A stretch of 64,000 bases of DNA from an uncultured virus (IMG/VR IMGVR_UViG_3300021092_000028) (IMGVR_UViG_3300021092_000028), one strand, 5' to 3'. Positions 1 through 64,000 are shown, counted from the stretch's first letter. Notes: generated from the sequence alone by a model not told the origin. Numbers and translations are program-made.

Positions 1-227
1 ATGAAGTCTCCAGAGGATTTATAATCACAGAACATTCTGTATATTTTATCAGCAGATTTGCGAGCCACAGATTCATTTACAAATCTCCAATGCTTACAAA
101 TATCGTCTGTATAAGGGCGAACCAATAAAACTCCTTGCTCACCCCTTCCAATGCGATAAAGTTTGCGATTCTCTGGAAGTGTAAAGTCCAGAACTTTATA
201 GTCCAGGGCATAATTGAACTCTTTCAT
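1..227 (-). CDS. DUF4385-like conserved protein, 3' end outside the window
   Basis: Manual translation MKEFNYALDYKVLDFTLPENRKLYRIGRGEQGVLLVRPYTDDICKHWRF...; the YRIGRGEQGVLLVRPY/HWRF signature is recalled as DUF4385. Not in the ORF track. Confidence 0.7.
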   Translation of the reverse strand, partial: MKEFNYALDYKVLDFTLPENRKLYRIGRGEQGVLLVRPYTDDICKHWRFVNESVARKSADKIYRMFCDYKSSGDF

Positions 228-232
228 TGTTA

Positions 233-364
233 TTACTTATGCGTCAGACTCTCTGTTGTCTCTTGAATTGTGTGAACTCCGCGATCTAACATTGGAGCAA
301 GTCCAGAGAATCCAACGGTTGCAGATGCAACTCCAAGAATGAAACCAAACAGAAATCCTTTCAT
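233..364 (-). CDS. small hydrophobic protein (43 aa)
   Basis: Manual translation MKGFLFGFILGVASATVGFSGLAPMLDRG...; ATGA overlap with the upstream ORF. Confidence 0.55.
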   Translation of the reverse strand: MKGFLFGFILGVASATVGFSGLAPMLDRGVHTIQETTESLTHK

Positions 365-519
365 TTGTGAACTGGTTTAACGTAGACAGCAACTAAATTA
401 CCTGTTTTGTCCTGATCCAGAAGTTCCTTAGAAACTTCAGTAGGAGTACCTGTGCATTTCATTGCGACATAATACTCAGAACCATCTTTCCATTTGAACC
501 CAACGCGGTAGGTTTTCAT
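361..519 (-). CDS. hypothetical protein (52 aa)
   Basis: Manual translation MKTYRVGFKWKDGSEYY...; fills the gap between neighbours exactly. Confidence 0.55.
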   Translation of the reverse strand: MKTYRVGFKWKDGSEYYVAMKCTGTPTEVSKELLDQDKTGNLVAVYVKPVHK

Positions 520-521
520 AA

Positions 522-797
522 TCAGCACGCTCCGTACATAGGGTTTGCAAGTTGAGGAAGATTAGAATTGTCACGGGTCTCAGTGTAACCAATAGCAACA
601 CGTTCCCGAATCTCCCGAAGCATCTCAATACGATTCAGACACTTCTTAGACATTTGATTTCCAGCAGCCTTGAAGGTCAGAACTTTCAGATACCACTCTT
701 GTGAAATATCACCATAAGGAGTTTTGATAGGGTAGAAGTCCACGATCATATTACCATCCTTGCTGGTCAGTTGAGGGGTCTGAGCGAGTGCTGTCAT
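522..797 (-). CDS. hypothetical phage protein
   Basis: ORF track 522..911; start moved to MTALAQ (797), downstream of the promoter element at 822-879. Confidence 0.7.
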   Translation of the reverse strand: MTALAQTPQLTSKDGNMIVDFYPIKTPYGDISQEWYLKVLTFKAAGNQMSKKCLNRIEMLREIRERVAIGYTETRDNSNLPQLANPMYGAC

Positions 798-821
798 TGT
801 GGTTCCCCTGATTACCTCTAT

Positions 822-879
822 ATTATAGAGCACACAAGAGACCTGTGGAGTCCCCTGTGTGCCACTTATTGAACTGTCA
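822..879 (-). promoter_or_regulatory. early-type promoter element, copy 1 (palindrome + hairpin + TATAAT)
   Basis: Plus strand GTGCCACTT-attg-AACTGTCA at 859-879, 31 nt from attata (822-827). Confidence 0.75.
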
Positions 880-1182
880 GTCCCTGGTGCCCAAGTAGTA
901 AAGAATACCACCTAAGATACTAACAGGAACTATAATCCACCAGTATTCTACAATCAACCAGAGTCCAACAAGAATAGCAATTAACCATACAGTTCCATCA
1001 AGGTCAAAAGAAGAACCTGATGAACCACCAGAACTTACTTGGCGTAGATTTACAATTTGTTGAACATCACCGTGCTTTGCATAGATCTGTTCCTTTGCTC
1101 CAGAGAATGTTGCAGCTTCAACCTCAGTGTTGATGCGACCAACCCGAGAGTTTGCAAATACTTCTGCTCTCCAAGTTGCCAT
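877..1182 (-). CDS. hypothetical membrane protein
   Basis: ORF track; hydrophobic C-terminal segments. Confidence 0.7.
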   Translation of the reverse strand: MATWRAEVFANSRVGRINTEVEAATFSGAKEQIYAKHGDVQQIVNLRQVSSGGSSGSSFDLDGTVWLIAILVGLWLIVEYWWIIVPVSILGGILYYLGTRD

Positions 1183-1436
1183 TACCAAGTTCCTCTTTGA
1201 ATGTAGATTTTGCGGACTTCCTGATGCAGAAAATGTCGAAGTTTAGGGTCGGTAGTGTTATCAAAAGCAAGATACAATCGTTTCAGGTATTCATCTTGTG
1301 TGGCACCTATGTTACCATCACCACCGATGTCATTGAGTGATGAACCTGCGACAACTTTGCTCTTGCCGAAGTTACCAGACACACGCCCAGTTGTTCTCAG
1401 TTTAGGACGAATCTTTGAGAGGTTAGAGTAAGTCAT
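1182..1436 (-). CDS. hypothetical phage protein
   Basis: ORF track; tightly packed with neighbours. Confidence 0.7.
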   Translation of the reverse strand: MTYSNLSKIRPKLRTTGRVSGNFGKSKVVAGSSLNDIGGDGNIGATQDEYLKRLYLAFDNTTDPKLRHFLHQEVRKIYIQRGTW

Positions 1437-1633
1437 CGGGGAAACTTGTGGTTACAATCAGGGCACACCCAATGATTGATACGATCTTCACCAAGCAATT
1501 CAATACCAATCACACGACTATAAAAATAGGGTGGAGAATAGTTTTCCCAGTATTCTTGTGGAATCAGTTTTTCAACCCAATTTGCACCACATTCGGGACA
1601 ATTTTCAAGTTTTGTGATGTCAGTGTAAGTCAT
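1433..1633 (-). CDS. zinc-ribbon protein
   Basis: CPEC...CPDC; start refined to MTYTDIT. Confidence 0.7.
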   Translation of the reverse strand: MTYTDITKLENCPECGANWVEKLIPQEYWENYSPPYFYSRVIGIELLGEDRINHWVCPDCNHKFPR

Positions 1634-1695
1634 CGTGCAATAATGTCCAGAGTTTCCAATAGCATCATAGAAAGTTCCAACTGACTGAGAGTGAG

Positions 1696-2133
1696 TTATT
1701 TGTATAAATACCCCCCGCTCCAATCTGCATGTTCCAGCAGGTATTCACGATCAGCAATCAATCGCAGGTCATAACGAACACCTTTGGCAGGAGACTTCCA
1801 TGATGCAGTTTTATACACTTCGCCAGTGTTCTTGTCAATGAAAGCATGAGCAGAGCGTTGTCCACCACCATCAACAAAAATGATTTTGTGATACTTTTTA
1901 CCAGTCTCGATGGTATAATCAATGTCGCACTTACCAGACTTGAGTTCATCAATCTTGCGCTGATGATAACCAGGAACTGCATCAAATCGCTCAACAGAAC
2001 GCTGATGAGAACGAATCGAGTGTTGACGATAGTTGTCTTTCAATGCTTCAATCAGCAGCAGAGTATTCTTGAGAACATTCTCTGCGATGGTTTGTTGTGC
2101 TTGTGCTTGCATGGTAGGAGTGCTCATCGGCAT
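1696..2133 (-). CDS. conserved hypothetical phage protein
   Basis: GKKYHKI...HAFIDKNTGEVYKTASWKSPAKGVR motif; directly downstream of promoter element copy 2. Confidence 0.75.
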   Translation of the reverse strand: MPMSTPTMQAQAQQTIAENVLKNTLLLIEALKDNYRQHSIRSHQRSVERFDAVPGYHQRKIDELKSGKCDIDYTIETGKKYHKIIFVDGGGQRSAHAFIDKNTGEVYKTASWKSPAKGVRYDLRLIADREYLLEHADWSGGYLYK

Positions 2134-2150
2134 CTGTTGCGTATGTAAGT

Positions 2151-2208
2151 ATTATAGGGGAAGCACTGCCTCGCTACGGGTCCGTTGTGCCAGTTTGGAA
2201 GGTGGCAC
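2151..2208 (-). promoter_or_regulatory. early-type promoter element, copy 2
   Basis: GTGCCAGTT-tgga-AGGTGGCAC at 2187-2208, 30 nt from attata (2151-2156); lies within the 3' end of the methyltransferase gene. Confidence 0.75.
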
Positions 2209-2724
2209 ACTCAACTCCTCCATAATGATTTGTTTTGGTAGAAAGTTCCAGCAATAGTAACTGCTGCTGAATGTAATCTTGTCGTTTGGTCTACCATCAG
2301 GGCTATGAAACTTCATCCGCTTATCAAACATTAGTAGTTGCAGATCCTTATCCTTGAACAACTGCTTAGGAGCACTATCATTCAACCAAGTGTTAGTCAT
2401 AATGAGAGCAAATGGTTTCTCAAATGATAATGCTCGCTCGAAGAACTTGCGCTTGTTTGTAAATGGTGGATTAGATACGATTACATCCCAGTTGTCAGGT
2501 TCATAGGTGAGAAAGTCTTGATTATAATTGATATGAGTAAAGACTACCTCATTCTGCTTACTAATCTGTTTGACAAACTCACTATCAATCGTATCAAATG
2601 GACACCAAACAACTGCATCTTTAGGGATGTATTTGAGAATTGGAGTTACACCGTAAAACGGAGTGTAACATTCGTCATTGTTACCCTCAGAAAACATCAG
2701 TTTTCCACTATCAAGTTGTTTCAT
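2152..2724 (-). CDS. DNA amino-(N6-adenine-type) methyltransferase, orphan
   Basis: DECYTP, VWCPFD (motif I-like), QDFL and DVIVSNPPF (catalytic motif IV). Confidence 0.8.
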   Translation of the reverse strand: MKQLDSGKLMFSEGNNDECYTPFYGVTPILKYIPKDAVVWCPFDTIDSEFVKQISKQNEVVFTHINYNQDFLTYEPDNWDVIVSNPPFTNKRKFFERALSFEKPFALIMTNTWLNDSAPKQLFKDKDLQLLMFDKRMKFHSPDGRPNDKITFSSSYYCWNFLPKQIIMEELSVPPSKLAQRTRSEAVLPL

Positions 2725-3142
2725 CAGTCATTAATATCCCATCAAGATGATCAATTTCGTGTTGTATAATCCTTGCGGTCAAGCCTCTGTGTGTCTCTAA
2801 ATGTGGATGTCCAGCAAGGTTGCGATATTTAATTGTGATTGAACTATACCTATTCTTTTTGATGAATGTCTCAGGGATACTCAAACATCCCTCTTCATCC
2901 ATTTCAGTTTCTTCAGAATGAAATATAATTTCTGGATTGATAAGAACTTTGATTGATTGATTATCGGTGATTACAATGATACGCTTGTTAATACCACATT
3001 GTGGAGCAGAAAGTCCTACACCATTGTTTTTAACCATTAGGTCAACAAGTGCTGCACAAGTGGTACGAACAGTATCGTCTATTTTATCAATCCGCTTGCT
3101 CTTTACTCTTAGAGCTTTGTGTCCCTCCGTCAGTATTTCCAT
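2711..3142 (-). CDS. def: peptide deformylase
   Basis: All three PDF motifs: GVGLSAPQCG, EGCLS, QHEIDHLDG. Confidence 0.97.
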   Translation of the reverse strand: MEILTEGHKALRVKSKRIDKIDDTVRTTCAALVDLMVKNNGVGLSAPQCGINKRIIVITDNQSIKVLINPEIIFHSEETEMDEEGCLSIPETFIKKNRYSSITIKYRNLAGHPHLETHRGLTARIIQHEIDHLDGILMTDETT

Positions 3143-3235
3143 AGGAGTTGTGCAGATTCTTTATATAGTTGGCAATTTGTTGAGTTTCATCCCATTCCCA
3201 AATTGTACCATCTTTTTGTGTGTAAGTTCTTACAG

Positions 3236-3448
3236 TCATACTTTTTCAAAATGTACAGAATTAAATCTACCAGATATACCTTGAAGTGTCAACTTTGTAT
3301 GCCAGGTATGCACATCGACACGTTCTACAATGTAATGAGTGTTTAAAGTAAGAATGTCCCTAGGATCGTTGTTACCAGCACCCCAGTGAACTTGTTCATC
3401 TATTGCACCAATGTATGCAACAGTATCTCCTACTCTAAAACGTTCCAT
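3236..3448 (-). CDS. hypothetical protein
   Basis: ORF track; FRVGDTV start, small beta-barrel-like. Confidence 0.65.
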   Translation of the reverse strand: MERFRVGDTVAYIGAIDEQVHWGAGNNDPRDILTLNTHYIVERVDVHTWHTKLTLQGISGRFNSVHFEKV

Positions 3449-3462
3449 TTTTTTTAAATTAG

Positions 3463-3657
3463 TTAGAGTTTATAGTTATCCTTTGTAGAATAAGTTTTAG
3501 AGTCAGGCCATCCTTCCTGCTGTCCTTTCAAATAGAACCTTGTTGCTCGTACACATTCTTCCTCATTCAGTGCTGTAATGATGCACTTACCATCTTTATC
3601 GTATGAATCCCACAACCCATACTTTTTCTCTTCAACATAGAAACAATCGTCAATCAT
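3463..3657 (-). CDS. hypothetical phage protein
   Basis: ORF track 3463..3780, start refined to MIDDCFYV to avoid a long overlap. Confidence 0.65.
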   Translation of the reverse strand: MIDDCFYVEEKKYGLWDSYDKDGKCIITALNEEECVRATRFYLKGQQEGWPDSKTYSTKDNYKL

Positions 3658-3865
3658 TTCTCGGTTTTGTTTTGTATTTTTTGATTCCAATTGCTGTTGT
3701 TCCTTTAAGTTTTTTGACATAGTTTTCTCTGTAATCATCATATGGAAAGTATGCATTATGCTGTAGTTTTCTTTTACCATCCTTTACGAACCATTCTAAT
3801 GCAAAAGGAAATACTTTATGAAATGGTTGTACTTCTGGTTGTGGATCAATTCTTTTTGAAATCAT
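3650..3865 (-). CDS. hypothetical protein
   Basis: ORF track; ATGA overlap with the upstream gene. Confidence 0.6.
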   Translation of the reverse strand: MISKRIDPQPEVQPFHKVFPFALEWFVKDGKRKLQHNAYFPYDDYRENYVKKLKGTTAIGIKKYKTKPRND

Positions 3866-4071
3866 TTGACTCTTTCAACATTTGAGTAGTCTATGTCATT
3901 CCAATGTCTAATTACACCCGCAACAATAAAACAGTTTGTAATCAGATAGGTTGCAAAGATGATAGTTCTTACAATTGAAATGATGTCTGCTTCTTTATCA
4001 TTCTTCCCGTGTTTTTCACCAAGCGAATAAGACCAGAGTCTCCATATTGTCCTGTGTTTTTTATTCTTCAT
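3862..4071 (-). CDS. small membrane protein
   Basis: WRLWSYSLGEK...NCFIVAGVIRHW; one transmembrane segment; start refined. Confidence 0.7.
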   Translation of the reverse strand: MKNKKHRTIWRLWSYSLGEKHGKNDKEADIISIVRTIIFATYLITNCFIVAGVIRHWNDIDYSNVERVK

Positions 4072-4216
4072 CCTTTTTCTTGAAGACTTTTTTGTCGCAT
4101 TCATTACAATATGTAGAGTATCCGTATTTGAAGTTCTTGACTGCTTGAAAATACTCAGAAGTCAAAGGTTTTACTTCATCACACGCTTGGCACTGGTATT
4201 CACTTGGGCGTGACAA
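4061..4216 (-). CDS. small zinc-finger protein
   Basis: CQAC..KPLTSEYF...YCNEC; start uncertain (TTG assumed). Confidence 0.5.
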   Translation of the reverse strand: MSRPSEYQCQACDEVKPLTSEYFQAVKNFKYGYSTYCNECDKKVFKKKDEE

Positions 4217-4346
4217 TGATTTCTTTTGCCCCAACACTCTTGACATAAGACTGCCAGGCAAATGCATCATCAAGTTTGAAAAAGACCGCAGACTGTTTAG
4301 CATAACCTCTTTGCTTTGGCTTTAGATATGATACTTCATATTTCAT
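4200..4346 (-). CDS. hypothetical protein (48 aa)
   Basis: Manual translation MKYEVSYLKPKQRGYAKQSAVFFKLDDA... Confidence 0.6.
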   Translation of the reverse strand: MKYEVSYLKPKQRGYAKQSAVFFKLDDAFAWQSYVKSVGAKEIIVTPK

Positions 4347-4519
4347 TTTTCTTCAAGCGATGTGATCAGATGAAACTCAAAGGTAGGAACAACAACACGT
4401 ACATCTTTTGATCTGTGTTTACCTTTATGCACAAGAATTGAAATTGATTGTTCACTTACAAAGGCAATTGCGCCAGTAACGTGCTTGTAAGACACTGTAG
4501 TTCCTTCAACAAATACCAC
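4343..4519 (-). CDS. hypothetical protein (58 aa)
   Basis: Manual translation from GTG: VFVEGTTVSYKHVTGAIAFV...; ATGA overlap with the downstream gene. Confidence 0.55.
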   Translation of the reverse strand: MVFVEGTTVSYKHVTGAIAFVSEQSISILVHKGKHRSKDVRVVVPTFEFHLITSLEEK

Positions 4520-4697
4520 TCAGATCCTCCATAAAAATGTATTCTTCAGGTTCTTCACCATCTACAACAAACTCAAGATATAGCGCATCAGAGTCGTCAA
4601 TACGATCATCAGACACTAAAACACACATTCTCTCACTCCAATAAGCATCAAGCTCATCAAGTGATTGCTCTCGGATTTCGTTAATAAAGTCATTCAT
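4506..4697 (-). CDS. acidic hypothetical protein
   Basis: ORF track; start refined. Confidence 0.6.
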   Translation of the reverse strand: MNDFINEIREQSLDELDAYWSERMCVLVSDDRIDDSDALYLEFVVDGEEPEEYIFMEDLSGIC

Positions 4698-4987
4698 TGG
4701 AAACAAGCCTCAAGTGGTGTCAATTTGGGTTTCATTGATGAGTATGGTGTAGTGTCTCTAATGTCTACTACACTACCAACTGTCTTTGCATTGATTGGAG
4801 CGTGGTAGGATTTTGTTTTTGTATTCCAGAATCCCCAGATAGAACGTACAGGAGACCCGTTGTTATAATCAAAACGGTAATGATTGCGGATCCATATTCC
4901 AACAACATTCCGTTTGAATTCTTCAAATTCATAACTGTATCCTTTAGGAGCAGTGTGAGGAAACTCAAAGGTCGTCAAGGCGTTCAT
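4694..4987 (-). CDS. hypothetical phage protein
   Basis: ORF track 4694..5029; FPHTAPKGYSY...SIWGF...TTPYSSM. Confidence 0.7.
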   Translation of the reverse strand: MNALTTFEFPHTAPKGYSYEFEEFKRNVVGIWIRNHYRFDYNNGSPVRSIWGFWNTKTKSYHAPINAKTVGSVVDIRDTTPYSSMKPKLTPLEACFQ

Positions 4988-5125
4988 CGAATTCTTTAAT
5001 AATTCTAATCTCTTCTTGGAGAGACTCAATCATTCGATACAATTCTTCAATTTTATCTTGATGCATTTTTTTGAGATTTGTCAGCATATTGCCAGCGTGT
5101 TGAACGTTAGGTTGAGAACTCATAA

Positions 5126-5356
5126 TCAGGTCGTAAAAGATTCAACAATACGGGATTCTTCTTCATCCACAAGAGCAAAGCGAGGGGCAGCAACTACGCG
5201 CTCCATAATTTTACTCTCATATCGGTCATCATAGTCATCTGAGTCTCTCAAAATATCGTGACACTCAACATCATTTTCAGAAATGACATTGATTACGCCA
5301 CCATACTCAGAAGAGGGAAAAGGAACCCAGTAGTCAACGATGTACAGATATTTCAT
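5126..5356 (-). CDS. conserved hypothetical phage protein
   Basis: YLYIVDYWVPFPSSEYGG; AGGAG Shine-Dalgarno and promoter upstream. Confidence 0.75.
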   Translation of the reverse strand: MKYLYIVDYWVPFPSSEYGGVINVISENDVECHDILRDSDDYDDRYESKIMERVVAAPRFALVDEEESRIVESFTT

Positions 5357-5379
5357 TTGTTTTTGTAAATTACTCCTTG

Positions 5380-5408
5380 ATTTTAGCAGTGTATTGGAAA
5401 TTGGTCAA
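5380..5408 (-). promoter_or_regulatory. sigma70-type promoter
   Basis: TTGACC-17 nt-TAAAAT on the minus strand. Confidence 0.65.
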
Positions 5409-5940
5409 CTGTCTTTGAAGTTCGCAACGAACTGAAATGAGGCGTCCATAAAGAAACTTTTGATACTCATTGTCCTCCAACAAGTTGGTAAGGTTGTCAA
5501 CTTGCATCAGTGCAAAGATTAGTTTGGTTTGTTGGTCCATTTTGCCTCATCTCTTGGATGAATAACTTTGTAATAATATGTAAGTAGCAGAGAAACAAGT
5601 GCTACCAACATAAGGTAGATAAAGATTCCGACTGCTAATGTCATTTGATTTCAATACTTGGAGGTTTCTTTAGGTTCTCCATTGCTTGTTGACGATAGTG
5701 TGCTTTATACATTGCATCATCACGCTGGATTAGAAAGACATTCCATCCAAGAATTGCAATAAGAGCGAAAAAGATGTAAGAAATGTGCCTACTGTTCACG
5801 GATTACCCTCAGGCGATTTGGATTGTAACCTTCATTGATAAGAGATTCAATACGCTCAGTTGCTTGCGGCTTTGTCAGTTTAGATGCAATAGGAGTCCAT
5901 CCAACGGTGCAAAATTCTTCAATTGTGTAAAGATCTTCTG

Positions 5941-6354
5941 TCATACTGCAAGTGCTCCAGAGGGAATTTCAACAATTTTGGGAAGTTCGAGACCAAGTGG
6001 ATTGATTTCATAGCAAACCCACTTACCATTACGGAAGAGATAGTGATACTCTTCGGCATTGATGGAAAGCAGATACTCACAAAGGTCAGCATCAAGACGC
6101 GGAGGACAATCTTCACCACGCTGAGAATAATACTCAGGTCCATAAACACCCTTAACTGCACTATCATCCCAGCGAGAATCAGTCCAGCAAGAACTCATAT
6201 CGCCACCATCAATCAGTTCTTCAGCAAGAGAACGTGCATTGTAATGAGTCTTCAGGATGCGACCCAACCACTCAGGATAACCGTCCCAGTGGTGATAGAC
6301 AGACAGAATAGAACCATCTTTGAGTTCAAGACCGATGCGAGCACGAGTTGCCAT
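5941..6354 (-). CDS. conserved hypothetical phage protein
   Basis: MATRARIG...VYHHWDGYPEWLG...EEYHYLF; follows promoter element copy 3. Confidence 0.8.
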   Translation of the reverse strand: MATRARIGLELKDGSILSVYHHWDGYPEWLGRILKTHYNARSLAEELIDGGDMSSCWTDSRWDDSAVKGVYGPEYYSQRGEDCPPRLDADLCEYLLSINAEEYHYLFRNGKWVCYEINPLGLELPKIVEIPSGALAV

Positions 6355-6379
6355 TGGGGCGTCTGTCGATTACTCATAT

Positions 6380-6438
6380 ATTATAAGGGGTCCCCAGTGC
6401 CCTGAGATCCCCCCGTGTGCCAGTTTGAGAACTGTCTC
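6380..6438 (-). promoter_or_regulatory. early-type promoter element, copy 3
   Basis: GTGCCAGTT-tgag-AACTGTCTC at 6417-6438, 31 nt from attata (6380-6385), GC hairpin between. Confidence 0.8.
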
Positions 6439-6874
6439 AGCAACTATACATAAGTGCTCCGAGCCCAGCACCAAATAAAGTCCAACCGCTAGTATTTTTA
6501 TAAGAGTTAGACCAACTTCCAGATGAACTGTTTCGGTTATATTTACGATTCCAACTGCCACTATTTTGCCATCCAGAACCACCAGATAGAGCACTTGCAA
6601 GACCAGCACCCATAGCTGCACCAGCGGCAGGATTACAAATCCTACGATTATAAGTTGGTTGTTGATATGTTACAGGACCTCCAGAACCACAAGAGGTAGT
6701 ATAACTAACACGATTTACATAACCAGGAATATAATTTCCATACTGGTCATAATAACCAGGAACGTAATTTTCTTGATATGTCTTACAAACTTGATAGTAA
6801 TTTGTTTGCTGTGCAACTGCTGAAGTAGGAACAAGAATTCCTGCAGCAATTATAGCGGTGATGACTGCTTTCAT
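6437..6874 (-). CDS. exported protein with glycine-zipper segments
   Basis: Signal-peptide-like N-terminus; AAGAAMGAGLASAL and LFGAGLGAL. Confidence 0.7.
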   Translation of the reverse strand: MKAVITAIIAAGILVPTSAVAQQTNYYQVCKTYQENYVPGYYDQYGNYIPGYVNRVSYTTSCGSGGPVTYQQPTYNRRICNPAAGAAMGAGLASALSGGSGWQNSGSWNRKYNRNSSSGSWSNSYKNTSGWTLFGAGLGALMYSC

Positions 6875-6895
6875 TTTGTGTGAGACTATTTTTAT

Positions 6896-6954
6896 AATAT
6901 AGCAAAAAGGAGAAATCTGTGCAACTTCTCCTGTGCCACTTATTTAACTGGAGT
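6896..6954 (-). promoter_or_regulatory. early-type promoter element, copy 4, containing a terminator-like hairpin
   Basis: GTGCCACTT-attt-AACTGG at 6933-6951; -10 TATATT; AGGAGAA/TTCTCCT stem followed by a U-run on the minus strand. Confidence 0.7.
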
Positions 6955-7119
6955 AGGATCTCCTTTACCTTCAAGAGATCTTACCATAAGATCAGTAAAC
7001 CTTTCCATCTTTTCAAAATGAACTGATGCTGGATCATATTTAATTGCTTCTTTGAGGGCAATCAGTTCATCCCATTCTTCTTGTGTTAGATTAGGACCGC
7101 CTGATCTTGCTTGTGTCAT
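6940..7119 (-). CDS. hypothetical protein (59 aa)
   Basis: Manual translation MTQARSGGPNLTQEEWDELIALKEAIKYDPASVHFEKMERF... Confidence 0.65.
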   Translation of the reverse strand: MTQARSGGPNLTQEEWDELIALKEAIKYDPASVHFEKMERFTDLMVRSLEGKGDPTPVK

Positions 7120-7210
7120 AGATTTCTCATTGAATATAAGTTAATTATACCACTATGTATACCTATGTGATGGTTCCTTAACATTGTTTTCGGAGTGTTG
7201 TTACAGTTCT

Positions 7211-7435
7211 TTATGAATTAAAAAATGTATCAAATCCACCAGAATCACCGTGAATACGATTCTCAAGTTTATCCATTAAACTATCGAGACTTTGAAGTGC
7301 TTCGATCTCTTGAATGACTTTAGAAATTGTTGTGCAAACTACTGGTCGTTCTTGACGAGCTGCGAATGCCAAAGCATTTCTTAGACTTTGTTCTGCTTCC
7401 TTTAGACTTTCTTCTACAGATTTACTTAGAGCCAT
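7211..7435 (-). CDS. conserved hypothetical phage protein
   Basis: MALSKSVEESLKEAEQSLRNALAFAARQERP. Confidence 0.75.
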   Translation of the reverse strand: MALSKSVEESLKEAEQSLRNALAFAARQERPVVCTTISKVIQEIEALQSLDSLMDKLENRIHGDSGGFDTFFNS

Positions 7436-7916
7436 TTACTTTCCTCATTTCAAAACTACCATCATTGCGATCAATCCATTCTACAGTATCACCCTCTTTA
7501 AGTCCGGCAATTTGAAGTAAATCATCAGGCAACTCAATATAACAATCTCCAGTCAATCCATCAACTTGAGTAGAAAGTTGCCACTTTACAACTTTGTCAT
7601 TGTTAACTCTCAAATATTCTTCGTGACTTGATTCCCAAAAGTCACTCCAAGCATCTTGGCATTCGGGTGAAGAATTATTCGCATCACAACTCAAGATTTT
7701 ATTTAAATAATCATCATACTTGTTATTGTCAACACCACTATTCAAAAGTCCAAGAAGTTCATTTGCACGACTTGCTTGATCTTTATGATAATAATAACTT
7801 TCTTTTACCACACCAACAATTACATCATAAATCTCCTGCGGTGTTGCTCCACTCGCAGACATTGCATCGTTTAGCCAATTCTCAAGATTTTCAAGCGAAT
7901 ATTTTTTGTAGTCCAT
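7422..7916 (-). CDS. protein with C-terminal AbrB/MazE/SpoVT-like DNA-binding domain
   Basis: IELPDDLLQIAGLKEGDTVEW matches the AbrB swapped-hairpin pattern; start refined to MDYKKY. Confidence 0.65.
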   Translation of the reverse strand: MDYKKYSLENLENWLNDAMSASGATPQEIYDVIVGVVKESYYYHKDQASRANELLGLLNSGVDNNKYDDYLNKILSCDANNSSPECQDAWSDFWESSHEEYLRVNNDKVVKWQLSTQVDGLTGDCYIELPDDLLQIAGLKEGDTVEWIDRNDGSFEMRKVNGSK

Positions 7917-7960
7917 TGATGTTGATGAATTTTTTTTTAATTTTACCAATGAAATTTCAA

Positions 7961-8266
7961 TTAGTCAATAGTTTTATTGATATGATTCTCTATTACAAGC
8001 ATATCAACACGAGCATCTAAAGAGTTTTCGAGACGATAAAGTTCATTAGTTAATGAAATATTTTCATCCTCAAGTTTAAGTATTCTTTCTTCAAGTTCTT
8101 CAATTTTTTCAGCAACAGATTTAGTCACCCAGTTATCATCAAAGCAAGTAATTGTAGAACTAAAGTTAAAGATACTATCCAACCATTTTTTCATCCATAA
8201 TCTCCCTAAAATATCTTTGATACGCCATAAATCTTTGAAGTGATGGTTTAACCTCAAGGCTTTCAC
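7961..8266 (-). CDS. coiled-coil hypothetical protein (start uncertain)
   Basis: ORF track; LEERILKLEDENISLTNELY. Confidence 0.5.
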   Translation of the reverse strand: MKALRLNHHFKDLWRIKDILGRLWMKKWLDSIFNFSSTITCFDDNWVTKSVAEKIEELEERILKLEDENISLTNELYRLENSLDARVDMLVIENHINKTID

Positions 8267-8316
8267 AGCACCTTATGTATGAGATAAATTCATACCGAGG
8301 TGCTGTAGGATCAGTG

Positions 8317-8772
8317 TCACTCATTCAGATTTTCTTCCTCCGCAGTCATTGCTTCAATCTCTTCATCAAGATACTGTTCAGCATCAGGATTCTCACATCG
8401 TGCAAGTTTTGCTTTCAGGTCACGAACTTGCTTTTCCAGTTCATAATTCTTATTCTCCAGAGGAATGACTTTGCTTCTATATTCTTCTGCAAGAAACAAG
8501 TCATACTCATCAGCAACTTTCTTCATATCCTCAAAACTACGCATATCATTAAATGCAAGAGCACAAGCACCTTTCATAATACCTTGCTCACAATGTCCCA
8601 TCGTGCGAGCAATCGTTCCAAAGAAGCGGAACAATTGAATACTGTTGAGGTCTTCAGTAGGAATTTCAAAGGTATAATGCTCTTCCGGAAGTGTCTCATC
8701 ATCATAAACACCATACCCATTAGAGGTCCATTCGGTGTCAAAAGAAACTTTGAGTCGTGCTTTGTAGGTCAT
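8317..8772 (-). CDS. hypothetical phage protein
   Basis: ORF track; directly after the promoter at 8795-8839. Confidence 0.75.
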   Translation of the reverse strand: MTYKARLKVSFDTEWTSNGYGVYDDETLPEEHYTFEIPTEDLNSIQLFRFFGTIARTMGHCEQGIMKGACALAFNDMRSFEDMKKVADEYDLFLAEEYRSKVIPLENKNYELEKQVRDLKAKLARCENPDAEQYLDEEIEAMTAEEENLNE

Positions 8773-8794
8773 TGGTATGAATTTATATGTACCT

Positions 8795-8839
8795 ACTATA
8801 AAACCTCCTGACTACAAAGTCAAGAGGTAGTGGACAGTT
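8795..8839 (-). promoter_or_regulatory. sigma70 promoter with a half-site of the early element (copy 5)
   Basis: TTGACT-17-TATAGT; TGGACAGTT half-site at 8831-8839, 30 nt from the -10. Confidence 0.7.
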
Positions 8840-9075
8840 TACTTTTTGTCTTTTAGTTCTTTCATCAGTTCTTCTGCCATCCTCATAGATTTTCTTTTCA
8901 TTCGATATGCTACGATTGGATTTGCAGGATTATTTTTTAACCACCAATAAAAAATTGCCCACTTGATCTGCAACTGTTTACCAAGAATTATAATGTACTT
9001 GGCGAAACTTTGATCAGTAACAATAAAATATGCAAGAATACAAAATATAGTCAGATATGTATAATATGAGGTCAT
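8839..9075 (-). CDS. small membrane protein
   Basis: ORF track; hydrophobic N-terminus. Confidence 0.65.
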   Translation of the reverse strand: MTSYYTYLTIFCILAYFIVTDQSFAKYIIILGKQLQIKWAIFYWWLKNNPANPIVAYRMKRKSMRMAEELMKELKDKK

Positions 9076-9233
9076 TGAATAGGCCTCTTAGTGTATAGGT
9101 ATTCTATAAGATCAAGTTTGATCTCATCAAGTTCTTTTTCACATCCAAGATGTTTTGCCAATTCTCTAATGTCGCTGTGATGTTTTTGGAGATCTTCCAG
9201 CATTAAATCGATTGCTGATCTATATACACTCAT
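9072..9233 (-). CDS. hypothetical protein
   Basis: ORF track; start refined to MSVYRSA (ATGA overlap). Confidence 0.55.
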   Translation of the reverse strand: MSVYRSAIDLMLEDLQKHHSDIRELAKHLGCEKELDEIKLDLIEYLYTKRPIQ

Positions 9234-9400
9234 TTCTTTTTCTCCTGAACAACAATTACTGGACATCTAGGGATAACATTGCGAATTTCTTGTACGATTT
9301 CGGTTTTTTGAACCTCAGTCAGTCCAATAACCCTATGTATTTTGTTTATTATCGCAAAGGCTTGCGAACAAGAAATCACGGTTGAAAGTAAAACAACCAT
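9230..9400 (-). CDS. hypothetical protein (56 aa)
   Basis: Manual translation MVVLLSTVISCSQAFAII...RCPVIV; TAAATA late-type motif and AAGGA upstream. Confidence 0.55.
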   Translation of the reverse strand: MVVLLSTVISCSQAFAIINKIHRVIGLTEVQKTEIVQEIRNVIPRCPVIVVQEKKK

Positions 9401-9451
9401 AACTTTCCTTTATTCTATTACTATTTAATACAGTTTATAAAATTTTAATAA

Positions 9452-9823
9452 TTAGTCCCAACTTACATTTTGTACTAGGAATCCAGGCATTACATATGTC
9501 CAGACACCAAGTTCCTGAACACCACCAACTTTATAATCCCACTTATATTCAAATTGATTATGACTATCCCAAGTCATATAACCTTTCTCTTTATCAAATC
9601 GTCCTTTGATTGTTAGTCGATGTTTATTGGAATAAATGTTACGAGTTCGAAGTGCTCCACCTTTTTCACGGGTTTCAACTACTACACAAGTATCAGGATA
9701 AGTTTGAATACCTTGCTCTAGAATACAAGGAGTTTCATAACGAAATGGACGATATGTTTTAACTTCCTGTGCAAATACAGGAGAAGAGAACAAAAGTGCA
9801 GTAAGAAGAATCAGTTTTTTCAT
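9452..9823 (-). CDS. exported protein
   Basis: MKKLILLTALLFSSPVFAQ signal peptide. Confidence 0.75.
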   Translation of the reverse strand: MKKLILLTALLFSSPVFAQEVKTYRPFRYETPCILEQGIQTYPDTCVVVETREKGGALRTRNIYSNKHRLTIKGRFDKEKGYMTWDSHNQFEYKWDYKVGGVQELGVWTYVMPGFLVQNVSWD

Positions 9824-10023
9824 TTTACAATACTCCAATGTTCGTTACCAGTTTTTTGAACCCAAAAGCAATACTGCCTATTCAGAGAAACAAGAAACAT
9901 CATATCGTCAATTTCTTGCTCTACAAGGCAAGCGTGAAATGAATTCATAATGTTCACAAAGCGATTCTTTGCCTTAGAACTCTTAGGAATTACATTTACA
10001 AATTTTTGTTTGGTTTTAATCAT
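9820..10023 (-). CDS. conserved hypothetical phage protein
   Basis: PKSSKAKNRFVNIM...SLNRQYCFWV. Confidence 0.75.
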   Translation of the reverse strand: MIKTKQKFVNVIPKSSKAKNRFVNIMNSFHACLVEQEIDDMMFLVSLNRQYCFWVQKTGNEHWSIVK

Positions 10024-10043
10024 TGTGATTTGATTGAAACTGT

Positions 10044-10100
10044 ATTATAAGTGATAAAGGGGTCAATTGACAAACACTGTACCAGTTTGAGGACTGGATC
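10044..10100 (-). promoter_or_regulatory. early-type promoter element, copy 6
   Basis: GTACCAGTT-tgag-GACTGG at 10079-10097, 29 nt from attata (10044-10049). Confidence 0.7.
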
Positions 10101-10232
10101 TATGTATTTTAATAAACTTCTGTGCTTGATTTACGGTGCTCACATCAGTCAATTGTTCTCCGTTGTAGATAATAACCAACCGTTTCCCCCAGGGTACAGC
10201 AGCGTATCCATCTTTGGTTTCAAATCCTTCTT

Positions 10233-10772
10233 TCATACTAGGAATTTCTCCTCATAATTCAATAGTTCTTGTGGTACGTCCAGTATATTAGACTGGACTT
10301 CTTCTGCAAGGTTCCAACGTGTTTTACCTTCAGGTCTCTGATACAATTTGATTCCCAAATAATTGTACTTCAAATTAGTGGGAACTTTGACCTGATAAGT
10401 GTTACCATCATTGGAAGTTAGTGCCGAAAGAGCTTCATTTTCCTCCTGAGTGACCACGATGGTGCGGGTGGAGTACCAGTAGACCCTCTGGAATGCCTCA
10501 AGCGAAGAAAGATGGGTTTCTGGGTTGTCCAGTATCATTCTGCAGATAAATTGGGGTGATAAGCAGTGATCTAAGACCGTTTTCCCCCTTTTTTCTTTGT
10601 TTTTAAGTGCATTCTCCGTGATAAACCCCGTTGGATTCGGGTTCCCCGCGTCAAAAACGCCAAAATAGTAGATGCGGGTGATGGGTCGGGCGAACTCGGG
10701 TTTCCCCCAGTTCCCCAGGTTGCAGCGGAGACCGTGATAGGCAGTCTCACAGTAGGGTTTCCAATCTTTCAT
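10233..10772 (-). CDS. hypothetical protein, possible His-Me-finger (HNH-like) nuclease fold
   Basis: TVLDHCLSPQ ... IVVTQEENEAL pattern; function weakly supported. Confidence 0.5.
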   Translation of the reverse strand: MKDWKPYCETAYHGLRCNLGNWGKPEFARPITRIYYFGVFDAGNPNPTGFITENALKNKEKRGKTVLDHCLSPQFICRMILDNPETHLSSLEAFQRVYWYSTRTIVVTQEENEALSALTSNDGNTYQVKVPTNLKYNYLGIKLYQRPEGKTRWNLAEEVQSNILDVPQELLNYEEKFLV

Positions 10773-11338
10773 TGCCACTTAGGTCCCTCAAACCAGCAGG
10801 TTAGACTATGGCGAACACCAGAGGTAACTGGATTCACCTGATGATACTTGAACGACGGAAAGCAGATAACAGTTCCCTGAGAACGTAGAGCGTTCTGATC
10901 AGGAATCACATCACAGTCAAAGAGTTCCAACTCTCCTCCAGTGTATTGGGTGGGATCTGTCAATTGTAGCACACACGTCAGTTTACGATGGTAGGGCGTT
11001 GGATTGACCCAGAATACATCTTGATGCTTACTGTACTTACCTTTATATTCGGAGTTGTACTCTGCAAGTTGCATCAGTTTGAGAACCTTAAGGTCAAATC
11101 CAAACCAGTAATCATTGGCCTTCTTCGCAATTTTCCACATTTCAGCGAATACATCTTGAAATTGTTCGACCTCCAACCATTTAACTTTGCTTTTTCTGAT
11201 CTTTTCGTTTGCAGGAATGCCATCTACTCCCAGAGCACCGTCACTCAGGGGTAGATTTTTAGACCTTTCTAGAATAATCTGACAATCAGATGCACTGAAG
11301 TGATTCTCAAAGCAACACCATTCACCCCTCATAATCAC
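10769..11338 (-). CDS. 2OG-Fe(II) oxygenase (prolyl-4-hydroxylase-like)
   Basis: HQD, RKLTCVLQL, YTGGEL, FPSFKYHQVNPVTSGVRHSL (HxD...H...R). Confidence 0.92.
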   Translation of the reverse strand: MIMRGEWCCFENHFSASDCQIILERSKNLPLSDGALGVDGIPANEKIRKSKVKWLEVEQFQDVFAEMWKIAKKANDYWFGFDLKVLKLMQLAEYNSEYKGKYSKHQDVFWVNPTPYHRKLTCVLQLTDPTQYTGGELELFDCDVIPDQNALRSQGTVICFPSFKYHQVNPVTSGVRHSLTCWFEGPKWQ

Positions 11339-12594
11339 CTCCGAATGGTAGAAACAGCAACATCGCCCTGCTCAAAGATAATGTCCACAACATTCTGGAT
11401 CTTCTTTGCAGCGTTGGCAGTAGACTTGGAGAACACAGGGCAGATCACCAGACCATAAGATTTGGTGTATTCCTGCAGGTTACCAGCAGCAATCTGACCG
11501 TTACTAATACCAGCAGCATCATCAGGATGCAGACGAAGAGTACGGCCAACAGTCTGACCGATACCAACAATGTCCATATCGCGCATAAAGACCACTGCCT
11601 CCAGTGCAGCGATGTTGATACCCTCAGCAAGAATGCTGTGATGAAGAACCACAAACTTCTTGTCAGGATTGCGACCCCAGGCATTCAGAGTGTCAAAGAA
11701 CACCTCACGGTTCACTTTGTTACCGTCGATGAATGCACCGTGCTTAGAAGTAATGTGCATCACAGAATAACCTTGCAGAGCAAGAACGTGAGCAAAGTCA
11801 GTCTCAGACAGCAGATTGATGATGTGCTTGGTTGCCTTGGCACAAATCAGAATCTTGTTGACAGGATTCTCCTCCAGAACTTCCAGAAGATTGTCACGGT
11901 CACGCTGAGCGATGTTGTCACCTTTCTGAACCATCTGCAGTTGCTTAGCAACAACCTTAGGAGGAATGATGTAACCACCATTCACAAGTTCAGGAGCAGG
12001 AACTTTGGCAATGATCTGACCATAGACTTCGGTCAGATTCATACCAGGCTTGGAGATGGTGGCAGAATACTTAGGAGTTGCAGTGAAGAAGTAGCAACGC
12101 TTTGCTTCCTGACTGAAATACTCAACAGCAGGAAAGAAGTGGCGTTGAACGCTGTTGTGTGCCTCATCGAAGTAAATCGTATCTACATCAATTCCTGCCT
12201 TGGCAAGTTGACCAAGAGAGTTGTAAGTGGTGAAGATCAGTTTGTGTTTGGGAGCATCAGGATTGAATGCACAAGTCACAATTTGATTCCAGTGCTGAAT
12301 CTCAGAGGGTTTCGTGGTGCTGAAGTGATGAGTCTCACCACTGTGAACGTGCAGAACAGCAACGTTAGTGATAAACTCAAGGTACTCAGAAGACAGCTGC
12401 TCAGCAAGCAGAATGCGAGGAGCAACAACTACAACAGTCTTAGGAGTTTCAGATTGAAACACACGCATTGCATCAAAGATACCCACATTGGTCTTACCAC
12501 CACCAGTGGGAAACACACAGATACCTTTCAGATACTTAGCAAGAGCGTCAAGTGCTTTTTGTTGGTGAGGACGCAGTTGGAACACAGGTCTCAT
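11335..12594 (-). CDS. superfamily 2 DExH helicase (ResIII-like)
   Basis: LRPHQ, PTGGGKT, DEAH, TATP, LAEGIN, QTVGRTLR. Confidence 0.93.
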   Translation of the reverse strand: MRPVFQLRPHQQKALDALAKYLKGICVFPTGGGKTNVGIFDAMRVFQSETPKTVVVVAPRILLAEQLSSEYLEFITNVAVLHVHSGETHHFSTTKPSEIQHWNQIVTCAFNPDAPKHKLIFTTYNSLGQLAKAGIDVDTIYFDEAHNSVQRHFFPAVEYFSQEAKRCYFFTATPKYSATISKPGMNLTEVYGQIIAKVPAPELVNGGYIIPPKVVAKQLQMVQKGDNIAQRDRDNLLEVLEENPVNKILICAKATKHIINLLSETDFAHVLALQGYSVMHITSKHGAFIDGNKVNREVFFDTLNAWGRNPDKKFVVLHHSILAEGINIAALEAVVFMRDMDIVGIGQTVGRTLRLHPDDAAGISNGQIAAGNLQEYTKSYGLVICPVFSKSTANAAKKIQNVVDIIFEQGDVAVSTIRR

Positions 12595-12611
12595 CAGTTG
12601 AATATGGGAAT

Positions 12612-12669
12612 ATTATAACGGAAAAAGGACCCCCGCAGGAGTCCAGTGTGACAGTTTAGAAACTGGTTC
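12612..12669 (-). promoter_or_regulatory. early-type promoter element, copy 7, containing a terminator-like hairpin
   Basis: GTGACAGTT-taga-AACTGG at 12648-12666, 30 nt from attata; GGAC/GTCC stem with a U-run on the minus strand. Confidence 0.8.
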
Positions 12670-13879
12670 AGAAAGAATCGCAGCGAGCGACAATTTGACC
12701 TTTGATTTCCTTTTCAGGAGTCAGATTACCTTTTTTACGATTAGAATTGCAAAGATTAGTGATTGCATTCACAAAGTCCTTGTTTTTGGAAGTAAAGAAA
12801 GCTTCCTCAACAATTCCTTCACAAGTCATATAATTGTTGACACGATTGCATACTTGAAGAACTTGAAGCCAAGCACCCTTAGTATCTTTAGTGCTGCCAA
12901 TCACCATAGACTGTTTACGAACCTTGTTCTTGAAGTAACCTACGATAAAGTCACAAGTATCAAAGGTTTTACCAGTCTTTTCCTCATAGATAGGTACAAC
13001 GACCTTATCAAAGTTGTAAAGTGCCTTGATCAGGTATGCAGAGATTTCTTTAGAATCAGACTCTTTATCCCAATTGATTTCTTCGGAAAGAGTTTTTACA
13101 ATCTTCGTAAGAACATTCGGACGATCGTCGTTGTTTGCCCATCCTACAAGGCGTTCGATCTCACGAACCTTCGTGATGCAGCATTTTGCACCAGAAACAA
13201 GAGGAAATTCGTGCGAAACGGGTTGCCAAGTAAGATAAGGAATACTCAGATAGAAAGCACGAGTATTCAGAGCACTTTGCTCACCAAGTTGACAACGGTG
13301 CTCCAACTTTTCCCAATCTTTGGTAGTGTTAATCGACTTAACTTCCCGATAGAAAATATTAGAAGCTTCCAGTTCACGAGTTTTTTTAGGAACGTTCGAG
13401 TTAAAAGCAACCACACGACCTCTAATAGTCATAGTAAGGTCAGTTGAAGCGGCAATAGCCAATGCCTGCATCGTAGTGTGCTGCTTTTTGGTTACTTGAA
13501 ACTTACCAGTTCTTTCGTCAAAGATAAAAACAGGAGTTTCGGATTCTTGAAAATTAACTTTAAACTTATAGTTTTTGAAGTTTTCTTCACAAAAATCAGG
13601 TTGAATCAAACGAATCTGTCCCTGTGCATACTCAATAAGGTTGGCAGGAACTGCAACAGAGAAAGTTTTCTTTTCTTCAGTCTGTTCTTTTTGTTTCTGA
13701 ACAAAATCTTCTACAGAAAGAGCACATTCTCCTTCGGGATAGATTACTGCAACTTGGTCTTTATTATCTTCGACCATTTTAAAAAGTTTAGAAAATTTAG
13801 GATCTTCAAGAAGTTTGAGACCAGAAACTTTCTGAGAATAAGAACCGACTTGATTGTCGGCAAAAGAAACGGTAGTCAT
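12668..13879 (-). CDS. hypothetical protein, possible divergent ParB/Srx-like N-terminal domain
   Basis: 403-aa ORF with its own promoter; QIR...PVFIFD...FQVTKKQHT resembles the 'QR...P...DGQHT' pattern. Confidence 0.5.
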   Translation of the reverse strand: MTTVSFADNQVGSYSQKVSGLKLLEDPKFSKLFKMVEDNKDQVAVIYPEGECALSVEDFVQKQKEQTEEKKTFSVAVPANLIEYAQGQIRLIQPDFCEENFKNYKFKVNFQESETPVFIFDERTGKFQVTKKQHTTMQALAIAASTDLTMTIRGRVVAFNSNVPKKTRELEASNIFYREVKSINTTKDWEKLEHRCQLGEQSALNTRAFYLSIPYLTWQPVSHEFPLVSGAKCCITKVREIERLVGWANNDDRPNVLTKIVKTLSEEINWDKESDSKEISAYLIKALYNFDKVVVPIYEEKTGKTFDTCDFIVGYFKNKVRKQSMVIGSTKDTKGAWLQVLQVCNRVNNYMTCEGIVEEAFFTSKNKDFVNAITNLCNSNRKKGNLTPEKEIKGQIVARCDSF

Positions 13880-13964
13880 AATGACAAAATGAAAGTAAGG
13901 TAAACACGCTTTAAGGCAGCGGAACCGTCAGATTGGTTGGTTTCCCTCCCTCACCGACTCAAGT

Positions 13965-14022
13965 AATATAAGACATCTGAGTGGGAATGTCAACCTGTAT
14001 GTGCCACTTGTTCATCCGTCAC
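13965..14022 (-). promoter_or_regulatory. sigma70 promoter plus early element (copy 8)
   Basis: TTGACA-17-TATATT; GTGCCACTT-gttc-ATCCGTCAC at 14001-14022. Confidence 0.8.
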
Positions 14023-14472
14023 ATTACTTCCAAGAACTCGTACAATCAAATCCAATGATCTTTGTTGTGGTCTCTGTCCCCATCCATACCATTTACCTTT
14101 CTTTCCATTATGATAAGGTGGAATTTTACCGACTGAATAGTATTGTTCAGCAGTTAAATCATAAATTTTCTTACCATCTTGTAACCACCAATGATACTCA
14201 TTACGATAATCAGTTCCAACCATTGGAACTAATAAATCAGTATCCATCAAGTAGAACAATGCTTGTGTAGATGGATAGCAATATCCATACATTGGATTTG
14301 TTTTATTTTCTGGACGATACCTAGGTGTCAAAAGATCTGGTGTGAGATTGCGTTTAATCAACCCCATCACCAGACTTAGGTTGTTTTCAGAGTATCGATA
14401 AGGTTCAAAGGATAATCTACGAGTCTCTATAATATCCTTTCTATTGTATCGATGACGTTCAACAGTTTTCAT
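13990..14472 (-). CDS. putative papain/transglutaminase-fold protein (Cys-His-Asp)
   Basis: GYCY...YHWWL...IYDLTAEQY, resembling YunG-like proteins. Confidence 0.55.
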   Translation of the reverse strand: MKTVERHRYNRKDIIETRRLSFEPYRYSENNLSLVMGLIKRNLTPDLLTPRYRPENKTNPMYGYCYPSTQALFYLMDTDLLVPMVGTDYRNEYHWWLQDGKKIYDLTAEQYYSVGKIPPYHNGKKGKWYGWGQRPQQRSLDLIVRVLGSNVTDEQVAHTG

Positions 14473-14523
14473 AAGATTCTTAAAGAAATATTTAGCCAAC
14501 TTGTCTTCAAACCCAACAAAGGT

Positions 14524-14553
14524 ATTCTAGAGGGATTGTTGGGTATCTGTCAA
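14524..14553 (-). promoter_or_regulatory. sigma70-type promoter
   Basis: TTGACA-18-TAGAAT. Confidence 0.6.
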
Positions 14554-14964
14554 GTAGTTTAGATATTCCTCGTAGAGCACTTTTTCCATTATGAAAGATT
14601 GTTGTTCCCACGGTTGATCAGAATAGTCCAGATGAGAATGATCAATACCCCTCCAATGTCTCTTACCATACTTATCTCGAAGAGCACCCTTAACGTGCTG
14701 ATTAATGTGCCACAACTCGTGAAGTAATACAATTGTATAGTGTTCTAGTGACAATCGATTATGCATCTCGATCTCAAATGCCCGAGGTCTATGGTCACAA
14801 TCAGTCACACCAACCCATCCATAAACTCCATCACGCAACATTCCGCGATGATTGACAGAGACTTCCAATTTGTAACGCGGAAGTTCTTTTTGAATAAACC
14901 AATTTACAATTTTTTCACAGCGTTTCTTGCTGTAATTGTATCCACTAGTGTATAATGAAAGCAT
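14527..14964 (-). CDS. zincin-like metallopeptidase
   Basis: LLHELWHINQ (HExxH) and downstream PWEQQ; start refined to MLSLY. Confidence 0.75.
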   Translation of the reverse strand: MLSLYTSGYNYSKKRCEKIVNWFIQKELPRYKLEVSVNHRGMLRDGVYGWVGVTDCDHRPRAFEIEMHNRLSLEHYTIVLLHELWHINQHVKGALRDKYGKRHWRGIDHSHLDYSDQPWEQQSFIMEKVLYEEYLNYLTDTQQSL

Positions 14965-15090
14965 CAGAATACAAAGTTCAAAAGAGCTGCAGAAACTTTT
15001 GTTGTCCAGTGAATGAACCACACAAAGGAACCAACAAAAATCAGACGATCTAGACTTGAATACTTCATAGGTGTCTGTGGTTGCTCAGAC

Positions 15091-15149
15091 ACTATAAGAC
15101 CCCTCACAGGCGATTCTGGAGGGGTCTAGGACAGTTTTTAGACTGTCAT
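15091..15149 (-). promoter_or_regulatory. early-type promoter element, copy 9, with a perfect 9-bp stem; boundary between late and early regions
   Basis: GGACAGTT-ttta-GACTGTC; AGACCCCTC...GAGGGGTCT stem (15097-15127); -10 TATAGT (15091-15096). Confidence 0.8.
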
Positions 15150-15479
15150 ATCGATTTTGTTTTCGTCGTAAACAAAGATACCATCATGAGGTAAATCAAT
15201 ATACCTGCGGTCATTGAAGTAAATTCTTTTTCCGGCAAATTGAACTCTTGCTTTTCTTGGTCCAAGAATTGAAATCAAATCCTGAATAATTTCTTCGTTT
15301 GCCTTATGAGCAATTTGATGAACAATCATGAAATGATACTTGTCAAAAAATTCTACAGCTCCATCTTCTCCTGCTGGTGGGCATGGATGCTCCACAGAAC
15401 AATAGCATCCTAGTTCATTATGCATTTCTAGACAGCAAGTATATGGTTTTGAAAATAGTTTACGTAGTAGTTTCTTCAT
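15138..15479 (-). CDS. hypothetical Cys-containing protein
   Basis: ORF track; overlaps the upstream gene. Confidence 0.6.
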   Translation of the reverse strand: MKKLLRKLFSKPYTCCLEMHNELGCYCSVEHPCPPAGEDGAVEFFDKYHFMIVHQIAHKANEEIIQDLISILGPRKARVQFAGKRIYFNDRRYIDLPHDGIFVYDENKIDMTV

Positions 15480-15927
15480 CGATATCTCTCACAATTAATA
15501 CTTGATTTACTTCATCCCATTCAAAAGTTTGTGTTATTGGACCTGGTTCTGGAATTGAATATTTATTCCATGTTTGAGTTTCTTCATTCCATAAGAAATA
15601 GAATCCTTCTTCAACTGGAATAGGAATGGGTGGTTCCCATCTTAGGGATTGTTCATTTAACACCCATGAAGGATTAGTTTCTGGTTTTGGTGATATAAAT
15701 GCATCTCTAGTTCTATCATAAGTATCTCCAATACAAGCAAACTTGCTTCTAAAATTATTATTATAAGAAGTTTGAACCCATTCAGTATCATACCCAAAAA
15801 GTTCTTTCAAAAATGCAATACCAAGAACTTCATTCTCTTGTCCATTTTCATCAATTAGTTCGTCGTCAGATACTGCAACTAATCTTTCAACTATATTATT
15901 GTTGATTATCTTTGCGAAATTTGCCAT
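15460..15927 (-). CDS. partner/assembly protein of glycine-rich adhesin (MAxFA family, copy 1)
   Basis: MANFAKI...WVQTSYNNNFR..FA.IG..YD...F..P...W; paralogous to 32962 and 43572. Confidence 0.8.
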   Translation of the reverse strand: MANFAKIINNNIVERLVAVSDDELIDENGQENEVLGIAFLKELFGYDTEWVQTSYNNNFRSKFACIGDTYDRTRDAFISPKPETNPSWVLNEQSLRWEPPIPIPVEEGFYFLWNEETQTWNKYSIPEPGPITQTFEWDEVNQVLIVRDIDEETTT

Positions 15928-15932
15928 TGTTT

Positions 15933-16946
15933 TTATGGGTATAAGTAACGAATACCAACTCTTCCTCTACCACCAGAACCTCCATCCATAGTAGTAAATC
16001 CACCCTGTCCTGGGTTGTTTGCTCCACCACCACCAGCACCGCCAGTATTTATTGTACCATTACCGGCAAGAGTTCTTGTGACTGGAACGCCTGGAAATGC
16101 AAACGAATATCTTCCTCCAGGACCACCACCACCAGGACCACCACCACCAGGCCCATAAGTTCCCGGTGGGTATGGGAAGTACACCATTGAACCTCCACCA
16201 CCACCGCCAGAATAAGTTCCTCCACCGACAGTCCATCCTACTGGTGAGCCAGGTCCTCCATTACCAGCAGTAGTTCCTGCAGCACCTCCAGTAGATCCAG
16301 AACCTCCGCCACCTCCACCACTTCTTACATTTGGGTTTGGAACTGATTGAGCTCCACCAGCGTTTCCTTGTCCAGGAGTTCCGGAACCTACACTACCACC
16401 AGGGGAAAATCCACCACCACCAGAACCACCAGGAGAACCACCAGCACCCCCACCAGTTGATGTAATTGTAGAGAATATTGATGGACTTCCATTTCCACTA
16501 GAACCACCACCAGGTCCTACTGTAATTGGATAGTTTGTTGCTGTGATTGGGAATCCAGTTCCAGTTCTAAATCCACCAGCACCTCCACCACCACCTGCAG
16601 CAACACCAGGAGCAGCTGCTCCACCACCACCGCCTGCAACCACAAAATACTCAACTGTATTACGAGTTGGTGGTGCTGAACTAACACTGAAAGTATCTGT
16701 TGTATCAAAAATATGATATCTATAGCCATCACCAGGAGTAGATGTTGTACCTCCTGTTGCAGTTAATCCAGCACTTTTACCTCTCAAATCATTCATTGAG
16801 ATTGTCGTTGCTGGTGTTGAAAAAGGAGAACCTGCTAAGTTTCTTACTCCACTATCATTTAATGAAATAGTGGATGTTGAAGGATTACTAAGTTCAGTGT
16901 TTACCTGGCTCATTGAAATTGAAGCAGGTGCTGATGGTAAAACCAT
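15933..16946 (-). CDS. glycine-rich tail-fibre adhesin, gp38-like (copy 1)
   Basis: N-terminal ISMSQVNTEL...VRNLAG...ISMNDLRGKS domain, polyglycine body, C-terminal GGSGGRGRVGIRY. Confidence 0.75.
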   Translation of the reverse strand: MVLPSAPASISMSQVNTELSNPSTSTISLNDSGVRNLAGSPFSTPATTISMNDLRGKSAGLTATGGTTSTPGDGYRYHIFDTTDTFSVSSAPPTRNTVEYFVVAGGGGGAAAPGVAAGGGGGAGGFRTGTGFPITATNYPITVGPGGGSSGNGSPSIFSTITSTGGGAGGSPGGSGGGGFSPGGSVGSGTPGQGNAGGAQSVPNPNVRSGGGGGGSGSTGGAAGTTAGNGGPGSPVGWTVGGGTYSGGGGGGSMVYFPYPPGTYGPGGGGPGGGGPGGRYSFAFPGVPVTRTLAGNGTINTGGAGGGGANNPGQGGFTTMDGGSGGRGRVGIRYLYP

Positions 16947-16949
16947 ATG

Positions 16950-17288
16950 TTATTTCTCCTTCTTGTTCCAGGGAAAATCTTCTTCTTTGACCAACACTCG
17001 GTTCACTCTTGATTTATTAATTTCAATCTCGATTTGATTATTTATTTGCTCTTCATTTACTACAGATTTAATCCAATTAATTATGTCCTGCTTTTTTAGA
17101 TCAGAATATGGAATAAAAGAATTTGGTTTAAGTTGTTCTTCGGTAAATTCTGTTTTTCTTTTTACCGAGCCTTTATGATAGTCTATTGAATCAACACCAA
17201 TTTTTTCCCAGAGAACTTCAACAACTACGTCATCAATTGAATTTCTAGTTTCTTTTGTTAAAGAATGTATTCTCCAAGTATATTTCAT
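16950..17288 (-). CDS. tail-fibre-associated small protein (YTW family, copy 1)
   Basis: MKYTWRIHSL...FIPYSDL...IINWIK...FPW; paralogue of 18316. Confidence 0.75.
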   Translation of the reverse strand: MKYTWRIHSLTKETRNSIDDVVVEVLWEKIGVDSIDYHKGSVKRKTEFTEEQLKPNSFIPYSDLKKQDIINWIKSVVNEEQINNQIEIEINKSRVNRVLVKEEDFPWNKKEK

Positions 17289-17334
17289 AATGTTTTTAGG
17301 TATTTATGTTTTTTAATGAAATATATAATATTTT

Positions 17335-18312
17335 TTAAGAACCAATAAGAACAAATAGTCCCGAAGTACCGGGATTTCCAGAAGTTCCTCTGTATGGCGA
17401 TGTAGGATTTCCTGCAGTTGTTCCGGTTCCACCAGTTGTCGAGCCTCCAGTAACACTTGGATGAATATATCCAGAACCTCCACCGCCGGCACGTCCAGAT
17501 TGACCTGCAGTACCATTTCCCCCCTTGTTGCCGCCGCCACCACCATTAAATCCTCCTCCTCCGCCGCCTCCAGAACCTTGATTAATACCTCTAGTTACAC
17601 CAGTTCCTCCGGTAAACGAACCTGGTATTGATTGTCCACCCCCACCACCACCACTTCCAGGCGCAGATTGTCCCGAAGTTCCTCCTCCAGCACCGCCGAT
17701 ATGTGTTGGTGGTTGGTTACCGGCATCAGTTCCGTTTCCACCCCCACCACCACCTGCCATTATTCTTGCATTTGGTTGTGAAATTGAAGATACAAATAAT
17801 CCCGTATATCCACCACCAGCACCACCAAAGGCATCTGGACCTCCACCGGGACCACCAGAACCAAATGGTGATGCAAATTGAGTTTGTGCAGCACTTCCTC
17901 CAACAACAAATACATAATTTGTTCCTGGAGATAAAGTTAAAGTTCCTGAAGATGATCCTCCAGCTCCACCACCACCAGACACATTATCATTACCTCTAGA
18001 TCCACCAGCTCCCCACATAATAAATGGGGCACTAAATGGAGCATTAACTGTCATAACGTATTGCCCAGCAGTGCTGACACTAAATCCACTAGATTTAGGT
18101 ACAGTAGTTACATTTCCTTGGTTTGCTGTTGGATAGTACGATATTTGTACAGCACTCTTACCTCTCAAGTTATCCATTGAGATAGTACCACTAGGAACAC
18201 CCGCCAGTGCTCTTACGTTTGCTTGATTAAGCGAGATAGTAGTTGCTGATGGACTGATGCCAAGTTCTGTATTGACTTGGCTCATTGAAATAGTACCTGT
18301 TGGAAGTACCAT
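17335..18312 (-). CDS. glycine-rich tail-fibre adhesin, gp38-like (copy 2)
   Basis: Same N-terminal domain (ISMSQVNTEL...ISMDNLRGKS), different polyglycine body. Confidence 0.75.
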   Translation of the reverse strand: MVLPTGTISMSQVNTELGISPSATTISLNQANVRALAGVPSGTISMDNLRGKSAVQISYYPTANQGNVTTVPKSSGFSVSTAGQYVMTVNAPFSAPFIMWGAGGSRGNDNVSGGGGAGGSSSGTLTLSPGTNYVFVVGGSAAQTQFASPFGSGGPGGGPDAFGGAGGGYTGLFVSSISQPNARIMAGGGGGGNGTDAGNQPPTHIGGAGGGTSGQSAPGSGGGGGGQSIPGSFTGGTGVTRGINQGSGGGGGGGFNGGGGGNKGGNGTAGQSGRAGGGGSGYIHPSVTGGSTTGGTGTTAGNPTSPYRGTSGNPGTSGLFVLIGS

Positions 18313-18315
18313 CTA

Positions 18316-18654
18316 TTATTCCTCCACTACATTCCAAGGAAACTCGCCATCATTTATTTGAATCCAATTAGACTTTGCTTTCTCTATTTCTGCTTCAATA
18401 CCTTGATTTACTGAATCTTCATTAATAAAATCTTTCACCCAATTAATCAGAATTTCTTCCGTTAATTGCTCATAAGGTACAAAAGAGCTCTCATCAATAT
18501 CTTCGATATTAAAGTTTGCTGCTGCCTTTACGGAACCAGTATAACCATCCTCATCAATACCAAATTTTTCCCATACAACCGTGAATACTACACTATCAAT
18601 AGTATTTATAGTTCTCTTTGTAAGCGAATGTATTTTCCAAGTATAGTTTATCAT
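18316..18654 (-). CDS. tail-fibre-associated small protein (YTW family, copy 2)
   Basis: MINYTWKIHSL...FVPYEQLTEE.LINWVK...FPW. Confidence 0.75.
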   Translation of the reverse strand: MINYTWKIHSLTKRTINTIDSVVFTVVWEKFGIDEDGYTGSVKAAANFNIEDIDESSFVPYEQLTEEILINWVKDFINEDSVNQGIEAEIEKAKSNWIQINDGEFPWNVVEE

Positions 18655-21600
18655 TTTTTCAAGTTATTAATTTCTTCTTTAAGTGTATTTATTTGCTCTT
18701 GCTGCTCTTTGATTGCTTCAACAAGAAGTGGAACTAATCTTTCATATTGAATGGTTAAATAATTTTCTCCTGATTTTGATGTTTTCTTTTCATCTGTAAA
18801 ATCAATATCAAATGGTGCTGGTGCAACTGCTTGAGGAAGAACTTCTTGAACTTCTTGTGCAATCAAACCAATGTCATTTGTTTCGTGTTTTGGAGTGAAT
18901 CCTAGTTCTTTTGATTTCTCATTCCAATCAAAAGTATATCCATTCAGTTTCTGTATTTTATCTAATGGAGTTTCAATATGTTTGAAGTTTTCTTTTAATC
19001 TACGGTCTGATGAATATGCAGTGATGTTTGATGTTGCTGTAATTGCACCAGTAACATTAGTATCAATTTGTGGATTAAAAGATGCTCCAGAAGGAGAATA
19101 ATACCAAACACCTCTCCCATTGGTGCCATCATACATACCTTGATTTCCGCCAGCAGCAACTGTTTGTCCATAAAAATAGACATTAGTTGTTCCATTATTA
19201 AAAATTATAACTCTTTCTGCTGCTGTTGTGTTGAATGATAAATTTGCAGTAAAAGTTTGAGCAGCACTCCAAGTATTAGAACCATTCATAAGAGGAATAG
19301 TTGCGCCTGATGTTCCCACATTATACCCATCAAGCAAGTCAGCATTTAAGTTGCTTACTACAGTCGTTGAAGAAACTGTAAGTGGTGCAGTTCCTGTTGC
19401 TACTGTAGAAATTAATTGTGATGATGCTCTTATGGAACCTGATACATCTAGTTTTTGTCCTGGATTTGTTAATCCAACTCCAAGATTACCAGAAACATAA
19501 GCACCACCAGTTACTTGAAGTGGTTGTGATGCTGTTCCTGTAGCACTTGTAGAACCGACTAAGAGATTGCCACCAGTAACTTGAACACCAGAACGAGCTG
19601 TTACAATACCAATAGAATCAACATTGGTTACGTCTTCATAAGTTAAGGTTCCTGCAATAGAAACATTTCCAGTAAATGTTGCTGCAGTACCAGTAATATT
19701 TCCATTAAATGTTGTTGCAGATATAACACCAGTAGAAGGATTGAACGATAACTTAGTAGTCGAAACTTTCGATGCTGTAATTGTTCCTGAAGTTTGTGCA
19801 GTTAATACTGGATACAAAGTTTGATTAGTGCTTGTGTCATCAACAACTGTAGAACCTGCTCCAGTTAATCCAGAGCCATCACCAACAAAACTTGTTGCAG
19901 TGATAACACCAGTTGCAACAATACCATTAGTTATGGTAAGTCCAGTGCCAACATTAATTTTATTGTTGATACCATCAATCGTAACTGATGAAGAACCAAC
20001 AGTTAGAATACCAGTAACTCTTGCGTCACCATTAACAATAAGAGCAGTAGAGCCAACTCCAACCTGAACATAATTCCCAAGAGTGGTAATACCAGTGACT
20101 TTTAGATTTCCATTAATTACCAAGTCATCTGTAGATAGACTAACAGCCTTATATCCAACAACTTCTACAACATCTCCATTTTGTGCAGCACTTGTAAGAC
20201 CAACTGTTGTACCGTTAGTTGCAGTATAGTCATCACCAGAAACTAGACGAGCACCATTTAAATAAACATCAACATATCCAATTGTATATCCATTGGTTAA
20301 TGTAAAGTTTGTTTGAACTCCAGTGACATTATAAGATTGTGCATTTCTCGATAGTGGAGCAGTATTCAGTGCTGTAATGAAGTAATCAGTTTCAGTATTT
20401 GGAGCACTTGCAAATCTAATCGTTGAAGAACTAACTGTATATGCAGTTGTGGGTTCTTGAATAACACCACCAAGAGAAACTAAAAGTTGTTGTTCATTCA
20501 GTGGGAAGTAATTATTACCATTGTACTGCATCGTAAATGCAGTTGTAATTCCATTAAATGATGGAGTCAGAGTAATAATATAATTATCCGCTGATGTTAG
20601 AGCAGAAACTCCAGCACCTGCACCACCCGTTGATATAATTGTTACATTACCTGTGGATTGGTCAATTGAAATACCAGAACCAGCAGTAATGGAAGTAACA
20701 ATACCTGTCAGATTAGTCCCAGAACCAGAGAATGAGGTTGCCGTGACAATACCAGAAACTTTTACGTTACCAGTAACATCTAGTTTTGATGTTGGATTTG
20801 TAGTTCCAATGCCAACATTAGAGAGTGTATGAATACCAGCAGAATTTTGTACAAAAAATCCTTCACCACTTCCACCACCACCAGTTGCAGTGATGGTTAC
20901 ATTACCTGTAGATTGGTTGATTGAAATACCAGTTCCGGCAGTTAATGAAGTTACAATGCCTGTTAATTGGGAACCAGATCCAGAGAATGAAGATGCTGTG
21001 ACGACACCAGAAACATTAGCACCAGATGAAGTGATAATGCCACTAAAATTACCTGATGTTGCAGTGAGCACACCAACAGAAATACCATTTGTGGTGCTAT
21101 TGCCTCTACCTGTTACTGAGTTTAAAGTATCAGTTTCTGAATATGATGTTAAATATGTGCTTGTATCAACTGAACCATCAGCCTTTAAAAACTGACTTGA
21201 AGTTCCACCAGATTTAACAAAAGAAGTAGCCGTGACAACACCAACAACTATATTAGGTGTTCCTGTTAATCCTTGTGCAACAGTTGCAATACCAGCAGTT
21301 GATGCAAAACTTACATTAATATCATAAGTTCCAGATAATCTTGCAGAATTAATGGTCCCTGTAGTGATATTTGCAGCATCTGCAAGATTAGTCGCAGTGG
21401 TTGCAGTTCCTGTAACGTTACCAGTGAGAGCACCAACAAATGTAGTTGCAGTAACAACACCTGTTGCATTAATTCCACTACGAGCAGTGATTTGGTAGGG
21501 AGTGTCAATAAAATTAGCAGCGTTGGATACTGCATTACCCATACCAGCATGATTAGAGCACTGATAATGTAGAACAATCGGTGTGGTATCTACAATAGTG

Positions 21601-22208
21601 ATTTCAGTATATGCACCAGCACTACCAGCAGTTCCGTTTGTTGTTACATTAGTAGTGTATTGAGTTGTTCTATTTGCTTCCAGGTAAAAACGAAGTGGAT
21701 GAGAACTATTACTACCGTCTGCTTGATCAAAGCGATAGGTTTTTCCTGGAAGTAATGTTATAAAGGGAGATTCTGCCCCGTCAATAAAGTATCCTTGAGA
21801 AGATCCAGATCCAAAGTAACGATGATTCGCTGTTTTATTTGCGACTGTGACCGTAAAAGTTTTTGTAGCAGAACTTGCCGTTCCTAAAAGTGTTTGATAT
21901 CCATTAAAACTAGATGCAGTTACAACTCCACTAAAATGTCCATCACCGACAACAGAAAGTTTTGATGTTGGAATTGTGGAACCAACACCTACATTTCCAG
22001 CAGTAAAGTTAATATCATAAGAATCCGTTCCCGTCCCTACGTTCCAAGGGTTAACGGTAAAAACTGTAGTTCCTATACCAACGTTTTTAGAGGCAAATAC
22101 CTTTCCGTCATATGTGTTTAAAGCTATTTCCCCAAGAGGAACTTGCGTCTCATTGGGAATTTTGCCAGGTACAGATGACCTTTTAAACCGTACTTTTGGA
22201 TCAGACAT
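18651..22208 (-). CDS. long tail fibre distal subunit, gp37-like, with C-terminal peptidase S74 intramolecular chaperone
   Basis: N-terminal VRFKRSSVPGKIP...LGEIALNTYDGKVF resembles the T4 gp37 N-terminus; C-terminal SDRRLKEN...GLIAQEV...YERLVPLLVEAIKE. Confidence 0.88.
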   Translation of the reverse strand: MSDPKVRFKRSSVPGKIPNETQVPLGEIALNTYDGKVFASKNVGIGTTVFTVNPWNVGTGTDSYDINFTAGNVGVGSTIPTSKLSVVGDGHFSGVVTASSFNGYQTLLGTASSATKTFTVTVANKTANHRYFGSGSSQGYFIDGAESPFITLLPGKTYRFDQADGSNSSHPLRFYLEANRTTQYTTNVTTNGTAGSAGAYTEITIVDTTPIVLHYQCSNHAGMGNAVSNAANFIDTPYQITARSGINATGVVTATTFVGALTGNVTGTATTATNLADAANITTGTINSARLSGTYDINVSFASTAGIATVAQGLTGTPNIVVGVVTATSFVKSGGTSSQFLKADGSVDTSTYLTSYSETDTLNSVTGRGNSTTNGISVGVLTATSGNFSGIITSSGANVSGVVTASSFSGSGSQLTGIVTSLTAGTGISINQSTGNVTITATGGGGSGEGFFVQNSAGIHTLSNVGIGTTNPTSKLDVTGNVKVSGIVTATSFSGSGTNLTGIVTSITAGSGISIDQSTGNVTIISTGGAGAGVSALTSADNYIITLTPSFNGITTAFTMQYNGNNYFPLNEQQLLVSLGGVIQEPTTAYTVSSSTIRFASAPNTETDYFITALNTAPLSRNAQSYNVTGVQTNFTLTNGYTIGYVDVYLNGARLVSGDDYTATNGTTVGLTSAAQNGDVVEVVGYKAVSLSTDDLVINGNLKVTGITTLGNYVQVGVGSTALIVNGDARVTGILTVGSSSVTIDGINNKINVGTGLTITNGIVATGVITATSFVGDGSGLTGAGSTVVDDTSTNQTLYPVLTAQTSGTITASKVSTTKLSFNPSTGVISATTFNGNITGTAATFTGNVSIAGTLTYEDVTNVDSIGIVTARSGVQVTGGNLLVGSTSATGTASQPLQVTGGAYVSGNLGVGLTNPGQKLDVSGSIRASSQLISTVATGTAPLTVSSTTVVSNLNADLLDGYNVGTSGATIPLMNGSNTWSAAQTFTANLSFNTTAAERVIIFNNGTTNVYFYGQTVAAGGNQGMYDGTNGRGVWYYSPSGASFNPQIDTNVTGAITATSNITAYSSDRRLKENFKHIETPLDKIQKLNGYTFDWNEKSKELGFTPKHETNDIGLIAQEVQEVLPQAVAPAPFDIDFTDEKKTSKSGENYLTIQYERLVPLLVEAIKEQQEQINTLKEEINNLKK

Positions 22209-22262
22209 TCAACCTCATCTTTGGTATATACCGTAGAACTCTTATATAAGAGTTTTTATTAT

Positions 22263-22454
22263 TTATTGGAAATCTTCTTCAGGTTTTTCAGGTCTTTTAG
22301 ATTTTGTCTTTAATTTTTCCAATTCATCACTTAAAGATTTTACAGTTGAACTTAATTTTTCAACCTGTGTTTCTAGTACAATATTTGTATTGTATAGTTC
22401 AAATGCTTTCTGTTGATATTTTGCAAGAACAGATTTCAAATCGTCTTCAGACAT
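22263..22454 (-). CDS. small coiled-coil protein (possible fibre chaperone)
   Basis: 63-aa heptad-rich ORF between two fibre genes. Confidence 0.7.
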   Translation of the reverse strand: MSEDDLKSVLAKYQQKAFELYNTNIVLETQVEKLSSTVKSLSDELEKLKTKSKRPEKPEEDFQ

Positions 22455-22486
22455 AAAAAAAGGAGGAGATAACTCCTCCTATTTAG
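22455..22486 (-). terminator. intrinsic-terminator-like hairpin overlapping a late promoter and an RBS
   Basis: Minus strand CTAAAT-AGGAGGAG-TTAT-CTCCTCCT-TTTTTT-ATG. Confidence 0.75.
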
Positions 22487-22501
22487 AAATTAATACGAAA
22501 C

Positions 22502-24838
22502 TTAGAAGGTTCCTGCGTCAATCGTGATATTTTCCAAGAATCTCTCAGTTCCTGTGCAGGAAATTACTTGTGAAGTTCCAGCACAATCAGTTACCCAAAG
22601 AGAACTGATTTCAATTGGTGCATATGTAGTGAATGTAATTTGTGGAGTATTATTGTCATTTCCATCACCAGCAGTGACTTCTGAACCAAACTTAAATCTA
22701 CCATCTGCGTGTTCCCAGACAACACCAGATTTCTTAGCACCTGATGAGTTATAGTTGAAGATAACTCCAAGGTCCCAAGTAGTTGAAGAGCCAGGAGCAC
22801 TTCCATTTACAACACCAAGTTCAATAGTACGATCTTCGACTGTGAGTGAAGCAGTGTTAACCTGTGTTGTGGAACCGTTAACATAAAGATTTCCACCAAC
22901 AGTAAGGTCAGAACTTGTAATGACATTGGATGCAAAAGTGGAAACGCCAGTTACGTTAACACCACCTGCACCAACAGTGAGTCCATTTGCACCAAAAGTT
23001 AGGTTTGCGCTATCTTGAAGAGAACCAGAAGTTCCTGCAAGAACAACTCTACCTGAAGTTAGGTCTGAAACTGTTGCAGATGATAATGTCGTTTCACCAC
23101 CACTAATATCTGCACCACCATTACCATCTATTAATCCAGAAACTGTAGCGATACCACTAGCACTGATGTGTCTTGTAGTTACATCAACACCAATAGAAGC
23201 ACCACCAGTTACTTGAAGTCCACCAACATAAAGATTATTATCAATATAAACATTAGAAGTGGTAAAGGTAGTTACGCCGACAACCGTAATTAAATCTCCA
23301 CCACTATCTCCAAGATTTACATTTCCAGCAAGAGTGCTGATACCACTGACTAAAACATCACCAGTGAATTCTGCGTGTTGTGTAGTAAGTTTATTAGCAC
23401 CGGGATTGTAGTAAATACCATCATCAGTATAGACAGTCTCATTGGTTGCAGAGCCATTGTGACTATCAACAAAGGTTATATAATAGTTTGCTGCATTATT
23501 ACTTGCAGTAACAGTCTTAACTTGGTCGGCAGAAGATACGTTACCAACTAATGAACCATAGAAAGTTGATGCACTGACAGAAGTATCACCAACAGTTACA
23601 CCAGTTCCGACAGCAAGGCGAACTCCATTCGCCATTGTTGTGGTTCCGATTGCAACGCCATAGTTGAAACCAAATGCATCAGTCCCAAATCCAAGAGTTC
23701 CACTCTTGAACCACATTAATTGCTTATAAGTGCTTGGAAGTGTATTGATTCCAGAAGCATTAAAGTCTGCTAATGGAGTCCCTTCGGTAGATGCAATTGC
23801 AACACCACCGTGATTTGCAGTGGTATCATTTGGAGTAATCGATGTAGTATATCCAAGAACAATATCTTTGTTCTCAATGAAAACATCAGAACCACGTAAA
23901 GTAACAGTGGTTCCACCAAGAGAAATATTTCCAGTTACATCCAGGTCACCGATGATATCAACGTGGTCATTGATTACAGTAGTTCCTGCAGCAGAATCTA
24001 GATAAAGACTTCCTGTTGTGGTATCAACAACTCCATTTCCACCAATTCCAAGTCTTACATCATCAGCAACTAAACCAGTTGCAAATGTACCAACTCCAGA
24101 GAATGCTGCGTGTCTCCATCTCTTTGGAGTTGAGTTGGCACCAATATCATAAGTATTATCGGCGTTTGGAATTAAGTTTGAAACAAACTCGCCAGCGACG
24201 TTGATATCATCAGTATCACTATCACCAAGATTGATAGTACCACCCTTAAATGTTGCAACACCAACAAACTCAGAGTATCCCTGAACGTTTAAGTTTCCTC
24301 CAACTGTTACGTTCTTATTGACTCCTAAACCACCATCAATCTGAACCGCACCTGTGTTAGCATCTCCTAAGGTGTTATCAGTTGTATTGCTAAATGTGGT
24401 AATACCAGAAAAGTCTGCGTTAGTATTTACATCTAGATAAGAACCACCAATTGTGGTAATTCCAGAGAATACTGCGTTTAGGGAACCACTAGACCAAGAA
24501 AGATTACCACTACCGTCGTTAGTCAGGACAGTTTGACTACTACCTTGTGTACCTGGCAGAACATAAGTTACGTTTCCTGCAAGAGTATCAGGTGACTTAA
24601 GTGCTACGTAGTTTGAACCGTCTTTATCAACTAACTTAAAGCGAAGGGAAGTTGTTCCATCTTCTCTTAACCAATAACGATGAGAACCAAAGAATTTATT
24701 ACCAGAAACTGAGGTATCAAAACCTACAAACAAGTCAAAATTATTTAAAGAAAATCCAGGTTCCCCTGGACGTAATGCTGGTATAGTTCCTCCTACACCT
24801 GCGTTACCTCTTTTAAACTGCAGTACTGGAGCAGCCAT
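22502..24838 (-). CDS. tail fibre protein with Mtd_N-like N-terminus
   Basis: LQFKRG...LRPGEPGF...LFVG; beta-rich Gly/Thr/Val body; ends IDAGTF. Confidence 0.8.
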   Translation of the reverse strand: MAAPVLQFKRGNAGVGGTIPALRPGEPGFSLNNFDLFVGFDTSVSGNKFFGSHRYWLREDGTTSLRFKLVDKDGSNYVALKSPDTLAGNVTYVLPGTQGSSQTVLTNDGSGNLSWSSGSLNAVFSGITTIGGSYLDVNTNADFSGITTFSNTTDNTLGDANTGAVQIDGGLGVNKNVTVGGNLNVQGYSEFVGVATFKGGTINLGDSDTDDINVAGEFVSNLIPNADNTYDIGANSTPKRWRHAAFSGVGTFATGLVADDVRLGIGGNGVVDTTTGSLYLDSAAGTTVINDHVDIIGDLDVTGNISLGGTTVTLRGSDVFIENKDIVLGYTTSITPNDTTANHGGVAIASTEGTPLADFNASGINTLPSTYKQLMWFKSGTLGFGTDAFGFNYGVAIGTTTMANGVRLAVGTGVTVGDTSVSASTFYGSLVGNVSSADQVKTVTASNNAANYYITFVDSHNGSATNETVYTDDGIYYNPGANKLTTQHAEFTGDVLVSGISTLAGNVNLGDSGGDLITVVGVTTFTTSNVYIDNNLYVGGLQVTGGASIGVDVTTRHISASGIATVSGLIDGNGGADISGGETTLSSATVSDLTSGRVVLAGTSGSLQDSANLTFGANGLTVGAGGVNVTGVSTFASNVITSSDLTVGGNLYVNGSTTQVNTASLTVEDRTIELGVVNGSAPGSSTTWDLGVIFNYNSSGAKKSGVVWEHADGRFKFGSEVTAGDGNDNNTPQITFTTYAPIEISSLWVTDCAGTSQVISCTGTERFLENITIDAGTF

Positions 24839-24881
24839 TCCCTTTCTCCACTAGTTTTTCCCTTAGTATTATTTAGAAAAC

Positions 24882-25220
24882 TTAAAAACTGCCTGCATCA
24901 AGATCAATGCGGTCATCGAGATCGATATCGACACGATCTAGGAATGCTGTTGCGTAACCAACAAGTCCTGGTTGTGTTGTTTCAGTTGCAGCTGCGGCAT
25001 TCAGAACTACATCTGGATTGACATCTTTCCATTTTCCAGATGATGCATCGTACATTAAGACATACTTATCATTCGCTCCACTGATTTCTACGTCTGTAAG
25101 TTCGTCTAGGTTCATTGGAGTAATCTCAAGTTTGTATGAGAGATTTGCTTTTCGGTTAAGGGGTTGAGAAATTTTTGCTGAAAAATTATTTCCTGAAGAC
25201 AGTGTTACTTTATATGTCAT
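24882..25220 (-). CDS. fibre-associated structural protein
   Basis: LDELTDV...YVLMYDASSGKW motif; ends LDAGSF. Confidence 0.7.
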   Translation of the reverse strand: MTYKVTLSSGNNFSAKISQPLNRKANLSYKLEITPMNLDELTDVEISGANDKYVLMYDASSGKWKDVNPDVVLNAAAATETTQPGLVGYATAFLDRVDIDLDDRIDLDAGSF

Positions 25221-25552
25221 ACAGAAACACTCTCCTCTACCATTGCTGTTCCTTTAATGACTTTTGTCTTCTTAGTTGCAACCGTTAATACAACATCAAA
25301 GTAATTTCTTCCCGCTTTTAAAGTTGCAGTTTGTTCGGCGGTTAAGGTTAATTTAATTGTTCCTGTTCCTGCAGTGATTGTTTTTGAAAACTCTACGGAA
25401 CTAGTTGCTGTTGGATGCTTACGAATTGATGCATAAGTCGTTCCAAGTTGACTCAAAACAGCAGCAGAACTGTCTGATTCAAAAAGATTGAAAGTCACCT
25501 CAAAATCTGTGCCCTTTTCAATAATTATATTGGTAATTTCAGCGACAGCCAT
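25217..25552 (-). CDS. Ig-like fibre-attachment/structural protein
   Basis: IIEKGTDF...ASIRKH...GTIKLTLTAEQTATLKAGRNYFDV. Confidence 0.7.
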   Translation of the reverse strand: MAVAEITNIIIEKGTDFEVTFNLFESDSSAAVLSQLGTTYASIRKHPTATSSVEFSKTITAGTGTIKLTLTAEQTATLKAGRNYFDVVLTVATKKTKVIKGTAMVEESVSV

Positions 25553-25584
25553 TTTACTTCTGGTGTTTTAAGTATTTATTAATT

Positions 25585-26031
25585 TTATGAAAGGATGAAG
25601 TTTATTGGACTAAATCCTCCTCCTCCTCCTCCGCCGCCACCAGTTACATTTATTGTAGCGATACCTGATGATACTGTTACTGTGGAAATACCTGCACCTC
25701 TCAAATCAATAAAAGTTACACCAGTTCCTACTGTTACTCCAAATGTTCCAATACCAACACCATTGAATAAAGTTTGACCATTTAGTCGAATTGATGTTGC
25801 GGTAACTACACCAAGAATATTGGCATTTTGTAACGTAACCCCAGAAGAATGCAAGTCTGAACTTCCGATTCTAAAACCATTACTATGAATGGTCGTTGCT
25901 GAACCTACATTAATCTGAGTTCCACTTAGAGTAATTCCAGAACCAACATTTGCTGATGTCGCAGTTACAATACCAGCAAAGTTTGCTCCACCTTGAGCAT
26001 CACCGACAAGTTGTACTTTTGTTCTAGACAT
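25585..26031 (-). CDS. short tail-fibre-like protein
   Basis: GIVTATS repeats; shares GSATTIHxxGFRIGSSDLHS with 26105..27727. Confidence 0.7.
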   Translation of the reverse strand: MSRTKVQLVGDAQGGANFAGIVTATSANVGSGITLSGTQINVGSATTIHSNGFRIGSSDLHSSGVTLQNANILGVVTATSIRLNGQTLFNGVGIGTFGVTVGTGVTFIDLRGAGISTVTVSSGIATINVTGGGGGGGGGFSPINFILS

Positions 26032-26052
26032 TATGGTTTTTTAGGTATTTAT

Positions 26053-26092
26053 GAGTTAATTCTAGTTTGGATACCACCTTCATTATAATCTT
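26053..26092 (-). pseudogene. possible collapsed cassette remnant between two late-promoter boundaries
   Basis: Two boundary motifs about 40 nt apart, of the two types that flank the 90-aa genes. Confidence 0.4.
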
Positions 26093-26104
26093 TTTGAGTA
26101 TTTA

Positions 26105-27727
26105 TTATAGAGAATATGCTTTTACAAGAACATAAAGCCACCCATTACTCCCAGAGTTTCCAAAGTTATTAAAATAAATTGTCCTTCCACTGGTTGGTAT
26201 GTGTTGACTGGAATACCATACACCAAAGAATGGGCTGTATCCATCTGTTTCACCATTATAAGTAAGAGTAATTGCCTGACGAGTTAGTGTTCCAAATTGT
26301 CCTGATGGTTGCTGTCCCCTTGATCCAACCCAGTTTGTTTGATTTGTTAAAACGTTTCTACCCAAAACAAAATTCTGGTGATCGCTGGAATTAGCAGTTG
26401 CAAAAACATCAGCAAGAACATAACGAGCAGTTGAGGGTATGGTGGATGGATTTAGTGTAATTGCTTGTGAAGTTACACCACCAGTAAAAGACCATTCTGT
26501 TACTCCTGGTGTTACTTCCACCCATTGAATAATATTATCATTTCCTATTTTAATATTTCTCTTAACTTGTAAATCTCCATATGCAAGATCAATTGTCACA
26601 CCTGGACTATTAGTTCCACCACCAACAAAAGAAATACTGTTTGCTGGAACAGTATATTCACCAGACTCTGATAAAGATGAGTCAATATTTCTATGATATA
26701 TTCCCCAGTTCGAATTAGAGTCTGCTGGATCTCTGAATATCCAAAAATCTCTATCATTGGGTGATCCTTCAATTGCAACATTGGTAGAAGGATTATTAGT
26801 TTTATATGTTGTTAAAACTGTTCCATAAGGAACTGTAAATCTATTTGCTCTAGCAGTTCCATTCACATCAAGTTTTGCTTGTGGATTTGTGGTTCCTATG
26901 CCGATATTACCAGTTAACCTGTAGATATCATTACCAGTTCCTGCAGTCCATCTAGATGCAACAAAAGGACTTCCGTTTTGATTTAAAGTTCCCGTGAAGT
27001 TAATATCATTAAAAGTACCAATACCAGAAGAATTTAAATTGACAATACTTAATCCAGTTGAGTGTAAATCAGAACTTCCGATTCTAAATCCACTAGTATG
27101 AATGGTTGTAGCAGAACCTACATTAACCTGATCAGTTGTTCCATTAAGAGTAACTGAACTTGTTCCAATTGTAAGAATACCAGTAACTCTTGTGTTTCCT
27201 TCTACAATTAACGTTGTGTTTCCAGTTCCAATCTTGACAGTACCAAGAGCATTGGTAACTGTTGAAATTCCGGAAACATATAAATCTCCAGAGGTATTCC
27301 AAGAAGGCCCTCCAGTCGATAACTTAATTGGTGTTATAGAACCATCAGCAACAATTGCAGTTCCAATCGGTACAGCAGGGCCTAGTGAAACTCCGGAGAA
27401 TGTTAATCCAGAACTTGGTGCGGTTGTGAAAGTAATATTTGATGATGAAATTGTATAATCAGTAATTGGCGCTTGAACTACACCACCAAGAACAATTCTA
27501 AGTTGTTGTGCATTCGCAGGATAGAATGGTATTCCGGATTCTGTAAGTGCGAATGTTACAGTTGAATCATTAAAAGAACCAGAAATATCATCAAGAATTA
27601 CAATTTCTTTTGTTGATTGTGGAGTAAAACTTTGCCAGACATATCCATCCCACTTGAAAGAAAACCCAGAAGTGTTATCTGTATAAACTTCATTTACAGT
27701 AGGTGCGTCTGGAAAGTTAAGTGCCAT
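26105..27727 (-). CDS. tail fibre / receptor-binding protein
   Basis: MALNFP...WDG..W N-terminus, LDDISGSFN...LGGVVQ domain, GNIGIGTTNP, unique C-terminus. Confidence 0.8.
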   Translation of the reverse strand: MALNFPDAPTVNEVYTDNTSGFSFKWDGYVWQSFTPQSTKEIVILDDISGSFNDSTVTFALTESGIPFYPANAQQLRIVLGGVVQAPITDYTISSSNITFTTAPSSGLTFSGVSLGPAVPIGTAIVADGSITPIKLSTGGPSWNTSGDLYVSGISTVTNALGTVKIGTGNTTLIVEGNTRVTGILTIGTSSVTLNGTTDQVNVGSATTIHTSGFRIGSSDLHSTGLSIVNLNSSGIGTFNDINFTGTLNQNGSPFVASRWTAGTGNDIYRLTGNIGIGTTNPQAKLDVNGTARANRFTVPYGTVLTTYKTNNPSTNVAIEGSPNDRDFWIFRDPADSNSNWGIYHRNIDSSLSESGEYTVPANSISFVGGGTNSPGVTIDLAYGDLQVKRNIKIGNDNIIQWVEVTPGVTEWSFTGGVTSQAITLNPSTIPSTARYVLADVFATANSSDHQNFVLGRNVLTNQTNWVGSRGQQPSGQFGTLTRQAITLTYNGETDGYSPFFGVWYSSQHIPTSGRTIYFNNFGNSGSNGWLYVLVKAYSL

Positions 27728-27778
27728 TATAGTTTTTTAGGTATTTATGAAACAGTATTAGATGCTGCTTCTTGATTT
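27722..27778. repeat. 57-bp exact direct repeat, copy A (copy B 29425-29481)
   Basis: tgccattatagttttttaggtatttatgaaacagtattagatgctgcttcttgattt, read at both sites. Confidence 0.9.
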
Positions 27779-28017
27779 TTTTCTTCTACTGTTTTCACTA
27801 GACCCTCTTCATATGCAGCTAAAACCATATCTGGTTTGTTGGTTGCCGTGATGGGTTGATTATTATCTAACTTATGCTTTACATATAAGTCACAAATCTC
27901 ATCAATTGCAATACGAGCACGGTTGTGTGCTGCGTTATCAATCCAATCTTGTGGATCAGCAGCGACATATTCCATTGCTTTGGTTTCTGCTTCAGTTAGA
28001 GTAACGGTGTAATCCAT
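27745..28017 (-). CDS. 90-aa partner of C1q-domain fibre (copy 1)
   Basis: MDYTVTLTEAE...WIDNAAHNRARIAIDEI; close paralogue of 29448. Confidence 0.85.
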   Translation of the reverse strand: MDYTVTLTEAETKAMEYVAADPQDWIDNAAHNRARIAIDEICDLYVKHKLDNNQPITATNKPDMVLAAYEEGLVKTVEEKNQEAASNTVS

Positions 28018-28041
28018 ATTAAGTTCTTTTTTGAGTATTTA

Positions 28042-29430
28042 TTATCCTAATAACCAAGCGCCCCAAGATGATTCACGCCAATATCCAACTGCGGTTCCAT
28101 TATGCAGACCACCCTTTGGTCTTAATGTATCACCAGCAGCAAGGTCCATAACACCAGAACAAGACATCGCCATATAATTACTCCAAGCTTCATTAGTACC
28201 ATTAATTTGGTGAATAAACACTGTATTAGTATCATTTTTTGATATAAAAATTCTAATGTAACTATTTTGAACAAAGTTTGCAGTTTCCCATCTCATATTA
28301 AAAAATGTATAGTATTTTCCAGCAACTGGTGCTGTGAAGATGCCTGTTCCAGTGTTGTAATGATTTCCTGTGTTAAATCCACCTGTTTGAGAAGTTATAT
28401 TGAATAAAGTTCCAAGCATAGCAGTATCACCAGTTGCTGGTTGGTTAGCAGCACCAGCATTATCACTAGAAGCGAAAAAACCAGGTTGATAAGGCATCGT
28501 CACCCTACCAGAACTATCAATGATTATTCTATTATCACCATTATTATATAAAGTCATTGGAGTTGCTTCTGTATTTTGAATAGAGAAAACACCTCCCATA
28601 GTTTTTATAACACGACCTTTATAGTCTTGACCTGGATGAGTAAAGTCGATGTATGAACTGGCACTACTGTTGCGACAGCAAATGTCTAAAGCAAAATCAT
28701 TTGTCCCACCTTCACCAATATGAACTCCTGGTTGCGTTGGATAATTGTTTCTTGAACCTGCAACGTGGAGAGAAGAACTTGGATTTGTGGTTCCTATGCC
28801 CAGATTACCATCGGCAGTCAAACTCATTCTTAAATGAGCACTGCTAAGATTAGAAGTATTAGAACCACTATCACCAGCATAAAAATCTAATCTTTGTCCA
28901 ACACCAAATATATTAGCATTTCCAAATCCAACAGAATATCTTGGATTTGTTGCATCTGGAAAAACTAAACACGGAGTTGTATAGGATGTAGTACGGATGT
29001 GAAGTTTTGCCAGTGGATTATCGGTGCCTATGCCGACATTACCACTTGAATCTATACGGGCTCTTTCATTACCTGCTGCCCTAAAAGCAATAAAACCAGA
29101 AGCATTAGAACCATTTAATGTAAGTCCTGATGATGAAGTTTGTTCTACAGCAGTTGCACTTATTCTTAGTCCATCCGAACCATCTTGAATGTGTAATTTC
29201 TGTGCCGGTACTGTGGTTCCTATACCAATACTACCACTCACATAAGCACCACCAGTTACCTGTAATCTCTGACTTGCAGTACCTGTAGAAGTAGCAGAAC
29301 CAACGATTAAACTCGTGTCACCTAAACTTAAACTTGTGATGCCAGAAATAACCAGTCCTTCATCAGCAAAGGTGACTGTTCCGAGTCCACTTCTGTTCTT
29401 GATATTGTTTACTCTAAGTTCAGATGCCAT
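28042..29430 (-). CDS. tail fibre tip protein with C-terminal C1q/TNF-like domain
   Basis: QPGFFA...NTGNHYNTGTGIFTAPVAGKYYTFF...LAAGD...WGAWLLG. Confidence 0.82.
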   Translation of the reverse strand: MASELRVNNIKNRSGLGTVTFADEGLVISGITSLSLGDTSLIVGSATSTGTASQRLQVTGGAYVSGSIGIGTTVPAQKLHIQDGSDGLRISATAVEQTSSSGLTLNGSNASGFIAFRAAGNERARIDSSGNVGIGTDNPLAKLHIRTTSYTTPCLVFPDATNPRYSVGFGNANIFGVGQRLDFYAGDSGSNTSNLSSAHLRMSLTADGNLGIGTTNPSSSLHVAGSRNNYPTQPGVHIGEGGTNDFALDICCRNSSASSYIDFTHPGQDYKGRVIKTMGGVFSIQNTEATPMTLYNNGDNRIIIDSSGRVTMPYQPGFFASSDNAGAANQPATGDTAMLGTLFNITSQTGGFNTGNHYNTGTGIFTAPVAGKYYTFFNMRWETANFVQNSYIRIFISKNDTNTVFIHQINGTNEAWSNYMAMSCSGVMDLAAGDTLRPKGGLHNGTAVGYWRESSWGAWLLG

Positions 29431-29481
29431 TATAGTTTTTTAGGTATTTATGAAACAGTATTAGATGCTGCTTCTTGATTT
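29425..29481. repeat. 57-bp exact direct repeat, copy B
   Basis: Identical to 27722-27778. Confidence 0.9.
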
Positions 29482-29720
29482 CTTTGTACTGCTGTAGTGA
29501 CTAATCCCTCTTCAAAAGCCGCTAGAACCATATCTGGTTTGTTTGTAACTGTGATAGGAAGATTGTTATCTAGTTTATGCTTAACATAGATATCACAGAT
29601 TTCATCGATAGCAATACGTGCTCTGTTGGTTGCTGCATTATCAATCCATTCTTGTGGAGATGCAGTAACATATTCTAATGCTTTATTTTCTGCTTCGGTT
29701 AAAGTAATAGTATAATCCAT
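29448..29720 (-). CDS. 90-aa partner of C1q-domain fibre (copy 2)
   Basis: Paralogue of 27745. Confidence 0.85.
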   Translation of the reverse strand: MDYTITLTEAENKALEYVTASPQEWIDNAATNRARIAIDEICDIYVKHKLDNNLPITVTNKPDMVLAAFEEGLVTTAVQRNQEAASNTVS

Positions 29721-29740
29721 AAGTCTTTTTTGAGTATTTA

Positions 29741-30985
29741 TTATGATAGAAGAATACCACTAAAGTGGCAGTGTCCCATATAAACTTGCATACCCGAAAA
29801 ACTTTGCCAATCACCAACCGTAACATAGTCATTAGCACTTAATGAGAGTATTGCAGATTGTGACATTGCAGCACCAGAATCCATCTGAAGATTGTTATAA
29901 TTTAACCCATTTACTTTAATAACACATCTACCGGCCACGATGTTAACGAAAACAGACCATGTAATCAAATATCTTCCTGCGATTGGAGCAGTAAATCTAT
30001 AGTTTGTTGTGTTGAAATGATTTCCAATATTCGTTATAGCATCATTGAATGGTAAATCTGCTCCATTTGTAAGCGTATAGTTACTATTTGCTCCTCTTGC
30101 ATAAAAATATGGTTGAGATGCTTTCAAAACTCTACCGGAAGAATCTATTTGCATATACGGAGAACTGGTCCAACCACCATTCACGAAACGAAGTTGAGGA
30201 CCAGATAAACCATTACCTGTTGATACTATACTCCATTCATTACTTACTCCTGCTTGTTTACCTATCAAAGTAACCATAGATGATTGAATAGAACCTGTCG
30301 TGGTTGCCTTTATAATAGCATCATTGGAAGTTGCTATATCTAAAACTACACTCGGATTTGTGGTTCCTATACCAAGATTACCACTTCCAGTAACTCTTAA
30401 TCTTTCATTAGTTAAAACAGCACTATCATTAGAAAAACCATCTCTACCAACATTAATCGCAAAGTATTCAGTTCCCCAAACTCCTGCAAATCCACCAACT
30501 AAATCAACTGCTCTTCTTGGACCTCTATCTGATGGAAAGTTTGCAAATGTTGGATAAAAAGAATAAACACCTATTTCTCCACTTGTTACACCAATACCAG
30601 CTGCTGCAAATTGAGAAGCATTGGAAGATGCTGCATTTGTAGAAAGTCCTGCAATTACTCCAATTGACAGTGGATAAGGTGAATAAGTTGGATTTGAAAT
30701 TGCTCTAATTGCATTTCCACTTGTTACAAAAACATCAAGTTTAGTGGATGGATTTGTGATTCCTATGCCGACATTACCACTAAAGTATCCACCACCAGTA
30801 ACCTGAAGTCTTTGAGATGCAGTACCAGTAGAAGTAGCAGAACCTATAAGAACAGGACCATTAGTAAAAGTACCAATACCTGAGGCATTAATACTCGTAA
30901 CACCTGATAAATCCATTCCACTGATGGACAAACCACCATCAGATGCAGAGATAGTATCAGTTTGTCCGTTTATCTGAATTCCCAT
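29741..30985 (-). CDS. tail fibre tip protein with C-terminal C1q/TNF-like domain
   Basis: QPYFYA...NIGNHFNTTNYRFTAPIAGRYL...LSANDYV...FSGILLS. Confidence 0.82.
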   Translation of the reverse strand: MGIQINGQTDTISASDGGLSISGMDLSGVTSINASGIGTFTNGPVLIGSATSTGTASQRLQVTGGGYFSGNVGIGITNPSTKLDVFVTSGNAIRAISNPTYSPYPLSIGVIAGLSTNAASSNASQFAAAGIGVTSGEIGVYSFYPTFANFPSDRGPRRAVDLVGGFAGVWGTEYFAINVGRDGFSNDSAVLTNERLRVTGSGNLGIGTTNPSVVLDIATSNDAIIKATTTGSIQSSMVTLIGKQAGVSNEWSIVSTGNGLSGPQLRFVNGGWTSSPYMQIDSSGRVLKASQPYFYARGANSNYTLTNGADLPFNDAITNIGNHFNTTNYRFTAPIAGRYLITWSVFVNIVAGRCVIKVNGLNYNNLQMDSGAAMSQSAILSLSANDYVTVGDWQSFSGMQVYMGHCHFSGILLS

Positions 30986-31002
30986 TGTGGTTTTTTAGGT
31001 AT

Positions 31003-31263
31003 TTATGATAACCCAAGAAGATCTTTGAGTTCTTGTACTGTAAGTCCTGATGCCTCTAGTTTCTGTTGAGCAGTTAGAGGTTCTGGTTCGGGAATGGGGT
31101 CTGGTTCATCCGCCGGGAGCGGGCTGTTGCCGTCTTCCAGCCAGCGCAGGTATGCCTGATAGTCGGTGTTGGCAGGGTCGAAGGGGATGACTTTTGTGCC
31201 TTGCTCAGTAATACTCAAAACGTACTGCTGACCAAACCCGTCCCGTGAAAGTTTGTATGTCAT
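31003..31263 (-). CDS. tail fibre assembly-type small protein
   Basis: IPFDPANTDYQAYLRWLEDGNSPLPAD motif; ATGA-coupled to the fibre gene. Confidence 0.75.
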   Translation of the reverse strand: MTYKLSRDGFGQQYVLSITEQGTKVIPFDPANTDYQAYLRWLEDGNSPLPADEPDPIPEPEPLTAQQKLEASGLTVQELKDLLGLS

Positions 31264-32492
31264 AGTTCCGCACTCCAGTCAATCCAAGCGTTTGTTGTGT
31301 TGTTTGCGTTCAGGATAACTGCTTGACCACTTACCATCGTCGCTGTTATGTCGATTGTCATCTGTTTGTAATCAAGTGAATACTGAGACACTGGAGCCAA
31401 CGCTGTGATGTTTCCTGATGATTGTGAAGCGTTCCAGTCCGCCAAGGCTGAGTAACCGCCTACTGGTAACGCTCTCATTGATACAGGAAGTGAAACGATT
31501 GATTGCCCGTTTGTCGTTGAATAGGCTCGACCAACCCCAGCGTTGGCATAACTTGAGCCAGCTTTCAAACGGTAGTAATACCTCTGACACAACGCCAGCT
31601 CCTGCCCAAAGCTGCGCCGCTCAAAAACAGAAGCTACTGGACCTTCTTCTAACTGAACTTGTGTGATATCATACCAAACTGTATCTGCCGATGCGGTATT
31701 ACCTAGATTAGCAAACAGAAAACGAAGGTCAATATTTCCAGCATTTGACGGCACAGTAGCAGTTATACTGTATTTTGTCCAAGTAGTTGGTAAGGCACCA
31801 TTAGCAAGTTGTAAAGTTCCAACACCAGTAATCGGACTTGTTGTAGCAAAAGTCGCATCAACACTAGTTGGAAACCCAAAATATGCACTCCAGTTTCCGT
31901 ATGCGGTGGCGGTGCTACTACTTACTGTTGCCGCACTAAACTTGACCCAGAATGATGCCGTAACAGTTTTTCCACGTAAGTCATACATATTCACGTTTTC
32001 AATTTTTTGCCCCAGAGTAATTCTGGTTCCGCTTGCTGCTTGTGCTGTTGTGCTTGAACTTGCTCTTAAAGCATAACGAGTGACCATTCCAGAATAGGTA
32101 TCAGCAATAGAAACTCTCTGATGGCGAGCTTTTTGGTATTCTGCTGTTCCAGACCAACGATCTGCTAGATAAAAGTTAGTTGACCCATCAAGAAAAGTAA
32201 CAGAAGTTCCTCTTTGCCAAATTTCAAAATCTCCATTTATGATCCGGTTTTTTGATCCAGAAATAGGTCCATCATTAATACTAGTTACATAAGCAGTCGT
32301 AACACCAATAGTACTTACACCAACAATGGATGTTACATTAATACTATTAAAAGTACTAATACCACTGGTGTTATTCAGATTGACATTATTAAATGCTATA
32401 CCCGTTCCATTTACATTATAAAAGTCAATAGCAGTTCCAAGAGCCGTTAGACTTGTGATACCTGCGATACTGTTGGGTCTAATTACTGTCAT
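31260..32492 (-). CDS. tail fibre tip protein with carbohydrate-binding-like jelly-roll (NRIING...CQRYY family)
   Basis: KNRIINGDFEIWQRG...ADRW...VQLEEG...FERRSFGQELALCQRYY...SAEL. Confidence 0.82.
   Translation of the reverse strand: MTVIRPNSIAGITSLTALGTAIDFYNVNGTGIAFNNVNLNNTSGISTFNSINVTSIVGVSTIGVTTAYVTSINDGPISGSKNRIINGDFEIWQRGTSVTFLDGSTNFYLADRWSGTAEYQKARHQRVSIADTYSGMVTRYALRASSSTTAQAASGTRITLGQKIENVNMYDLRGKTVTASFWVKFSAATVSSSTATAYGNWSAYFGFPTSVDATFATTSPITGVGTLQLANGALPTTWTKYSITATVPSNAGNIDLRFLFANLGNTASADTVWYDITQVQLEEGPVASVFERRSFGQELALCQRYYYRLKAGSSYANAGVGRAYSTTNGQSIVSLPVSMRALPVGGYSALADWNASQSSGNITALAPVSQYSLDYKQMTIDITATMVSGQAVILNANNTTNAWIDWSAEL
32269..32327. repeat. 59-bp exact direct repeat, copy A (copy B 40362-40420)
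   Basis: ccatcattaatactagttacataagcagtcgtaacaccaatagtacttacaccaacaat at both sites. Confidence 0.9.
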
Positions 32493-32504
32493 TGTTCTTT
32501 CTCC

Positions 32505-32939
32505 TTATACGACAACATAATTACCATCAACAGTCAAAGTCCCTTCGATTGTTACTGGACCTGCCATTATGCCGTTAAAGTTCGTACCAATATAATGATT
32601 TCCTGAAAGAACATTATCAACAACAATCATTCCATTTGAAACATAAAGTCCCTTAAATGAATTGCCAGCACCTGTTAAGTTTGAATTATCTAGATTTGTA
32701 GTATTAACACCAACTGATTTACTTGTTGCAATACCAGCAGTATATGATGTCCAAGTTCCGCCAGCACCAGAAGAAAAAACAACTCCGTTTTGTGTTAAGT
32801 TTCCGGAAAAGTTGACATTACCTACAATATCTAACTTATAACCAGGAACAGTCGTACCAATTCCAACACGGTCATTGGCAATATCTACAAAGATATTATT
32901 ATCAGAAACTAAATTCGAAGTCTGGCGGGTCTTTCCCAT
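32505..32939 (-). CDS. short fibre adaptor-like protein
   Basis: Ends NGIMAGPVTIEGTLTVDGNYVVV; paralogous C-terminus to 40550. Confidence 0.7.
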   Translation of the reverse strand: MGKTRQTSNLVSDNNIFVDIANDRVGIGTTVPGYKLDIVGNVNFSGNLTQNGVVFSSGAGGTWTSYTAGIATSKSVGVNTTNLDNSNLTGAGNSFKGLYVSNGMIVVDNVLSGNHYIGTNFNGIMAGPVTIEGTLTVDGNYVVV

Positions 32940-32961
32940 TGGATATTATAGTTTTAGGTAT

Positions 32962-33405
32962 TTAGGTTCCTACAGGTCTCTCAAATGGAGTTCCTTCCTG
33001 AACAATTCCATCACCATCACCATCTCGTGCATTTGGATTATAACCTTCTGGTAGCATCCAAGACGTGGTATCTTCATCCCAATAATAGTAATCACCTTCT
33101 GGTTTAGGAGTTGGTGCTTCCCATTGACCAGTAGTTTCATTCAAAATCCAAGAAGGATATGGACTAGGACCTATAAACATATCAAGGTCTTCGTTGTAAG
33201 TATCACCTTGTCCAGCATACTTACCCCTAAAGTTTCCGCGATATGAGGTTCTTACCCATCTACGGTCTGCACCGTGGTGAGTATGAAGATGGTTTACACC
33301 AAGTTCTTCTACTTCATTACCATTCTCATCGGTGATAATCTCATTGTCCATATAGACAACATAGATTACCTCATTATTTTCATTAAGTTCTGCGTAGTGT
33401 GCCAT
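32962..33405 (-). CDS. partner protein of glycine-rich adhesin (MAxFA family, copy 2) with a DxDxDG tail
   Basis: MAHYAELNENN...WVRTSY...; C-terminal RDGDGDGIVQEGTP. Confidence 0.8.
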   Translation of the reverse strand: MAHYAELNENNEVIYVVYMDNEIITDENGNEVEELGVNHLHTHHGADRRWVRTSYRGNFRGKYAGQGDTYNEDLDMFIGPSPYPSWILNETTGQWEAPTPKPEGDYYYWDEDTTSWMLPEGYNPNARDGDGDGIVQEGTPFERPVGT

Positions 33406-33426
33406 AAGATTTTTTATGATTATTTA

Positions 33427-33513
33427 TTAAACGTATGGATATCTGATTGCAACGATACCGAAACCACCTTTGCCTACGACTGTAGTGGAATTTGTATATG
33501 ATTTTATACCCAT
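33427..33513 (-). pseudogene. internally deleted remnant of a glycine-rich adhesin gene (28-aa mini-ORF)
   Basis: Manual translation MGIKSYTNSTTVVGKGGFGIVAIRYPYV*; the C-terminus matches the family end motif GGSGIVxxRY. Confidence 0.7.
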
Positions 33514-33517
33514 TTTT

Positions 33518-34819
33518 TTATACCAAATATCTAAAAATAACAATTCCACTTTGTCCAGACGATCCACTAGATGGTTGTGATGCAGATCCAGATCCACCAT
33601 TTCCTACAGTTGCTGGTAAAACTGGCCATGGATTGTATGGTCCAGGTGCCCTTCCCCCCGCTGTCGGATTATTTGGTGCAGCACCATTACCACCTGCATA
33701 AGTTGCAGATGTTGATGCTATTGGATTTGCAAAATTACTGCCACCATATTGAGTCTGGTTTCCAGACCCTCCTCCCTGAGTTCCATTTGACACACTTATT
33801 CCACCCCCACAACCTCCCCATCCTCCTCCATCTCCGGGAAAGTTTAATCCCGAAGTACCAGTTGAACTATCTGCTCTATAAACATTTCCTGCAGCACCAC
33901 CACCTCTAGATGGAGTTTCATTGGCGTTACCTTCATTTGATCCACCACCACCCGCACCACCACCGCCAGCAACATAATATGTTGATCCAGCATAAACTCC
34001 GGACCAACCTCCTCCACCACCACCGCCACCAGAAGTACCACCAGGTCCTGCATTTCCACCAGTTCCACCACCATTTGATCCCGCAGTACCTCCACCAGTA
34101 TTAGCAACGGCACTTAAACCACCACCGCCGCCTCCACCGACTGCTGCGGTAAAGGAACCAGAACTTAGAGTAAATGTTGCTAAAGATGCACCACCACCTC
34201 CTCCACCACCTCCAGGAGGAACATCCCATCCCCCACCTCCACCTCCTCCTCCAATAGAAAGGATTTCAACTGATTTAGAGCCCACAACAGTAAAAGTTCC
34301 GGGTGTAGTAAAAACGTGATAGATGTATCCATCACCAGGAGTTGATGGATTTCCACCAGATGCGGTAAATGATAAAGAGGTATCTCCAATAGTAACTGTA
34401 GAACTCGTAGCAACAATAGTTCCACTTGTACTATCAATTCTAACTTGTAACTGAAATGATTCTGAACCTTCGGTTGTTAAGTCATTTGCTAATGTTAATG
34501 CAACTGAACCAGTTCCGCCAGTAACATTAAAAGAACCACTAGTAGCACCTCCGCTAAAATCAGAGGCGTTAATAGTTCCCGAAACAGTATTCAGTGTCCA
34601 ATATAACGTAGTGCCATCATCGACATAATTAGTTGTTATTGTAAATGTAACTGTTGAACCTTCGTTTACTGAAGATGTTGAAGGTGATACTGAGTATGTT
34701 CTATATGTTAATGGTATTGCACCTCCACCACGAAAAAAAGTATTTCTAAAATAACTCAGTAAGTGTCCGTCACTTCGGTTATTAAATCCCTTATTATTAT
34801 TCGAACTTCTTGAACCCAT
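33518..34819 (-). CDS. glycine-rich adhesin with an Ig/Calx-beta-like insert
   Basis: SVNEGSTVTFT...NDLTTEGSESF domain, then PGDGYIYHVFT, polyglycine, GQSGIVIFRY. Confidence 0.78.
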   Translation of the reverse strand: MGSRSSNNNKGFNNRSDGHLLSYFRNTFFRGGGAIPLTYRTYSVSPSTSSVNEGSTVTFTITTNYVDDGTTLYWTLNTVSGTINASDFSGGATSGSFNVTGGTGSVALTLANDLTTEGSESFQLQVRIDSTSGTIVATSSTVTIGDTSLSFTASGGNPSTPGDGYIYHVFTTPGTFTVVGSKSVEILSIGGGGGGGGWDVPPGGGGGGGGASLATFTLSSGSFTAAVGGGGGGGLSAVANTGGGTAGSNGGGTGGNAGPGGTSGGGGGGGGWSGVYAGSTYYVAGGGGAGGGGSNEGNANETPSRGGGAAGNVYRADSSTGTSGLNFPGDGGGWGGCGGGISVSNGTQGGGSGNQTQYGGSNFANPIASTSATYAGGNGAAPNNPTAGGRAPGPYNPWPVLPATVGNGGSGSASQPSSGSSGQSGIVIFRYLV

Positions 34820-34831
34820 TGTTTTTCAACC

Positions 34832-35239
34832 TCAAATATCAGTATCGCCAATGATTTGATAATTTACAATGCTGCCAATACCAGTTCCACCTGATGTTGG
34901 TGCTGTAATTTCAACAACAATCTTATCAGAACCAGTTAAAACCAATGGATAATTGGTCTCAAAGAAGAATGTTTCATTAGAAGCAAGGTCTACTCTTGCC
35001 AATCTATATGCAGTGACAGCCAAACCAGTTACTGGAGTTGATGTACCTGTAGGATAAATGTAGAGAGAAGAAGTGGCAGTTCCAAGACCGGTGTTATGCA
35101 TAATAACACTACGGATATAAGTCGTGGATGCAATACCAACTCCACCAGCAGTTGAAGTAACTCCAACAGTAAAAATACCAACAGTGGCAATACCAGTTAC
35201 TGATTGTATATTCAAAAGTTCAGTTCTTTTAAGTGCCAT
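34832..35239 (-). CDS. small beta-rich structural protein preceding a glycine-rich adhesin
   Basis: Positional and pattern counterpart of 45035..45406. Confidence 0.7.
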   Translation of the reverse strand: MALKRTELLNIQSVTGIATVGIFTVGVTSTAGGVGIASTTYIRSVIMHNTGLGTATSSLYIYPTGTSTPVTGLAVTAYRLARVDLASNETFFFETNYPLVLTGSDKIVVEITAPTSGGTGIGSIVNYQIIGDTDI

Positions 35240-35259
35240 CTTATTGCTTTTTAAGTTAT

Positions 35260-36123
35260 TTAGGAAAATAATGCAGCATCGAGTTCATTAAACCCCGTAG
35301 GTATATTTAGATTCGTTAGATTTGCTCCAGAACCACTGAAAGAACTTGCAGTGACTATTCCAGTTACTTTTACATCTCCAGTAACTGTAAGTTTTGATGT
35401 TGGATTTGTGGTTCCAATACCAACATTAGAAAGTGTATGAATACCTACAATAGTATAACTCCATCTATCATCACCAGCAACACCTCTACCCATCGTGTAT
35501 TCAACAATATCAATGATGTCTCCTAGTGATGCTGCTTCAGTTAATACAACGGAAGTTCCACTAGTAGCTGTAAATTCCGTTGGACTTAATCTGACACCAT
35601 TAAGATATACATCGATAAATCCAACAGTATAAGGAGTGGTAAATGTTGTCTGTCCTGCAGTTGCTGTAAATGCTGTTTCATTCTTAGCAGCAACTAATCC
35701 ACCACCTTCATTAAATGGTGCAGAGTCAACCCATACTGCAGTTGAACCAATACCTAAAGTAACCTCATTATAGTAAACAAAGGTTCTTGCATAATCAATA
35801 TGATAGAACAAATCACCATTTGATGGAGATGCAGGAAACTGTGTTCCAATTCCAATTGCACCAGAACTTCCTCCGCCTCCTTCAAAGAAGATGGTTACGA
35901 TACCAACATTAGAATCATAAAAAGTTGTAGAAACCCCAGCACCTTTTAGGTCAATAAAAGTAACACCATAACCAACAACACCACCAGTGGTTCCAATACC
36001 AATACCAGATTGTGGTAATCCTGTTAGGTTACTTCCGTCTCCATAAAAGGCAGTAGCAGTTACAACACCAGCAACTGTGATATTAGTATCAACTGATTGT
36101 GATTGTAACTTTGTAAGTGACAT
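35260..36123 (-). CDS. short tail fibre protein
   Basis: FTATAGQTTF...IDVYLNGVRL domain; SNVGIGTTNP. Confidence 0.75.
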   Translation of the reverse strand: MSLTKLQSQSVDTNITVAGVVTATAFYGDGSNLTGLPQSGIGIGTTGGVVGYGVTFIDLKGAGVSTTFYDSNVGIVTIFFEGGGGSSGAIGIGTQFPASPSNGDLFYHIDYARTFVYYNEVTLGIGSTAVWVDSAPFNEGGGLVAAKNETAFTATAGQTTFTTPYTVGFIDVYLNGVRLSPTEFTATSGTSVVLTEAASLGDIIDIVEYTMGRGVAGDDRWSYTIVGIHTLSNVGIGTTNPTSKLTVTGDVKVTGIVTASSFSGSGANLTNLNIPTGFNELDAALFS

Positions 36124-36144
36124 TATATCTTACTTTTTAGGTAT

Positions 36145-37932
36145 TTATCTGACTAACCACTCCTCTACATTTTCATCAATGTCTTGCATCTTAATCCAAC
36201 GATTTCCGATGACTTGACCTTTACGAACTCTAAGTTTTCCAACAAGACCTACAGCATCCCATTCTTGCCTATCTTCTCTTGAAACATATTCTTGGTCCGG
36301 ATCGTATTCTGGATTTAACTTACGATGAGTGAAACGATTACCTTTGTCATCGTGAGTTTTAATTGTTGTCTCAGTAGGAACTGTAATGTCTTCTGGTAAG
36401 TTCCAGTCCTCATAAGAATGCTCTTTACCATCTTCATCAGTCCACTCTACAACATTATGTTCTTCGAAGATATAACGATTGAATGAATCTTTTAAGTATT
36501 TCTCTGCCCACTTATTCCAAGAAGTATCACCAACGACTGATGGATTACCTGAGATTACTCCGATGATATCTTCACCTTCTTCAGCAATCTTAATCTTATT
36601 TCCAACTAAGGATACTGTATAACCTACACGGTCCTCATTGTTGGCGTTTCCATCTGCCCATTCGAACATTTCTGCATAGTCAGCGCCACCGCCGTTCCAA
36701 GAGCCGTCTGCATATGCTTGACCATCACCACGAAGGTTGAACTCCACGTCTCCAAGATTTCCCGACCAACCAACAAAAAACGAATATGCAATATTTGCAG
36801 CACGGTCTACATTTGCTGCTATAACTCTTGTGGCAAGACTTGCATTTGTAGACCTTAACCACATCGTGTTATCGTTTTGAGTTTGATAAAACTCATGAAA
36901 AGCACCTGCTGTATCTTGATAACCTCCAATATTTGATGCTTTGAAATATCCACCATATGTAATTCTTGCTTTCTCTGTTGGCAAGGAGTTTTCATTTGAA
37001 TTAAAAGTGGCACCAAAAATTATATTTGCCCCACTACTAAGATTGTTAATCTCAGGAACTCTTTGGAACCAAATACCGGCAGCATAAGAAGGATTTGCAA
37101 CGTCTCTATAACAATCTGCAAATATTCCCGAATGTACAAAAATAGCATCTGTTTGATTTCTATTCGAAAAAACAATACTTGGTACTGCTGCGACTGTTCC
37201 TGCACTTGAAGATTTATCTAAATTTAGACCTCCCTTTATATTTACGGATGAAATTGAACCAATACCAATATTACCTGAAGAATTAAGAACCATCCTGAAA
37301 TAATTCGTTCCATTATCAAAAAGATAAAAACTATTAGGTGAAATAGTTTCTGCCGAACCTCTTGCACCAACTTCCCAATCACTTCCATTTGTTAGGAATT
37401 TTAAAGTTGTTCGGTCAGTATTTGTAGTAGATTCAAGGGCAAGAATATCTCCAGAACTAACAATATGAGTTTTATATGAAGGATTAGTAACTCCAACACC
37501 CAAACTACCACTCACATAAGCACCACCACCTACTTGAAGTTTTTGATTGGAAGTTCCTGTTGCTGCTGATGTACCTACAAGAGTATTACCACCATAAGCA
37601 TTTAATGTTATATCTTTTTTAACAGTATTTGCTTTATTTGCAGATTCAATTGAAAAAGTATTACCAGAATTGTCTGCATAAAGTGCAAGGTATGCATCTC
37701 CAGCAAGTCCTCCTGTACGAAAAACTCCAAATACATCAAGTGTATATGCTGGATTTGTGGTTCCTATACCAATACTACCACTCACATAAGCACCACCAGT
37801 CACTTGTAATGTCTGACTTGCGGTTCCTGTGGTTGATGCACTTCCAATCAGAACTTCTCCACCAGTTCCTAAATCAATGTTAGAACTTGTACCTGATGGA
37901 TTTTGAAGTTTAATTGTCTTTAAAGTACTCAC
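36145..37932 (-). CDS. tail fibre/spike with C-terminal peptidase G2-type autocleaving chaperone (copy 1)
   Basis: GADYAEMFEW...IIGVISGNPS..GD...KLNPEYDP...EWDAVGLVGKL; GTG start. Confidence 0.82.
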   Translation of the reverse strand: MSTLKTIKLQNPSGTSSNIDLGTGGEVLIGSASTTGTASQTLQVTGGAYVSGSIGIGTTNPAYTLDVFGVFRTGGLAGDAYLALYADNSGNTFSIESANKANTVKKDITLNAYGGNTLVGTSAATGTSNQKLQVGGGAYVSGSLGVGVTNPSYKTHIVSSGDILALESTTNTDRTTLKFLTNGSDWEVGARGSAETISPNSFYLFDNGTNYFRMVLNSSGNIGIGSISSVNIKGGLNLDKSSSAGTVAAVPSIVFSNRNQTDAIFVHSGIFADCYRDVANPSYAAGIWFQRVPEINNLSSGANIIFGATFNSNENSLPTEKARITYGGYFKASNIGGYQDTAGAFHEFYQTQNDNTMWLRSTNASLATRVIAANVDRAANIAYSFFVGWSGNLGDVEFNLRGDGQAYADGSWNGGGADYAEMFEWADGNANNEDRVGYTVSLVGNKIKIAEEGEDIIGVISGNPSVVGDTSWNKWAEKYLKDSFNRYIFEEHNVVEWTDEDGKEHSYEDWNLPEDITVPTETTIKTHDDKGNRFTHRKLNPEYDPDQEYVSREDRQEWDAVGLVGKLRVRKGQVIGNRWIKMQDIDENVEEWLVR

Positions 37933-37956
37933 GATTATCTCTTATTTTTTAGGTAT

Positions 37957-39297
37957 TTATCTGACCAACCATTCTTCAACAGTTGCACTAATATCCTGCA
38001 TCTTAACCCAAGTTGACTTTATAAGTTGACCTTTACGAACTCTAAGTTTGCCCATCATACCAACAGCATCCCATTCAGGTCTTTGCTCTCTTGAAATATA
38101 TTCTTGGTCTGGATTGTATTCTGGATTTAACTTTCGATGAGTAAAACGAACACCATTATCATCGTGAGTCTTTATTAAAGCATTTTCTGGAACTACAATA
38201 TCATTAGGTAAGTTCCAGTCCTCATAAGAATGTTCTTTACCATCTTCATTAGTCCACTCTATGACATTATGTTCTTCGTAAATATACCGATTAAAATCAT
38301 CCCTTAGATACTTTTGTGACCATTTGTTCCAGGCAGTATCACCAAGAACAGAAGGATTGCCAGAAACTACACCAATAATATTTTCGCCTTCTTCAGCAAT
38401 CTTAATCTTATTTCCTACGAGAGATACAGTATAACCTACCCTATCTTCATTATTAGGGTTGCCATCTGCCCATTCGAACATTTCAGCATAGTCAGCACCA
38501 GTAACATAGTTGTTATCACCAAAGACAGTTCCAGCACCATCAACTCTAAATTCAGTATCTGCTGTACTTGCATTAAATGCGAAGAAATAATGGAAAGCAG
38601 TAGATGCACTTCTGTTTGCTTGTGAAAAAACAATTAGTTCTGGATAAGAGGCACTATCTGCGTGGAAAGCCGCCGTTCTAGAATTGCTTGTTTGATAGAC
38701 AAAAAACTTTTGCCCTGCTGATGCACCACCAATACCGAAGTTACCACTTACATCTATACGTGCTCTTTCAGAATTTGAAGTATAAAAAGTAATAGGTGCT
38801 GCTTCTGATGTAAGTAAACTAAGTTCCCCAGTTCCTCTATGTGCTAATCTAGATAATGCATTTGCCCCAGTGTTATCTCTAATAATTCTTAAACCATAAT
38901 CTGTATATGTAGTATCTCCTACAAAATCAATATATGCATATGCATTTGTTGTTTGACCTCTTCCAAGTTCAATAACACTATTACTTCCATAATCAGTAAA
39001 TCTTGCTTTTCCGGCAACATCTAATTTAAATTCGGAATCTGGATTTGTAAGACCTACACCAAGATTTCCACTAACATAAGCACCACCAGTCACCTGTAAT
39101 GTCTGATTTGCAGTACCAGTAGAAGTACCTGAACCAATCACTACAGGAGCATTTGCAAAACTTGTAATACCAGTAGTGCTCTGAACAATAATACTTCCAG
39201 TTGTTGATGGTAAAGTGATTGTATTATTTGCCGCCGTTGCCGCTGCTTGGATTTCTACATATCCACTTGAAGTACCGTTAAGACGTAATTTAGACAC
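37957..39297 (-). CDS. tail fibre/spike with C-terminal peptidase G2-type chaperone (copy 2)
   Basis: C-terminal domain closely paralogous to 36145; GTG start. Confidence 0.82.
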   Translation of the reverse strand: MSKLRLNGTSSGYVEIQAAATAANNTITLPSTTGSIIVQSTTGITSFANAPVVIGSGTSTGTANQTLQVTGGAYVSGNLGVGLTNPDSEFKLDVAGKARFTDYGSNSVIELGRGQTTNAYAYIDFVGDTTYTDYGLRIIRDNTGANALSRLAHRGTGELSLLTSEAAPITFYTSNSERARIDVSGNFGIGGASAGQKFFVYQTSNSRTAAFHADSASYPELIVFSQANRSASTAFHYFFAFNASTADTEFRVDGAGTVFGDNNYVTGADYAEMFEWADGNPNNEDRVGYTVSLVGNKIKIAEEGENIIGVVSGNPSVLGDTAWNKWSQKYLRDDFNRYIYEEHNVIEWTNEDGKEHSYEDWNLPNDIVVPENALIKTHDDNGVRFTHRKLNPEYNPDQEYISREQRPEWDAVGMMGKLRVRKGQLIKSTWVKMQDISATVEEWLVR

Positions 39298-39334
39298 TTT
39301 ATTTCAGTTACTTTTTAGGTATTTATGATAAGCA

Positions 39335-40528
39335 TTATAGTTCTGCAGAATAAGCAATTGCATCTGGCATTAGTTGTCCTGCAAGATTTGCCCCATAGTT
39401 ATTTGATATTGTAAGAGTCACATACGAATTAGAAACTACTTCAGTGATAGAAGTAATATTGTAAAAAGCAAGTGCTGGTCGGTGTATTTTTTGTGTTCCA
39501 TTTATTAAACTTACATTTGGAACAGTTCTCAATGGATGCCTAAATCCAACTGGTGCGACAAAGGCATTATTTAGTTCGTTCATTGCACCTTGAGAAGAAA
39601 AATTGGTTTGATAATACCTCTGACACAATCGCAACTCATCTCCAAAACTTCGTCTCTCAAACTCAGTCGCAGTAGGCCCAACCTCTAACTGAACACCAGT
39701 CAGGAAGAAGTTATTACCAGCAGTTGCTAAAAAGTTCACTTGCCCGACTGCTCTGTTTGCGGATGTAGTATGCCAGGTGGTGCCTAGTGTTCCTCCAGAA
39801 TAAGTAGAACCTGCTGCTAAAAACCAAGCAACATAAAGCGAAGCACCATTATCATTATCAAAAACACCAGTTGTATCAGCAGGATATGTTAATGTCTTCT
39901 TTTCCCAGGTGTTTGCGGTATCAATTGTATAAGATTTTGATACCTGACGATTATTATCATTATCATAAAGTTCAGCAATATAAGTTCCTGTTAGACTCGA
40001 ACGAACCCAGAAGGATAGTGTAAATTGTTGAGCATTTGCAGTTCCTTTTTTAAATCCCTGAACATTAAAACCTTCTATGAGTTGAGTTATGAGCGCATAT
40101 TGACCTGCTGCTAATGATGCATCTGCAGTGGTGACTCTGTAATGAAGAGCACTACTAAATCCATCGGCATAAGCATTACCACCGACAGTGGAGTTCATTG
40201 TGGTCTGACCTGCAGACACAGCACCATCCATACTGTGCCCTATTGCAAATCTATCAGTCGTATAAGCACCACTAGTTGTGGTTCCAGCAGTTCCAGTAAA
40301 TCCTCTCTGATTGACCACCATAGAACCGTTGATGATGACATTACGAGAACCACCTAATTGACCATCATTAATACTAGTTACATAAGCAGTCGTAACACCA
40401 ATAGTACTTACACCAACAATACTTGTAGTATCAATATCTACGTTATTACCTACCTTAATATCACTTGTACCAATAGTAACTGCTGTACCAACTGTAATAC
40501 CAGTAGAACCGTCTAATCTTATCGGCAT
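39335..40528 (-). CDS. tail fibre tip protein (NxIING...CQRYY family)
   Basis: RNVIINGSMVVNQRG...DRF...GVQLEVG..ATEFERRSFGDELRLCQRYY...SAEL. Confidence 0.82.
   Translation of the reverse strand: MPIRLDGSTGITVGTAVTIGTSDIKVGNNVDIDTTSIVGVSTIGVTTAYVTSINDGQLGGSRNVIINGSMVVNQRGFTGTAGTTTSGAYTTDRFAIGHSMDGAVSAGQTTMNSTVGGNAYADGFSSALHYRVTTADASLAAGQYALITQLIEGFNVQGFKKGTANAQQFTLSFWVRSSLTGTYIAELYDNDNNRQVSKSYTIDTANTWEKKTLTYPADTTGVFDNDNGASLYVAWFLAAGSTYSGGTLGTTWHTTSANRAVGQVNFLATAGNNFFLTGVQLEVGPTATEFERRSFGDELRLCQRYYQTNFSSQGAMNELNNAFVAPVGFRHPLRTVPNVSLINGTQKIHRPALAFYNITSITEVVSNSYVTLTISNNYGANLAGQLMPDAIAYSAEL
40362..40420. repeat. 59-bp exact direct repeat, copy B
   Basis: Identical to 32269-32327. Confidence 0.9.
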
Positions 40529-40549
40529 TTCTTATTACTTTTTGAGTAT

Positions 40550-41179
40550 TTAGACTACAACCAGTGTAGAACCACTTTGAACCGTTACTGTGTATCCAGT
40601 TCCAACAGTAATCGGTCCAATCATCAGTGCATTCTTTCCTGCAGGTACAGTAACGTTTGCATTAATATCTGCATCCATCATGTAAACACCATCACTGATT
40701 GAGATAGTTCCAACAACTTGAAGAGCCCCTTCAGATGATGCAGTACCAGTGACTGATGCTGTATTGATTCCTACAAGACCACTAAAAGTTGCAGCAGCAC
40801 CTACAACATTATTAACTTCAATGTCAGGAATACCAGTAAGTCCTTGTGCAAGAGTTGCAATACCAGCAGTAGAAGCATAAGATGCATCACCACCACCAGT
40901 AATACTAATATCAACTACATTACCATTAATAGCAAAAGTATTACCAAGTCCAATGAAGTTTAATGTGGTAATACCAGTTCCAATGACAGTTCCTGCTGAT
41001 TGGATACCAACACCACTCGAAAATGCAGAACCCCCTTGATATAAGGTTCCACTAAAACTTACATCCCCATTTACATCTAATGTATACTGAGGAATCGTAG
41101 AACCTATACCAACTTTATTGCCTGTTGCTGTGATGTAAGATATTCCACCAACATCGGACAGGTTTCTTGCTCTTGACAT
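40550..41179 (-). CDS. short fibre adaptor-like protein
   Basis: Starts MSRARNLSD; ends NALMIGPITVGTGYTVTVQSGSTLVVV. Confidence 0.72.
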   Translation of the reverse strand: MSRARNLSDVGGISYITATGNKVGIGSTIPQYTLDVNGDVSFSGTLYQGGSAFSSGVGIQSAGTVIGTGITTLNFIGLGNTFAINGNVVDISITGGGDASYASTAGIATLAQGLTGIPDIEVNNVVGAAATFSGLVGINTASVTGTASSEGALQVVGTISISDGVYMMDADINANVTVPAGKNALMIGPITVGTGYTVTVQSGSTLVVV

Positions 41180-41202
41180 TCTGATGTTTTTAGGTATTTA
41201 TG

Positions 41203-41229
41203 AAAAAACTCCACGCATTGGTGGAGTTT
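41203..41229 (-). terminator. intrinsic terminator
   Basis: Minus strand AAACTCCAC-CAATGC-GTGGAGTTT-TTT. Confidence 0.8.
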
Positions 41230-41233
41230 CATA

Positions 41234-41434
41234 TCATTCTTCTGTTTCTTCTACTTCTTCTTTTTCTGGTTCTGGAAGTGTAACACCAACTTGTTGGAGA
41301 TATTCTAATGCTCCTTGAATCTTAAGAGCCATTTCTCGTTTTGAAACAATCGCTCTATCAAGTTCTTGAATTTCTTGAATGAGAGTCTTCTGTTGTTCCA
41401 GAAGATTTGCTAGATGTCCTTGTTGTTCGTTCAT
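41234..41434 (-). CDS. small coiled-coil protein
   Basis: 66-aa helical ORF with TAAATA upstream. Confidence 0.7.
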   Translation of the reverse strand: MNEQQGHLANLLEQQKTLIQEIQELDRAIVSKREMALKIQGALEYLQQVGVTLPEPEKEEVEETEE

Positions 41435-41460
41435 AGTTTTTATGTACTTCAGTGTCTTAT

Positions 41461-42174
41461 TTAGTTACCTCTGTCATTGGCAAAGTGTGACCTTTGACCA
41501 TCGGCAAGAACATAATGAAAGAAGATTTGATGATAATATAATCCTTCTTTTTCCACTTTTGCTCCATACCAAGTTCTTTTGTATTCTCTTGGAAGTGGCT
41601 CTCTCCAATGAGGTCTTTCACAACCTTTGTAAATCATACCATCACCAGGACCAAGAATCACTGAACGATTTTCACCTTTCTTGATGATTTCAGTTTTCTT
41701 ATCATCACTATAAGTATCTGGTGTCTTAATCCAAATAGGCCAAGGATTGTTTATATTACTACCGACGTGAATAGTCACTGAGATTTCACAAGCAGGACGG
41801 TCTGCGTGATTTGAAAGTGCCTGTCCTGGATTATAAAACCTATCGTAATAGTAGGTATTATAAAGTCTCTTACCAATTGCTTGCTCAAGTTTCATACGAA
41901 TCTGTGAGTGTGCATACTTATAAGGAGGCCAATAGTATCTGGAAGTAGAACCTTCTACTTGATTTTCTACTGGTATATGACTGAATTTTTCAATCTTACC
42001 ATAATAATTATACTGACCTTTGACTTCTGGTGGTTCACAATAAAGGTCTTGTGGATCCCATAGAGTTCTTAGGACCAAATAACCATCACGGTCAAATTGT
42101 TCATTACCTGTTGGTGAAGTTCCTGCATTGACTCTTTCTTGAAAATCAATTTGCTCTTGTGTCATTCCTTCCAT
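41461..42174 (-). CDS. 2OG-Fe(II) oxygenase-like protein
   Basis: HADRPACEIS...GDGMIYKGCERPHWRE...QIFFHYV; start refined to MEGMT (GGAGG upstream). Confidence 0.8.
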   Translation of the reverse strand: MEGMTQEQIDFQERVNAGTSPTGNEQFDRDGYLVLRTLWDPQDLYCEPPEVKGQYNYYGKIEKFSHIPVENQVEGSTSRYYWPPYKYAHSQIRMKLEQAIGKRLYNTYYYDRFYNPGQALSNHADRPACEISVTIHVGSNINNPWPIWIKTPDTYSDDKKTEIIKKGENRSVILGPGDGMIYKGCERPHWREPLPREYKRTWYGAKVEKEGLYYHQIFFHYVLADGQRSHFANDRGN

Positions 42175-42194
42175 TTTATTACCTCCATCGTGAT

Positions 42195-42830
42195 TCAACG
42201 CCACCGGTTTCCCACACACCATCCAACGATACTCTTACGAATACCTTTAGTTACTTTCTGAACTCTGTGTTGTGCTCGTGAGTCAAACAGAATAATGGTT
42301 CCACGCTTTCTCGGAGCAAAATAAGAACCACCTGCCTCATCAAGGAATTGTAAGTTACCACCTTCATAAGTATCAGGATCAGAAAGAAGCAAACTGAAAG
42401 ATAACTTTCTTACTTTCTCGCAGTTTTCATTTACAAAGTCTTGAAACTGTTCTGCACCGTGGCCACGATTTCCCTGTGATACTGGTTTGTAATGTGTTGC
42501 AAGTCCAGAGTCATTGTGCCAACCATAATATTCACCTTCTCCATATACAGTATATTGAAGACTTTCGCCATCAATATTTGTTAGGTCATACAGAAAGTTC
42601 TCACGGTTTGCACGTTGAACATAGTGCCATACGAAACCAGAAACCCAATGAGTTGTAGGAACCCAGGCATTCTTTGCGTTTCTTTTATCTTTATCTACAG
42701 TTCCAAAATCACCACCACCAACTCTTGAATCTTGGAGTTGTGGATCAAAAGTTTCTGCAAGGTCTTCTTCAATTAAGTCAATAACTTTTTCTGGAAGGTC
42801 TGTGAAGTACCAAATTGACTGATAGGCCAA
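42195..42830 (-). CDS. 2OG-Fe(II) oxygenase (prolyl-4-hydroxylase-like)
   Basis: YGWHND, RKLSFSLLL, YEGGNL, HRVQKVTKGIRKSIVGW; TTG start with AAGGAG upstream. Confidence 0.92.
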   Translation of the reverse strand: MAYQSIWYFTDLPEKVIDLIEEDLAETFDPQLQDSRVGGGDFGTVDKDKRNAKNAWVPTTHWVSGFVWHYVQRANRENFLYDLTNIDGESLQYTVYGEGEYYGWHNDSGLATHYKPVSQGNRGHGAEQFQDFVNENCEKVRKLSFSLLLSDPDTYEGGNLQFLDEAGGSYFAPRKRGTIILFDSRAQHRVQKVTKGIRKSIVGWCVGNRWR

Positions 42831-42860
42831 AGGTCATCTCCTTATAATCTATTCAACGAT

Positions 42861-42889
42861 ATTATATATTACTTAAGGTTTTATGTCAA
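42861..42889 (-). promoter_or_regulatory. consensus sigma70 promoter
   Basis: TTGACA-17 nt-TATAAT. Confidence 0.88.
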
Positions 42890-43575
42890 ATCTTTTTCCA
42901 CTCTTTATTATTTTCGTCCCAAACATAAACATCACCATCATTAGGATAAGGAACTGGTGCAACCCATTTAGTTCCATTCCAAACCCAAGAAGAAAATGAA
43001 CGGGTTTTAAACCCTAAAATAGAATCAGTATCAAAGTCATAAATGTGATTTGTAAGATATTCTTCACTAGGAACTGGTCTTAAATGATATAATTCTAGAA
43101 CCTTGGAGATTGATAATATTTCTTGTCCAGTAAAATCTATAGTTAAAAAGAACTTGTCAATATAATTGTTGATATCAGAGTACATTTGCGATAAACTTAA
43201 AAACTCAGAATAAAGAACATTAATCTCAAATCTAGTTGCTGCTTCTTTTCTTAGTCTTTGGGAGAATGAAGTTCTTTTAAATTCATTCCAGAACTCTGAT
43301 ATTTTAAATCTTGTGCGAATATTCTCTTCTGCATCATATTTAATAATAGAAAGTTCTTGTTCAGTTAAATCTACAATATCATATTCAAGACCATTCCATA
43401 CTAACTTCTGAGTTTCAGCATCAAACAATGGTTTAGTAACAGGACCAATAAACCCATAAGAATGTAATTCTTCATCAGTTAATTCATTGAGAGCAGTAAC
43501 TGAACTTCCATCATCTAAACGAATGCGTTCGGGAAGTCCTTGAGGTTCTTGACCTTTGTAAGAATAGAAGTTCAT
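42886..43575 (-). CDS. fibre-associated protein (possible assembly chaperone)
   Basis: YSYKGQEPQGLPERIRL...; C-terminal SWVWNG.KWVAPVPYP...Y.WDE repeat shared with the MAxFA family. Confidence 0.65.
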   Translation of the reverse strand: MNFYSYKGQEPQGLPERIRLDDGSSVTALNELTDEELHSYGFIGPVTKPLFDAETQKLVWNGLEYDIVDLTEQELSIIKYDAEENIRTRFKISEFWNEFKRTSFSQRLRKEAATRFEINVLYSEFLSLSQMYSDINNYIDKFFLTIDFTGQEILSISKVLELYHLRPVPSEEYLTNHIYDFDTDSILGFKTRSFSSWVWNGTKWVAPVPYPNDGDVYVWDENNKEWKKI

Positions 43576-43955
43576 TGTAGGTTTCTGTAATATGGTGTCC
43601 AGGTTTGATTTTCTTCATTCCATTCCCAAGTATAGTTTTCACCATCTTCTGGTTTTGGAATTGGTGGTTCCCACTCATCAGTTGTCACATTATAAGTCCA
43701 AGAATCGTGGAGTTTAGTTTCTGTAAAGATATCAGTTTCTGGAATGTATTTTTTACCAATACCAGCAAATCTCTTACGGAAAGTTTTATTATATGAAGTC
43801 TGAACCCATTTTGTACTCTGTCCAAACAAGTTTTTACAGAACTGAATACCAATCTCTTCACTTTCCTGACCATTTTCATCAAGAATATCTTCGTTTCCAA
43901 TAACAAGAACTTCCGTTACAAAGTTATTTTCATCTAGACGTGCAAAGTGTGCCAT
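43572..43955 (-). CDS. partner protein of glycine-rich adhesin (MAxFA family, copy 3)
   Basis: MAHFARLDENN...WVQTSYN..FRKRFAGIG. Confidence 0.8.
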   Translation of the reverse strand: MAHFARLDENNFVTEVLVIGNEDILDENGQESEEIGIQFCKNLFGQSTKWVQTSYNKTFRKRFAGIGKKYIPETDIFTETKLHDSWTYNVTTDEWEPPIPKPEDGENYTWEWNEENQTWTPYYRNLQ

Positions 43956-43969
43956 TATTGATTTCCTCC

Positions 43970-45019
43970 TTATGGTGTGACTTGGTATCTTACGACTACT
44001 ATTCCGGAACCACCAGCACCAGAGTTATTAGTTCCAACTTGTGGTCTTCCTCCAGCACCTCCTCCACCTCCTCCAGTGTTTGCCCTTGCTGCTCCTCCAG
44101 CTCCGCCGTTGGGATTGCCAGGAGAACCACCATCAAGAGCAGCCCCTCCGGCCGCTCCTGGCCCTGTGGGGTGGGAACCACCACCACCACCTGCACCTCC
44201 TCTTCCACTAACGTTACCATAACCACCACTGTGTGTCCCACCACCACCACCACCGCCAGCAAAGAAACCGGAGGTAGGTGCTAATGCAGGAACACCAATA
44301 ATAGGACCAGAAAACCCAAAAGGAGTAAAATCAAAACCATTTCCACCAGCGCCGCCGCTGCCGCCAGGGGCGGGGCCCCCACCCGCGGCACCAGCACCAC
44401 CACCACCAGACCCGCCACCGCTTGGCGCTGAGCCGCCTCCATTTCCATAAAGTGTTGCCGGTATTCCTTGTGGTTGTGTTGGTTGTGTTGCAGTTCCGCC
44501 AGCGGGGAATCCACTTCTCACACCACCTCCACCAGAACCTCCAGATCTTCCAGATCTAACACCAGCAATACCACCAGAACCTCCACCGTTTGCAACGATT
44601 AATGTTGGTCCTCCTGGATTTAAAATATAAGAAGGATTGCCATCGGAGTTTTGATCAGGAGCACCCGCACCTACACCAACAGTATAAGTTCCTGCTGCCA
44701 GTGCATATCCAGCAACACGAACTACACCACCACCTCCACCACCTCCACCACCACCATCATTATCTATGGCAGGATTAATATTACCACCTGCTCCACCGCC
44801 AGCAACACAAAGAATATCAACAGTAACGGGACTTGTAATGGTAAGAGTACCTGTTGATGTAAAAGTTCTGTAAGTATAACCATTACCAGGAGTGGCAGTA
44901 GTACCTCCTGGTCCTTGAAGAATTGGAATAAAAGGTGCTGGAGTTGCTCCTAAGAACTTTTGATTATCTCCAGTTTTTTGTACACCAAATTTTGTAAATT
45001 GTCCAAATCCAAATGCCAT
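43970..45019 (-). CDS. glycine/proline-rich adhesin
   Basis: PGNGYTYRTFT, VAGGGAGG, ANTGGGGGG, GGSGIVVVRY. Confidence 0.78.
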   Translation of the reverse strand: MAFGFGQFTKFGVQKTGDNQKFLGATPAPFIPILQGPGGTTATPGNGYTYRTFTSTGTLTITSPVTVDILCVAGGGAGGNINPAIDNDGGGGGGGGGGVVRVAGYALAAGTYTVGVGAGAPDQNSDGNPSYILNPGGPTLIVANGGGSGGIAGVRSGRSGGSGGGGVRSGFPAGGTATQPTQPQGIPATLYGNGGGSAPSGGGSGGGGAGAAGGGPAPGGSGGAGGNGFDFTPFGFSGPIIGVPALAPTSGFFAGGGGGGGTHSGGYGNVSGRGGAGGGGGSHPTGPGAAGGAALDGGSPGNPNGGAGGAARANTGGGGGGAGGRPQVGTNNSGAGGSGIVVVRYQVTP

Positions 45020-45034
45020 TATTGTACTCTCCTA

Positions 45035-45406
45035 TTATGCAATCTCTTCGTAAGAAATAATATATTCTAAGTCACTATTTGCACTTGCTGATCCGGTAAT
45101 TGAAGTATTTTCTTCCAAATAAATTGGACTGTCTTTTCCTAAAGCAATTAATGTTGCATCAGCAGCAACTGCAACTGTAGAAACAATTCTATAATTTGTT
45201 CCTGCTCCTGCAGCTGCTGTATTGAAAGAAATTGTTGCGTCAGCACTTGAGGCACCATCAACATTAGAAACAATGATGGTATTAATTTTAAAAACTTTGC
45301 CAGAACTTGATGCATTCGATAGCAAAGATACAGTTGAAGTTGTCAATGCTCCTGCAACTGATCTTCCATAAATTGAAGTAACACTTACAATATTTGGTGC
45401 CGCCAT
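45035..45406 (-). CDS. small beta-rich structural protein preceding a glycine-rich adhesin
   Basis: MAAPNIVSVTSIYG...KINTIIVSNVDG...IYLEE...ISYEEI. Confidence 0.75.
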   Translation of the reverse strand: MAAPNIVSVTSIYGRSVAGALTTSTVSLLSNASSSGKVFKINTIIVSNVDGASSADATISFNTAAAGAGTNYRIVSTVAVAADATLIALGKDSPIYLEENTSITGSASANSDLEYIISYEEIA

Positions 45407-45449
45407 CTATATTTCTCCGTGCAAAGACATTCTTTAAATTATGATATAT

Positions 45450-47024
45450 TTATCTATTTTCACTCAATTTATCAACCTTATCTGAGAGTTCTTTAATTGC
45501 CTCAATCAGAACTCCAATCAGGTTACCATATGCAACGGATTTTAATCCATCATCTGCAGTCTTCACAACCTCAGGGACAATCTTTTCAACCTCTTGTGCA
45601 ACCACACCAATTTGCAGTGGATTTCCTTCCAAGTCCTTACGATTGAATCTAACACCACGAAGTGAATTCACCATTTCAAGAGCATTTGAAATAGTCTCAA
45701 TGTTTTCTTTTAAAGAAACATCAGAATATGCTGTAACGTTTCCTGATGCAGTTAGGTCATTTGTTGAAGGATTGTACGTAATTCCAGCATCAGTGTAAAG
45801 TGTTTCTGCCGTTGCACTTCCATTATCAGAATCGACAAATGTTAGGTAATGAGTAGCCGCAGTTGATCTTGTAGTTGTTTTGATTTGGTCTGCTGATGAT
45901 GCTGAAGTTGCAGAGGAAGCATTGCCAGTTAGAGTTGCAGTGATTGTACCAGCACTAAAGTTTCCACTTGCATCACGAGCAACTAAAGTTGATGCAGTAT
46001 TTGCGCTAGTAGCATTTGTTGCAATTGTAACTGCCGCTGAGCCATTATATGAAGTTCCAGTTAAATAAGTACCAAAAGTCAATGTATTCAGATTACTTCC
46101 CAGAGAAATACCTGAAATTGTAGATGCTGAAAGTTTTGTAATGTCAATTGCAGCACCAGTTGCAATATCAGCATTGACAAGTGAATTGGAAAGACTTAAT
46201 TTTCCATAAGTTATTGCTGCACCAGTTGCAATATCAGCATTAACAATTGAATTTGTTAAACTTAACTTACCATAAGTAATTCCAGCGGCGGCGGCAATAT
46301 CAATATTTGTAATCGCTCCATCAGCAATCAAACCAGCAGTAACAACTCCCACACTTCCTGTACTGATAAGAGTTCCTGTTTCTGCAGGAAGAGTGAGTGT
46401 ACCTGATGCTGTTGCTGATGCTGTAAGAATAGTATTTCCAGATGATGAACCTACAAAACTTGCGCCAATACCATTAATTCTTGGTGAAGTAAATATCTTA
46501 TTGGTAAGAGTCTGGGAGTCAGTATCGCCAACTAATCCGCCAGAAGGAGGAGTTCTTCCTTGGAATAAATCTGCGTTTAGATTATTGACAAGAGTTGTTG
46601 ATGATACTGTAAGTGGAGCAGTTCCAGAAGATACAGTTGATACAAATCTAGATGCTGTGATGATACCACTAAATGAACCATTTCCAGTGACTGTTAATGC
46701 ACTCGTTGCATTTGTAGTTCCAATTCCAACGTTTCTAGTTGTGGTGATTCCAGCACCATTAACAACCCAACCATCTGTTGCAATTCCTACAATACCACTT
46801 AATGTTGCTCCATTTCCGTAGAAATTGGTTGCAGTAATGATACCTGTTACTCCAACATTTCCATTGAAGTTTGTTTCACCAACTACCGTAAACTTATGAG
46901 TAGCAACTGTTGTTCCTATTCCAACATTTGGAGTGGCCTCAGTAGTAATTCCAATACTCTGAGAATCATCATCAATGTGTATAAAAGAACCAAATTGTGA
47001 TAGTTCTCTATTTCTGATACTCAT
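45450..47024 (-). CDS. tail fibre with C-terminal peptidase S74 chaperone
   Basis: YSDVSLKENI...LRGVRF...IGVVAQEVE..VPEVV...VAYGNLIGVLIEAIKE. Confidence 0.87.
   Translation of the reverse strand: MSIRNRELSQFGSFIHIDDDSQSIGITTEATPNVGIGTTVATHKFTVVGETNFNGNVGVTGIITATNFYGNGATLSGIVGIATDGWVVNGAGITTTRNVGIGTTNATSALTVTGNGSFSGIITASRFVSTVSSGTAPLTVSSTTLVNNLNADLFQGRTPPSGGLVGDTDSQTLTNKIFTSPRINGIGASFVGSSSGNTILTASATASGTLTLPAETGTLISTGSVGVVTAGLIADGAITNIDIAAAAGITYGKLSLTNSIVNADIATGAAITYGKLSLSNSLVNADIATGAAIDITKLSASTISGISLGSNLNTLTFGTYLTGTSYNGSAAVTIATNATSANTASTLVARDASGNFSAGTITATLTGNASSATSASSADQIKTTTRSTAATHYLTFVDSDNGSATAETLYTDAGITYNPSTNDLTASGNVTAYSDVSLKENIETISNALEMVNSLRGVRFNRKDLEGNPLQIGVVAQEVEKIVPEVVKTADDGLKSVAYGNLIGVLIEAIKELSDKVDKLSENR
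46130..46320. repeat. in-frame 66-bp (22-aa) tandem repeat, about 3 units
   Basis: I(T/V)NxDIAxxAxITYGKLSLxNS repeated. Confidence 0.8.
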
Positions 47025-47049
47025 TGCTTTCTCCTTATATTTTTATTTA

Positions 47050-49116
47050 TTAAACAGCAACAGTGCTGAGAGTACCAGAGTCATCAACAATAAGACGATA
47101 CTGTGTTCCATTTGGTGATGTAAGAATGACACCAGATGAAGTATCTACGCCAACTCTTACATTTCCACTAAAAGTAGAAATACCAGAAACATTTAACGTT
47201 TCAAGAGACGTATTTCCTTTTACTGTAAGAGCACTCGTTGCATTGGTAGTTCCAATACCAACACCAGTAGAAGTAATCGTTAATTTATTAACTGCTGCAG
47301 TTGATACTCCAACTTGCTCAAAAGTACCTGTAGTGTTAAAACCTAGAACATCAAATCTATGTTCTCCTGCAAATAATCTTATTCTATCTGGACCTGCTAC
47401 TCCCGCAGTATCGTTTCCTTTGAATAGTAATAGTTCAGATCTTTCTGCTTCAGGTCCAGAATAATCATAAATTCTTTCACCAATATAAGTGTGTTGATAT
47501 GGAAGTTCTGTACCAACATTTAATGGACCGTCTTTGTAAGTTCCATAGAATGTAATATAATTTGAAGTTGTTGAAATACCAACTCTAATATTTCCATCAA
47601 CTTGCAATTTTTCACCAGGGTTTGTGGTTCCTATTCCAACCAATCCAGCACTAGTTGTGGTAATAACTGTTCCACCAGTTCCAATATTGAGTGTGCCTGA
47701 GGTTGTGACACCAGAAACTGAAAGTCCACCAATAGTGTTGATACTATATGGAGTATTGATGAAGTTTGAATTCGTTTGAACCGAATTACCCATATAACCG
47801 TGATTGACACACTGATAATGTAAAACAATCGGTGTTGTGTCAGTAACAATAATTTCTGTATAAGCACCAGCACTTCCAGCGGTTCCGTTAAAAGTTACAT
47901 TTGTCGTGTATTGTGTTGTTTTATCTGCCTCTAGATAAAACCTAAGTTGATGAGTGGCGTTAGATGCATTTGCCTGGTCAAAACGATATGTTTTTCCAGG
48001 TAACAATGTAATAAATGGAGACTCTTTATCATCAATATAGTATCCACTAGCAGAACCAGTTCCAAAGTAACGATGGTTTGCTGTTTTTGAAGCAACGGTG
48101 ACGACAAATGTCTCTGTTGTAGAACTTGCAGCACCTACAAGTGCCTTATAGTCAGAAAGTTGTCTGACGGTAGCAATACCAGAAATATTCAGTTGCTTGG
48201 AGAATAATGTTGTTCCAGTGACTGTGGTGATACCAGCGAAAGTTGAAAGACCAGATATGTTTAGACTAGAACCATCTATGGTTCCAACAGTAATATTTGG
48301 AGTTCCTGTAAGATCTTGAGCAACTGTTGCTATACCAGCACTTGATGAATAAGTTGTATTGTTATTATCTGAGATATAGACAGTAACACCAACTCCACTA
48401 TTGATCGCAGTTACAGAGGCACCAACGAAGTTAAGAGACGTAATACTCAGTGGAGTTCCAGTTGTGATACCTTGATTTTGAATTGTAATACCTTGAATAC
48501 CACTTGTACCAGCTCCAAGAGAAGAAACTGCATAAGCAATAACCTCAATAGATTCACCACCGAAACACGCTTGATTGAGCGTAATTGATACACCATCGTT
48601 TGCAGTGAATTCTGTTGGTGCTAACTTAACACCATTGATATAAACATCTACTAGTCCAACTGTGTAAGTATATGAAATGCTTGTTTGTGCTGGAGCTGCA
48701 ATAATTGTTGTAGAGGTTCTTGCAGTTGGAGTTGAGATCCAGTTAACACCAGAACCAGTTGAAATTAAATACTGACCATTAGAACCTACAGTCCCACCGA
48801 TACTAATTGTAGAACTAGTTAAATCTAGATTTGTTGGAATTGCATTTGTAGCAGTGACTGTAGAAAATGCTACGGTTGGATTTGAAATTGCTCCAATATT
48901 CAAACTTGATACTGTTAAAGCAGTTGCAACTAATGTTGTAATTGTTGCAATTCCACTTACATTTAAGTTAGTGGCACCAATACCACCATTAACTTCTAGA
49001 GTGTAATTTAAAACAGTGGTTCCAATACCAACTCTATCAACGTCAGGATTGGCATAGATTAGATTATCAGAAACTTCAACACCGTGCTTAATGACAAAAT
49101 TCTTATTAACTGCCAT
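47050..49116 (-). CDS. tail fibre protein containing a cupredoxin-like domain
   Basis: MAVNKNFVIKHG N-terminus; DVYINGVKL domain; ~110-aa domain shared with 18651..22208. Confidence 0.8.
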   Translation of the reverse strand: MAVNKNFVIKHGVEVSDNLIYANPDVDRVGIGTTVLNYTLEVNGGIGATNLNVSGIATITTLVATALTVSSLNIGAISNPTVAFSTVTATNAIPTNLDLTSSTISIGGTVGSNGQYLISTGSGVNWISTPTARTSTTIIAAPAQTSISYTYTVGLVDVYINGVKLAPTEFTANDGVSITLNQACFGGESIEVIAYAVSSLGAGTSGIQGITIQNQGITTGTPLSITSLNFVGASVTAINSGVGVTVYISDNNNTTYSSSAGIATVAQDLTGTPNITVGTIDGSSLNISGLSTFAGITTVTGTTLFSKQLNISGIATVRQLSDYKALVGAASSTTETFVVTVASKTANHRYFGTGSASGYYIDDKESPFITLLPGKTYRFDQANASNATHQLRFYLEADKTTQYTTNVTFNGTAGSAGAYTEIIVTDTTPIVLHYQCVNHGYMGNSVQTNSNFINTPYSINTIGGLSVSGVTTSGTLNIGTGGTVITTTSAGLVGIGTTNPGEKLQVDGNIRVGISTTSNYITFYGTYKDGPLNVGTELPYQHTYIGERIYDYSGPEAERSELLLFKGNDTAGVAGPDRIRLFAGEHRFDVLGFNTTGTFEQVGVSTAAVNKLTITSTGVGIGTTNATSALTVKGNTSLETLNVSGISTFSGNVRVGVDTSSGVILTSPNGTQYRLIVDDSGTLSTVAV

Positions 49117-49149
49117 ATGGGTTCACTCTCCCCCAAGTGTTTTTATTAT

Positions 49150-51513
49150 TTATGGTGCCAAAGTAATTATAACTTTACCATAAGTTTCATTACTTCCACC
49201 TATAGTAGAACTAATAATGGTAAAAGATCTATCAGTATATCCACTACCACCACTGGTAGGATTATTATTACCACTGTATGTACCACCAATGACACCATAA
49301 CCACTACCTTGATTACCAGTGTTTCTGAAATGTTCTTGAGAATTACTTGATTTATATCCTCTTTGAATTAATGCAGTATTGGTAACTAATTGTCCATCTC
49401 GGACTCTAAATTGAGTGCTTCCTGGTATGTCTGAACAAGGTGTAATATTTCTATAATAACTTCCAATCGGACATTGATAAGCAACACCAATACCAGAGAA
49501 CATACTATCAACATATCTTCCCAATGAGTTATTAAGACCACCTTGAACAATTTCTGCTGCTCCGCGAATCGGATTTCCATTATTTCCAACGGCAATTCCT
49601 ACTCCACCACCAGCAGCATTTGCAACTCTGTCACATCCCGAACCAACTGCAGCCATTAAACTTGCCTTTCTATAAATGAAGATTGCTCTTCCAGTATCAT
49701 CTCTAGTTACTACATATTCAACGTTTCTTTGCATTACAAATTCGATCAATGAGTAACCACCTTGTCCTCCATTATTGCTACCTTTTCCACCATAAATTTC
49801 TGCACGTACTCTAATATCTCTTTCTGATGCATAAAGAATTTGTAGAGGTCTCGTAGAATCAAAATTAAGAATAAGTGGACTACCTGCCAAATCAACCTGA
49901 CCAGTGGTTGCAAGAATTGCACTTGTCTCAGATGCAAACTCGTAGTTAATAGAGTTTCTTCCTGGAGTTACTGTATAGTTAATTTCATTTGATTGTAATG
50001 GTGAGTTTACTGCGGATGGATGTGATACATCTACAGCAATTTCATATTGCCCAACATTTGAACCTCCAATCGTAAGATTTGGTGTTGTTACTCCTGAAGC
50101 AGTAAATGTTGCTCCTGTGATAGTATTTGTCCCACCATTCAGAGAAATTCCATTAAGTTTCCAACGATAAGATAATTGATTATTCGTGCCATTACTTACA
50201 CTTGCGGCAACAGCAAATATTGTAGAAGTTGTTGTTGAAGAAGATTGACTCGTTGGTTGTTGAGTAATTGTTATTACAGGTCTTACGGTTAAGGTAACAG
50301 TGTTGGAAAGTAAAGGAGAATTAAGAGCGTTTGCAGTATTTCCAGAACGATTAAAATTAACCTGACAGTAATATTGTGCTCCGTTTAATGCACCAACATC
50401 AGAGACAGTGAGACTTGTTCCTGTTGCACCTGAAATTGCTCCAGAACCAACTCTATACCACTGATAGGATAAACTGCCCGATGCTCCTGATGTGAATGAA
50501 GAATTAATTGTAAAAGTACCAGGAGTTTCTGGGAAATTTGTAACGATAGGATCTGTATTTTGTCCTGGAGCCACAGAAAGAATAGTAAACTTAAAAGAAC
50601 CGTTTCTATTTGTAATTACGCCACCACCCGCAGAATCTGTTGTTGAATATGAACCACCAGTTACTAATGTTGGATTAAAATAACTAGAACCGCCGCCGCC
50701 AGCCCCTGCACCTTCAGATCCACCACCACCACCGCCAAAATATCCACCACCGCCTCCAGCACCTTCAGCATTTCCATTTCCTCCTGTTAATGCAGAACCT
50801 GCCTGCCCACCACGAGCTCCAAGACCTCCAGAAGTTTGTGTGGCACCTTTACCCGCTCTGCTTCCATTTGAACCATCTGATCCATTTGGAAGTCCACCAT
50901 TGCCTCCACTTGCAGGATCTTCAGAAGCACCTCCACCACCCGATGCAATTAAAAGAGCATTTGCTTGTGTTGCAGATAGTAAAAATAGACCAGTATATCC
51001 ACCGCCTTGAGCACCAGGATATGATCCTCCCGTAGTTTCTGCTTTTAATCCCGCACCAGTAAAAGTTGCTGCAAGATTATTAAAACTTCTACTACTGGCA
51101 CCAGCACCACCAACTCTTACCTTATATGATTGTCCAGCATTAAAGGTTAAAGTTCCCTGAACATAACCACCTAAACCTCCAACTTGCCTGTCAACTCCAC
51201 CTCTTTGACCAAAACCACCCATTGCACCAACAAGGTAAGTTCTTGCAGTAAAACTTACATTAGGTGTAAGTGTATACTCAACACCAGGAGCAAAATCTTG
51301 GAAGGTTGTGATATTATTCAGATTGATTGATGTAGTCCCATTAGGAGTTGCTGGTGATATTGTCATTATGGGAATGACAGGAGGACCAGCAGTAACTACC
51401 TGATATGCAGGAGTTGCTGTTGCATTCTGTGGTTGAGTTGCAATTGTAATAGAAGGTGGATTGATATCTAGATTACTAGGAGTTTTTCTGAAGAATTGGT
51501 GATTTGATCTCAT
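49150..51513 (-). CDS. structural protein with glycine-rich and Ig-like domains
   Basis: Polyglycine GGGGGYFGGGGG; LSYQW...YYCQV and ITQQP...LSYRW Ig repeats; ATGA-coupled to the upstream gene. Confidence 0.8.
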   Translation of the reverse strand: MRSNHQFFRKTPSNLDINPPSITIATQPQNATATPAYQVVTAGPPVIPIMTISPATPNGTTSINLNNITTFQDFAPGVEYTLTPNVSFTARTYLVGAMGGFGQRGGVDRQVGGLGGYVQGTLTFNAGQSYKVRVGGAGASSRSFNNLAATFTGAGLKAETTGGSYPGAQGGGYTGLFLLSATQANALLIASGGGGASEDPASGGNGGLPNGSDGSNGSRAGKGATQTSGGLGARGGQAGSALTGGNGNAEGAGGGGGYFGGGGGGSEGAGAGGGGSSYFNPTLVTGGSYSTTDSAGGGVITNRNGSFKFTILSVAPGQNTDPIVTNFPETPGTFTINSSFTSGASGSLSYQWYRVGSGAISGATGTSLTVSDVGALNGAQYYCQVNFNRSGNTANALNSPLLSNTVTLTVRPVITITQQPTSQSSSTTTSTIFAVAASVSNGTNNQLSYRWKLNGISLNGGTNTITGATFTASGVTTPNLTIGGSNVGQYEIAVDVSHPSAVNSPLQSNEINYTVTPGRNSINYEFASETSAILATTGQVDLAGSPLILNFDSTRPLQILYASERDIRVRAEIYGGKGSNNGGQGGYSLIEFVMQRNVEYVVTRDDTGRAIFIYRKASLMAAVGSGCDRVANAAGGGVGIAVGNNGNPIRGAAEIVQGGLNNSLGRYVDSMFSGIGVAYQCPIGSYYRNITPCSDIPGSTQFRVRDGQLVTNTALIQRGYKSSNSQEHFRNTGNQGSGYGVIGGTYSGNNNPTSGGSGYTDRSFTIISSTIGGSNETYGKVIITLAP

Positions 51514-54500
51514 GAGAAGTTCTGACCTCCGACAACGCCATAGAGAGTTGCTCCACCATCAAAAGTAGTGAATGAGTAAACATCTCTTGCACCAGCAATA
51601 TTTGTAACCGTTGGAACAATACCTGAAGCCCAGTACACAGGAATTTGAACACCAAATGCATTAAAGAATGTATCAATAGAAACTAAGAATGGAGTTGAAC
51701 CTTGAGTAATTGAAATTGTGAAAGATGTTGAATTTGATCCAGATGGTGGATTGAGTAAAGTAAATCTATTAATATTTGAAGATGGTGTGAGTGTAAATGT
51801 TTGTCCATCATTAAGATTAACATTCACATTCAAGGATGCTACAGAAAGTGCTGTGACACCTTCATAATAACTCTTAAACTTGGCACGTCCATTAACTTCC
51901 AGAAGTTCACTTGGAGATGCAACACCTAGACCAATTCTACCTCCAGAAGTTACTGTAAGTGCGGATCCAACAGAGAAACTTGTATTGACTACACCAACAC
52001 CTGTTGTAACAATACCTGCTCTAATGTTTCCAGTTGCACTATCAAGTCTGAATGAAGTGCTCGTAAGCATTCCACTTACAACTGCTCCAGAATTTGCAGT
52101 AACTGGACCATTGAAGATTGATCTGTTATTTACATAAAGATCAGTTAATCCAGTTCCAACAGCACCAACTTCAAGAACAAATCTTGGTCTTGAAGTTCCT
52201 ACACCAACATTATCAGATACTTGTGTATTATAAATGCCAGTGCCAAGTCCAGAAGCAACCTGAGACCAACCACTAGAAGCAACGTTTAGATTAGTGATTC
52301 CGCTACCATCACCAACAAGGAATCCTGCGGTAAGAGTAGAACCAACATTTAAGGTTCCAGTAATTGTAGCACCACCAGATACTCTTGCACTTCCAACTAC
52401 ATTTAACTTAAACTGATTTGCAGTTGTTCCAATACCAACACCATTTGCATCTACACAGAATAATGTGGTTCCAGAACCAACTCTGAGTTTACAATCACCA
52501 GGTGAGGTTGTAGAAATACCGAGTTGATCAACAAGGAGAACATTCGAAGTATTTGAAAGACTAATTCCTCCGAACTTGTACCAATCATTATCAGCAGTGT
52601 AAACCCAACCAATGGATCCTCCCTTAACAGGAGTTGAGTTATAAACAACATCTCCAGGGTTTCCTGAGATTGTTGGTTCAGTATTTCCTACAGTATATTT
52701 TCTGGATACTTTAGTATCACCTTGGAGGAACAGTGAATTCGCTTCAATACCTTTTGATGAGTTTGATGTAATCTTATTGTTAAAGATTACTGGTCCATCA
52801 AATTCGGAGATAATATTCTGATCCGAACCACCTTCTACACGGATAGAACGGCTGATGGAAACTTCAAGAGGAGTAAGAACATCAAATCCAATGTTGAGTC
52901 CTGTAGAACCTAAATCTTCACCAGTTACCGTTGGAATTGGTGAGTCAAATACTTCCTCTTGTCCTGTTGCTGAATTAACTTTCTTATTACCAACGTAGAA
53001 GTCGCCATCATTATTCATTCCAGTGAAGACGTTAATACCACCATCAATCTTTGTTGATTGAGCTAGAAGTTCTTCCTGACCAGTAATCTGTCTATCTTGA
53101 CGATCTGGTAGCGCAGTAGAATAGTTACCAGGACCAAAACCAACATATTCAAAAGTATGTCCAGATGCACGGATAATTGAATTTCTACGGAACTCAATTG
53201 GATCACACTTGATTCTTCTTACGACACTATTGCTTCCGTGTGCTGCTGCTCTTGTTCCAAGAACTCCACGGAAAACTGAAATTGGATTAGTTCCAGTTGT
53301 GGTTGTCTTGACCCTTACAATCTCATTATCAATGCTCAAATAATCTCCAATATTAATGTCATAATTTTCAATGTTTGTGATTGAGATAGTGTCAGTTGTA
53401 GTATCAGAAATTGGAGACGCAAGAGTAGTAGTAATTCCTGCATATTTTGTAAACAGTCTTCCAGAACCACTATCATTAGTAAAGTCTATATTACCACCAC
53501 TTGAACTATATCCTGGGTGATGAATATAAAGAGTTCCTGAAATTGTAGGAGCAAAAGTATTAATTCCTACATTTAAGGTGAATGATGTTGAAGAACCAAC
53601 TCTCTTAACTACAAAGTCATCGTTATAGAAACTCTCGGAAGCACCACTTAGACGAACTTTATTATCAACCTTAAGTCCATGGTAATCACTGGTTGTTACA
53701 ATACCAAGACCTGTTGTTGGATTGTAACTAAATGCAGAGACAACTACTGATCTTCCGGATAGATATGCAGTTGAATTTGAAGTAACTACAGATCCAATTC
53801 CAAGAGTTGTAGCAGCTCCAATGCTTCTAGTAGATTCAACAACAATCTGCTTTGGTTTTCCGATTGGAACATCAGTAATTCTATAGATCTCATTATATCC
53901 ATCATAAGTTTTCGATCTAATAGCATCAATTACAAGAGTATCTCCAATGTTGTTGTATATTTTGGTTACATTTACAACACCAACTGTATGTCCAGTAGTA
54001 GTTGCGATACCTACGACAGATAGTGTATTACCAATACCGTAAGCACTGCCGCCGTCCATAATCTTGACAGCGGTAATATTTCCACTTGCATTAACAGTGA
54101 CTCTAGCAGTAGCATCAGATCCAGTGACTGAAGCACCAATACTTACGAGTTTTGCATTATAAAATGTTTGTGCGGATCCATTTCCATATCCAGCACCACT
54201 ATTAGCAATTCCAACTTGAATAATACGGTTCAAACCGTGGTTATAATCTGTATGAATTGTATGCCCAACACCAGACAAGGAAACAATATCTGTAATACCA
54301 ATTCCAGAGCGAGAATCTAGAAGAGAAGCATTAAGAGTTTCTTTTGTAATACTGTGCTGAGGATCATCAATTGCAACTTGACCAATTGGATTTGGAAGTG
54401 CAAAAGATACAGATGGTTTTGGATCTGATGTTGGATTATCTCTATTTGTCTGAGGATAGAAATTCTGAATTGGTTGAGAGAATCTCAGATTAGTAAATGG

Positions 54501-57410
54501 AGTTACATTTGGACTATTGGATGAATTTAGGACAAACAGATGATAGATACCATCTTGCTTTCCTGGAATATATTTTTGAACTTCTTGTGATCGGTAGATG
54601 TAATAAGTTCCATTATATTTCTTACGTGCAAATCTTGGAAGATCTGCATCACGAGTAGTAGTATCATTCGTGAAAGTTCCTGGATTTGTTTCCAGTGAAT
54701 AATTAAACTCTTTTGTACTTGGAACAGAAGTTACAGTATATGTTCCATTATAACCAGTGGGTGTTACTTTTTCAATCTTAACACGATCACCAACTCTCAG
54801 TCCGTGAGGAAGTTCTGATGTTATCGTGGTAATTCCAGAAGTCCAAGTTGCATTTGCAACGAATTTTGGATTTCTTAGTTCATTTTCATTTGTAAGAGTT
54901 GCTCCAGAAACACTGAAATATGCAGCGTTCTCTGCATCAGTATATCCACTGGAGTTTGTTGATTCTTGAATTACAAATCCATCAATAGGTGGTCTAGCAG
55001 TGGTAATTCCAGATCCTGCTGGAATACAATATCTCAATCTATAAACAGTATCTACTAAGCCTCTATTATCAGTTCTTCTAGTAATATAAGTTCTTGATGT
55101 TGCATCACCAAGATTTGTTGCACCCAATGAACGAATTTGAGAATAGATTCCATTCTCTGTTGATGCAGCAGATACGTTTAGATACCACTGATTTTGTGTT
55201 GTATCATACTGAATTGGGTGGCCAATATCCCCAGATTGTTTATCACTTACTCTACTTATAACTGTTAGAGTTCCCCCTGCAGTGTTGAAGGTTAATGTAG
55301 TTGGTGAACTATTAATTGCATCGTTCAGAGTTTGTGCTACTTTTATTTGTGTTGATCCAATTCCAGTTGCACTTGTAACAGCATAATAAATTCTATTACT
55401 TTCTAAACCATCTGGTAGTTGTCCTGTATTGCTGATGATACGAATAGATTCGCCAGAAATAAATGAGTGGTCTGTTGCAAATCCTAAAGTGTTGTTAGAA
55501 ATATTACCAACAATTAAGCTCTTTTCTGAAGTTGATGTAGAGAATCCTACACCATTATCAGGCATCACAATACGTGATGAGTATTCTGTAGTGACTCCAG
55601 ATTGAGAAACAAGAACCTTTAGAGTATCCCCATACTTTGCACCAATTCGATATCCTTCTACAGAACTTTCTGGTGATATATCCTGATTGGTTTCACCATA
55701 TAAGTACAAACGTGAAGTTGTTGCAGCTCCTGCAGATACTGAAGTAGTTACTCCTACATCAATTGCAGTAAATTCAACACTAACTTCCTCAGTTTCAAGT
55801 TCCTTAGGTGGAACAATATGAGTTACATATCCAACATCATCTCTTGGGAATACATCTTTTCTATATCCCGATGCAACAAGTGACTTAGCACCGAAGTTAG
55901 AGTTAGAGTTTGTAATGGATTGATCTCCACCACCTTCAGCGACAAAGTGACCTGCAAAACCAATTGCAAAGATTGAAACTAACTGAAGAATAGATCCATT
56001 CGAACACTTAATATGATAGTTTTCATAATCAGGTTTGTAAAGTGCTGTAGAATCGGTATTAATATTTGCGTTTGCAGGAACCTCTGCACCTTGATAGATT
56101 CCTGTTGTTGAATTATATTTTACAAATGCGTTTCTATCTTTCTGTAGACCAATACCAGTAAACTGGGCAACAACCATCGATTTGAAACCTGTTGCATTAT
56201 TTCCATCTGCGTGAAGACCGCACATACCATAAACAGATCTCAATGAAATATTGAAGACGTATGGTGATGCAGAAGAAACTGTATCAACAACTAGATTTAC
56301 AAGAGCTCCTGCTGTTGATGGTAGAGCAACTTCTGGTGGATTTGATACTTCGTATTGGAATTGAGTATCACTAACACGATTACTGACTACAAATTGTCCA
56401 TTATAACTTGTTGCTCCAGTTGTTGGAACACCTTCAACACGAATTGGAGTGTCAACATCAAGACCACCAAGTTCTTCTGTAGTTGTAACAGTAATTGTTG
56501 TGGTGGGTGTTACACCATTACCTGCCTTGATGCTACTGATTCCAACTGTTCCTCCAGTTGCTCCAACAATACGATATTCATCAACTTTTGGTTGAATGTC
56601 AATAGCATTTGAAGGATAATCTGGTTGAATTTCTCTTCCAGAAGATGGACCATATACAAGTCCAATCTTTTCATAATACATATCAAGATCAGTACGATCT
56701 GTAGAGTAAGTCTGAAACTCGTCATCAATGTTTACACTATTAATACCATCAGCATACTCAAAGCAAGTGAGTTTATGGTGCGAAAAGTTAGGAATAAATG
56801 TATTAGTAGTGTAGTCCTTATAAATGAAACTATTTGGACTTGCATCAAAAATGGTAAATTGCCACAAGTAGCAAGAACCTGTCAATCTAAAAATTGCAGA
56901 TCTCTCAATATTATCGTTTTCTGGGTTTGGTACGTATTTTGGACGGATCGTGGTTTTTCTTAGATCCATACCAACGATTGATGTACCACGAGGTAAAATT
57001 ACACCCCCGTGAATACTATTCATTTTATAGAGAGCATTATTATCAGTTGTTAAATCAAAGTTTGTACTAAGACCAAATTGAGAAAAATCTGTAGAGGTAG
57101 TGCCGTTTCTCAATCTGAAGTTTGTTACGCCACCAGAGACACCATCAGGTATCCAACCAGGACGGTTATCAATTAAATGCTCTCCAGGATAAACAAGAAT
57201 AGTTGTTTTTCCAAATCTATCATTATCTAAACCTGCCTGCCACGAAAATCTTGCAGACTCAATTAAAGCTCTTTGAATCGTTTTGAACGGTCTTGTTAAA
57301 GAATTTCCTTGATTTTCAATACTGTCAGTAGCATCAAGGTCATTTGGATTAACATAAAGAATATTTCCACGAACATTCTTGATGAAATTATCTAAGCGAC
57401 TGAGTGGCAT
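51510..57410 (-). CDS. large tail fibre/spike protein (1966 aa)
   Basis: ILYVNPND...PFKTIQRAL...GDQSITNSNSNFG beta-helix-type N-terminal part recalled from cyanomyoviruses; fibre repeats at the C-terminus. Confidence 0.82.
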   Translation of the reverse strand: MPLSRLDNFIKNVRGNILYVNPNDLDATDSIENQGNSLTRPFKTIQRALIESARFSWQAGLDNDRFGKTTILVYPGEHLIDNRPGWIPDGVSGGVTNFRLRNGTTSTDFSQFGLSTNFDLTTDNNALYKMNSIHGGVILPRGTSIVGMDLRKTTIRPKYVPNPENDNIERSAIFRLTGSCYLWQFTIFDASPNSFIYKDYTTNTFIPNFSHHKLTCFEYADGINSVNIDDEFQTYSTDRTDLDMYYEKIGLVYGPSSGREIQPDYPSNAIDIQPKVDEYRIVGATGGTVGISSIKAGNGVTPTTTITVTTTEELGGLDVDTPIRVEGVPTTGATSYNGQFVVSNRVSDTQFQYEVSNPPEVALPSTAGALVNLVVDTVSSASPYVFNISLRSVYGMCGLHADGNNATGFKSMVVAQFTGIGLQKDRNAFVKYNSTTGIYQGAEVPANANINTDSTALYKPDYENYHIKCSNGSILQLVSIFAIGFAGHFVAEGGGDQSITNSNSNFGAKSLVASGYRKDVFPRDDVGYVTHIVPPKELETEEVSVEFTAIDVGVTTSVSAGAATTSRLYLYGETNQDISPESSVEGYRIGAKYGDTLKVLVSQSGVTTEYSSRIVMPDNGVGFSTSTSEKSLIVGNISNNTLGFATDHSFISGESIRIISNTGQLPDGLESNRIYYAVTSATGIGSTQIKVAQTLNDAINSSPTTLTFNTAGGTLTVISRVSDKQSGDIGHPIQYDTTQNQWYLNVSAASTENGIYSQIRSLGATNLGDATSRTYITRRTDNRGLVDTVYRLRYCIPAGSGITTARPPIDGFVIQESTNSSGYTDAENAAYFSVSGATLTNENELRNPKFVANATWTSGITTITSELPHGLRVGDRVKIEKVTPTGYNGTYTVTSVPSTKEFNYSLETNPGTFTNDTTTRDADLPRFARKKYNGTYYIYRSQEVQKYIPGKQDGIYHLFVLNSSNSPNVTPFTNLRFSQPIQNFYPQTNRDNPTSDPKPSVSFALPNPIGQVAIDDPQHSITKETLNASLLDSRSGIGITDIVSLSGVGHTIHTDYNHGLNRIIQVGIANSGAGYGNGSAQTFYNAKLVSIGASVTGSDATARVTVNASGNITAVKIMDGGSAYGIGNTLSVVGIATTTGHTVGVVNVTKIYNNIGDTLVIDAIRSKTYDGYNEIYRITDVPIGKPKQIVVESTRSIGAATTLGIGSVVTSNSTAYLSGRSVVVSAFSYNPTTGLGIVTTSDYHGLKVDNKVRLSGASESFYNDDFVVKRVGSSTSFTLNVGINTFAPTISGTLYIHHPGYSSSGGNIDFTNDSGSGRLFTKYAGITTTLASPISDTTTDTISITNIENYDINIGDYLSIDNEIVRVKTTTTGTNPISVFRGVLGTRAAAHGSNSVVRRIKCDPIEFRRNSIIRASGHTFEYVGFGPGNYSTALPDRQDRQITGQEELLAQSTKIDGGINVFTGMNNDGDFYVGNKKVNSATGQEEVFDSPIPTVTGEDLGSTGLNIGFDVLTPLEVSISRSIRVEGGSDQNIISEFDGPVIFNNKITSNSSKGIEANSLFLQGDTKVSRKYTVGNTEPTISGNPGDVVYNSTPVKGGSIGWVYTADNDWYKFGGISLSNTSNVLLVDQLGISTTSPGDCKLRVGSGTTLFCVDANGVGIGTTANQFKLNVVGSARVSGGATITGTLNVGSTLTAGFLVGDGSGITNLNVASSGWSQVASGLGTGIYNTQVSDNVGVGTSRPRFVLEVGAVGTGLTDLYVNNRSIFNGPVTANSGAVVSGMLTSTSFRLDSATGNIRAGIVTTGVGVVNTSFSVGSALTVTSGGRIGLGVASPSELLEVNGRAKFKSYYEGVTALSVASLNVNVNLNDGQTFTLTPSSNINRFTLLNPPSGSNSTSFTISITQGSTPFLVSIDTFFNAFGVQIPVYWASGIVPTVTNIAGARDVYSFTTFDGGATLYGVVGGQNFS

Positions 57411-57450
57411 CTTATTCGCACTTTGAGTTCTATTATGATTTATTTAGACA

Positions 57451-57484
57451 CAAGAAAACCCCCGATTGCTCGGAGGTTTTCAAG
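57451..57484 (-). terminator. intrinsic terminator, followed by a CTAAATA late promoter (57442-57447)
   Basis: Minus strand AAAACCTCCGA-GCAA-TCGGGGGTTTT-CTTG. Confidence 0.85.
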
Positions 57485-57523
57485 TTAGCACTTAGGCAAT
57501 TCCTTCACACGGGCTTGTATATT

Positions 57524-58132
57524 TTACCACTTTTCCTCTTTCCAAGTCAAGCGTTTTTGTAGTTCTTTATCAAATACCATAAGGTATCTATGCTTTCTAC
57601 TTCTATCTCTCCATTCACCTTCAGAACCTTTTACTTTTCCACGAGAGTGTTTAGTTCCGTCTGAATAGTAGAAATCTTTTTTTCTATCCGTGAGACCGTA
57701 GTACTTAAAGTTGCAAGCGCGATAAATTGTACCAGAATGGTGATTTGAATCAGCATAAGAAAGGATTGCTTTAACTTCAGTATCTTTCCGAAGTTGTCTA
57801 ATCGCTCTTGAAACAAACCAAGAAGTGATGTTATATTCCAAAGACTGGATATCAGGTCTGATGCAGAGTCTTGAGAGTTCAAAGAGTCCTTGTTGTTCGT
57901 TTCTTTCAAGACCAAATGCTCCTTTTGCTATTTCTGGAACTGGGAGACCAGTAAAAATGCAGACGCCAACAGACCCACCAATATTAAGGACATCTGTGAA
58001 TGACTTTCTGTAAAGTGAGTAATTATATCCACTCTTGAAATCTTTTGATTCGTCTTTAAGATAATGGTAAGTATAAAGAAGTTCTTTGATTTCTTCTTTA
58101 CTCACTTTATCTAGGTAAAAATCCGATTTCAT
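57524..58132 (-). CDS. Mom-like (GNAT-fold) DNA modification protein
   Basis: HYL, GVCIFTG, FELSRLCI, SWFVSRAIRQL, ILSYAD...HSGTIYRACNF.Y.G, KHRY. Confidence 0.8.
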   Translation of the reverse strand: MKSDFYLDKVSKEEIKELLYTYHYLKDESKDFKSGYNYSLYRKSFTDVLNIGGSVGVCIFTGLPVPEIAKGAFGLERNEQQGLFELSRLCIRPDIQSLEYNITSWFVSRAIRQLRKDTEVKAILSYADSNHHSGTIYRACNFKYYGLTDRKKDFYYSDGTKHSRGKVKGSEGEWRDRSRKHRYLMVFDKELQKRLTWKEEKW

Positions 58133-58142
58133 CTAAGTATTT

Positions 58143-58316
58143 TTACTCAGTTTGTTTGCATTCTAACATATATTCTACAGTGTTTGCAACATCATTCATT
58201 GCATCACGAAGAAATGGTTGTTGACCAGATTCTTGCTTAAGGATAGGACGTGAATCATCAGTAAGAACCCAACGCCACTGCTTCATATCCTTACAATACC
58301 AAAGATTAATTTTCAT
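58143..58316 (-). CDS. conserved hypothetical phage protein
   Basis: MKINLWYCKDMKQWRW...QESGQ...AMNDVANTVEY; start refined. Confidence 0.7.
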   Translation of the reverse strand: MKINLWYCKDMKQWRWVLTDDSRPILKQESGQQPFLRDAMNDVANTVEYMLECKQTE

Positions 58317-58464
58317 TCTTGAAATATTCCAGTCGAATCCAGTTGATAAGTGCGTTGACTTCCATTCGGTCTTCTTCGGACCATTCGAGAGCATCTTTAA
58401 CTCTAGCATAACAGGTAAGTGCATCAATTGCGAGTTGTCTATCTCTTTGTGAAATTAGTGACAT
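58306..58464 (-). CDS. hypothetical protein (52 aa)
   Basis: Manual translation MSLISQRDRQLAIDAL...ALINWIRLE. Confidence 0.6.
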   Translation of the reverse strand: MSLISQRDRQLAIDALTCYARVKDALEWSEEDRMEVNALINWIRLEYFKNEN

Positions 58465-58482
58465 TGGAGTTTATAGAACTCA

Positions 58483-58555
58483 AGCCCCCAGACGGAATTG
58501 AACCGTCCTCTCCGCTTTACAAGAGCGGTACATCGCCACTTAATGCTTTAGAGGC
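58483..58555 (-). tRNA. trnT: tRNA-Thr(UGU)
   Basis: GCCTCTA acceptor, CCGCT-CTTGTAA-AGCGG anticodon arm, GACGG-TTCAATT-CCGTC T arm; CCA not encoded. Confidence 0.93.
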
Positions 58556-58558
58556 AAA

Positions 58559-58828
58559 TTAATCAGCAGGTAACATTTCTGGATTTTCCAGTTCCAACTC
58601 ATATAAGAGTGGATGACATTCTTCAAGCATTAAGTAGTATGATGCTTGATAAAGGTCTTCTGGTTCAAAACGTCTTTCGTTATCTGCTAATTTGATTAAT
58701 TCCAAATCGAATATTGATTCGTCTGGAAGGTCATCAAAAGTAAAAGGAATTGAATTTATAAAGTACATCAGAACTATTTGAGTTCCGCGATTATACCAAA
58801 CGTATCTGGCATCTATTCTGTACTTCAT
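58559..58828 (-). CDS. conserved hypothetical phage protein
   Basis: VLMYFINSIPFTFDDLP...SYYLMLEECHPL; CTAAATA upstream. Confidence 0.75.
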   Translation of the reverse strand: MKYRIDARYVWYNRGTQIVLMYFINSIPFTFDDLPDESIFDLELIKLADNERRFEPEDLYQASYYLMLEECHPLLYELELENPEMLPAD

Positions 58829-58870
58829 AGAATAGTTCCTTACTTTTGTTTATTTAGAGGTAGAACCTCA

Positions 58871-58943
58871 TACCCGTGGGCGGATTCGAACCGCCCCTGG
58901 AGGAGTTTTAAGCTCCCTGTCTCTGCCGCTGGACTACACGGGC
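58871..58943 (-). tRNA. trnL: tRNA-Leu(UAA), short variable loop
   Basis: GCCCGTG acceptor, GGGAG-CTTAAAA-CTCCT anticodon arm, 5-nt variable region, GGCGG-TTCGAAT-CCGCC T arm, A discriminator; CCA not encoded. Confidence 0.9.
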
Positions 58944-58950
58944 AAAAAAC

Positions 58951-59154
58951 TTACACTTCGTAAGTAGTAGGATTATACTTGATAAACTCCCAGAATGTCA
59001 ACTTCATTTCTTTTTGTGACATTCCACAGTGCTTTGCTGCTTTAGGGAGATTCCACTTGGCACAAAAGAGTGCTTCATTTGCCTCTTTTACATTATCTGG
59101 AGTGGTTTTGATTGGTTCCTCTTTGAGGTCTTTGTATGAAATCTTATAAGGCAT
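58951..59154 (-). CDS. small HTH-like hypothetical protein
   Basis: WNLPKAAKHCGMSQKEMKLTFWE. Confidence 0.7.
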   Translation of the reverse strand: MPYKISYKDLKEEPIKTTPDNVKEANEALFCAKWNLPKAAKHCGMSQKEMKLTFWEFIKYNPTTYEV

Positions 59155-59215
59155 ACTTAAAAAAATCTAATAGAGCAATTTTTTGCCGGAAAAATTTTTG
59201 GACCTAAAATGGAAC

Positions 59216-59397
59216 TTAAAGTTGATTTGCGTATGACAGAGAATCTTCATTGACTTGTGAACGAACCACATCAAGAACGTTTATAAACTGATCTACAGTT
59301 TCACAAGTTACAACCTTTTCATTACCAAGACTTGAGTAAAGGTTAAAGGTACGCTTACTGGTATCAACCACGCACCGAGTCAAATACTCATCATTCA
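59216..59397 (-). CDS. conserved hypothetical phage protein
   Basis: MNDEYLTRCVVD...FNLYSS; start refined to lie downstream of the promoter. Confidence 0.65.
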
Positions 59398-59424
59398 TTT
59401 GGGGTGTCTCTTGATTACCCACTT

Positions 59425-59453
59425 ATTATAGGGGAAGACCCTAGGGGTGTCAA
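59425..59453 (-). promoter_or_regulatory. consensus sigma70 promoter driving the tRNA/mom cluster
   Basis: TTGACA-CCCCTAGGGTCTTCCCC-TATAAT (17-nt spacer). Confidence 0.88.
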
Positions 59454-60202
59454 GGGCTAGTCTGAGTGTTGATTCTATCTGCGAACTGTTCACCATTGTA
59501 TTGTGGGTCTGGATAATCCTTCCAACTGTCCCCACGATACTCAACCACAAGAGCATTTACATCCTTTCTTTCAGCATAAACGTGATAAAAACAATCAATT
59601 GGCATTCCTCCATTTGATTGAAGATATATTTTACTATCATCCCATCTTTTTATAATCACATCTTGATGGGATCCAATTGGTTGAAGTTGAACACTAATGC
59701 TTTCGATGTGTACTAAGTCTTTCCAATACCAAGGCAAATCAATCTCGGTTTTATTTCTTACTCTACCTCTAAAATATACTCCAACTTCTGGACCCTCAAT
59801 ACACGCATAACGAAGCCTATGTCCTTCACCATTTGACGGGTGAACCATATCAAAAGGTTTTGGTCTTGAGTCTGCTACATTAAATCTCTCGGATAAATCA
59901 CCAATGTTTGGATGGTTAAAAAATGCATTACCAGAGACATATAGAGGATATTCTCTTCCTCTAGGTCCTTTAATATAAACAGCATGTGGTGCAGAACCAC
60001 AATCATCATTTTCCAAAGGACCAACCATTAAGGTTGCTTCAATACTTGAATAAGAACCATCATTACCAATCTGAACTGGTCCTTGAAGATATGCAGCACC
60101 ATCTACCCTCTGCTCACCTCTACCAAGAGCTTCTGGTTTTGATGTTGTGTTTGTAACAAATAATTGACCATGAATTAATTCAACATCACTTGATGATGAC
60201 AT
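59450..60202 (-). CDS. baseplate/spike-associated structural protein
   Basis: KPFDMVHP...RLRYACIEGPE.GVYFRG...LPWYWKDLV...YAERKD domain; follows the gp5 cluster. Confidence 0.65.
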   Translation of the reverse strand: MSSSSDVELIHGQLFVTNTTSKPEALGRGEQRVDGAAYLQGPVQIGNDGSYSSIEATLMVGPLENDDCGSAPHAVYIKGPRGREYPLYVSGNAFFNHPNIGDLSERFNVADSRPKPFDMVHPSNGEGHRLRYACIEGPEVGVYFRGRVRNKTEIDLPWYWKDLVHIESISVQLQPIGSHQDVIIKRWDDSKIYLQSNGGMPIDCFYHVYAERKDVNALVVEYRGDSWKDYPDPQYNGEQFADRINTQTSP

Positions 60203-60212
60203 AAATTACTCC

Positions 60213-60806
60213 TTATTTTGAACTTGGTTTTACTGATGCTAGACCTCTTGGATTAATTGCGAATCCTGGTTTTTTAAGTGCGCTCGCGGCACTTAATTTT
60301 TGAAAAGATCCTGCGGTCATTTTCATAATGTTTTCCGCTGTGGTATTTATTTCTCCAGATGAAAAGATACTGCAAGTTTCGGTAGCATCAATATTGATTC
60401 TCTTTGCTTTTAATTTAATCTCTTCATCTGCGTCTAGGTTAATATATCCATTACTGTTGTCACTTCCTCTTGCAATTAACTGAATGTTCTCAGCATTGAC
60501 TTTAAAAGTTCCTTTCGTAAGAATTTCAATGTTTCCTTTCGAAAGTCCATTACCGCCCGCAGAACTGATATAAATTCCAACATCACCTGGTTGAATATTA
60601 TCTCCAGCAATTACTTGATAACGTCCTCTACATCTTGACCAAATCCATCCTTCTCTAGGACTTGTCTGATCAATCGTAATAAATTCAAGACCTCCTTGAC
60701 CTTGAAGCATAATGGATGATTTGGCCTGATCCTTATGGATGTGACCAAATCTTAGATTTCCATCCTTTGTTCTTACGTCTTTAATTTCTTTATTGACTGA
60801 TTTCAT
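60213..60806 (-). CDS. gp5 C-terminal beta-helix-like spike protein
   Basis: Alternating I.L.A...I.. repeats; adjacent to gp5-like genes. Confidence 0.6.
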   Translation of the reverse strand: MKSVNKEIKDVRTKDGNLRFGHIHKDQAKSSIMLQGQGGLEFITIDQTSPREGWIWSRCRGRYQVIAGDNIQPGDVGIYISSAGGNGLSKGNIEILTKGTFKVNAENIQLIARGSDNSNGYINLDADEEIKLKAKRINIDATETCSIFSSGEINTTAENIMKMTAGSFQKLSAASALKKPGFAINPRGLASVKPSSK

Positions 60807-62005
60807 TAAAATACCTTACCTACACAATCAATGACTTGAACAACCGCTGCTCCTTCAGGAACAGAGAATGGTTTATAAAGTTGACCTTCAACAGTTGCTG
60901 CTGTTGTTGGAAGTGGTTTTGCAGGAACAACTTGCTCTTCAATAGGAAGCGTTGGATCAACTCTAGTGACTTTAAAGATAGTTGTAAATGTAGCATTAAA
61001 TCCAGTTGGAGAATCTGTGCGAATATCTGGAAGATCTTCATACCCACAACCACCTGTGAGGATATTTATTCTTTCAATTTGCCCTCTCTCATTAATCACA
61101 GGTTCTGCTACTGTACCATTGTTTGGTGTAATAATAAGTTTGTCTCCAGGACGATATCCAAATCCTCCATCCAGAACAACAATCTCTTCAATACACAAAA
61201 TTACTGGATATTGGGGTCCAAATACTTCTGGTCTTGGTGTTGGTACAGGAACTAATGGTTGAGTAATAACTTCATCTTCTTCCAATTCTCTAGGAGGACC
61301 ATCAGGAGGATAATATTTGTCACCCTTTTTTACCAAAATTGGTCTATCAATTTGAACAACGTAATACTTTCCGTCTGCGGTTGTTACAAAACCTTCATCG
61401 GGATCTTTCCATACTCTTTCATTACCCCCTAAACTTCCATCAGGAGATGGCAAATAACCATCTCCTGGAGCAGTAATTGTAATATTTTTTATCTGTTTTC
61501 CAAGTCTATCAATTCCATCTCCCGCTTTAGGTCTATTGTTACCAGTTTCTGGTTCCATATTGACTATTAACTTTCCACCAGATCCTTTACCACAACCATC
61601 CATTAGTTCAGCAAATGGAACGTTTTGATATCCATAACCAGGATTTACAATATCGAAACCAATTACTGATGATGAGATGGGACTTATGACAGCATTTGCC
61701 ATTGCTCCCCATCCATCTCCACCAAAAAATTGAACTAATGGTGGTCCACAAAACTGAGGATCGGTGGGGCAAGATGGTGCTGTTGGAAGAGTATCTTCTG
61801 GAATTAACCTTTCAACTTCTTGAAACGTTAATACACTCTCAACTCCATCACCATTTTGAAAATAGAATTTTCTTGTTGGGTCAGCTTGATGAACTTTACG
61901 AGCATCATCAACGGTTAATCCATTAATTCTTTTGCCTTCACTATCAACAAAGGCTACTTTGATTACATTTTTTGGTAGAATACCTGAGAAAAACTTAGAT
62001 TTCAT
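60806..62005 (-). CDS. baseplate hub-associated protein (C-terminal part of cyanophage-type gp5)
   Basis: CGPPLVQFFGG.G.GA, repeated I...G.GY...P motifs, ends QVIDCVG. Confidence 0.65.
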   Translation of the reverse strand: MKSKFFSGILPKNVIKVAFVDSEGKRINGLTVDDARKVHQADPTRKFYFQNGDGVESVLTFQEVERLIPEDTLPTAPSCPTDPQFCGPPLVQFFGGDGWGAMANAVISPISSSVIGFDIVNPGYGYQNVPFAELMDGCGKGSGGKLIVNMEPETGNNRPKAGDGIDRLGKQIKNITITAPGDGYLPSPDGSLGGNERVWKDPDEGFVTTADGKYYVVQIDRPILVKKGDKYYPPDGPPRELEEDEVITQPLVPVPTPRPEVFGPQYPVILCIEEIVVLDGGFGYRPGDKLIITPNNGTVAEPVINERGQIERINILTGGCGYEDLPDIRTDSPTGFNATFTTIFKVTRVDPTLPIEEQVVPAKPLPTTAATVEGQLYKPFSVPEGAAVVQVIDCVGKVF

Positions 62006-62015
62006 AATTCATACC

Positions 62016-64000
62016 TTAATATAAAGTGAACGAAGGATCTGGGTCACTATCTTTCTTTCCAGAGTTAATTTCATCACGTAGTTTTGGAGTCTCATTCTTA
62101 ACTTGATTATCAACGTATGTAGCAAACTTTTGAAGATCTTCTGGATTATTCTTTGCGGATGTTCTTAGTTGTCCAATACCGCTTGTATTACTTTCAGAAC
62201 CAACATAAATTTCATATTCCTTAGCAGTTTCAACCAGAGAACTTACCTGACCAGTAAATGCATCTGTGCTTGCGCCAGAAACTTGATAATCTCCATTAAA
62301 TGTAGTATTAGAAACAATATTGGACATAACAGGATTTGCGGTATTTGCACCTTTACCAGTTGCAGATTGATTATCACCTGTTGGTGTAGGTGCAGCATCT
62401 CCACCAGGAAGTGCAGATCTATCTTGAGATATTTCTTGATATTTTACAGCAGATTGTGTATCTTCGCAAGAGAAGAATTGAAGAATTCCAGGAACATAGT
62501 CAAGAGCATTAAATAAGTTTCCTGCAACTTTGCCTAAACCTCCACCAACAAGACCTCCTACCAAACTTCCAATACCTCCAGCAAGACCTCCAGTAATTGT
62601 TCCTAGAAGAGCATTAATTGGAGTAAAGATTCCATCCAGTGTGCTCATAAGAGGATCTAAAATTGTATCAATAAAGTCACCCATTATTGATTCAGCAGCA
62701 CAAAGGGGAGCATTAATAAAACGATCGAGTACATTTTCTAGTAAACCAGTAAATGTTCCTTGAAGTCCTTTGATAATTTTGTTCATTACACAAGAAAGTT
62801 TGTCACAACCTTTCTGACTAATTTCTAGAAGTTGAGGAACTTCAGTGGGGAACAAATATGGAACAACAGACTTGACACCATCAGAGATCTTTTTAGAGAT
62901 ATATCCTCTTACTCCATTCAACATTCCTTTTGCAAATCCTGCCATTTCAAAAGCAGCATTTGAAACTGTTGATTTTATTTTTTCAGTGAATTCTAAAACA
63001 CCTGTTGCAAATGAAGATGCCTGATTATAAATTCTTTTTAATTCTTCAACAACATTCAACAGATTTTTCATTGTCCGTTGAATCCCTTTCATCTTAGAGT
63101 TTCCTTGTTTGGAAACATCAAGTAAAGGAACTTTTATTTTACTATCCTTATCCTGATCGGTTTTAGACTGAACTTCTACGTGTTGTGCTTCTGTTGTTGA
63201 TAATGGAGAACCATTTAAGATTCTATCATCAGGAACTTTAGCTGCAGTTTGTGGAGATCCTTCAGTATAAGTATCATTAAACTGCTGATAACCTTTATTA
63301 CAGTTTCCGCTGGAAGCAGAGGCACCTGGTTGTCTTGATGCCTTTACAGTTGCGGCAAGAACCAACCTTTCAATTTCTTTTGAATCCTTTCCTTCTACCT
63401 TTGCTTTTTGTCTTGCTTCAGATGCTGCCTTAAAAACTGCAGATGAAGGAGTCTTAGATGGATCTAAGAGTTTCTTAAGTTGATCAATACTCAATTGATC
63501 AACGTTAGGAGGTACTGGTTTATTTGCAAGACTACCTGGACCACGAACAGGTGTTGGTGGTTTAGATACTGTAGGTTTTCCACCAGTTGGAGATGGAGTT
63601 GCTACTGGTTGGTTTGGAGCTGGTTCTGCTCTCTTCTTAGGAACATTGTTATTTGAATTACCAATCACTCCCACAATGTAGGGTTCTTGCCCTGCCATTC
63701 CATCCTTGAAGAATCCAAAGACAACAGAACCAGATTCAATTGATGGAGTGATTGACGCCCCACCGTGACCAGATCCTGCAGTAACTGGCATCACCACTTG
63801 AGCCTTAACTGTTTCTTCTGGTTTTAGTTTATCTACATCTCCAGTATGCCAGTTGAAGACACGGACATTATATCTGTGTCCCCAACCTTTAATTGCGTTT
63901 AAACCTTCAAAAGTTTCTGCCTGAACATTTTCATCCCAAGTAGTTTTTGATTCTACTCGTCCAATCCACCAAGGAGGATTTACAAAAAATTGTGGATTAA
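62016..64000 (-). CDS. gp5-like baseplate hub subunit (N-terminal OB-fold); 5' end outside the window
   Basis: Frame stays open to the window edge: ...PPWWIGRVE...GWGHRYNVRVFNWHT...VVMPVTAGSG...VFGFFKDG...PYIVGV. Confidence 0.85.
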   Translation of the reverse strand, partial: NPQFFVNPPWWIGRVESKTTWDENVQAETFEGLNAIKGWGHRYNVRVFNWHTGDVDKLKPEETVKAQVVMPVTAGSGHGGASITPSIESGSVVFGFFKDGMAGQEPYIVGVIGNSNNNVPKKRAEPAPNQPVATPSPTGGKPTVSKPPTPVRGPGSLANKPVPPNVDQLSIDQLKKLLDPSKTPSSAVFKAASEARQKAKVEGKDSKEIERLVLAATVKASRQPGASASSGNCNKGYQQFNDTYTEGSPQTAAKVPDDRILNGSPLSTTEAQHVEVQSKTDQDKDSKIKVPLLDVSKQGNSKMKGIQRTMKNLLNVVEELKRIYNQASSFATGVLEFTEKIKSTVSNAAFEMAGFAKGMLNGVRGYISKKISDGVKSVVPYLFPTEVPQLLEISQKGCDKLSCVMNKIIKGLQGTFTGLLENVLDRFINAPLCAAESIMGDFIDTILDPLMSTLDGIFTPINALLGTITGGLAGGIGSLVGGLVGGGLGKVAGNLFNALDYVPGILQFFSCEDTQSAVKYQEISQDRSALPGGDAAPTPTGDNQSATGKGANTANPVMSNIVSNTTFNGDYQVSGASTDAFTGQVSSLVETAKEYEIYVGSESNTSGIGQLRTSAKNNPEDLQKFATYVDNQVKNETPKLRDEINSGKKDSDPDPSFTLY

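Follow-up and report, generated by a model that had tools for sequence, protein, structure and literature searches.

A C-terminal socket domain and the plug-like starts of the following genes suggest exchangeable fibre tips in an uncultured T4-like cyanomyovirus

The window analysed here, a 64,000-nt stretch of DNA from an uncultured virus (IMGVR_UViG_3300021092_000028), is the tail-fibre region of a divergent T4-like cyanomyovirus, and its mosaic fibre genes have many modules in common. Between positions 26105 and 41179 every gene is on the minus strand, at the coordinates that the first-pass annotation had given, and this whole stretch is a single tightly packed gene string with intergenic gaps of −4 to 112 nt. 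Two short genes in the string, referred to below as adaptors, are each followed in transcription order by three fibre-tip genes, and all six tips begin with the N-termini that the annotation had quoted. Four genes (287, 135, 433 and 147 aa) separate block 1 from block 2; three small ORFs (86, 90 and 90 aa) are interspersed within block 2, and a fourth fibre gene (26105-27727, 540 aa) comes after it.

Adaptor 1 (40550..41179; 209 aa) is a short fibre segment that opens with an MSRARNLS.../GIGS module, and adaptor 2 (32505..32939; 144 aa) opens with an MGKTRQTSNL.../GIGTT module. Both end, as had been noticed earlier, in a common GP(I/V)T...TV...VVV pattern. The likeness of the two proteins goes beyond chance, because their N-terminal modules are 50% identical over 44 aa (BLASTP, E 3.5e-10), HMMs made with relatives of one adaptor's C-terminal domain recognise the other adaptor in both directions (E 2.6e-6 and 7.1e-11), and a profile-profile comparison of the C-terminal domains (hhalign) gives 96% probability (E 4.3e-9). 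The two adaptors have in common a homologous C-terminal domain of ~75 residues, the “socket”: residues ~134-209 of adaptor 1 (nt 40553-40780) and residues 63-144 of adaptor 2 (nt 32508-32753). The socket HMM matches adaptor 1 at open-frame residues 139-215 (E 1.7e-35); adaptor 1 has 228 homologues, the majority with the same terminal motif, and the adaptor 2 socket shares 77% identity with the S-SRM01 gp001 C-terminus. The socket has no match in Pfam, NCBIfam or PDB; a Pfam search at E<=10 with both adaptors and three other socket proteins returned one sub-threshold unrelated match and no family, and the monomer model of the socket is poor (pLDDT 56).

The first tip of block 1 (39335..40528; 397 aa) starts 21 nt past adaptor 1 with the N-terminal “plug” MPIRLDGSTG (class A) and carries a C-terminal NxIING...CQRYY...AEL receptor-binding-type domain. 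Tip 2 (37957..39297; 446 aa, GTG start; plug MSKLRLNGTSSG, class B) and tip 3 (36145..37932; 595 aa, GTG start; plug MSTLKTIKLQN, class C) both carry Peptidase_G2, a self-cleaving C-terminal chaperone domain (Pfam PF11962; E 7.2e-42 and 143.8 bits for tip 2, E 8.1e-41 and 140.3 bits for tip 3; gathering cut-off 25), and are 63% identical across the last 277 aa. In a near relative of the phage, tip 2 has the same first 80 aa and another C-terminus that is not of the G2 type.

In block 2, tip 1 (31260..32492; 410 aa) starts 12 nt past adaptor 2 with the plug MTVIRPNSIAGITS of the ‘MT’ class (MTVIRPN) and likewise has an NxIING...CQRYY...AEL domain. The first tips of the two blocks, which had been paired earlier on their NxIING...CQRYY motifs, are 36% identical over 304 aa; both belong to phrog_4492 ‘tail fiber’ (E 3e-54 in block 1, 1.3e-49 in block 2). 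The jelly-roll fold that had been proposed for them is putative: a PDB profile search gave no match, and the single lead is an ESM cluster (score 0.93) with CBM_4_9 in 23% of its members. Tip 2 (29741..30985; 414 aa; plug MGIQINGQTD, A-like class) and tip 3 (28042..29430; 462 aa; plug MASELRVNNIKNRSG, C-like class) carry a C1q domain (Pfam PF00386; E 6.9e-8 and 33.2 bits, E 1.9e-6 and 28.5 bits; gathering cut-off 23.7). The Pfam matches bear out the paralogous pairs that had been proposed, with Peptidase_G2 in both block 1 spikes and C1q in both block 2 fibres.

The small ORFs of block 2 accompany its tips. The 86-aa ORF (31003..31263) overlaps the stop of tip 1 by 4 nt, and its homologues come after ...AEL-type tips in S-SRM01 (gp003) and in one related locus (L117); its putative role is that of a tip-specific helper in assembly. 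For the C1q-type tip the candidate helper is the 90-aa ORF at 29448..29720, with homologues behind C1q-like tips of both S-SRM01 (gp010) and the near relative; the 90-aa ORF at 27745..28017 is its paralogue (82% identical). Between the blocks, the 287-aa fibre-like protein (35260..36123) contains modules common to the 1185-, 688- and 524-aa fibres, carries no socket and has another C-terminal ending (...LDAALFS); its counterpart in the near relative has 420 aa. The 540-aa fibre (26105..27727) also has no socket, starts with a proximal-anchor-type N-terminus (MALNFP...) unlike those of the tips, and is probably a separate one-piece fibre; MALNFP-type N-termini are joined to sockets on proteins of two other loci (L071 and L283).

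A search with the adaptor 2 socket returned 223 cluster representatives (E<=1e-3), and 145 plus 348 loci in IMG/VR carry the domain. Among the best 150 of the 223 representatives, the socket match lies within 3 aa of the C-terminus in 137, and the 13 non-terminal matches look frameshifted or fragmentary. Carrier proteins span about 60-1135 aa and come from myoviruses as well as podoviruses that infect aquatic hosts. Natural 79-aa ORFs consist of plug and socket only and stand in tandem, with ATGA overlaps, ahead of a tip (L098, L113, L117, L082); chimaeras joining tip-type plugs to sockets also occur (P0093, P0184, P0218, P0119). The same socket-plug boundary is found in the cultured phages S-SBP1 (gp40/gp41), S-MbCM7 (083/084) and S-SRM01 (gp001/gp002 and gp007/gp008), and the tail fibre of the model podovirus P-SSP7 has the socket at its end, with genes 037-039, whose starts resemble those of the block 1 tips, behind it.

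The adaptor-then-tip order, for which a synteny survey had been suggested, is kept in related loci: an MT-type plug gene starts 11-44 nt past the socket in 67/78 loci selected by their socket. In the reverse test, a socket-ending ORF lies 4-43 nt upstream in 37/38 loci selected by their plug; among the five contigs that were new to the set and had upstream DNA, four have a socket. Exceptions occur on both sides of the boundary: the plug gene is absent after the socket in 6 of 59 complete runs, one locus (L207) has an MT plug without an upstream socket, and the gene that starts at +2 nt past the adaptor-1-type socket of L103-L110 encodes a proximal-type N-terminus in place of a plug. Operon neighbours may stay adjacent for reasons besides binding, and related loci have common ancestry.

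Plug conservation runs from Met1 for about 15-20 residues, and the tips found behind sockets range from 125 to 1222 aa with unrelated C-termini. Compared with the near relative, the window's tips are conserved over the initial 60-80 aa (80-97% identity across residues 1-40), and the C-terminal part differs in 4/5 tips. Codon-position identity against five relatives is about 0.8/0.9/0.55 for the socket and about 0.7/0.8/0.3-0.5 for the plug; third codon positions have diverged, and the conservation is therefore not at the DNA level. The socket-plug junction is under protein-level selection.

All of the window's plug classes occur directly behind sockets in other contigs. MGIQING-type plugs stand directly behind sockets in L076 and L082 and behind MT tips in L253 and L254, and a MASE-type and/or MGIQ-type tip comes next in 28/45 socket-then-MT units elsewhere. 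Socket and plug sequence clusters correspond with an adjusted mutual information of 0.29 versus <=0.13 in 2000 shuffles, a value that shared ancestry confounds. There is no strict one-to-one socket-plug code, because a single socket subtype (...DGNYVVV, on MPYIGRDL... carriers) precedes MT, MSTLR or MGIQ plugs, depending on the contig.

That a socket nearly always precedes a tip gene with a matching start suggests swappable tips plugged into sockets. We consider it reasonably probable that the adaptor and the tip encoded by the next gene make up a two-piece fibre with an exchangeable distal half. The two short genes would encode short fibre segments whose last ~75 residues fold as the socket; the gene directly behind would encode a receptor-binding tip whose first 15-20 residues from Met1 act as the plug; and this tip (presumably a trimer) would dock through its plug on the adaptor's socket (the adaptor presumably being a trimer too). 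Recombination could exchange the distal host-binding half and leave the joint untouched. The G2 spikes have a self-cleaving chaperone domain of their own, and the small ORFs of 86 and 90 aa probably encode folding helpers specific to the type of tip. Tips 2 and 3 of each block, with their other plug classes, most likely attach to this hub too, at additional sites or in competition for a single one, which is the least certain step of the scheme. Physical binding, stoichiometry and branching are what we infer from this arrangement.

The first-pass annotation had read both blocks as a repeated 1+3 grammar with each adaptor as a docking hub. Docking of the next gene's N-terminus agrees with the comparative evidence, but the fixed number of tips does not survive: the 59 complete post-socket runs hold 0-5 tips, mostly 1 or 2 (none in 6 runs, one in 22, two in 22, three in 6, four in 2 and five in 1). 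It nevertheless deserves consideration, as a doubtful possibility, that the adaptor trimer holds all three tips of a block through non-equivalent plug classes A, B and C, so that the fibre has a branched or tripod end and 1+3 is a real module. The order of plugs in block 1 appears to match that of P-SSP7 genes 37, 38 and 39. In P-SSP7 the tail fibre PSSP7_036 ends in a socket (profile E 6.9e-8, last 40 residues) and genes 037, 038 and 039 come after it; compared with the block 1 tips over the first 14 residues, which are short peptides, they show 6, 6 and 5 identities in order (6/14 for gene 37 and tip 1) and 1-4 off the diagonal. One socket with three tips is also found in S-SRM01, twice (gp001: 002/004/006; gp007: 008/009/011), and in nine loci (L113, L117, L240, L270, L285, L292, L294, L298 and L300), and the order socket, MT, MGIQ, MASE recurs in L103, L107 and L109. 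The MASE tip can do without the MT tip, because in L044 it stands directly behind the socket with no intervening MT tip, whereas in L080 and L198 an MT tip lies between. However, exactly three tips occur in only 6/59 complete runs, one and two being commonest; the assignment of plug classes depends on 4-6 identities per 14 residues; and the tips within one block of the window are very unlike in length and C-terminal domain. It is a tentative and rather unlikely extension that the socket serves universally as a three-way hub, with three non-equivalent slots on one adaptor trimer, read by ancient plug classes A, B and C that are kept from T7-like podoviruses (P-SSP7 genes 37-39) to T4-like cyanomyoviruses. 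If this were true, a fibre end would bear as many as three distinct receptor-binding heads, each swappable on its own, and the window would encode two hubs and six heads of three to four domain types.

The occurrence of every window plug class directly behind sockets in other contigs, and of different plug classes behind one socket subtype in different contigs, would also fit competition of a block's three tips for one axial socket site, with one tip per fibre, mosaic virions and a broader host range. So would the imbalance in numbers: the window has only two recognised sockets for at least six plug-bearing tips, and so has the 137.5-kb record that contains this sequence; this record is ~64% complete, however, so more sockets may lie elsewhere in the genome. 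Simple one-site competition leaves unexplained that plug-class order is kept across distant phages, and we regard it as improbable.

The socket domain could instead be a distal cap or a small receptor-binding knob, with tips that join the baseplate alone and a boundary that reflects operon order or the border of a recombination cassette. Such a view would suit mosaic fibre genes with many common modules, sockets that have no plug behind them (6/59 runs) and a joint that is known here from sequence. It is made distinctly improbable by the near-obligate adjacency of socket and plug in both directions (67/78; 37/38), by a socket whose conservation far exceeds that of receptor-binding parts (77% identity to the freshwater phage S-SRM01, whereas tips swap between near relatives), by diverged third codon positions that speak against DNA-level conservation, and by the tandem 79-aa plug-plus-socket proteins, which make poor sense as receptor-binding knobs. 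That the socket acts only as an assembly factor, transiently nucleating trimerisation of the next product's N-terminus with no stable joint in the virion, would fit the tight boundary, at which overlaps or spacings of 2-44 nt suggest translational coupling, and the frequent need of phage fibres for helpers, but is very improbable given that long structural fibres carry the socket, including the tail fibre proper of the podoviruses P-SSP7 and S-SBP1, and that small helper-like ORFs are already present behind tips.

The two-piece fibre that we favour can be set beside several known assemblies. The long tail fibre of T4 is put together end to end from segments that have genes of their own, and its receptor-binding segment is gp37. 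Its gene order is gp34-gp35-gp36-gp37 with the helper gp38, and the likeness lies in a short connector, gp36 (221 aa), encoded just before the distal fibre gp37 and then the helper; the difference is that T4 has one tip per connector. By the sequence comparisons made, the socket has no similarity to the gp36-type hinge connector: the translated C-termini of gp35 and gp36 are without the socket motif and gave no profile match, and the socket profile found no match at E<=10 in the whole T4 genome, with the window's sockets recovered as positive controls. In the baseplate of lactococcal phage TP901-1, BppU holds three BppL trimers, a precedent for one adaptor trimer with three receptor-binding trimers, although there all three are the same protein. 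Cyanomyoviruses are described, in excerpts of PMC2984593, as having no recognisable g34, g35 or g37.

In Ackermannviridae and the Menlow group, several receptor-binding proteins encoded in a row, such as CBA120 TSP1-4, form one branched complex (excerpts of PMC7506556 and PMC11414711), and in the Menlow model one anchor precedes three proteins whose N-terminal peptides are conserved (PMC6872550, in excerpt). Their assembly domains are ~170-residue N-terminal modules related to T4 gp10, whereas the window's tips have 15-20-residue plugs and the preceding protein has a C-terminal socket. A similar gene order is known from P-SSP7, in which the published cassette of the paralogous genes 37-39 stands behind the tail-fibre gene; gp37 and gp38 are virion components of unassigned position, and mutations that overcome host resistance fall in these two proteins (excerpts of PMC5520035). 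As in block 1, the carrier ends in a member of the socket family, and three downstream genes appear to follow in the same plug-class order. P-SSP7 differs in being a T7-like podovirus with tips that are short paralogues of 191-198 aa and one fold, whereas the window's tips have 397-595 aa and three to four C-terminal domain types.

Short conserved docking peptides at the N-terminus are a known feature of the anchor/branch systems of K1-5/SP6, Klebsiella podophages and the Menlow group, those of K1-5/KP34 being 7-11 residues long (excerpts of PMC6872550); examples include the adaptor gp37 with two tailspikes in K1-5/K1E/SP6, KP32/KP34/K11, and G7C gp66 with gp63.1 (excerpts of PMC6872550 and PMC13352976). 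In common with the window, they have a virion-anchored first protein with a docking site, downstream-encoded secondary receptor-binding proteins with a short N-terminal peptide, exchangeable C-terminal enzymatic or binding parts, and truncated ‘anchor only’ first proteins; the window's plugs are kept from Met1, its tip genes lie downstream of the socket, and the C-termini are swapped. Binding has been validated experimentally in those systems, whereas here we infer it from sequence, and the socket is strictly C-terminal. Their docking site is a T4gp10-like domain, to which the socket has no detectable relation by sequence comparison, with no Pfam family at E<=10 and no T4 match. The earlier impression of a system not described before holds for the docking domain, which is undescribed in the literature searched, and not for the design, since anchor/branch systems and the P-SSP7 cassette had already been published. 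In conclusion, the system is a variant of the known anchor/branch receptor-binding design.

The two short genes that the first-pass annotation took for adaptors, adaptor 1 (40550-41179, minus strand, 209 aa) and adaptor 2 (32505-32939, minus strand, 144 aa), each end in a C-terminal domain of about 75 residues, which we call the socket, and each heads a block of three fibre-tip genes, whose first 15-20 residues we call the plug. All sequence features quoted in that annotation are present in the window: the Peptidase_G2 pair of block 1 (Pfam E 7e-42 and 8e-41), the C1q pair of block 2 (33.2 and 28.5 bits vs. a Pfam cut-off of 23.7), and the NxIING...CQRYY motifs common to the first tips of both blocks, which both belong to phrog_4492. 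The C-terminal pattern common to the two adaptors proves to be real homology (reciprocal HMM detection at E 2.6e-6 and 7.1e-11; hhalign probability 96%), and the adaptor N-termini are also related (BLASTP, 50% identity over 44 aa).

The invariant of this system, judged from the loci compared, is a socket and then a first plug. The adaptor-2-type socket retrieved 80 loci, of which 78 contain an ORF further downstream; in 67 of these the next ORF, 11-44 nt past the stop, carries the MT-type N-terminal motif, i.e. that of the MTVIRPN tip; the 11 exceptions begin MASEIRV, MGIQING or MGIVIAG, MSTLRINN, or MKYDIT, and three of these four also occur as classes among the other tips in the window. In the reverse direction, the plug alone retrieved 40 loci, and in 37 of the 38 with sufficient upstream DNA a socket-ending ORF stops 4-43 nt 5′ of the plug gene (31 sockets of adaptor-2 type and six of adaptor-1 type, with L207 as the one exception), although these contigs mostly overlap the socket-selected set, and the socket is found in four of the five new ones with upstream DNA. 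After adaptor-1-type sockets, the next gene begins at −16 to +45 nt with a similar short N-terminus (MPVKLNSTGGGS, MPIKLNGSTSGY, MAIQINGNG, MSTLRVSNIE, MSVSINGAGS, and others), and near-matches to the window's MSKLRLNG and MGIQING tips occur there. Dereplication leaves 107 distinct junctions, of which 99 have a next gene, and socket clusters are associated with plug clusters (AMI 0.29 vs. at most 0.13 in 2000 shuffles), a value that common descent inflates.

Comparison with five relatives shows that socket and plug are conserved at the protein level: codon identity is 50-59% at third and 84-94% at second positions of the socket, and 30-50% and 70-85%, respectively, in the plug. A recombination linker as the sole cause of the conserved boundary is rejected, given the divergence at third codon positions.

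The last 82 residues of adaptor 2 retrieved, among 1.84 billion, 223 cluster representatives at E<=1e-3 and 108 at E<=1e-10; among the best 150, the match ends <=3 residues from the C-terminus in 137, and the 13 with a non-terminal match look frameshifted or fragmentary. Socket carriers range from 61 to 1135 aa, with many and varied N-termini. Adaptor 1 has 228 homologues, the majority with the same terminal motif, and confirmed loci in IMG/VR number 145 of adaptor-2 type and 348 of adaptor-1 type. By these alignments the socket is a widespread, unnamed and strictly terminal domain. It matched nothing in Pfam (even at E<=10), NCBIfam, or sequence and profile searches of the PDB, and a PDB profile search with the first tip likewise gave no match. 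An AF2 monomer model of the socket reached pLDDT 56, too low for fold comparison, and the socket's nearest named cluster in the ESM Atlas, 'T4 gp9/10 N-terminal', scored 0.83, below the tool's more-than-chance level. In the near-relative locus L015 (3568-4485), adaptor 1 has 305 aa vs. 209 in the window; both ends are alike and the middle contains inserted repeats of AGIATYAT-like units, so shaft length varies while the ends stay constant.

The window reads as a single long string of structural genes on the minus strand, and its source virus is, by sequence affinity, a divergent T4-like cyanomyovirus: 419 phage records match its UvsW-type helicase (the best 57% identical), all of them named Synechococcus, Prochlorococcus, Cyanophage or Marine virus. 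No near-identical DNA was found in cultured phages. The IMG/VR record is a 66-kb fragment, estimated 31% complete, and a 137.5-kb record, estimated 64% complete, contains the same sequence. In transcription order, all on the minus strand, block 1 comprises adaptor 1 and the MPIRLDG (397 aa), MSKLRLNG (446 aa) and MSTLKTIKL (595 aa) tips; a 287-aa fibre-like, a 135-aa, a Gly-rich 433-aa and a 147-aa protein follow; block 2 then comprises adaptor 2, the MTVIRPN tip (410 aa), an 86-aa ORF, the MGIQING tip (414 aa), a 90-aa ORF, the MASELRV tip (462 aa) and another 90-aa ORF, and a 540-aa fibre lies downstream. Gaps in this string measure −4 to 112 nt, and scans of the window for promoters, terminators and T4 late promoters yielded nothing exceeding shuffles and thus do not establish the two blocks as separate transcription units. 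A perfect sigma-70 consensus (42889-42861, minus strand; TTGACA, 17 nt, TATAAT; 12/12 matches) lies just 5′ of two 2OG-Fe(II) oxygenase-type genes (42195-42830 and 41461-42222) that stand mid fibre gene string.

Other genes of the string deserve mention. A gene pair for a Gly-rich protein (phrog_2295) and, behind it, a small protein (phrog_7759) occurs three times, always on the minus strand (43970-45019 with 43572-43955; 33518-34819 with 32962-33405; 15933-16946 with 15460-15927); the small proteins are 44-47% identical to one another, and one pair immediately precedes adaptor 2. Adaptor 1 is closely preceded by a 66-aa ORF (phrog_20934; 41234-41434, minus strand), and ORFs of 70-76 aa resembling it (MATDQQNHLKS, MTDQQKHLQQV) sit among the fibre genes of L239, L240 and L244. 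A 111-aa protein (25217-25552, minus strand) adjoining a 148-aa fibre-like protein matches phrog_3304, 'L-shaped tail fiber protein assembly' (E 2e-21), and gives an LtfC-like beta-sandwich match of 22.1 bits in Pfam, below the cut-off of 27.

Behind the plug, the tips are exchanged. In a near relative with adaptor 2 98% identical and the gene order of the window, the tips keep their first 60-80 residues (80-97% identity across the first 40), and the C-terminal part differs in four of five. Its MTVIRPN tip is C1q-like, not NxIING-type; its MSKLRLNG tip is without Peptidase_G2; and its MASE tip has a different, coiled-coil-rich C-terminus. Plugs of at least a dozen classes precede the NxIING...AEL domain. 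In the window and in phage S-SRM01, the small ORFs follow the C-terminal type of the tip, the 90-aa family going with C1q-like ends and the 86-aa family with ...AEL. In the same near relative, an 85-aa stretch (L003, 12784-13041) begins as the MASE-type tip does (MVSELRVNNIKNRSG) but stops short, apparently the decayed remnant of the third block 2 tip.

Some proteins consist of little more than a plug and a socket. Tandem pairs of 79-aa ORFs holding nothing but plug and socket occur in L098, L113, L117 and L082; the two share an ATGA overlap, and a tip of 390-520 aa comes next. Chimaeric proteins join an MTVIRPN plug to an adaptor-1-type socket (P0093), an MT plug to one of adaptor-2 type (P0184), and MSKVKLTG- and MSTLKT-type plugs to sockets (P0218, P0119), and in L019 a socket protein is followed by an MT-plug protein with a terminal socket and then by an MSTLR tip. 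Such forms fit pieces that clip together end to end and are hard to picture as receptor-binding knobs.

A further observation concerns the other end of the adaptors, where a second joint may exist between a C-terminal ...LF[ST] and a protein with the adaptors' own N-terminal class. The 287-aa protein (35260-36123) terminates ...LDAALFS and the 148-aa protein (25585-26031) ...INFILS; in L010 (4888-8252), 20 nt separate a 1030-aa fibre ending ...DITSSLFS from a protein with an adaptor-2-like start (MGRTRQSADLVSDNNIF), the one clear case that a regex search returned. If this joint is real, the adaptors themselves would plug onto another fibre.

Tip counts reject the repeated grammar of one adaptor and three tips, described in the first-pass annotation, as a strict rule. 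With 10-kb flanks, used in place of an ORF count between neighbouring sockets in 4-kb flanks that is biased against long runs, we counted 85 distinct runs behind a socket, 26 truncated at contig ends and 59 complete; the count stops at the first large plug-less gene and may undercount tips. Complete runs hold zero (six runs), one (22), two (22), three (six), four (two) or five (one) tips, most commonly MT alone (15) or MT then a MASE-type tip (15). The synteny of adaptor and tips stands for the first plug after the socket and for the recurrence of one socket with three tips in several lineages; the number three is not fixed. MASE- and/or MGIQ-type tips follow 28 of 45 socket-then-MT units in the 4-kb set, and therefore the order of block 2 (MT, MGIQ, MASE) is a recurrent synteny, not a rule. 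A further recurrent unit, in L113, L117, L268, L285, L294, L298 and L300, combines a socket protein (98-259 aa, ...DGTWVIV-type socket), three paralogous tips of 160-215 aa (MGTLNL, MASELRV and MSELRTN types) and a 121-125-aa ORF (MKYDI...); its tips are near-equal in length, and a heterotrimeric tip is therefore conceivable.

We propose that the adaptors are short fibre segments with a C-terminal socket into which the tip encoded by the next gene would fit its N-terminal plug; this joint would stay fixed as an interface while the receptor-binding parts behind it are exchanged. The window and the 137.5-kb record, itself incomplete at an estimated 64%, yielded only two sockets for six tips; the further tips may bind other sites on the same hub, may compete for one site on the socket, or may attach elsewhere.

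Cultured phages carry the same arrangement. In S-SRM01, a freshwater phage of the Kyanoviridae, gp001 carries a terminal adaptor-2-type socket (77% identity), with gp002 (MTIITPTG start, NxIING-type), gp004 (MASEIRVN start) and gp006 behind it, and gp007 carries one of adaptor-1 type, with gp008, gp009 and gp011 behind it. Podovirus S-SBP1 has a 1166-aa tail fibre, gp40, with a terminal socket, 2 nt after which gp41 (MTVKINGTN) begins; S-MbCM7 has a giant fibre protein with a terminal socket, then two paralogous genes with small ORFs. In P-SSP7, the tail-fibre protein PSSP7_036 has a terminal socket, with 037 (MPITLNGSG), 038 (MSQLKLTAD) and 039 (MATLNATNLKH) downstream. Over the first 14 residues, the block 1 tips share 6, 6 and 5 identities with 037-039 on the diagonal vs. 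1-4 off it, a match in plug order that is suggestive but made on short peptides. Schwartz and Lindell (PMC5520035) describe genes 37-39 as a paralogous cassette directly 3′ of the tail-fibre gene, gp37 and gp38 as host-range proteins and as virion proteins whose place in the virion is unknown, and resistance-breaking mutations in genes 37 and 38. P-SSP7 is the only experimental anchor for the proteins behind the socket as virion host-recognition proteins.

If true, a conserved socket-plug joint would give host-range proteins like P-SSP7 gp37 and gp38 their place, would account for the exchange of host-binding heads while fibre assembly stays undisturbed, would let receptor-binding proteins be recognised by a simple sequence rule across thousands of contigs from uncultured aquatic phages, and would define an unannotated domain family meriting a Pfam entry and a structure. 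A 2010 review describes cyanomyoviruses as having no recognisable T4 fibre genes g34, g35, g37, g10, g11 or g12 (PMC2984593), and the literature searched, with subscription journals and supplementary files outside its scope, holds no description of the socket domain or its boundary in cyanophages. The joint between adaptor and tip proposed here from sequence may be likened to that of T4 gp36 with gp37; the docking domain shows no sequence relation to T4 gp10, gp35 or gp36. The docking domain is undescribed in that literature, but the logic of the proposed system is of a known kind: it matches that of the segmented T4 long fibre and of anchor/branch receptor-binding systems (PMC6872550, PMC13352976).
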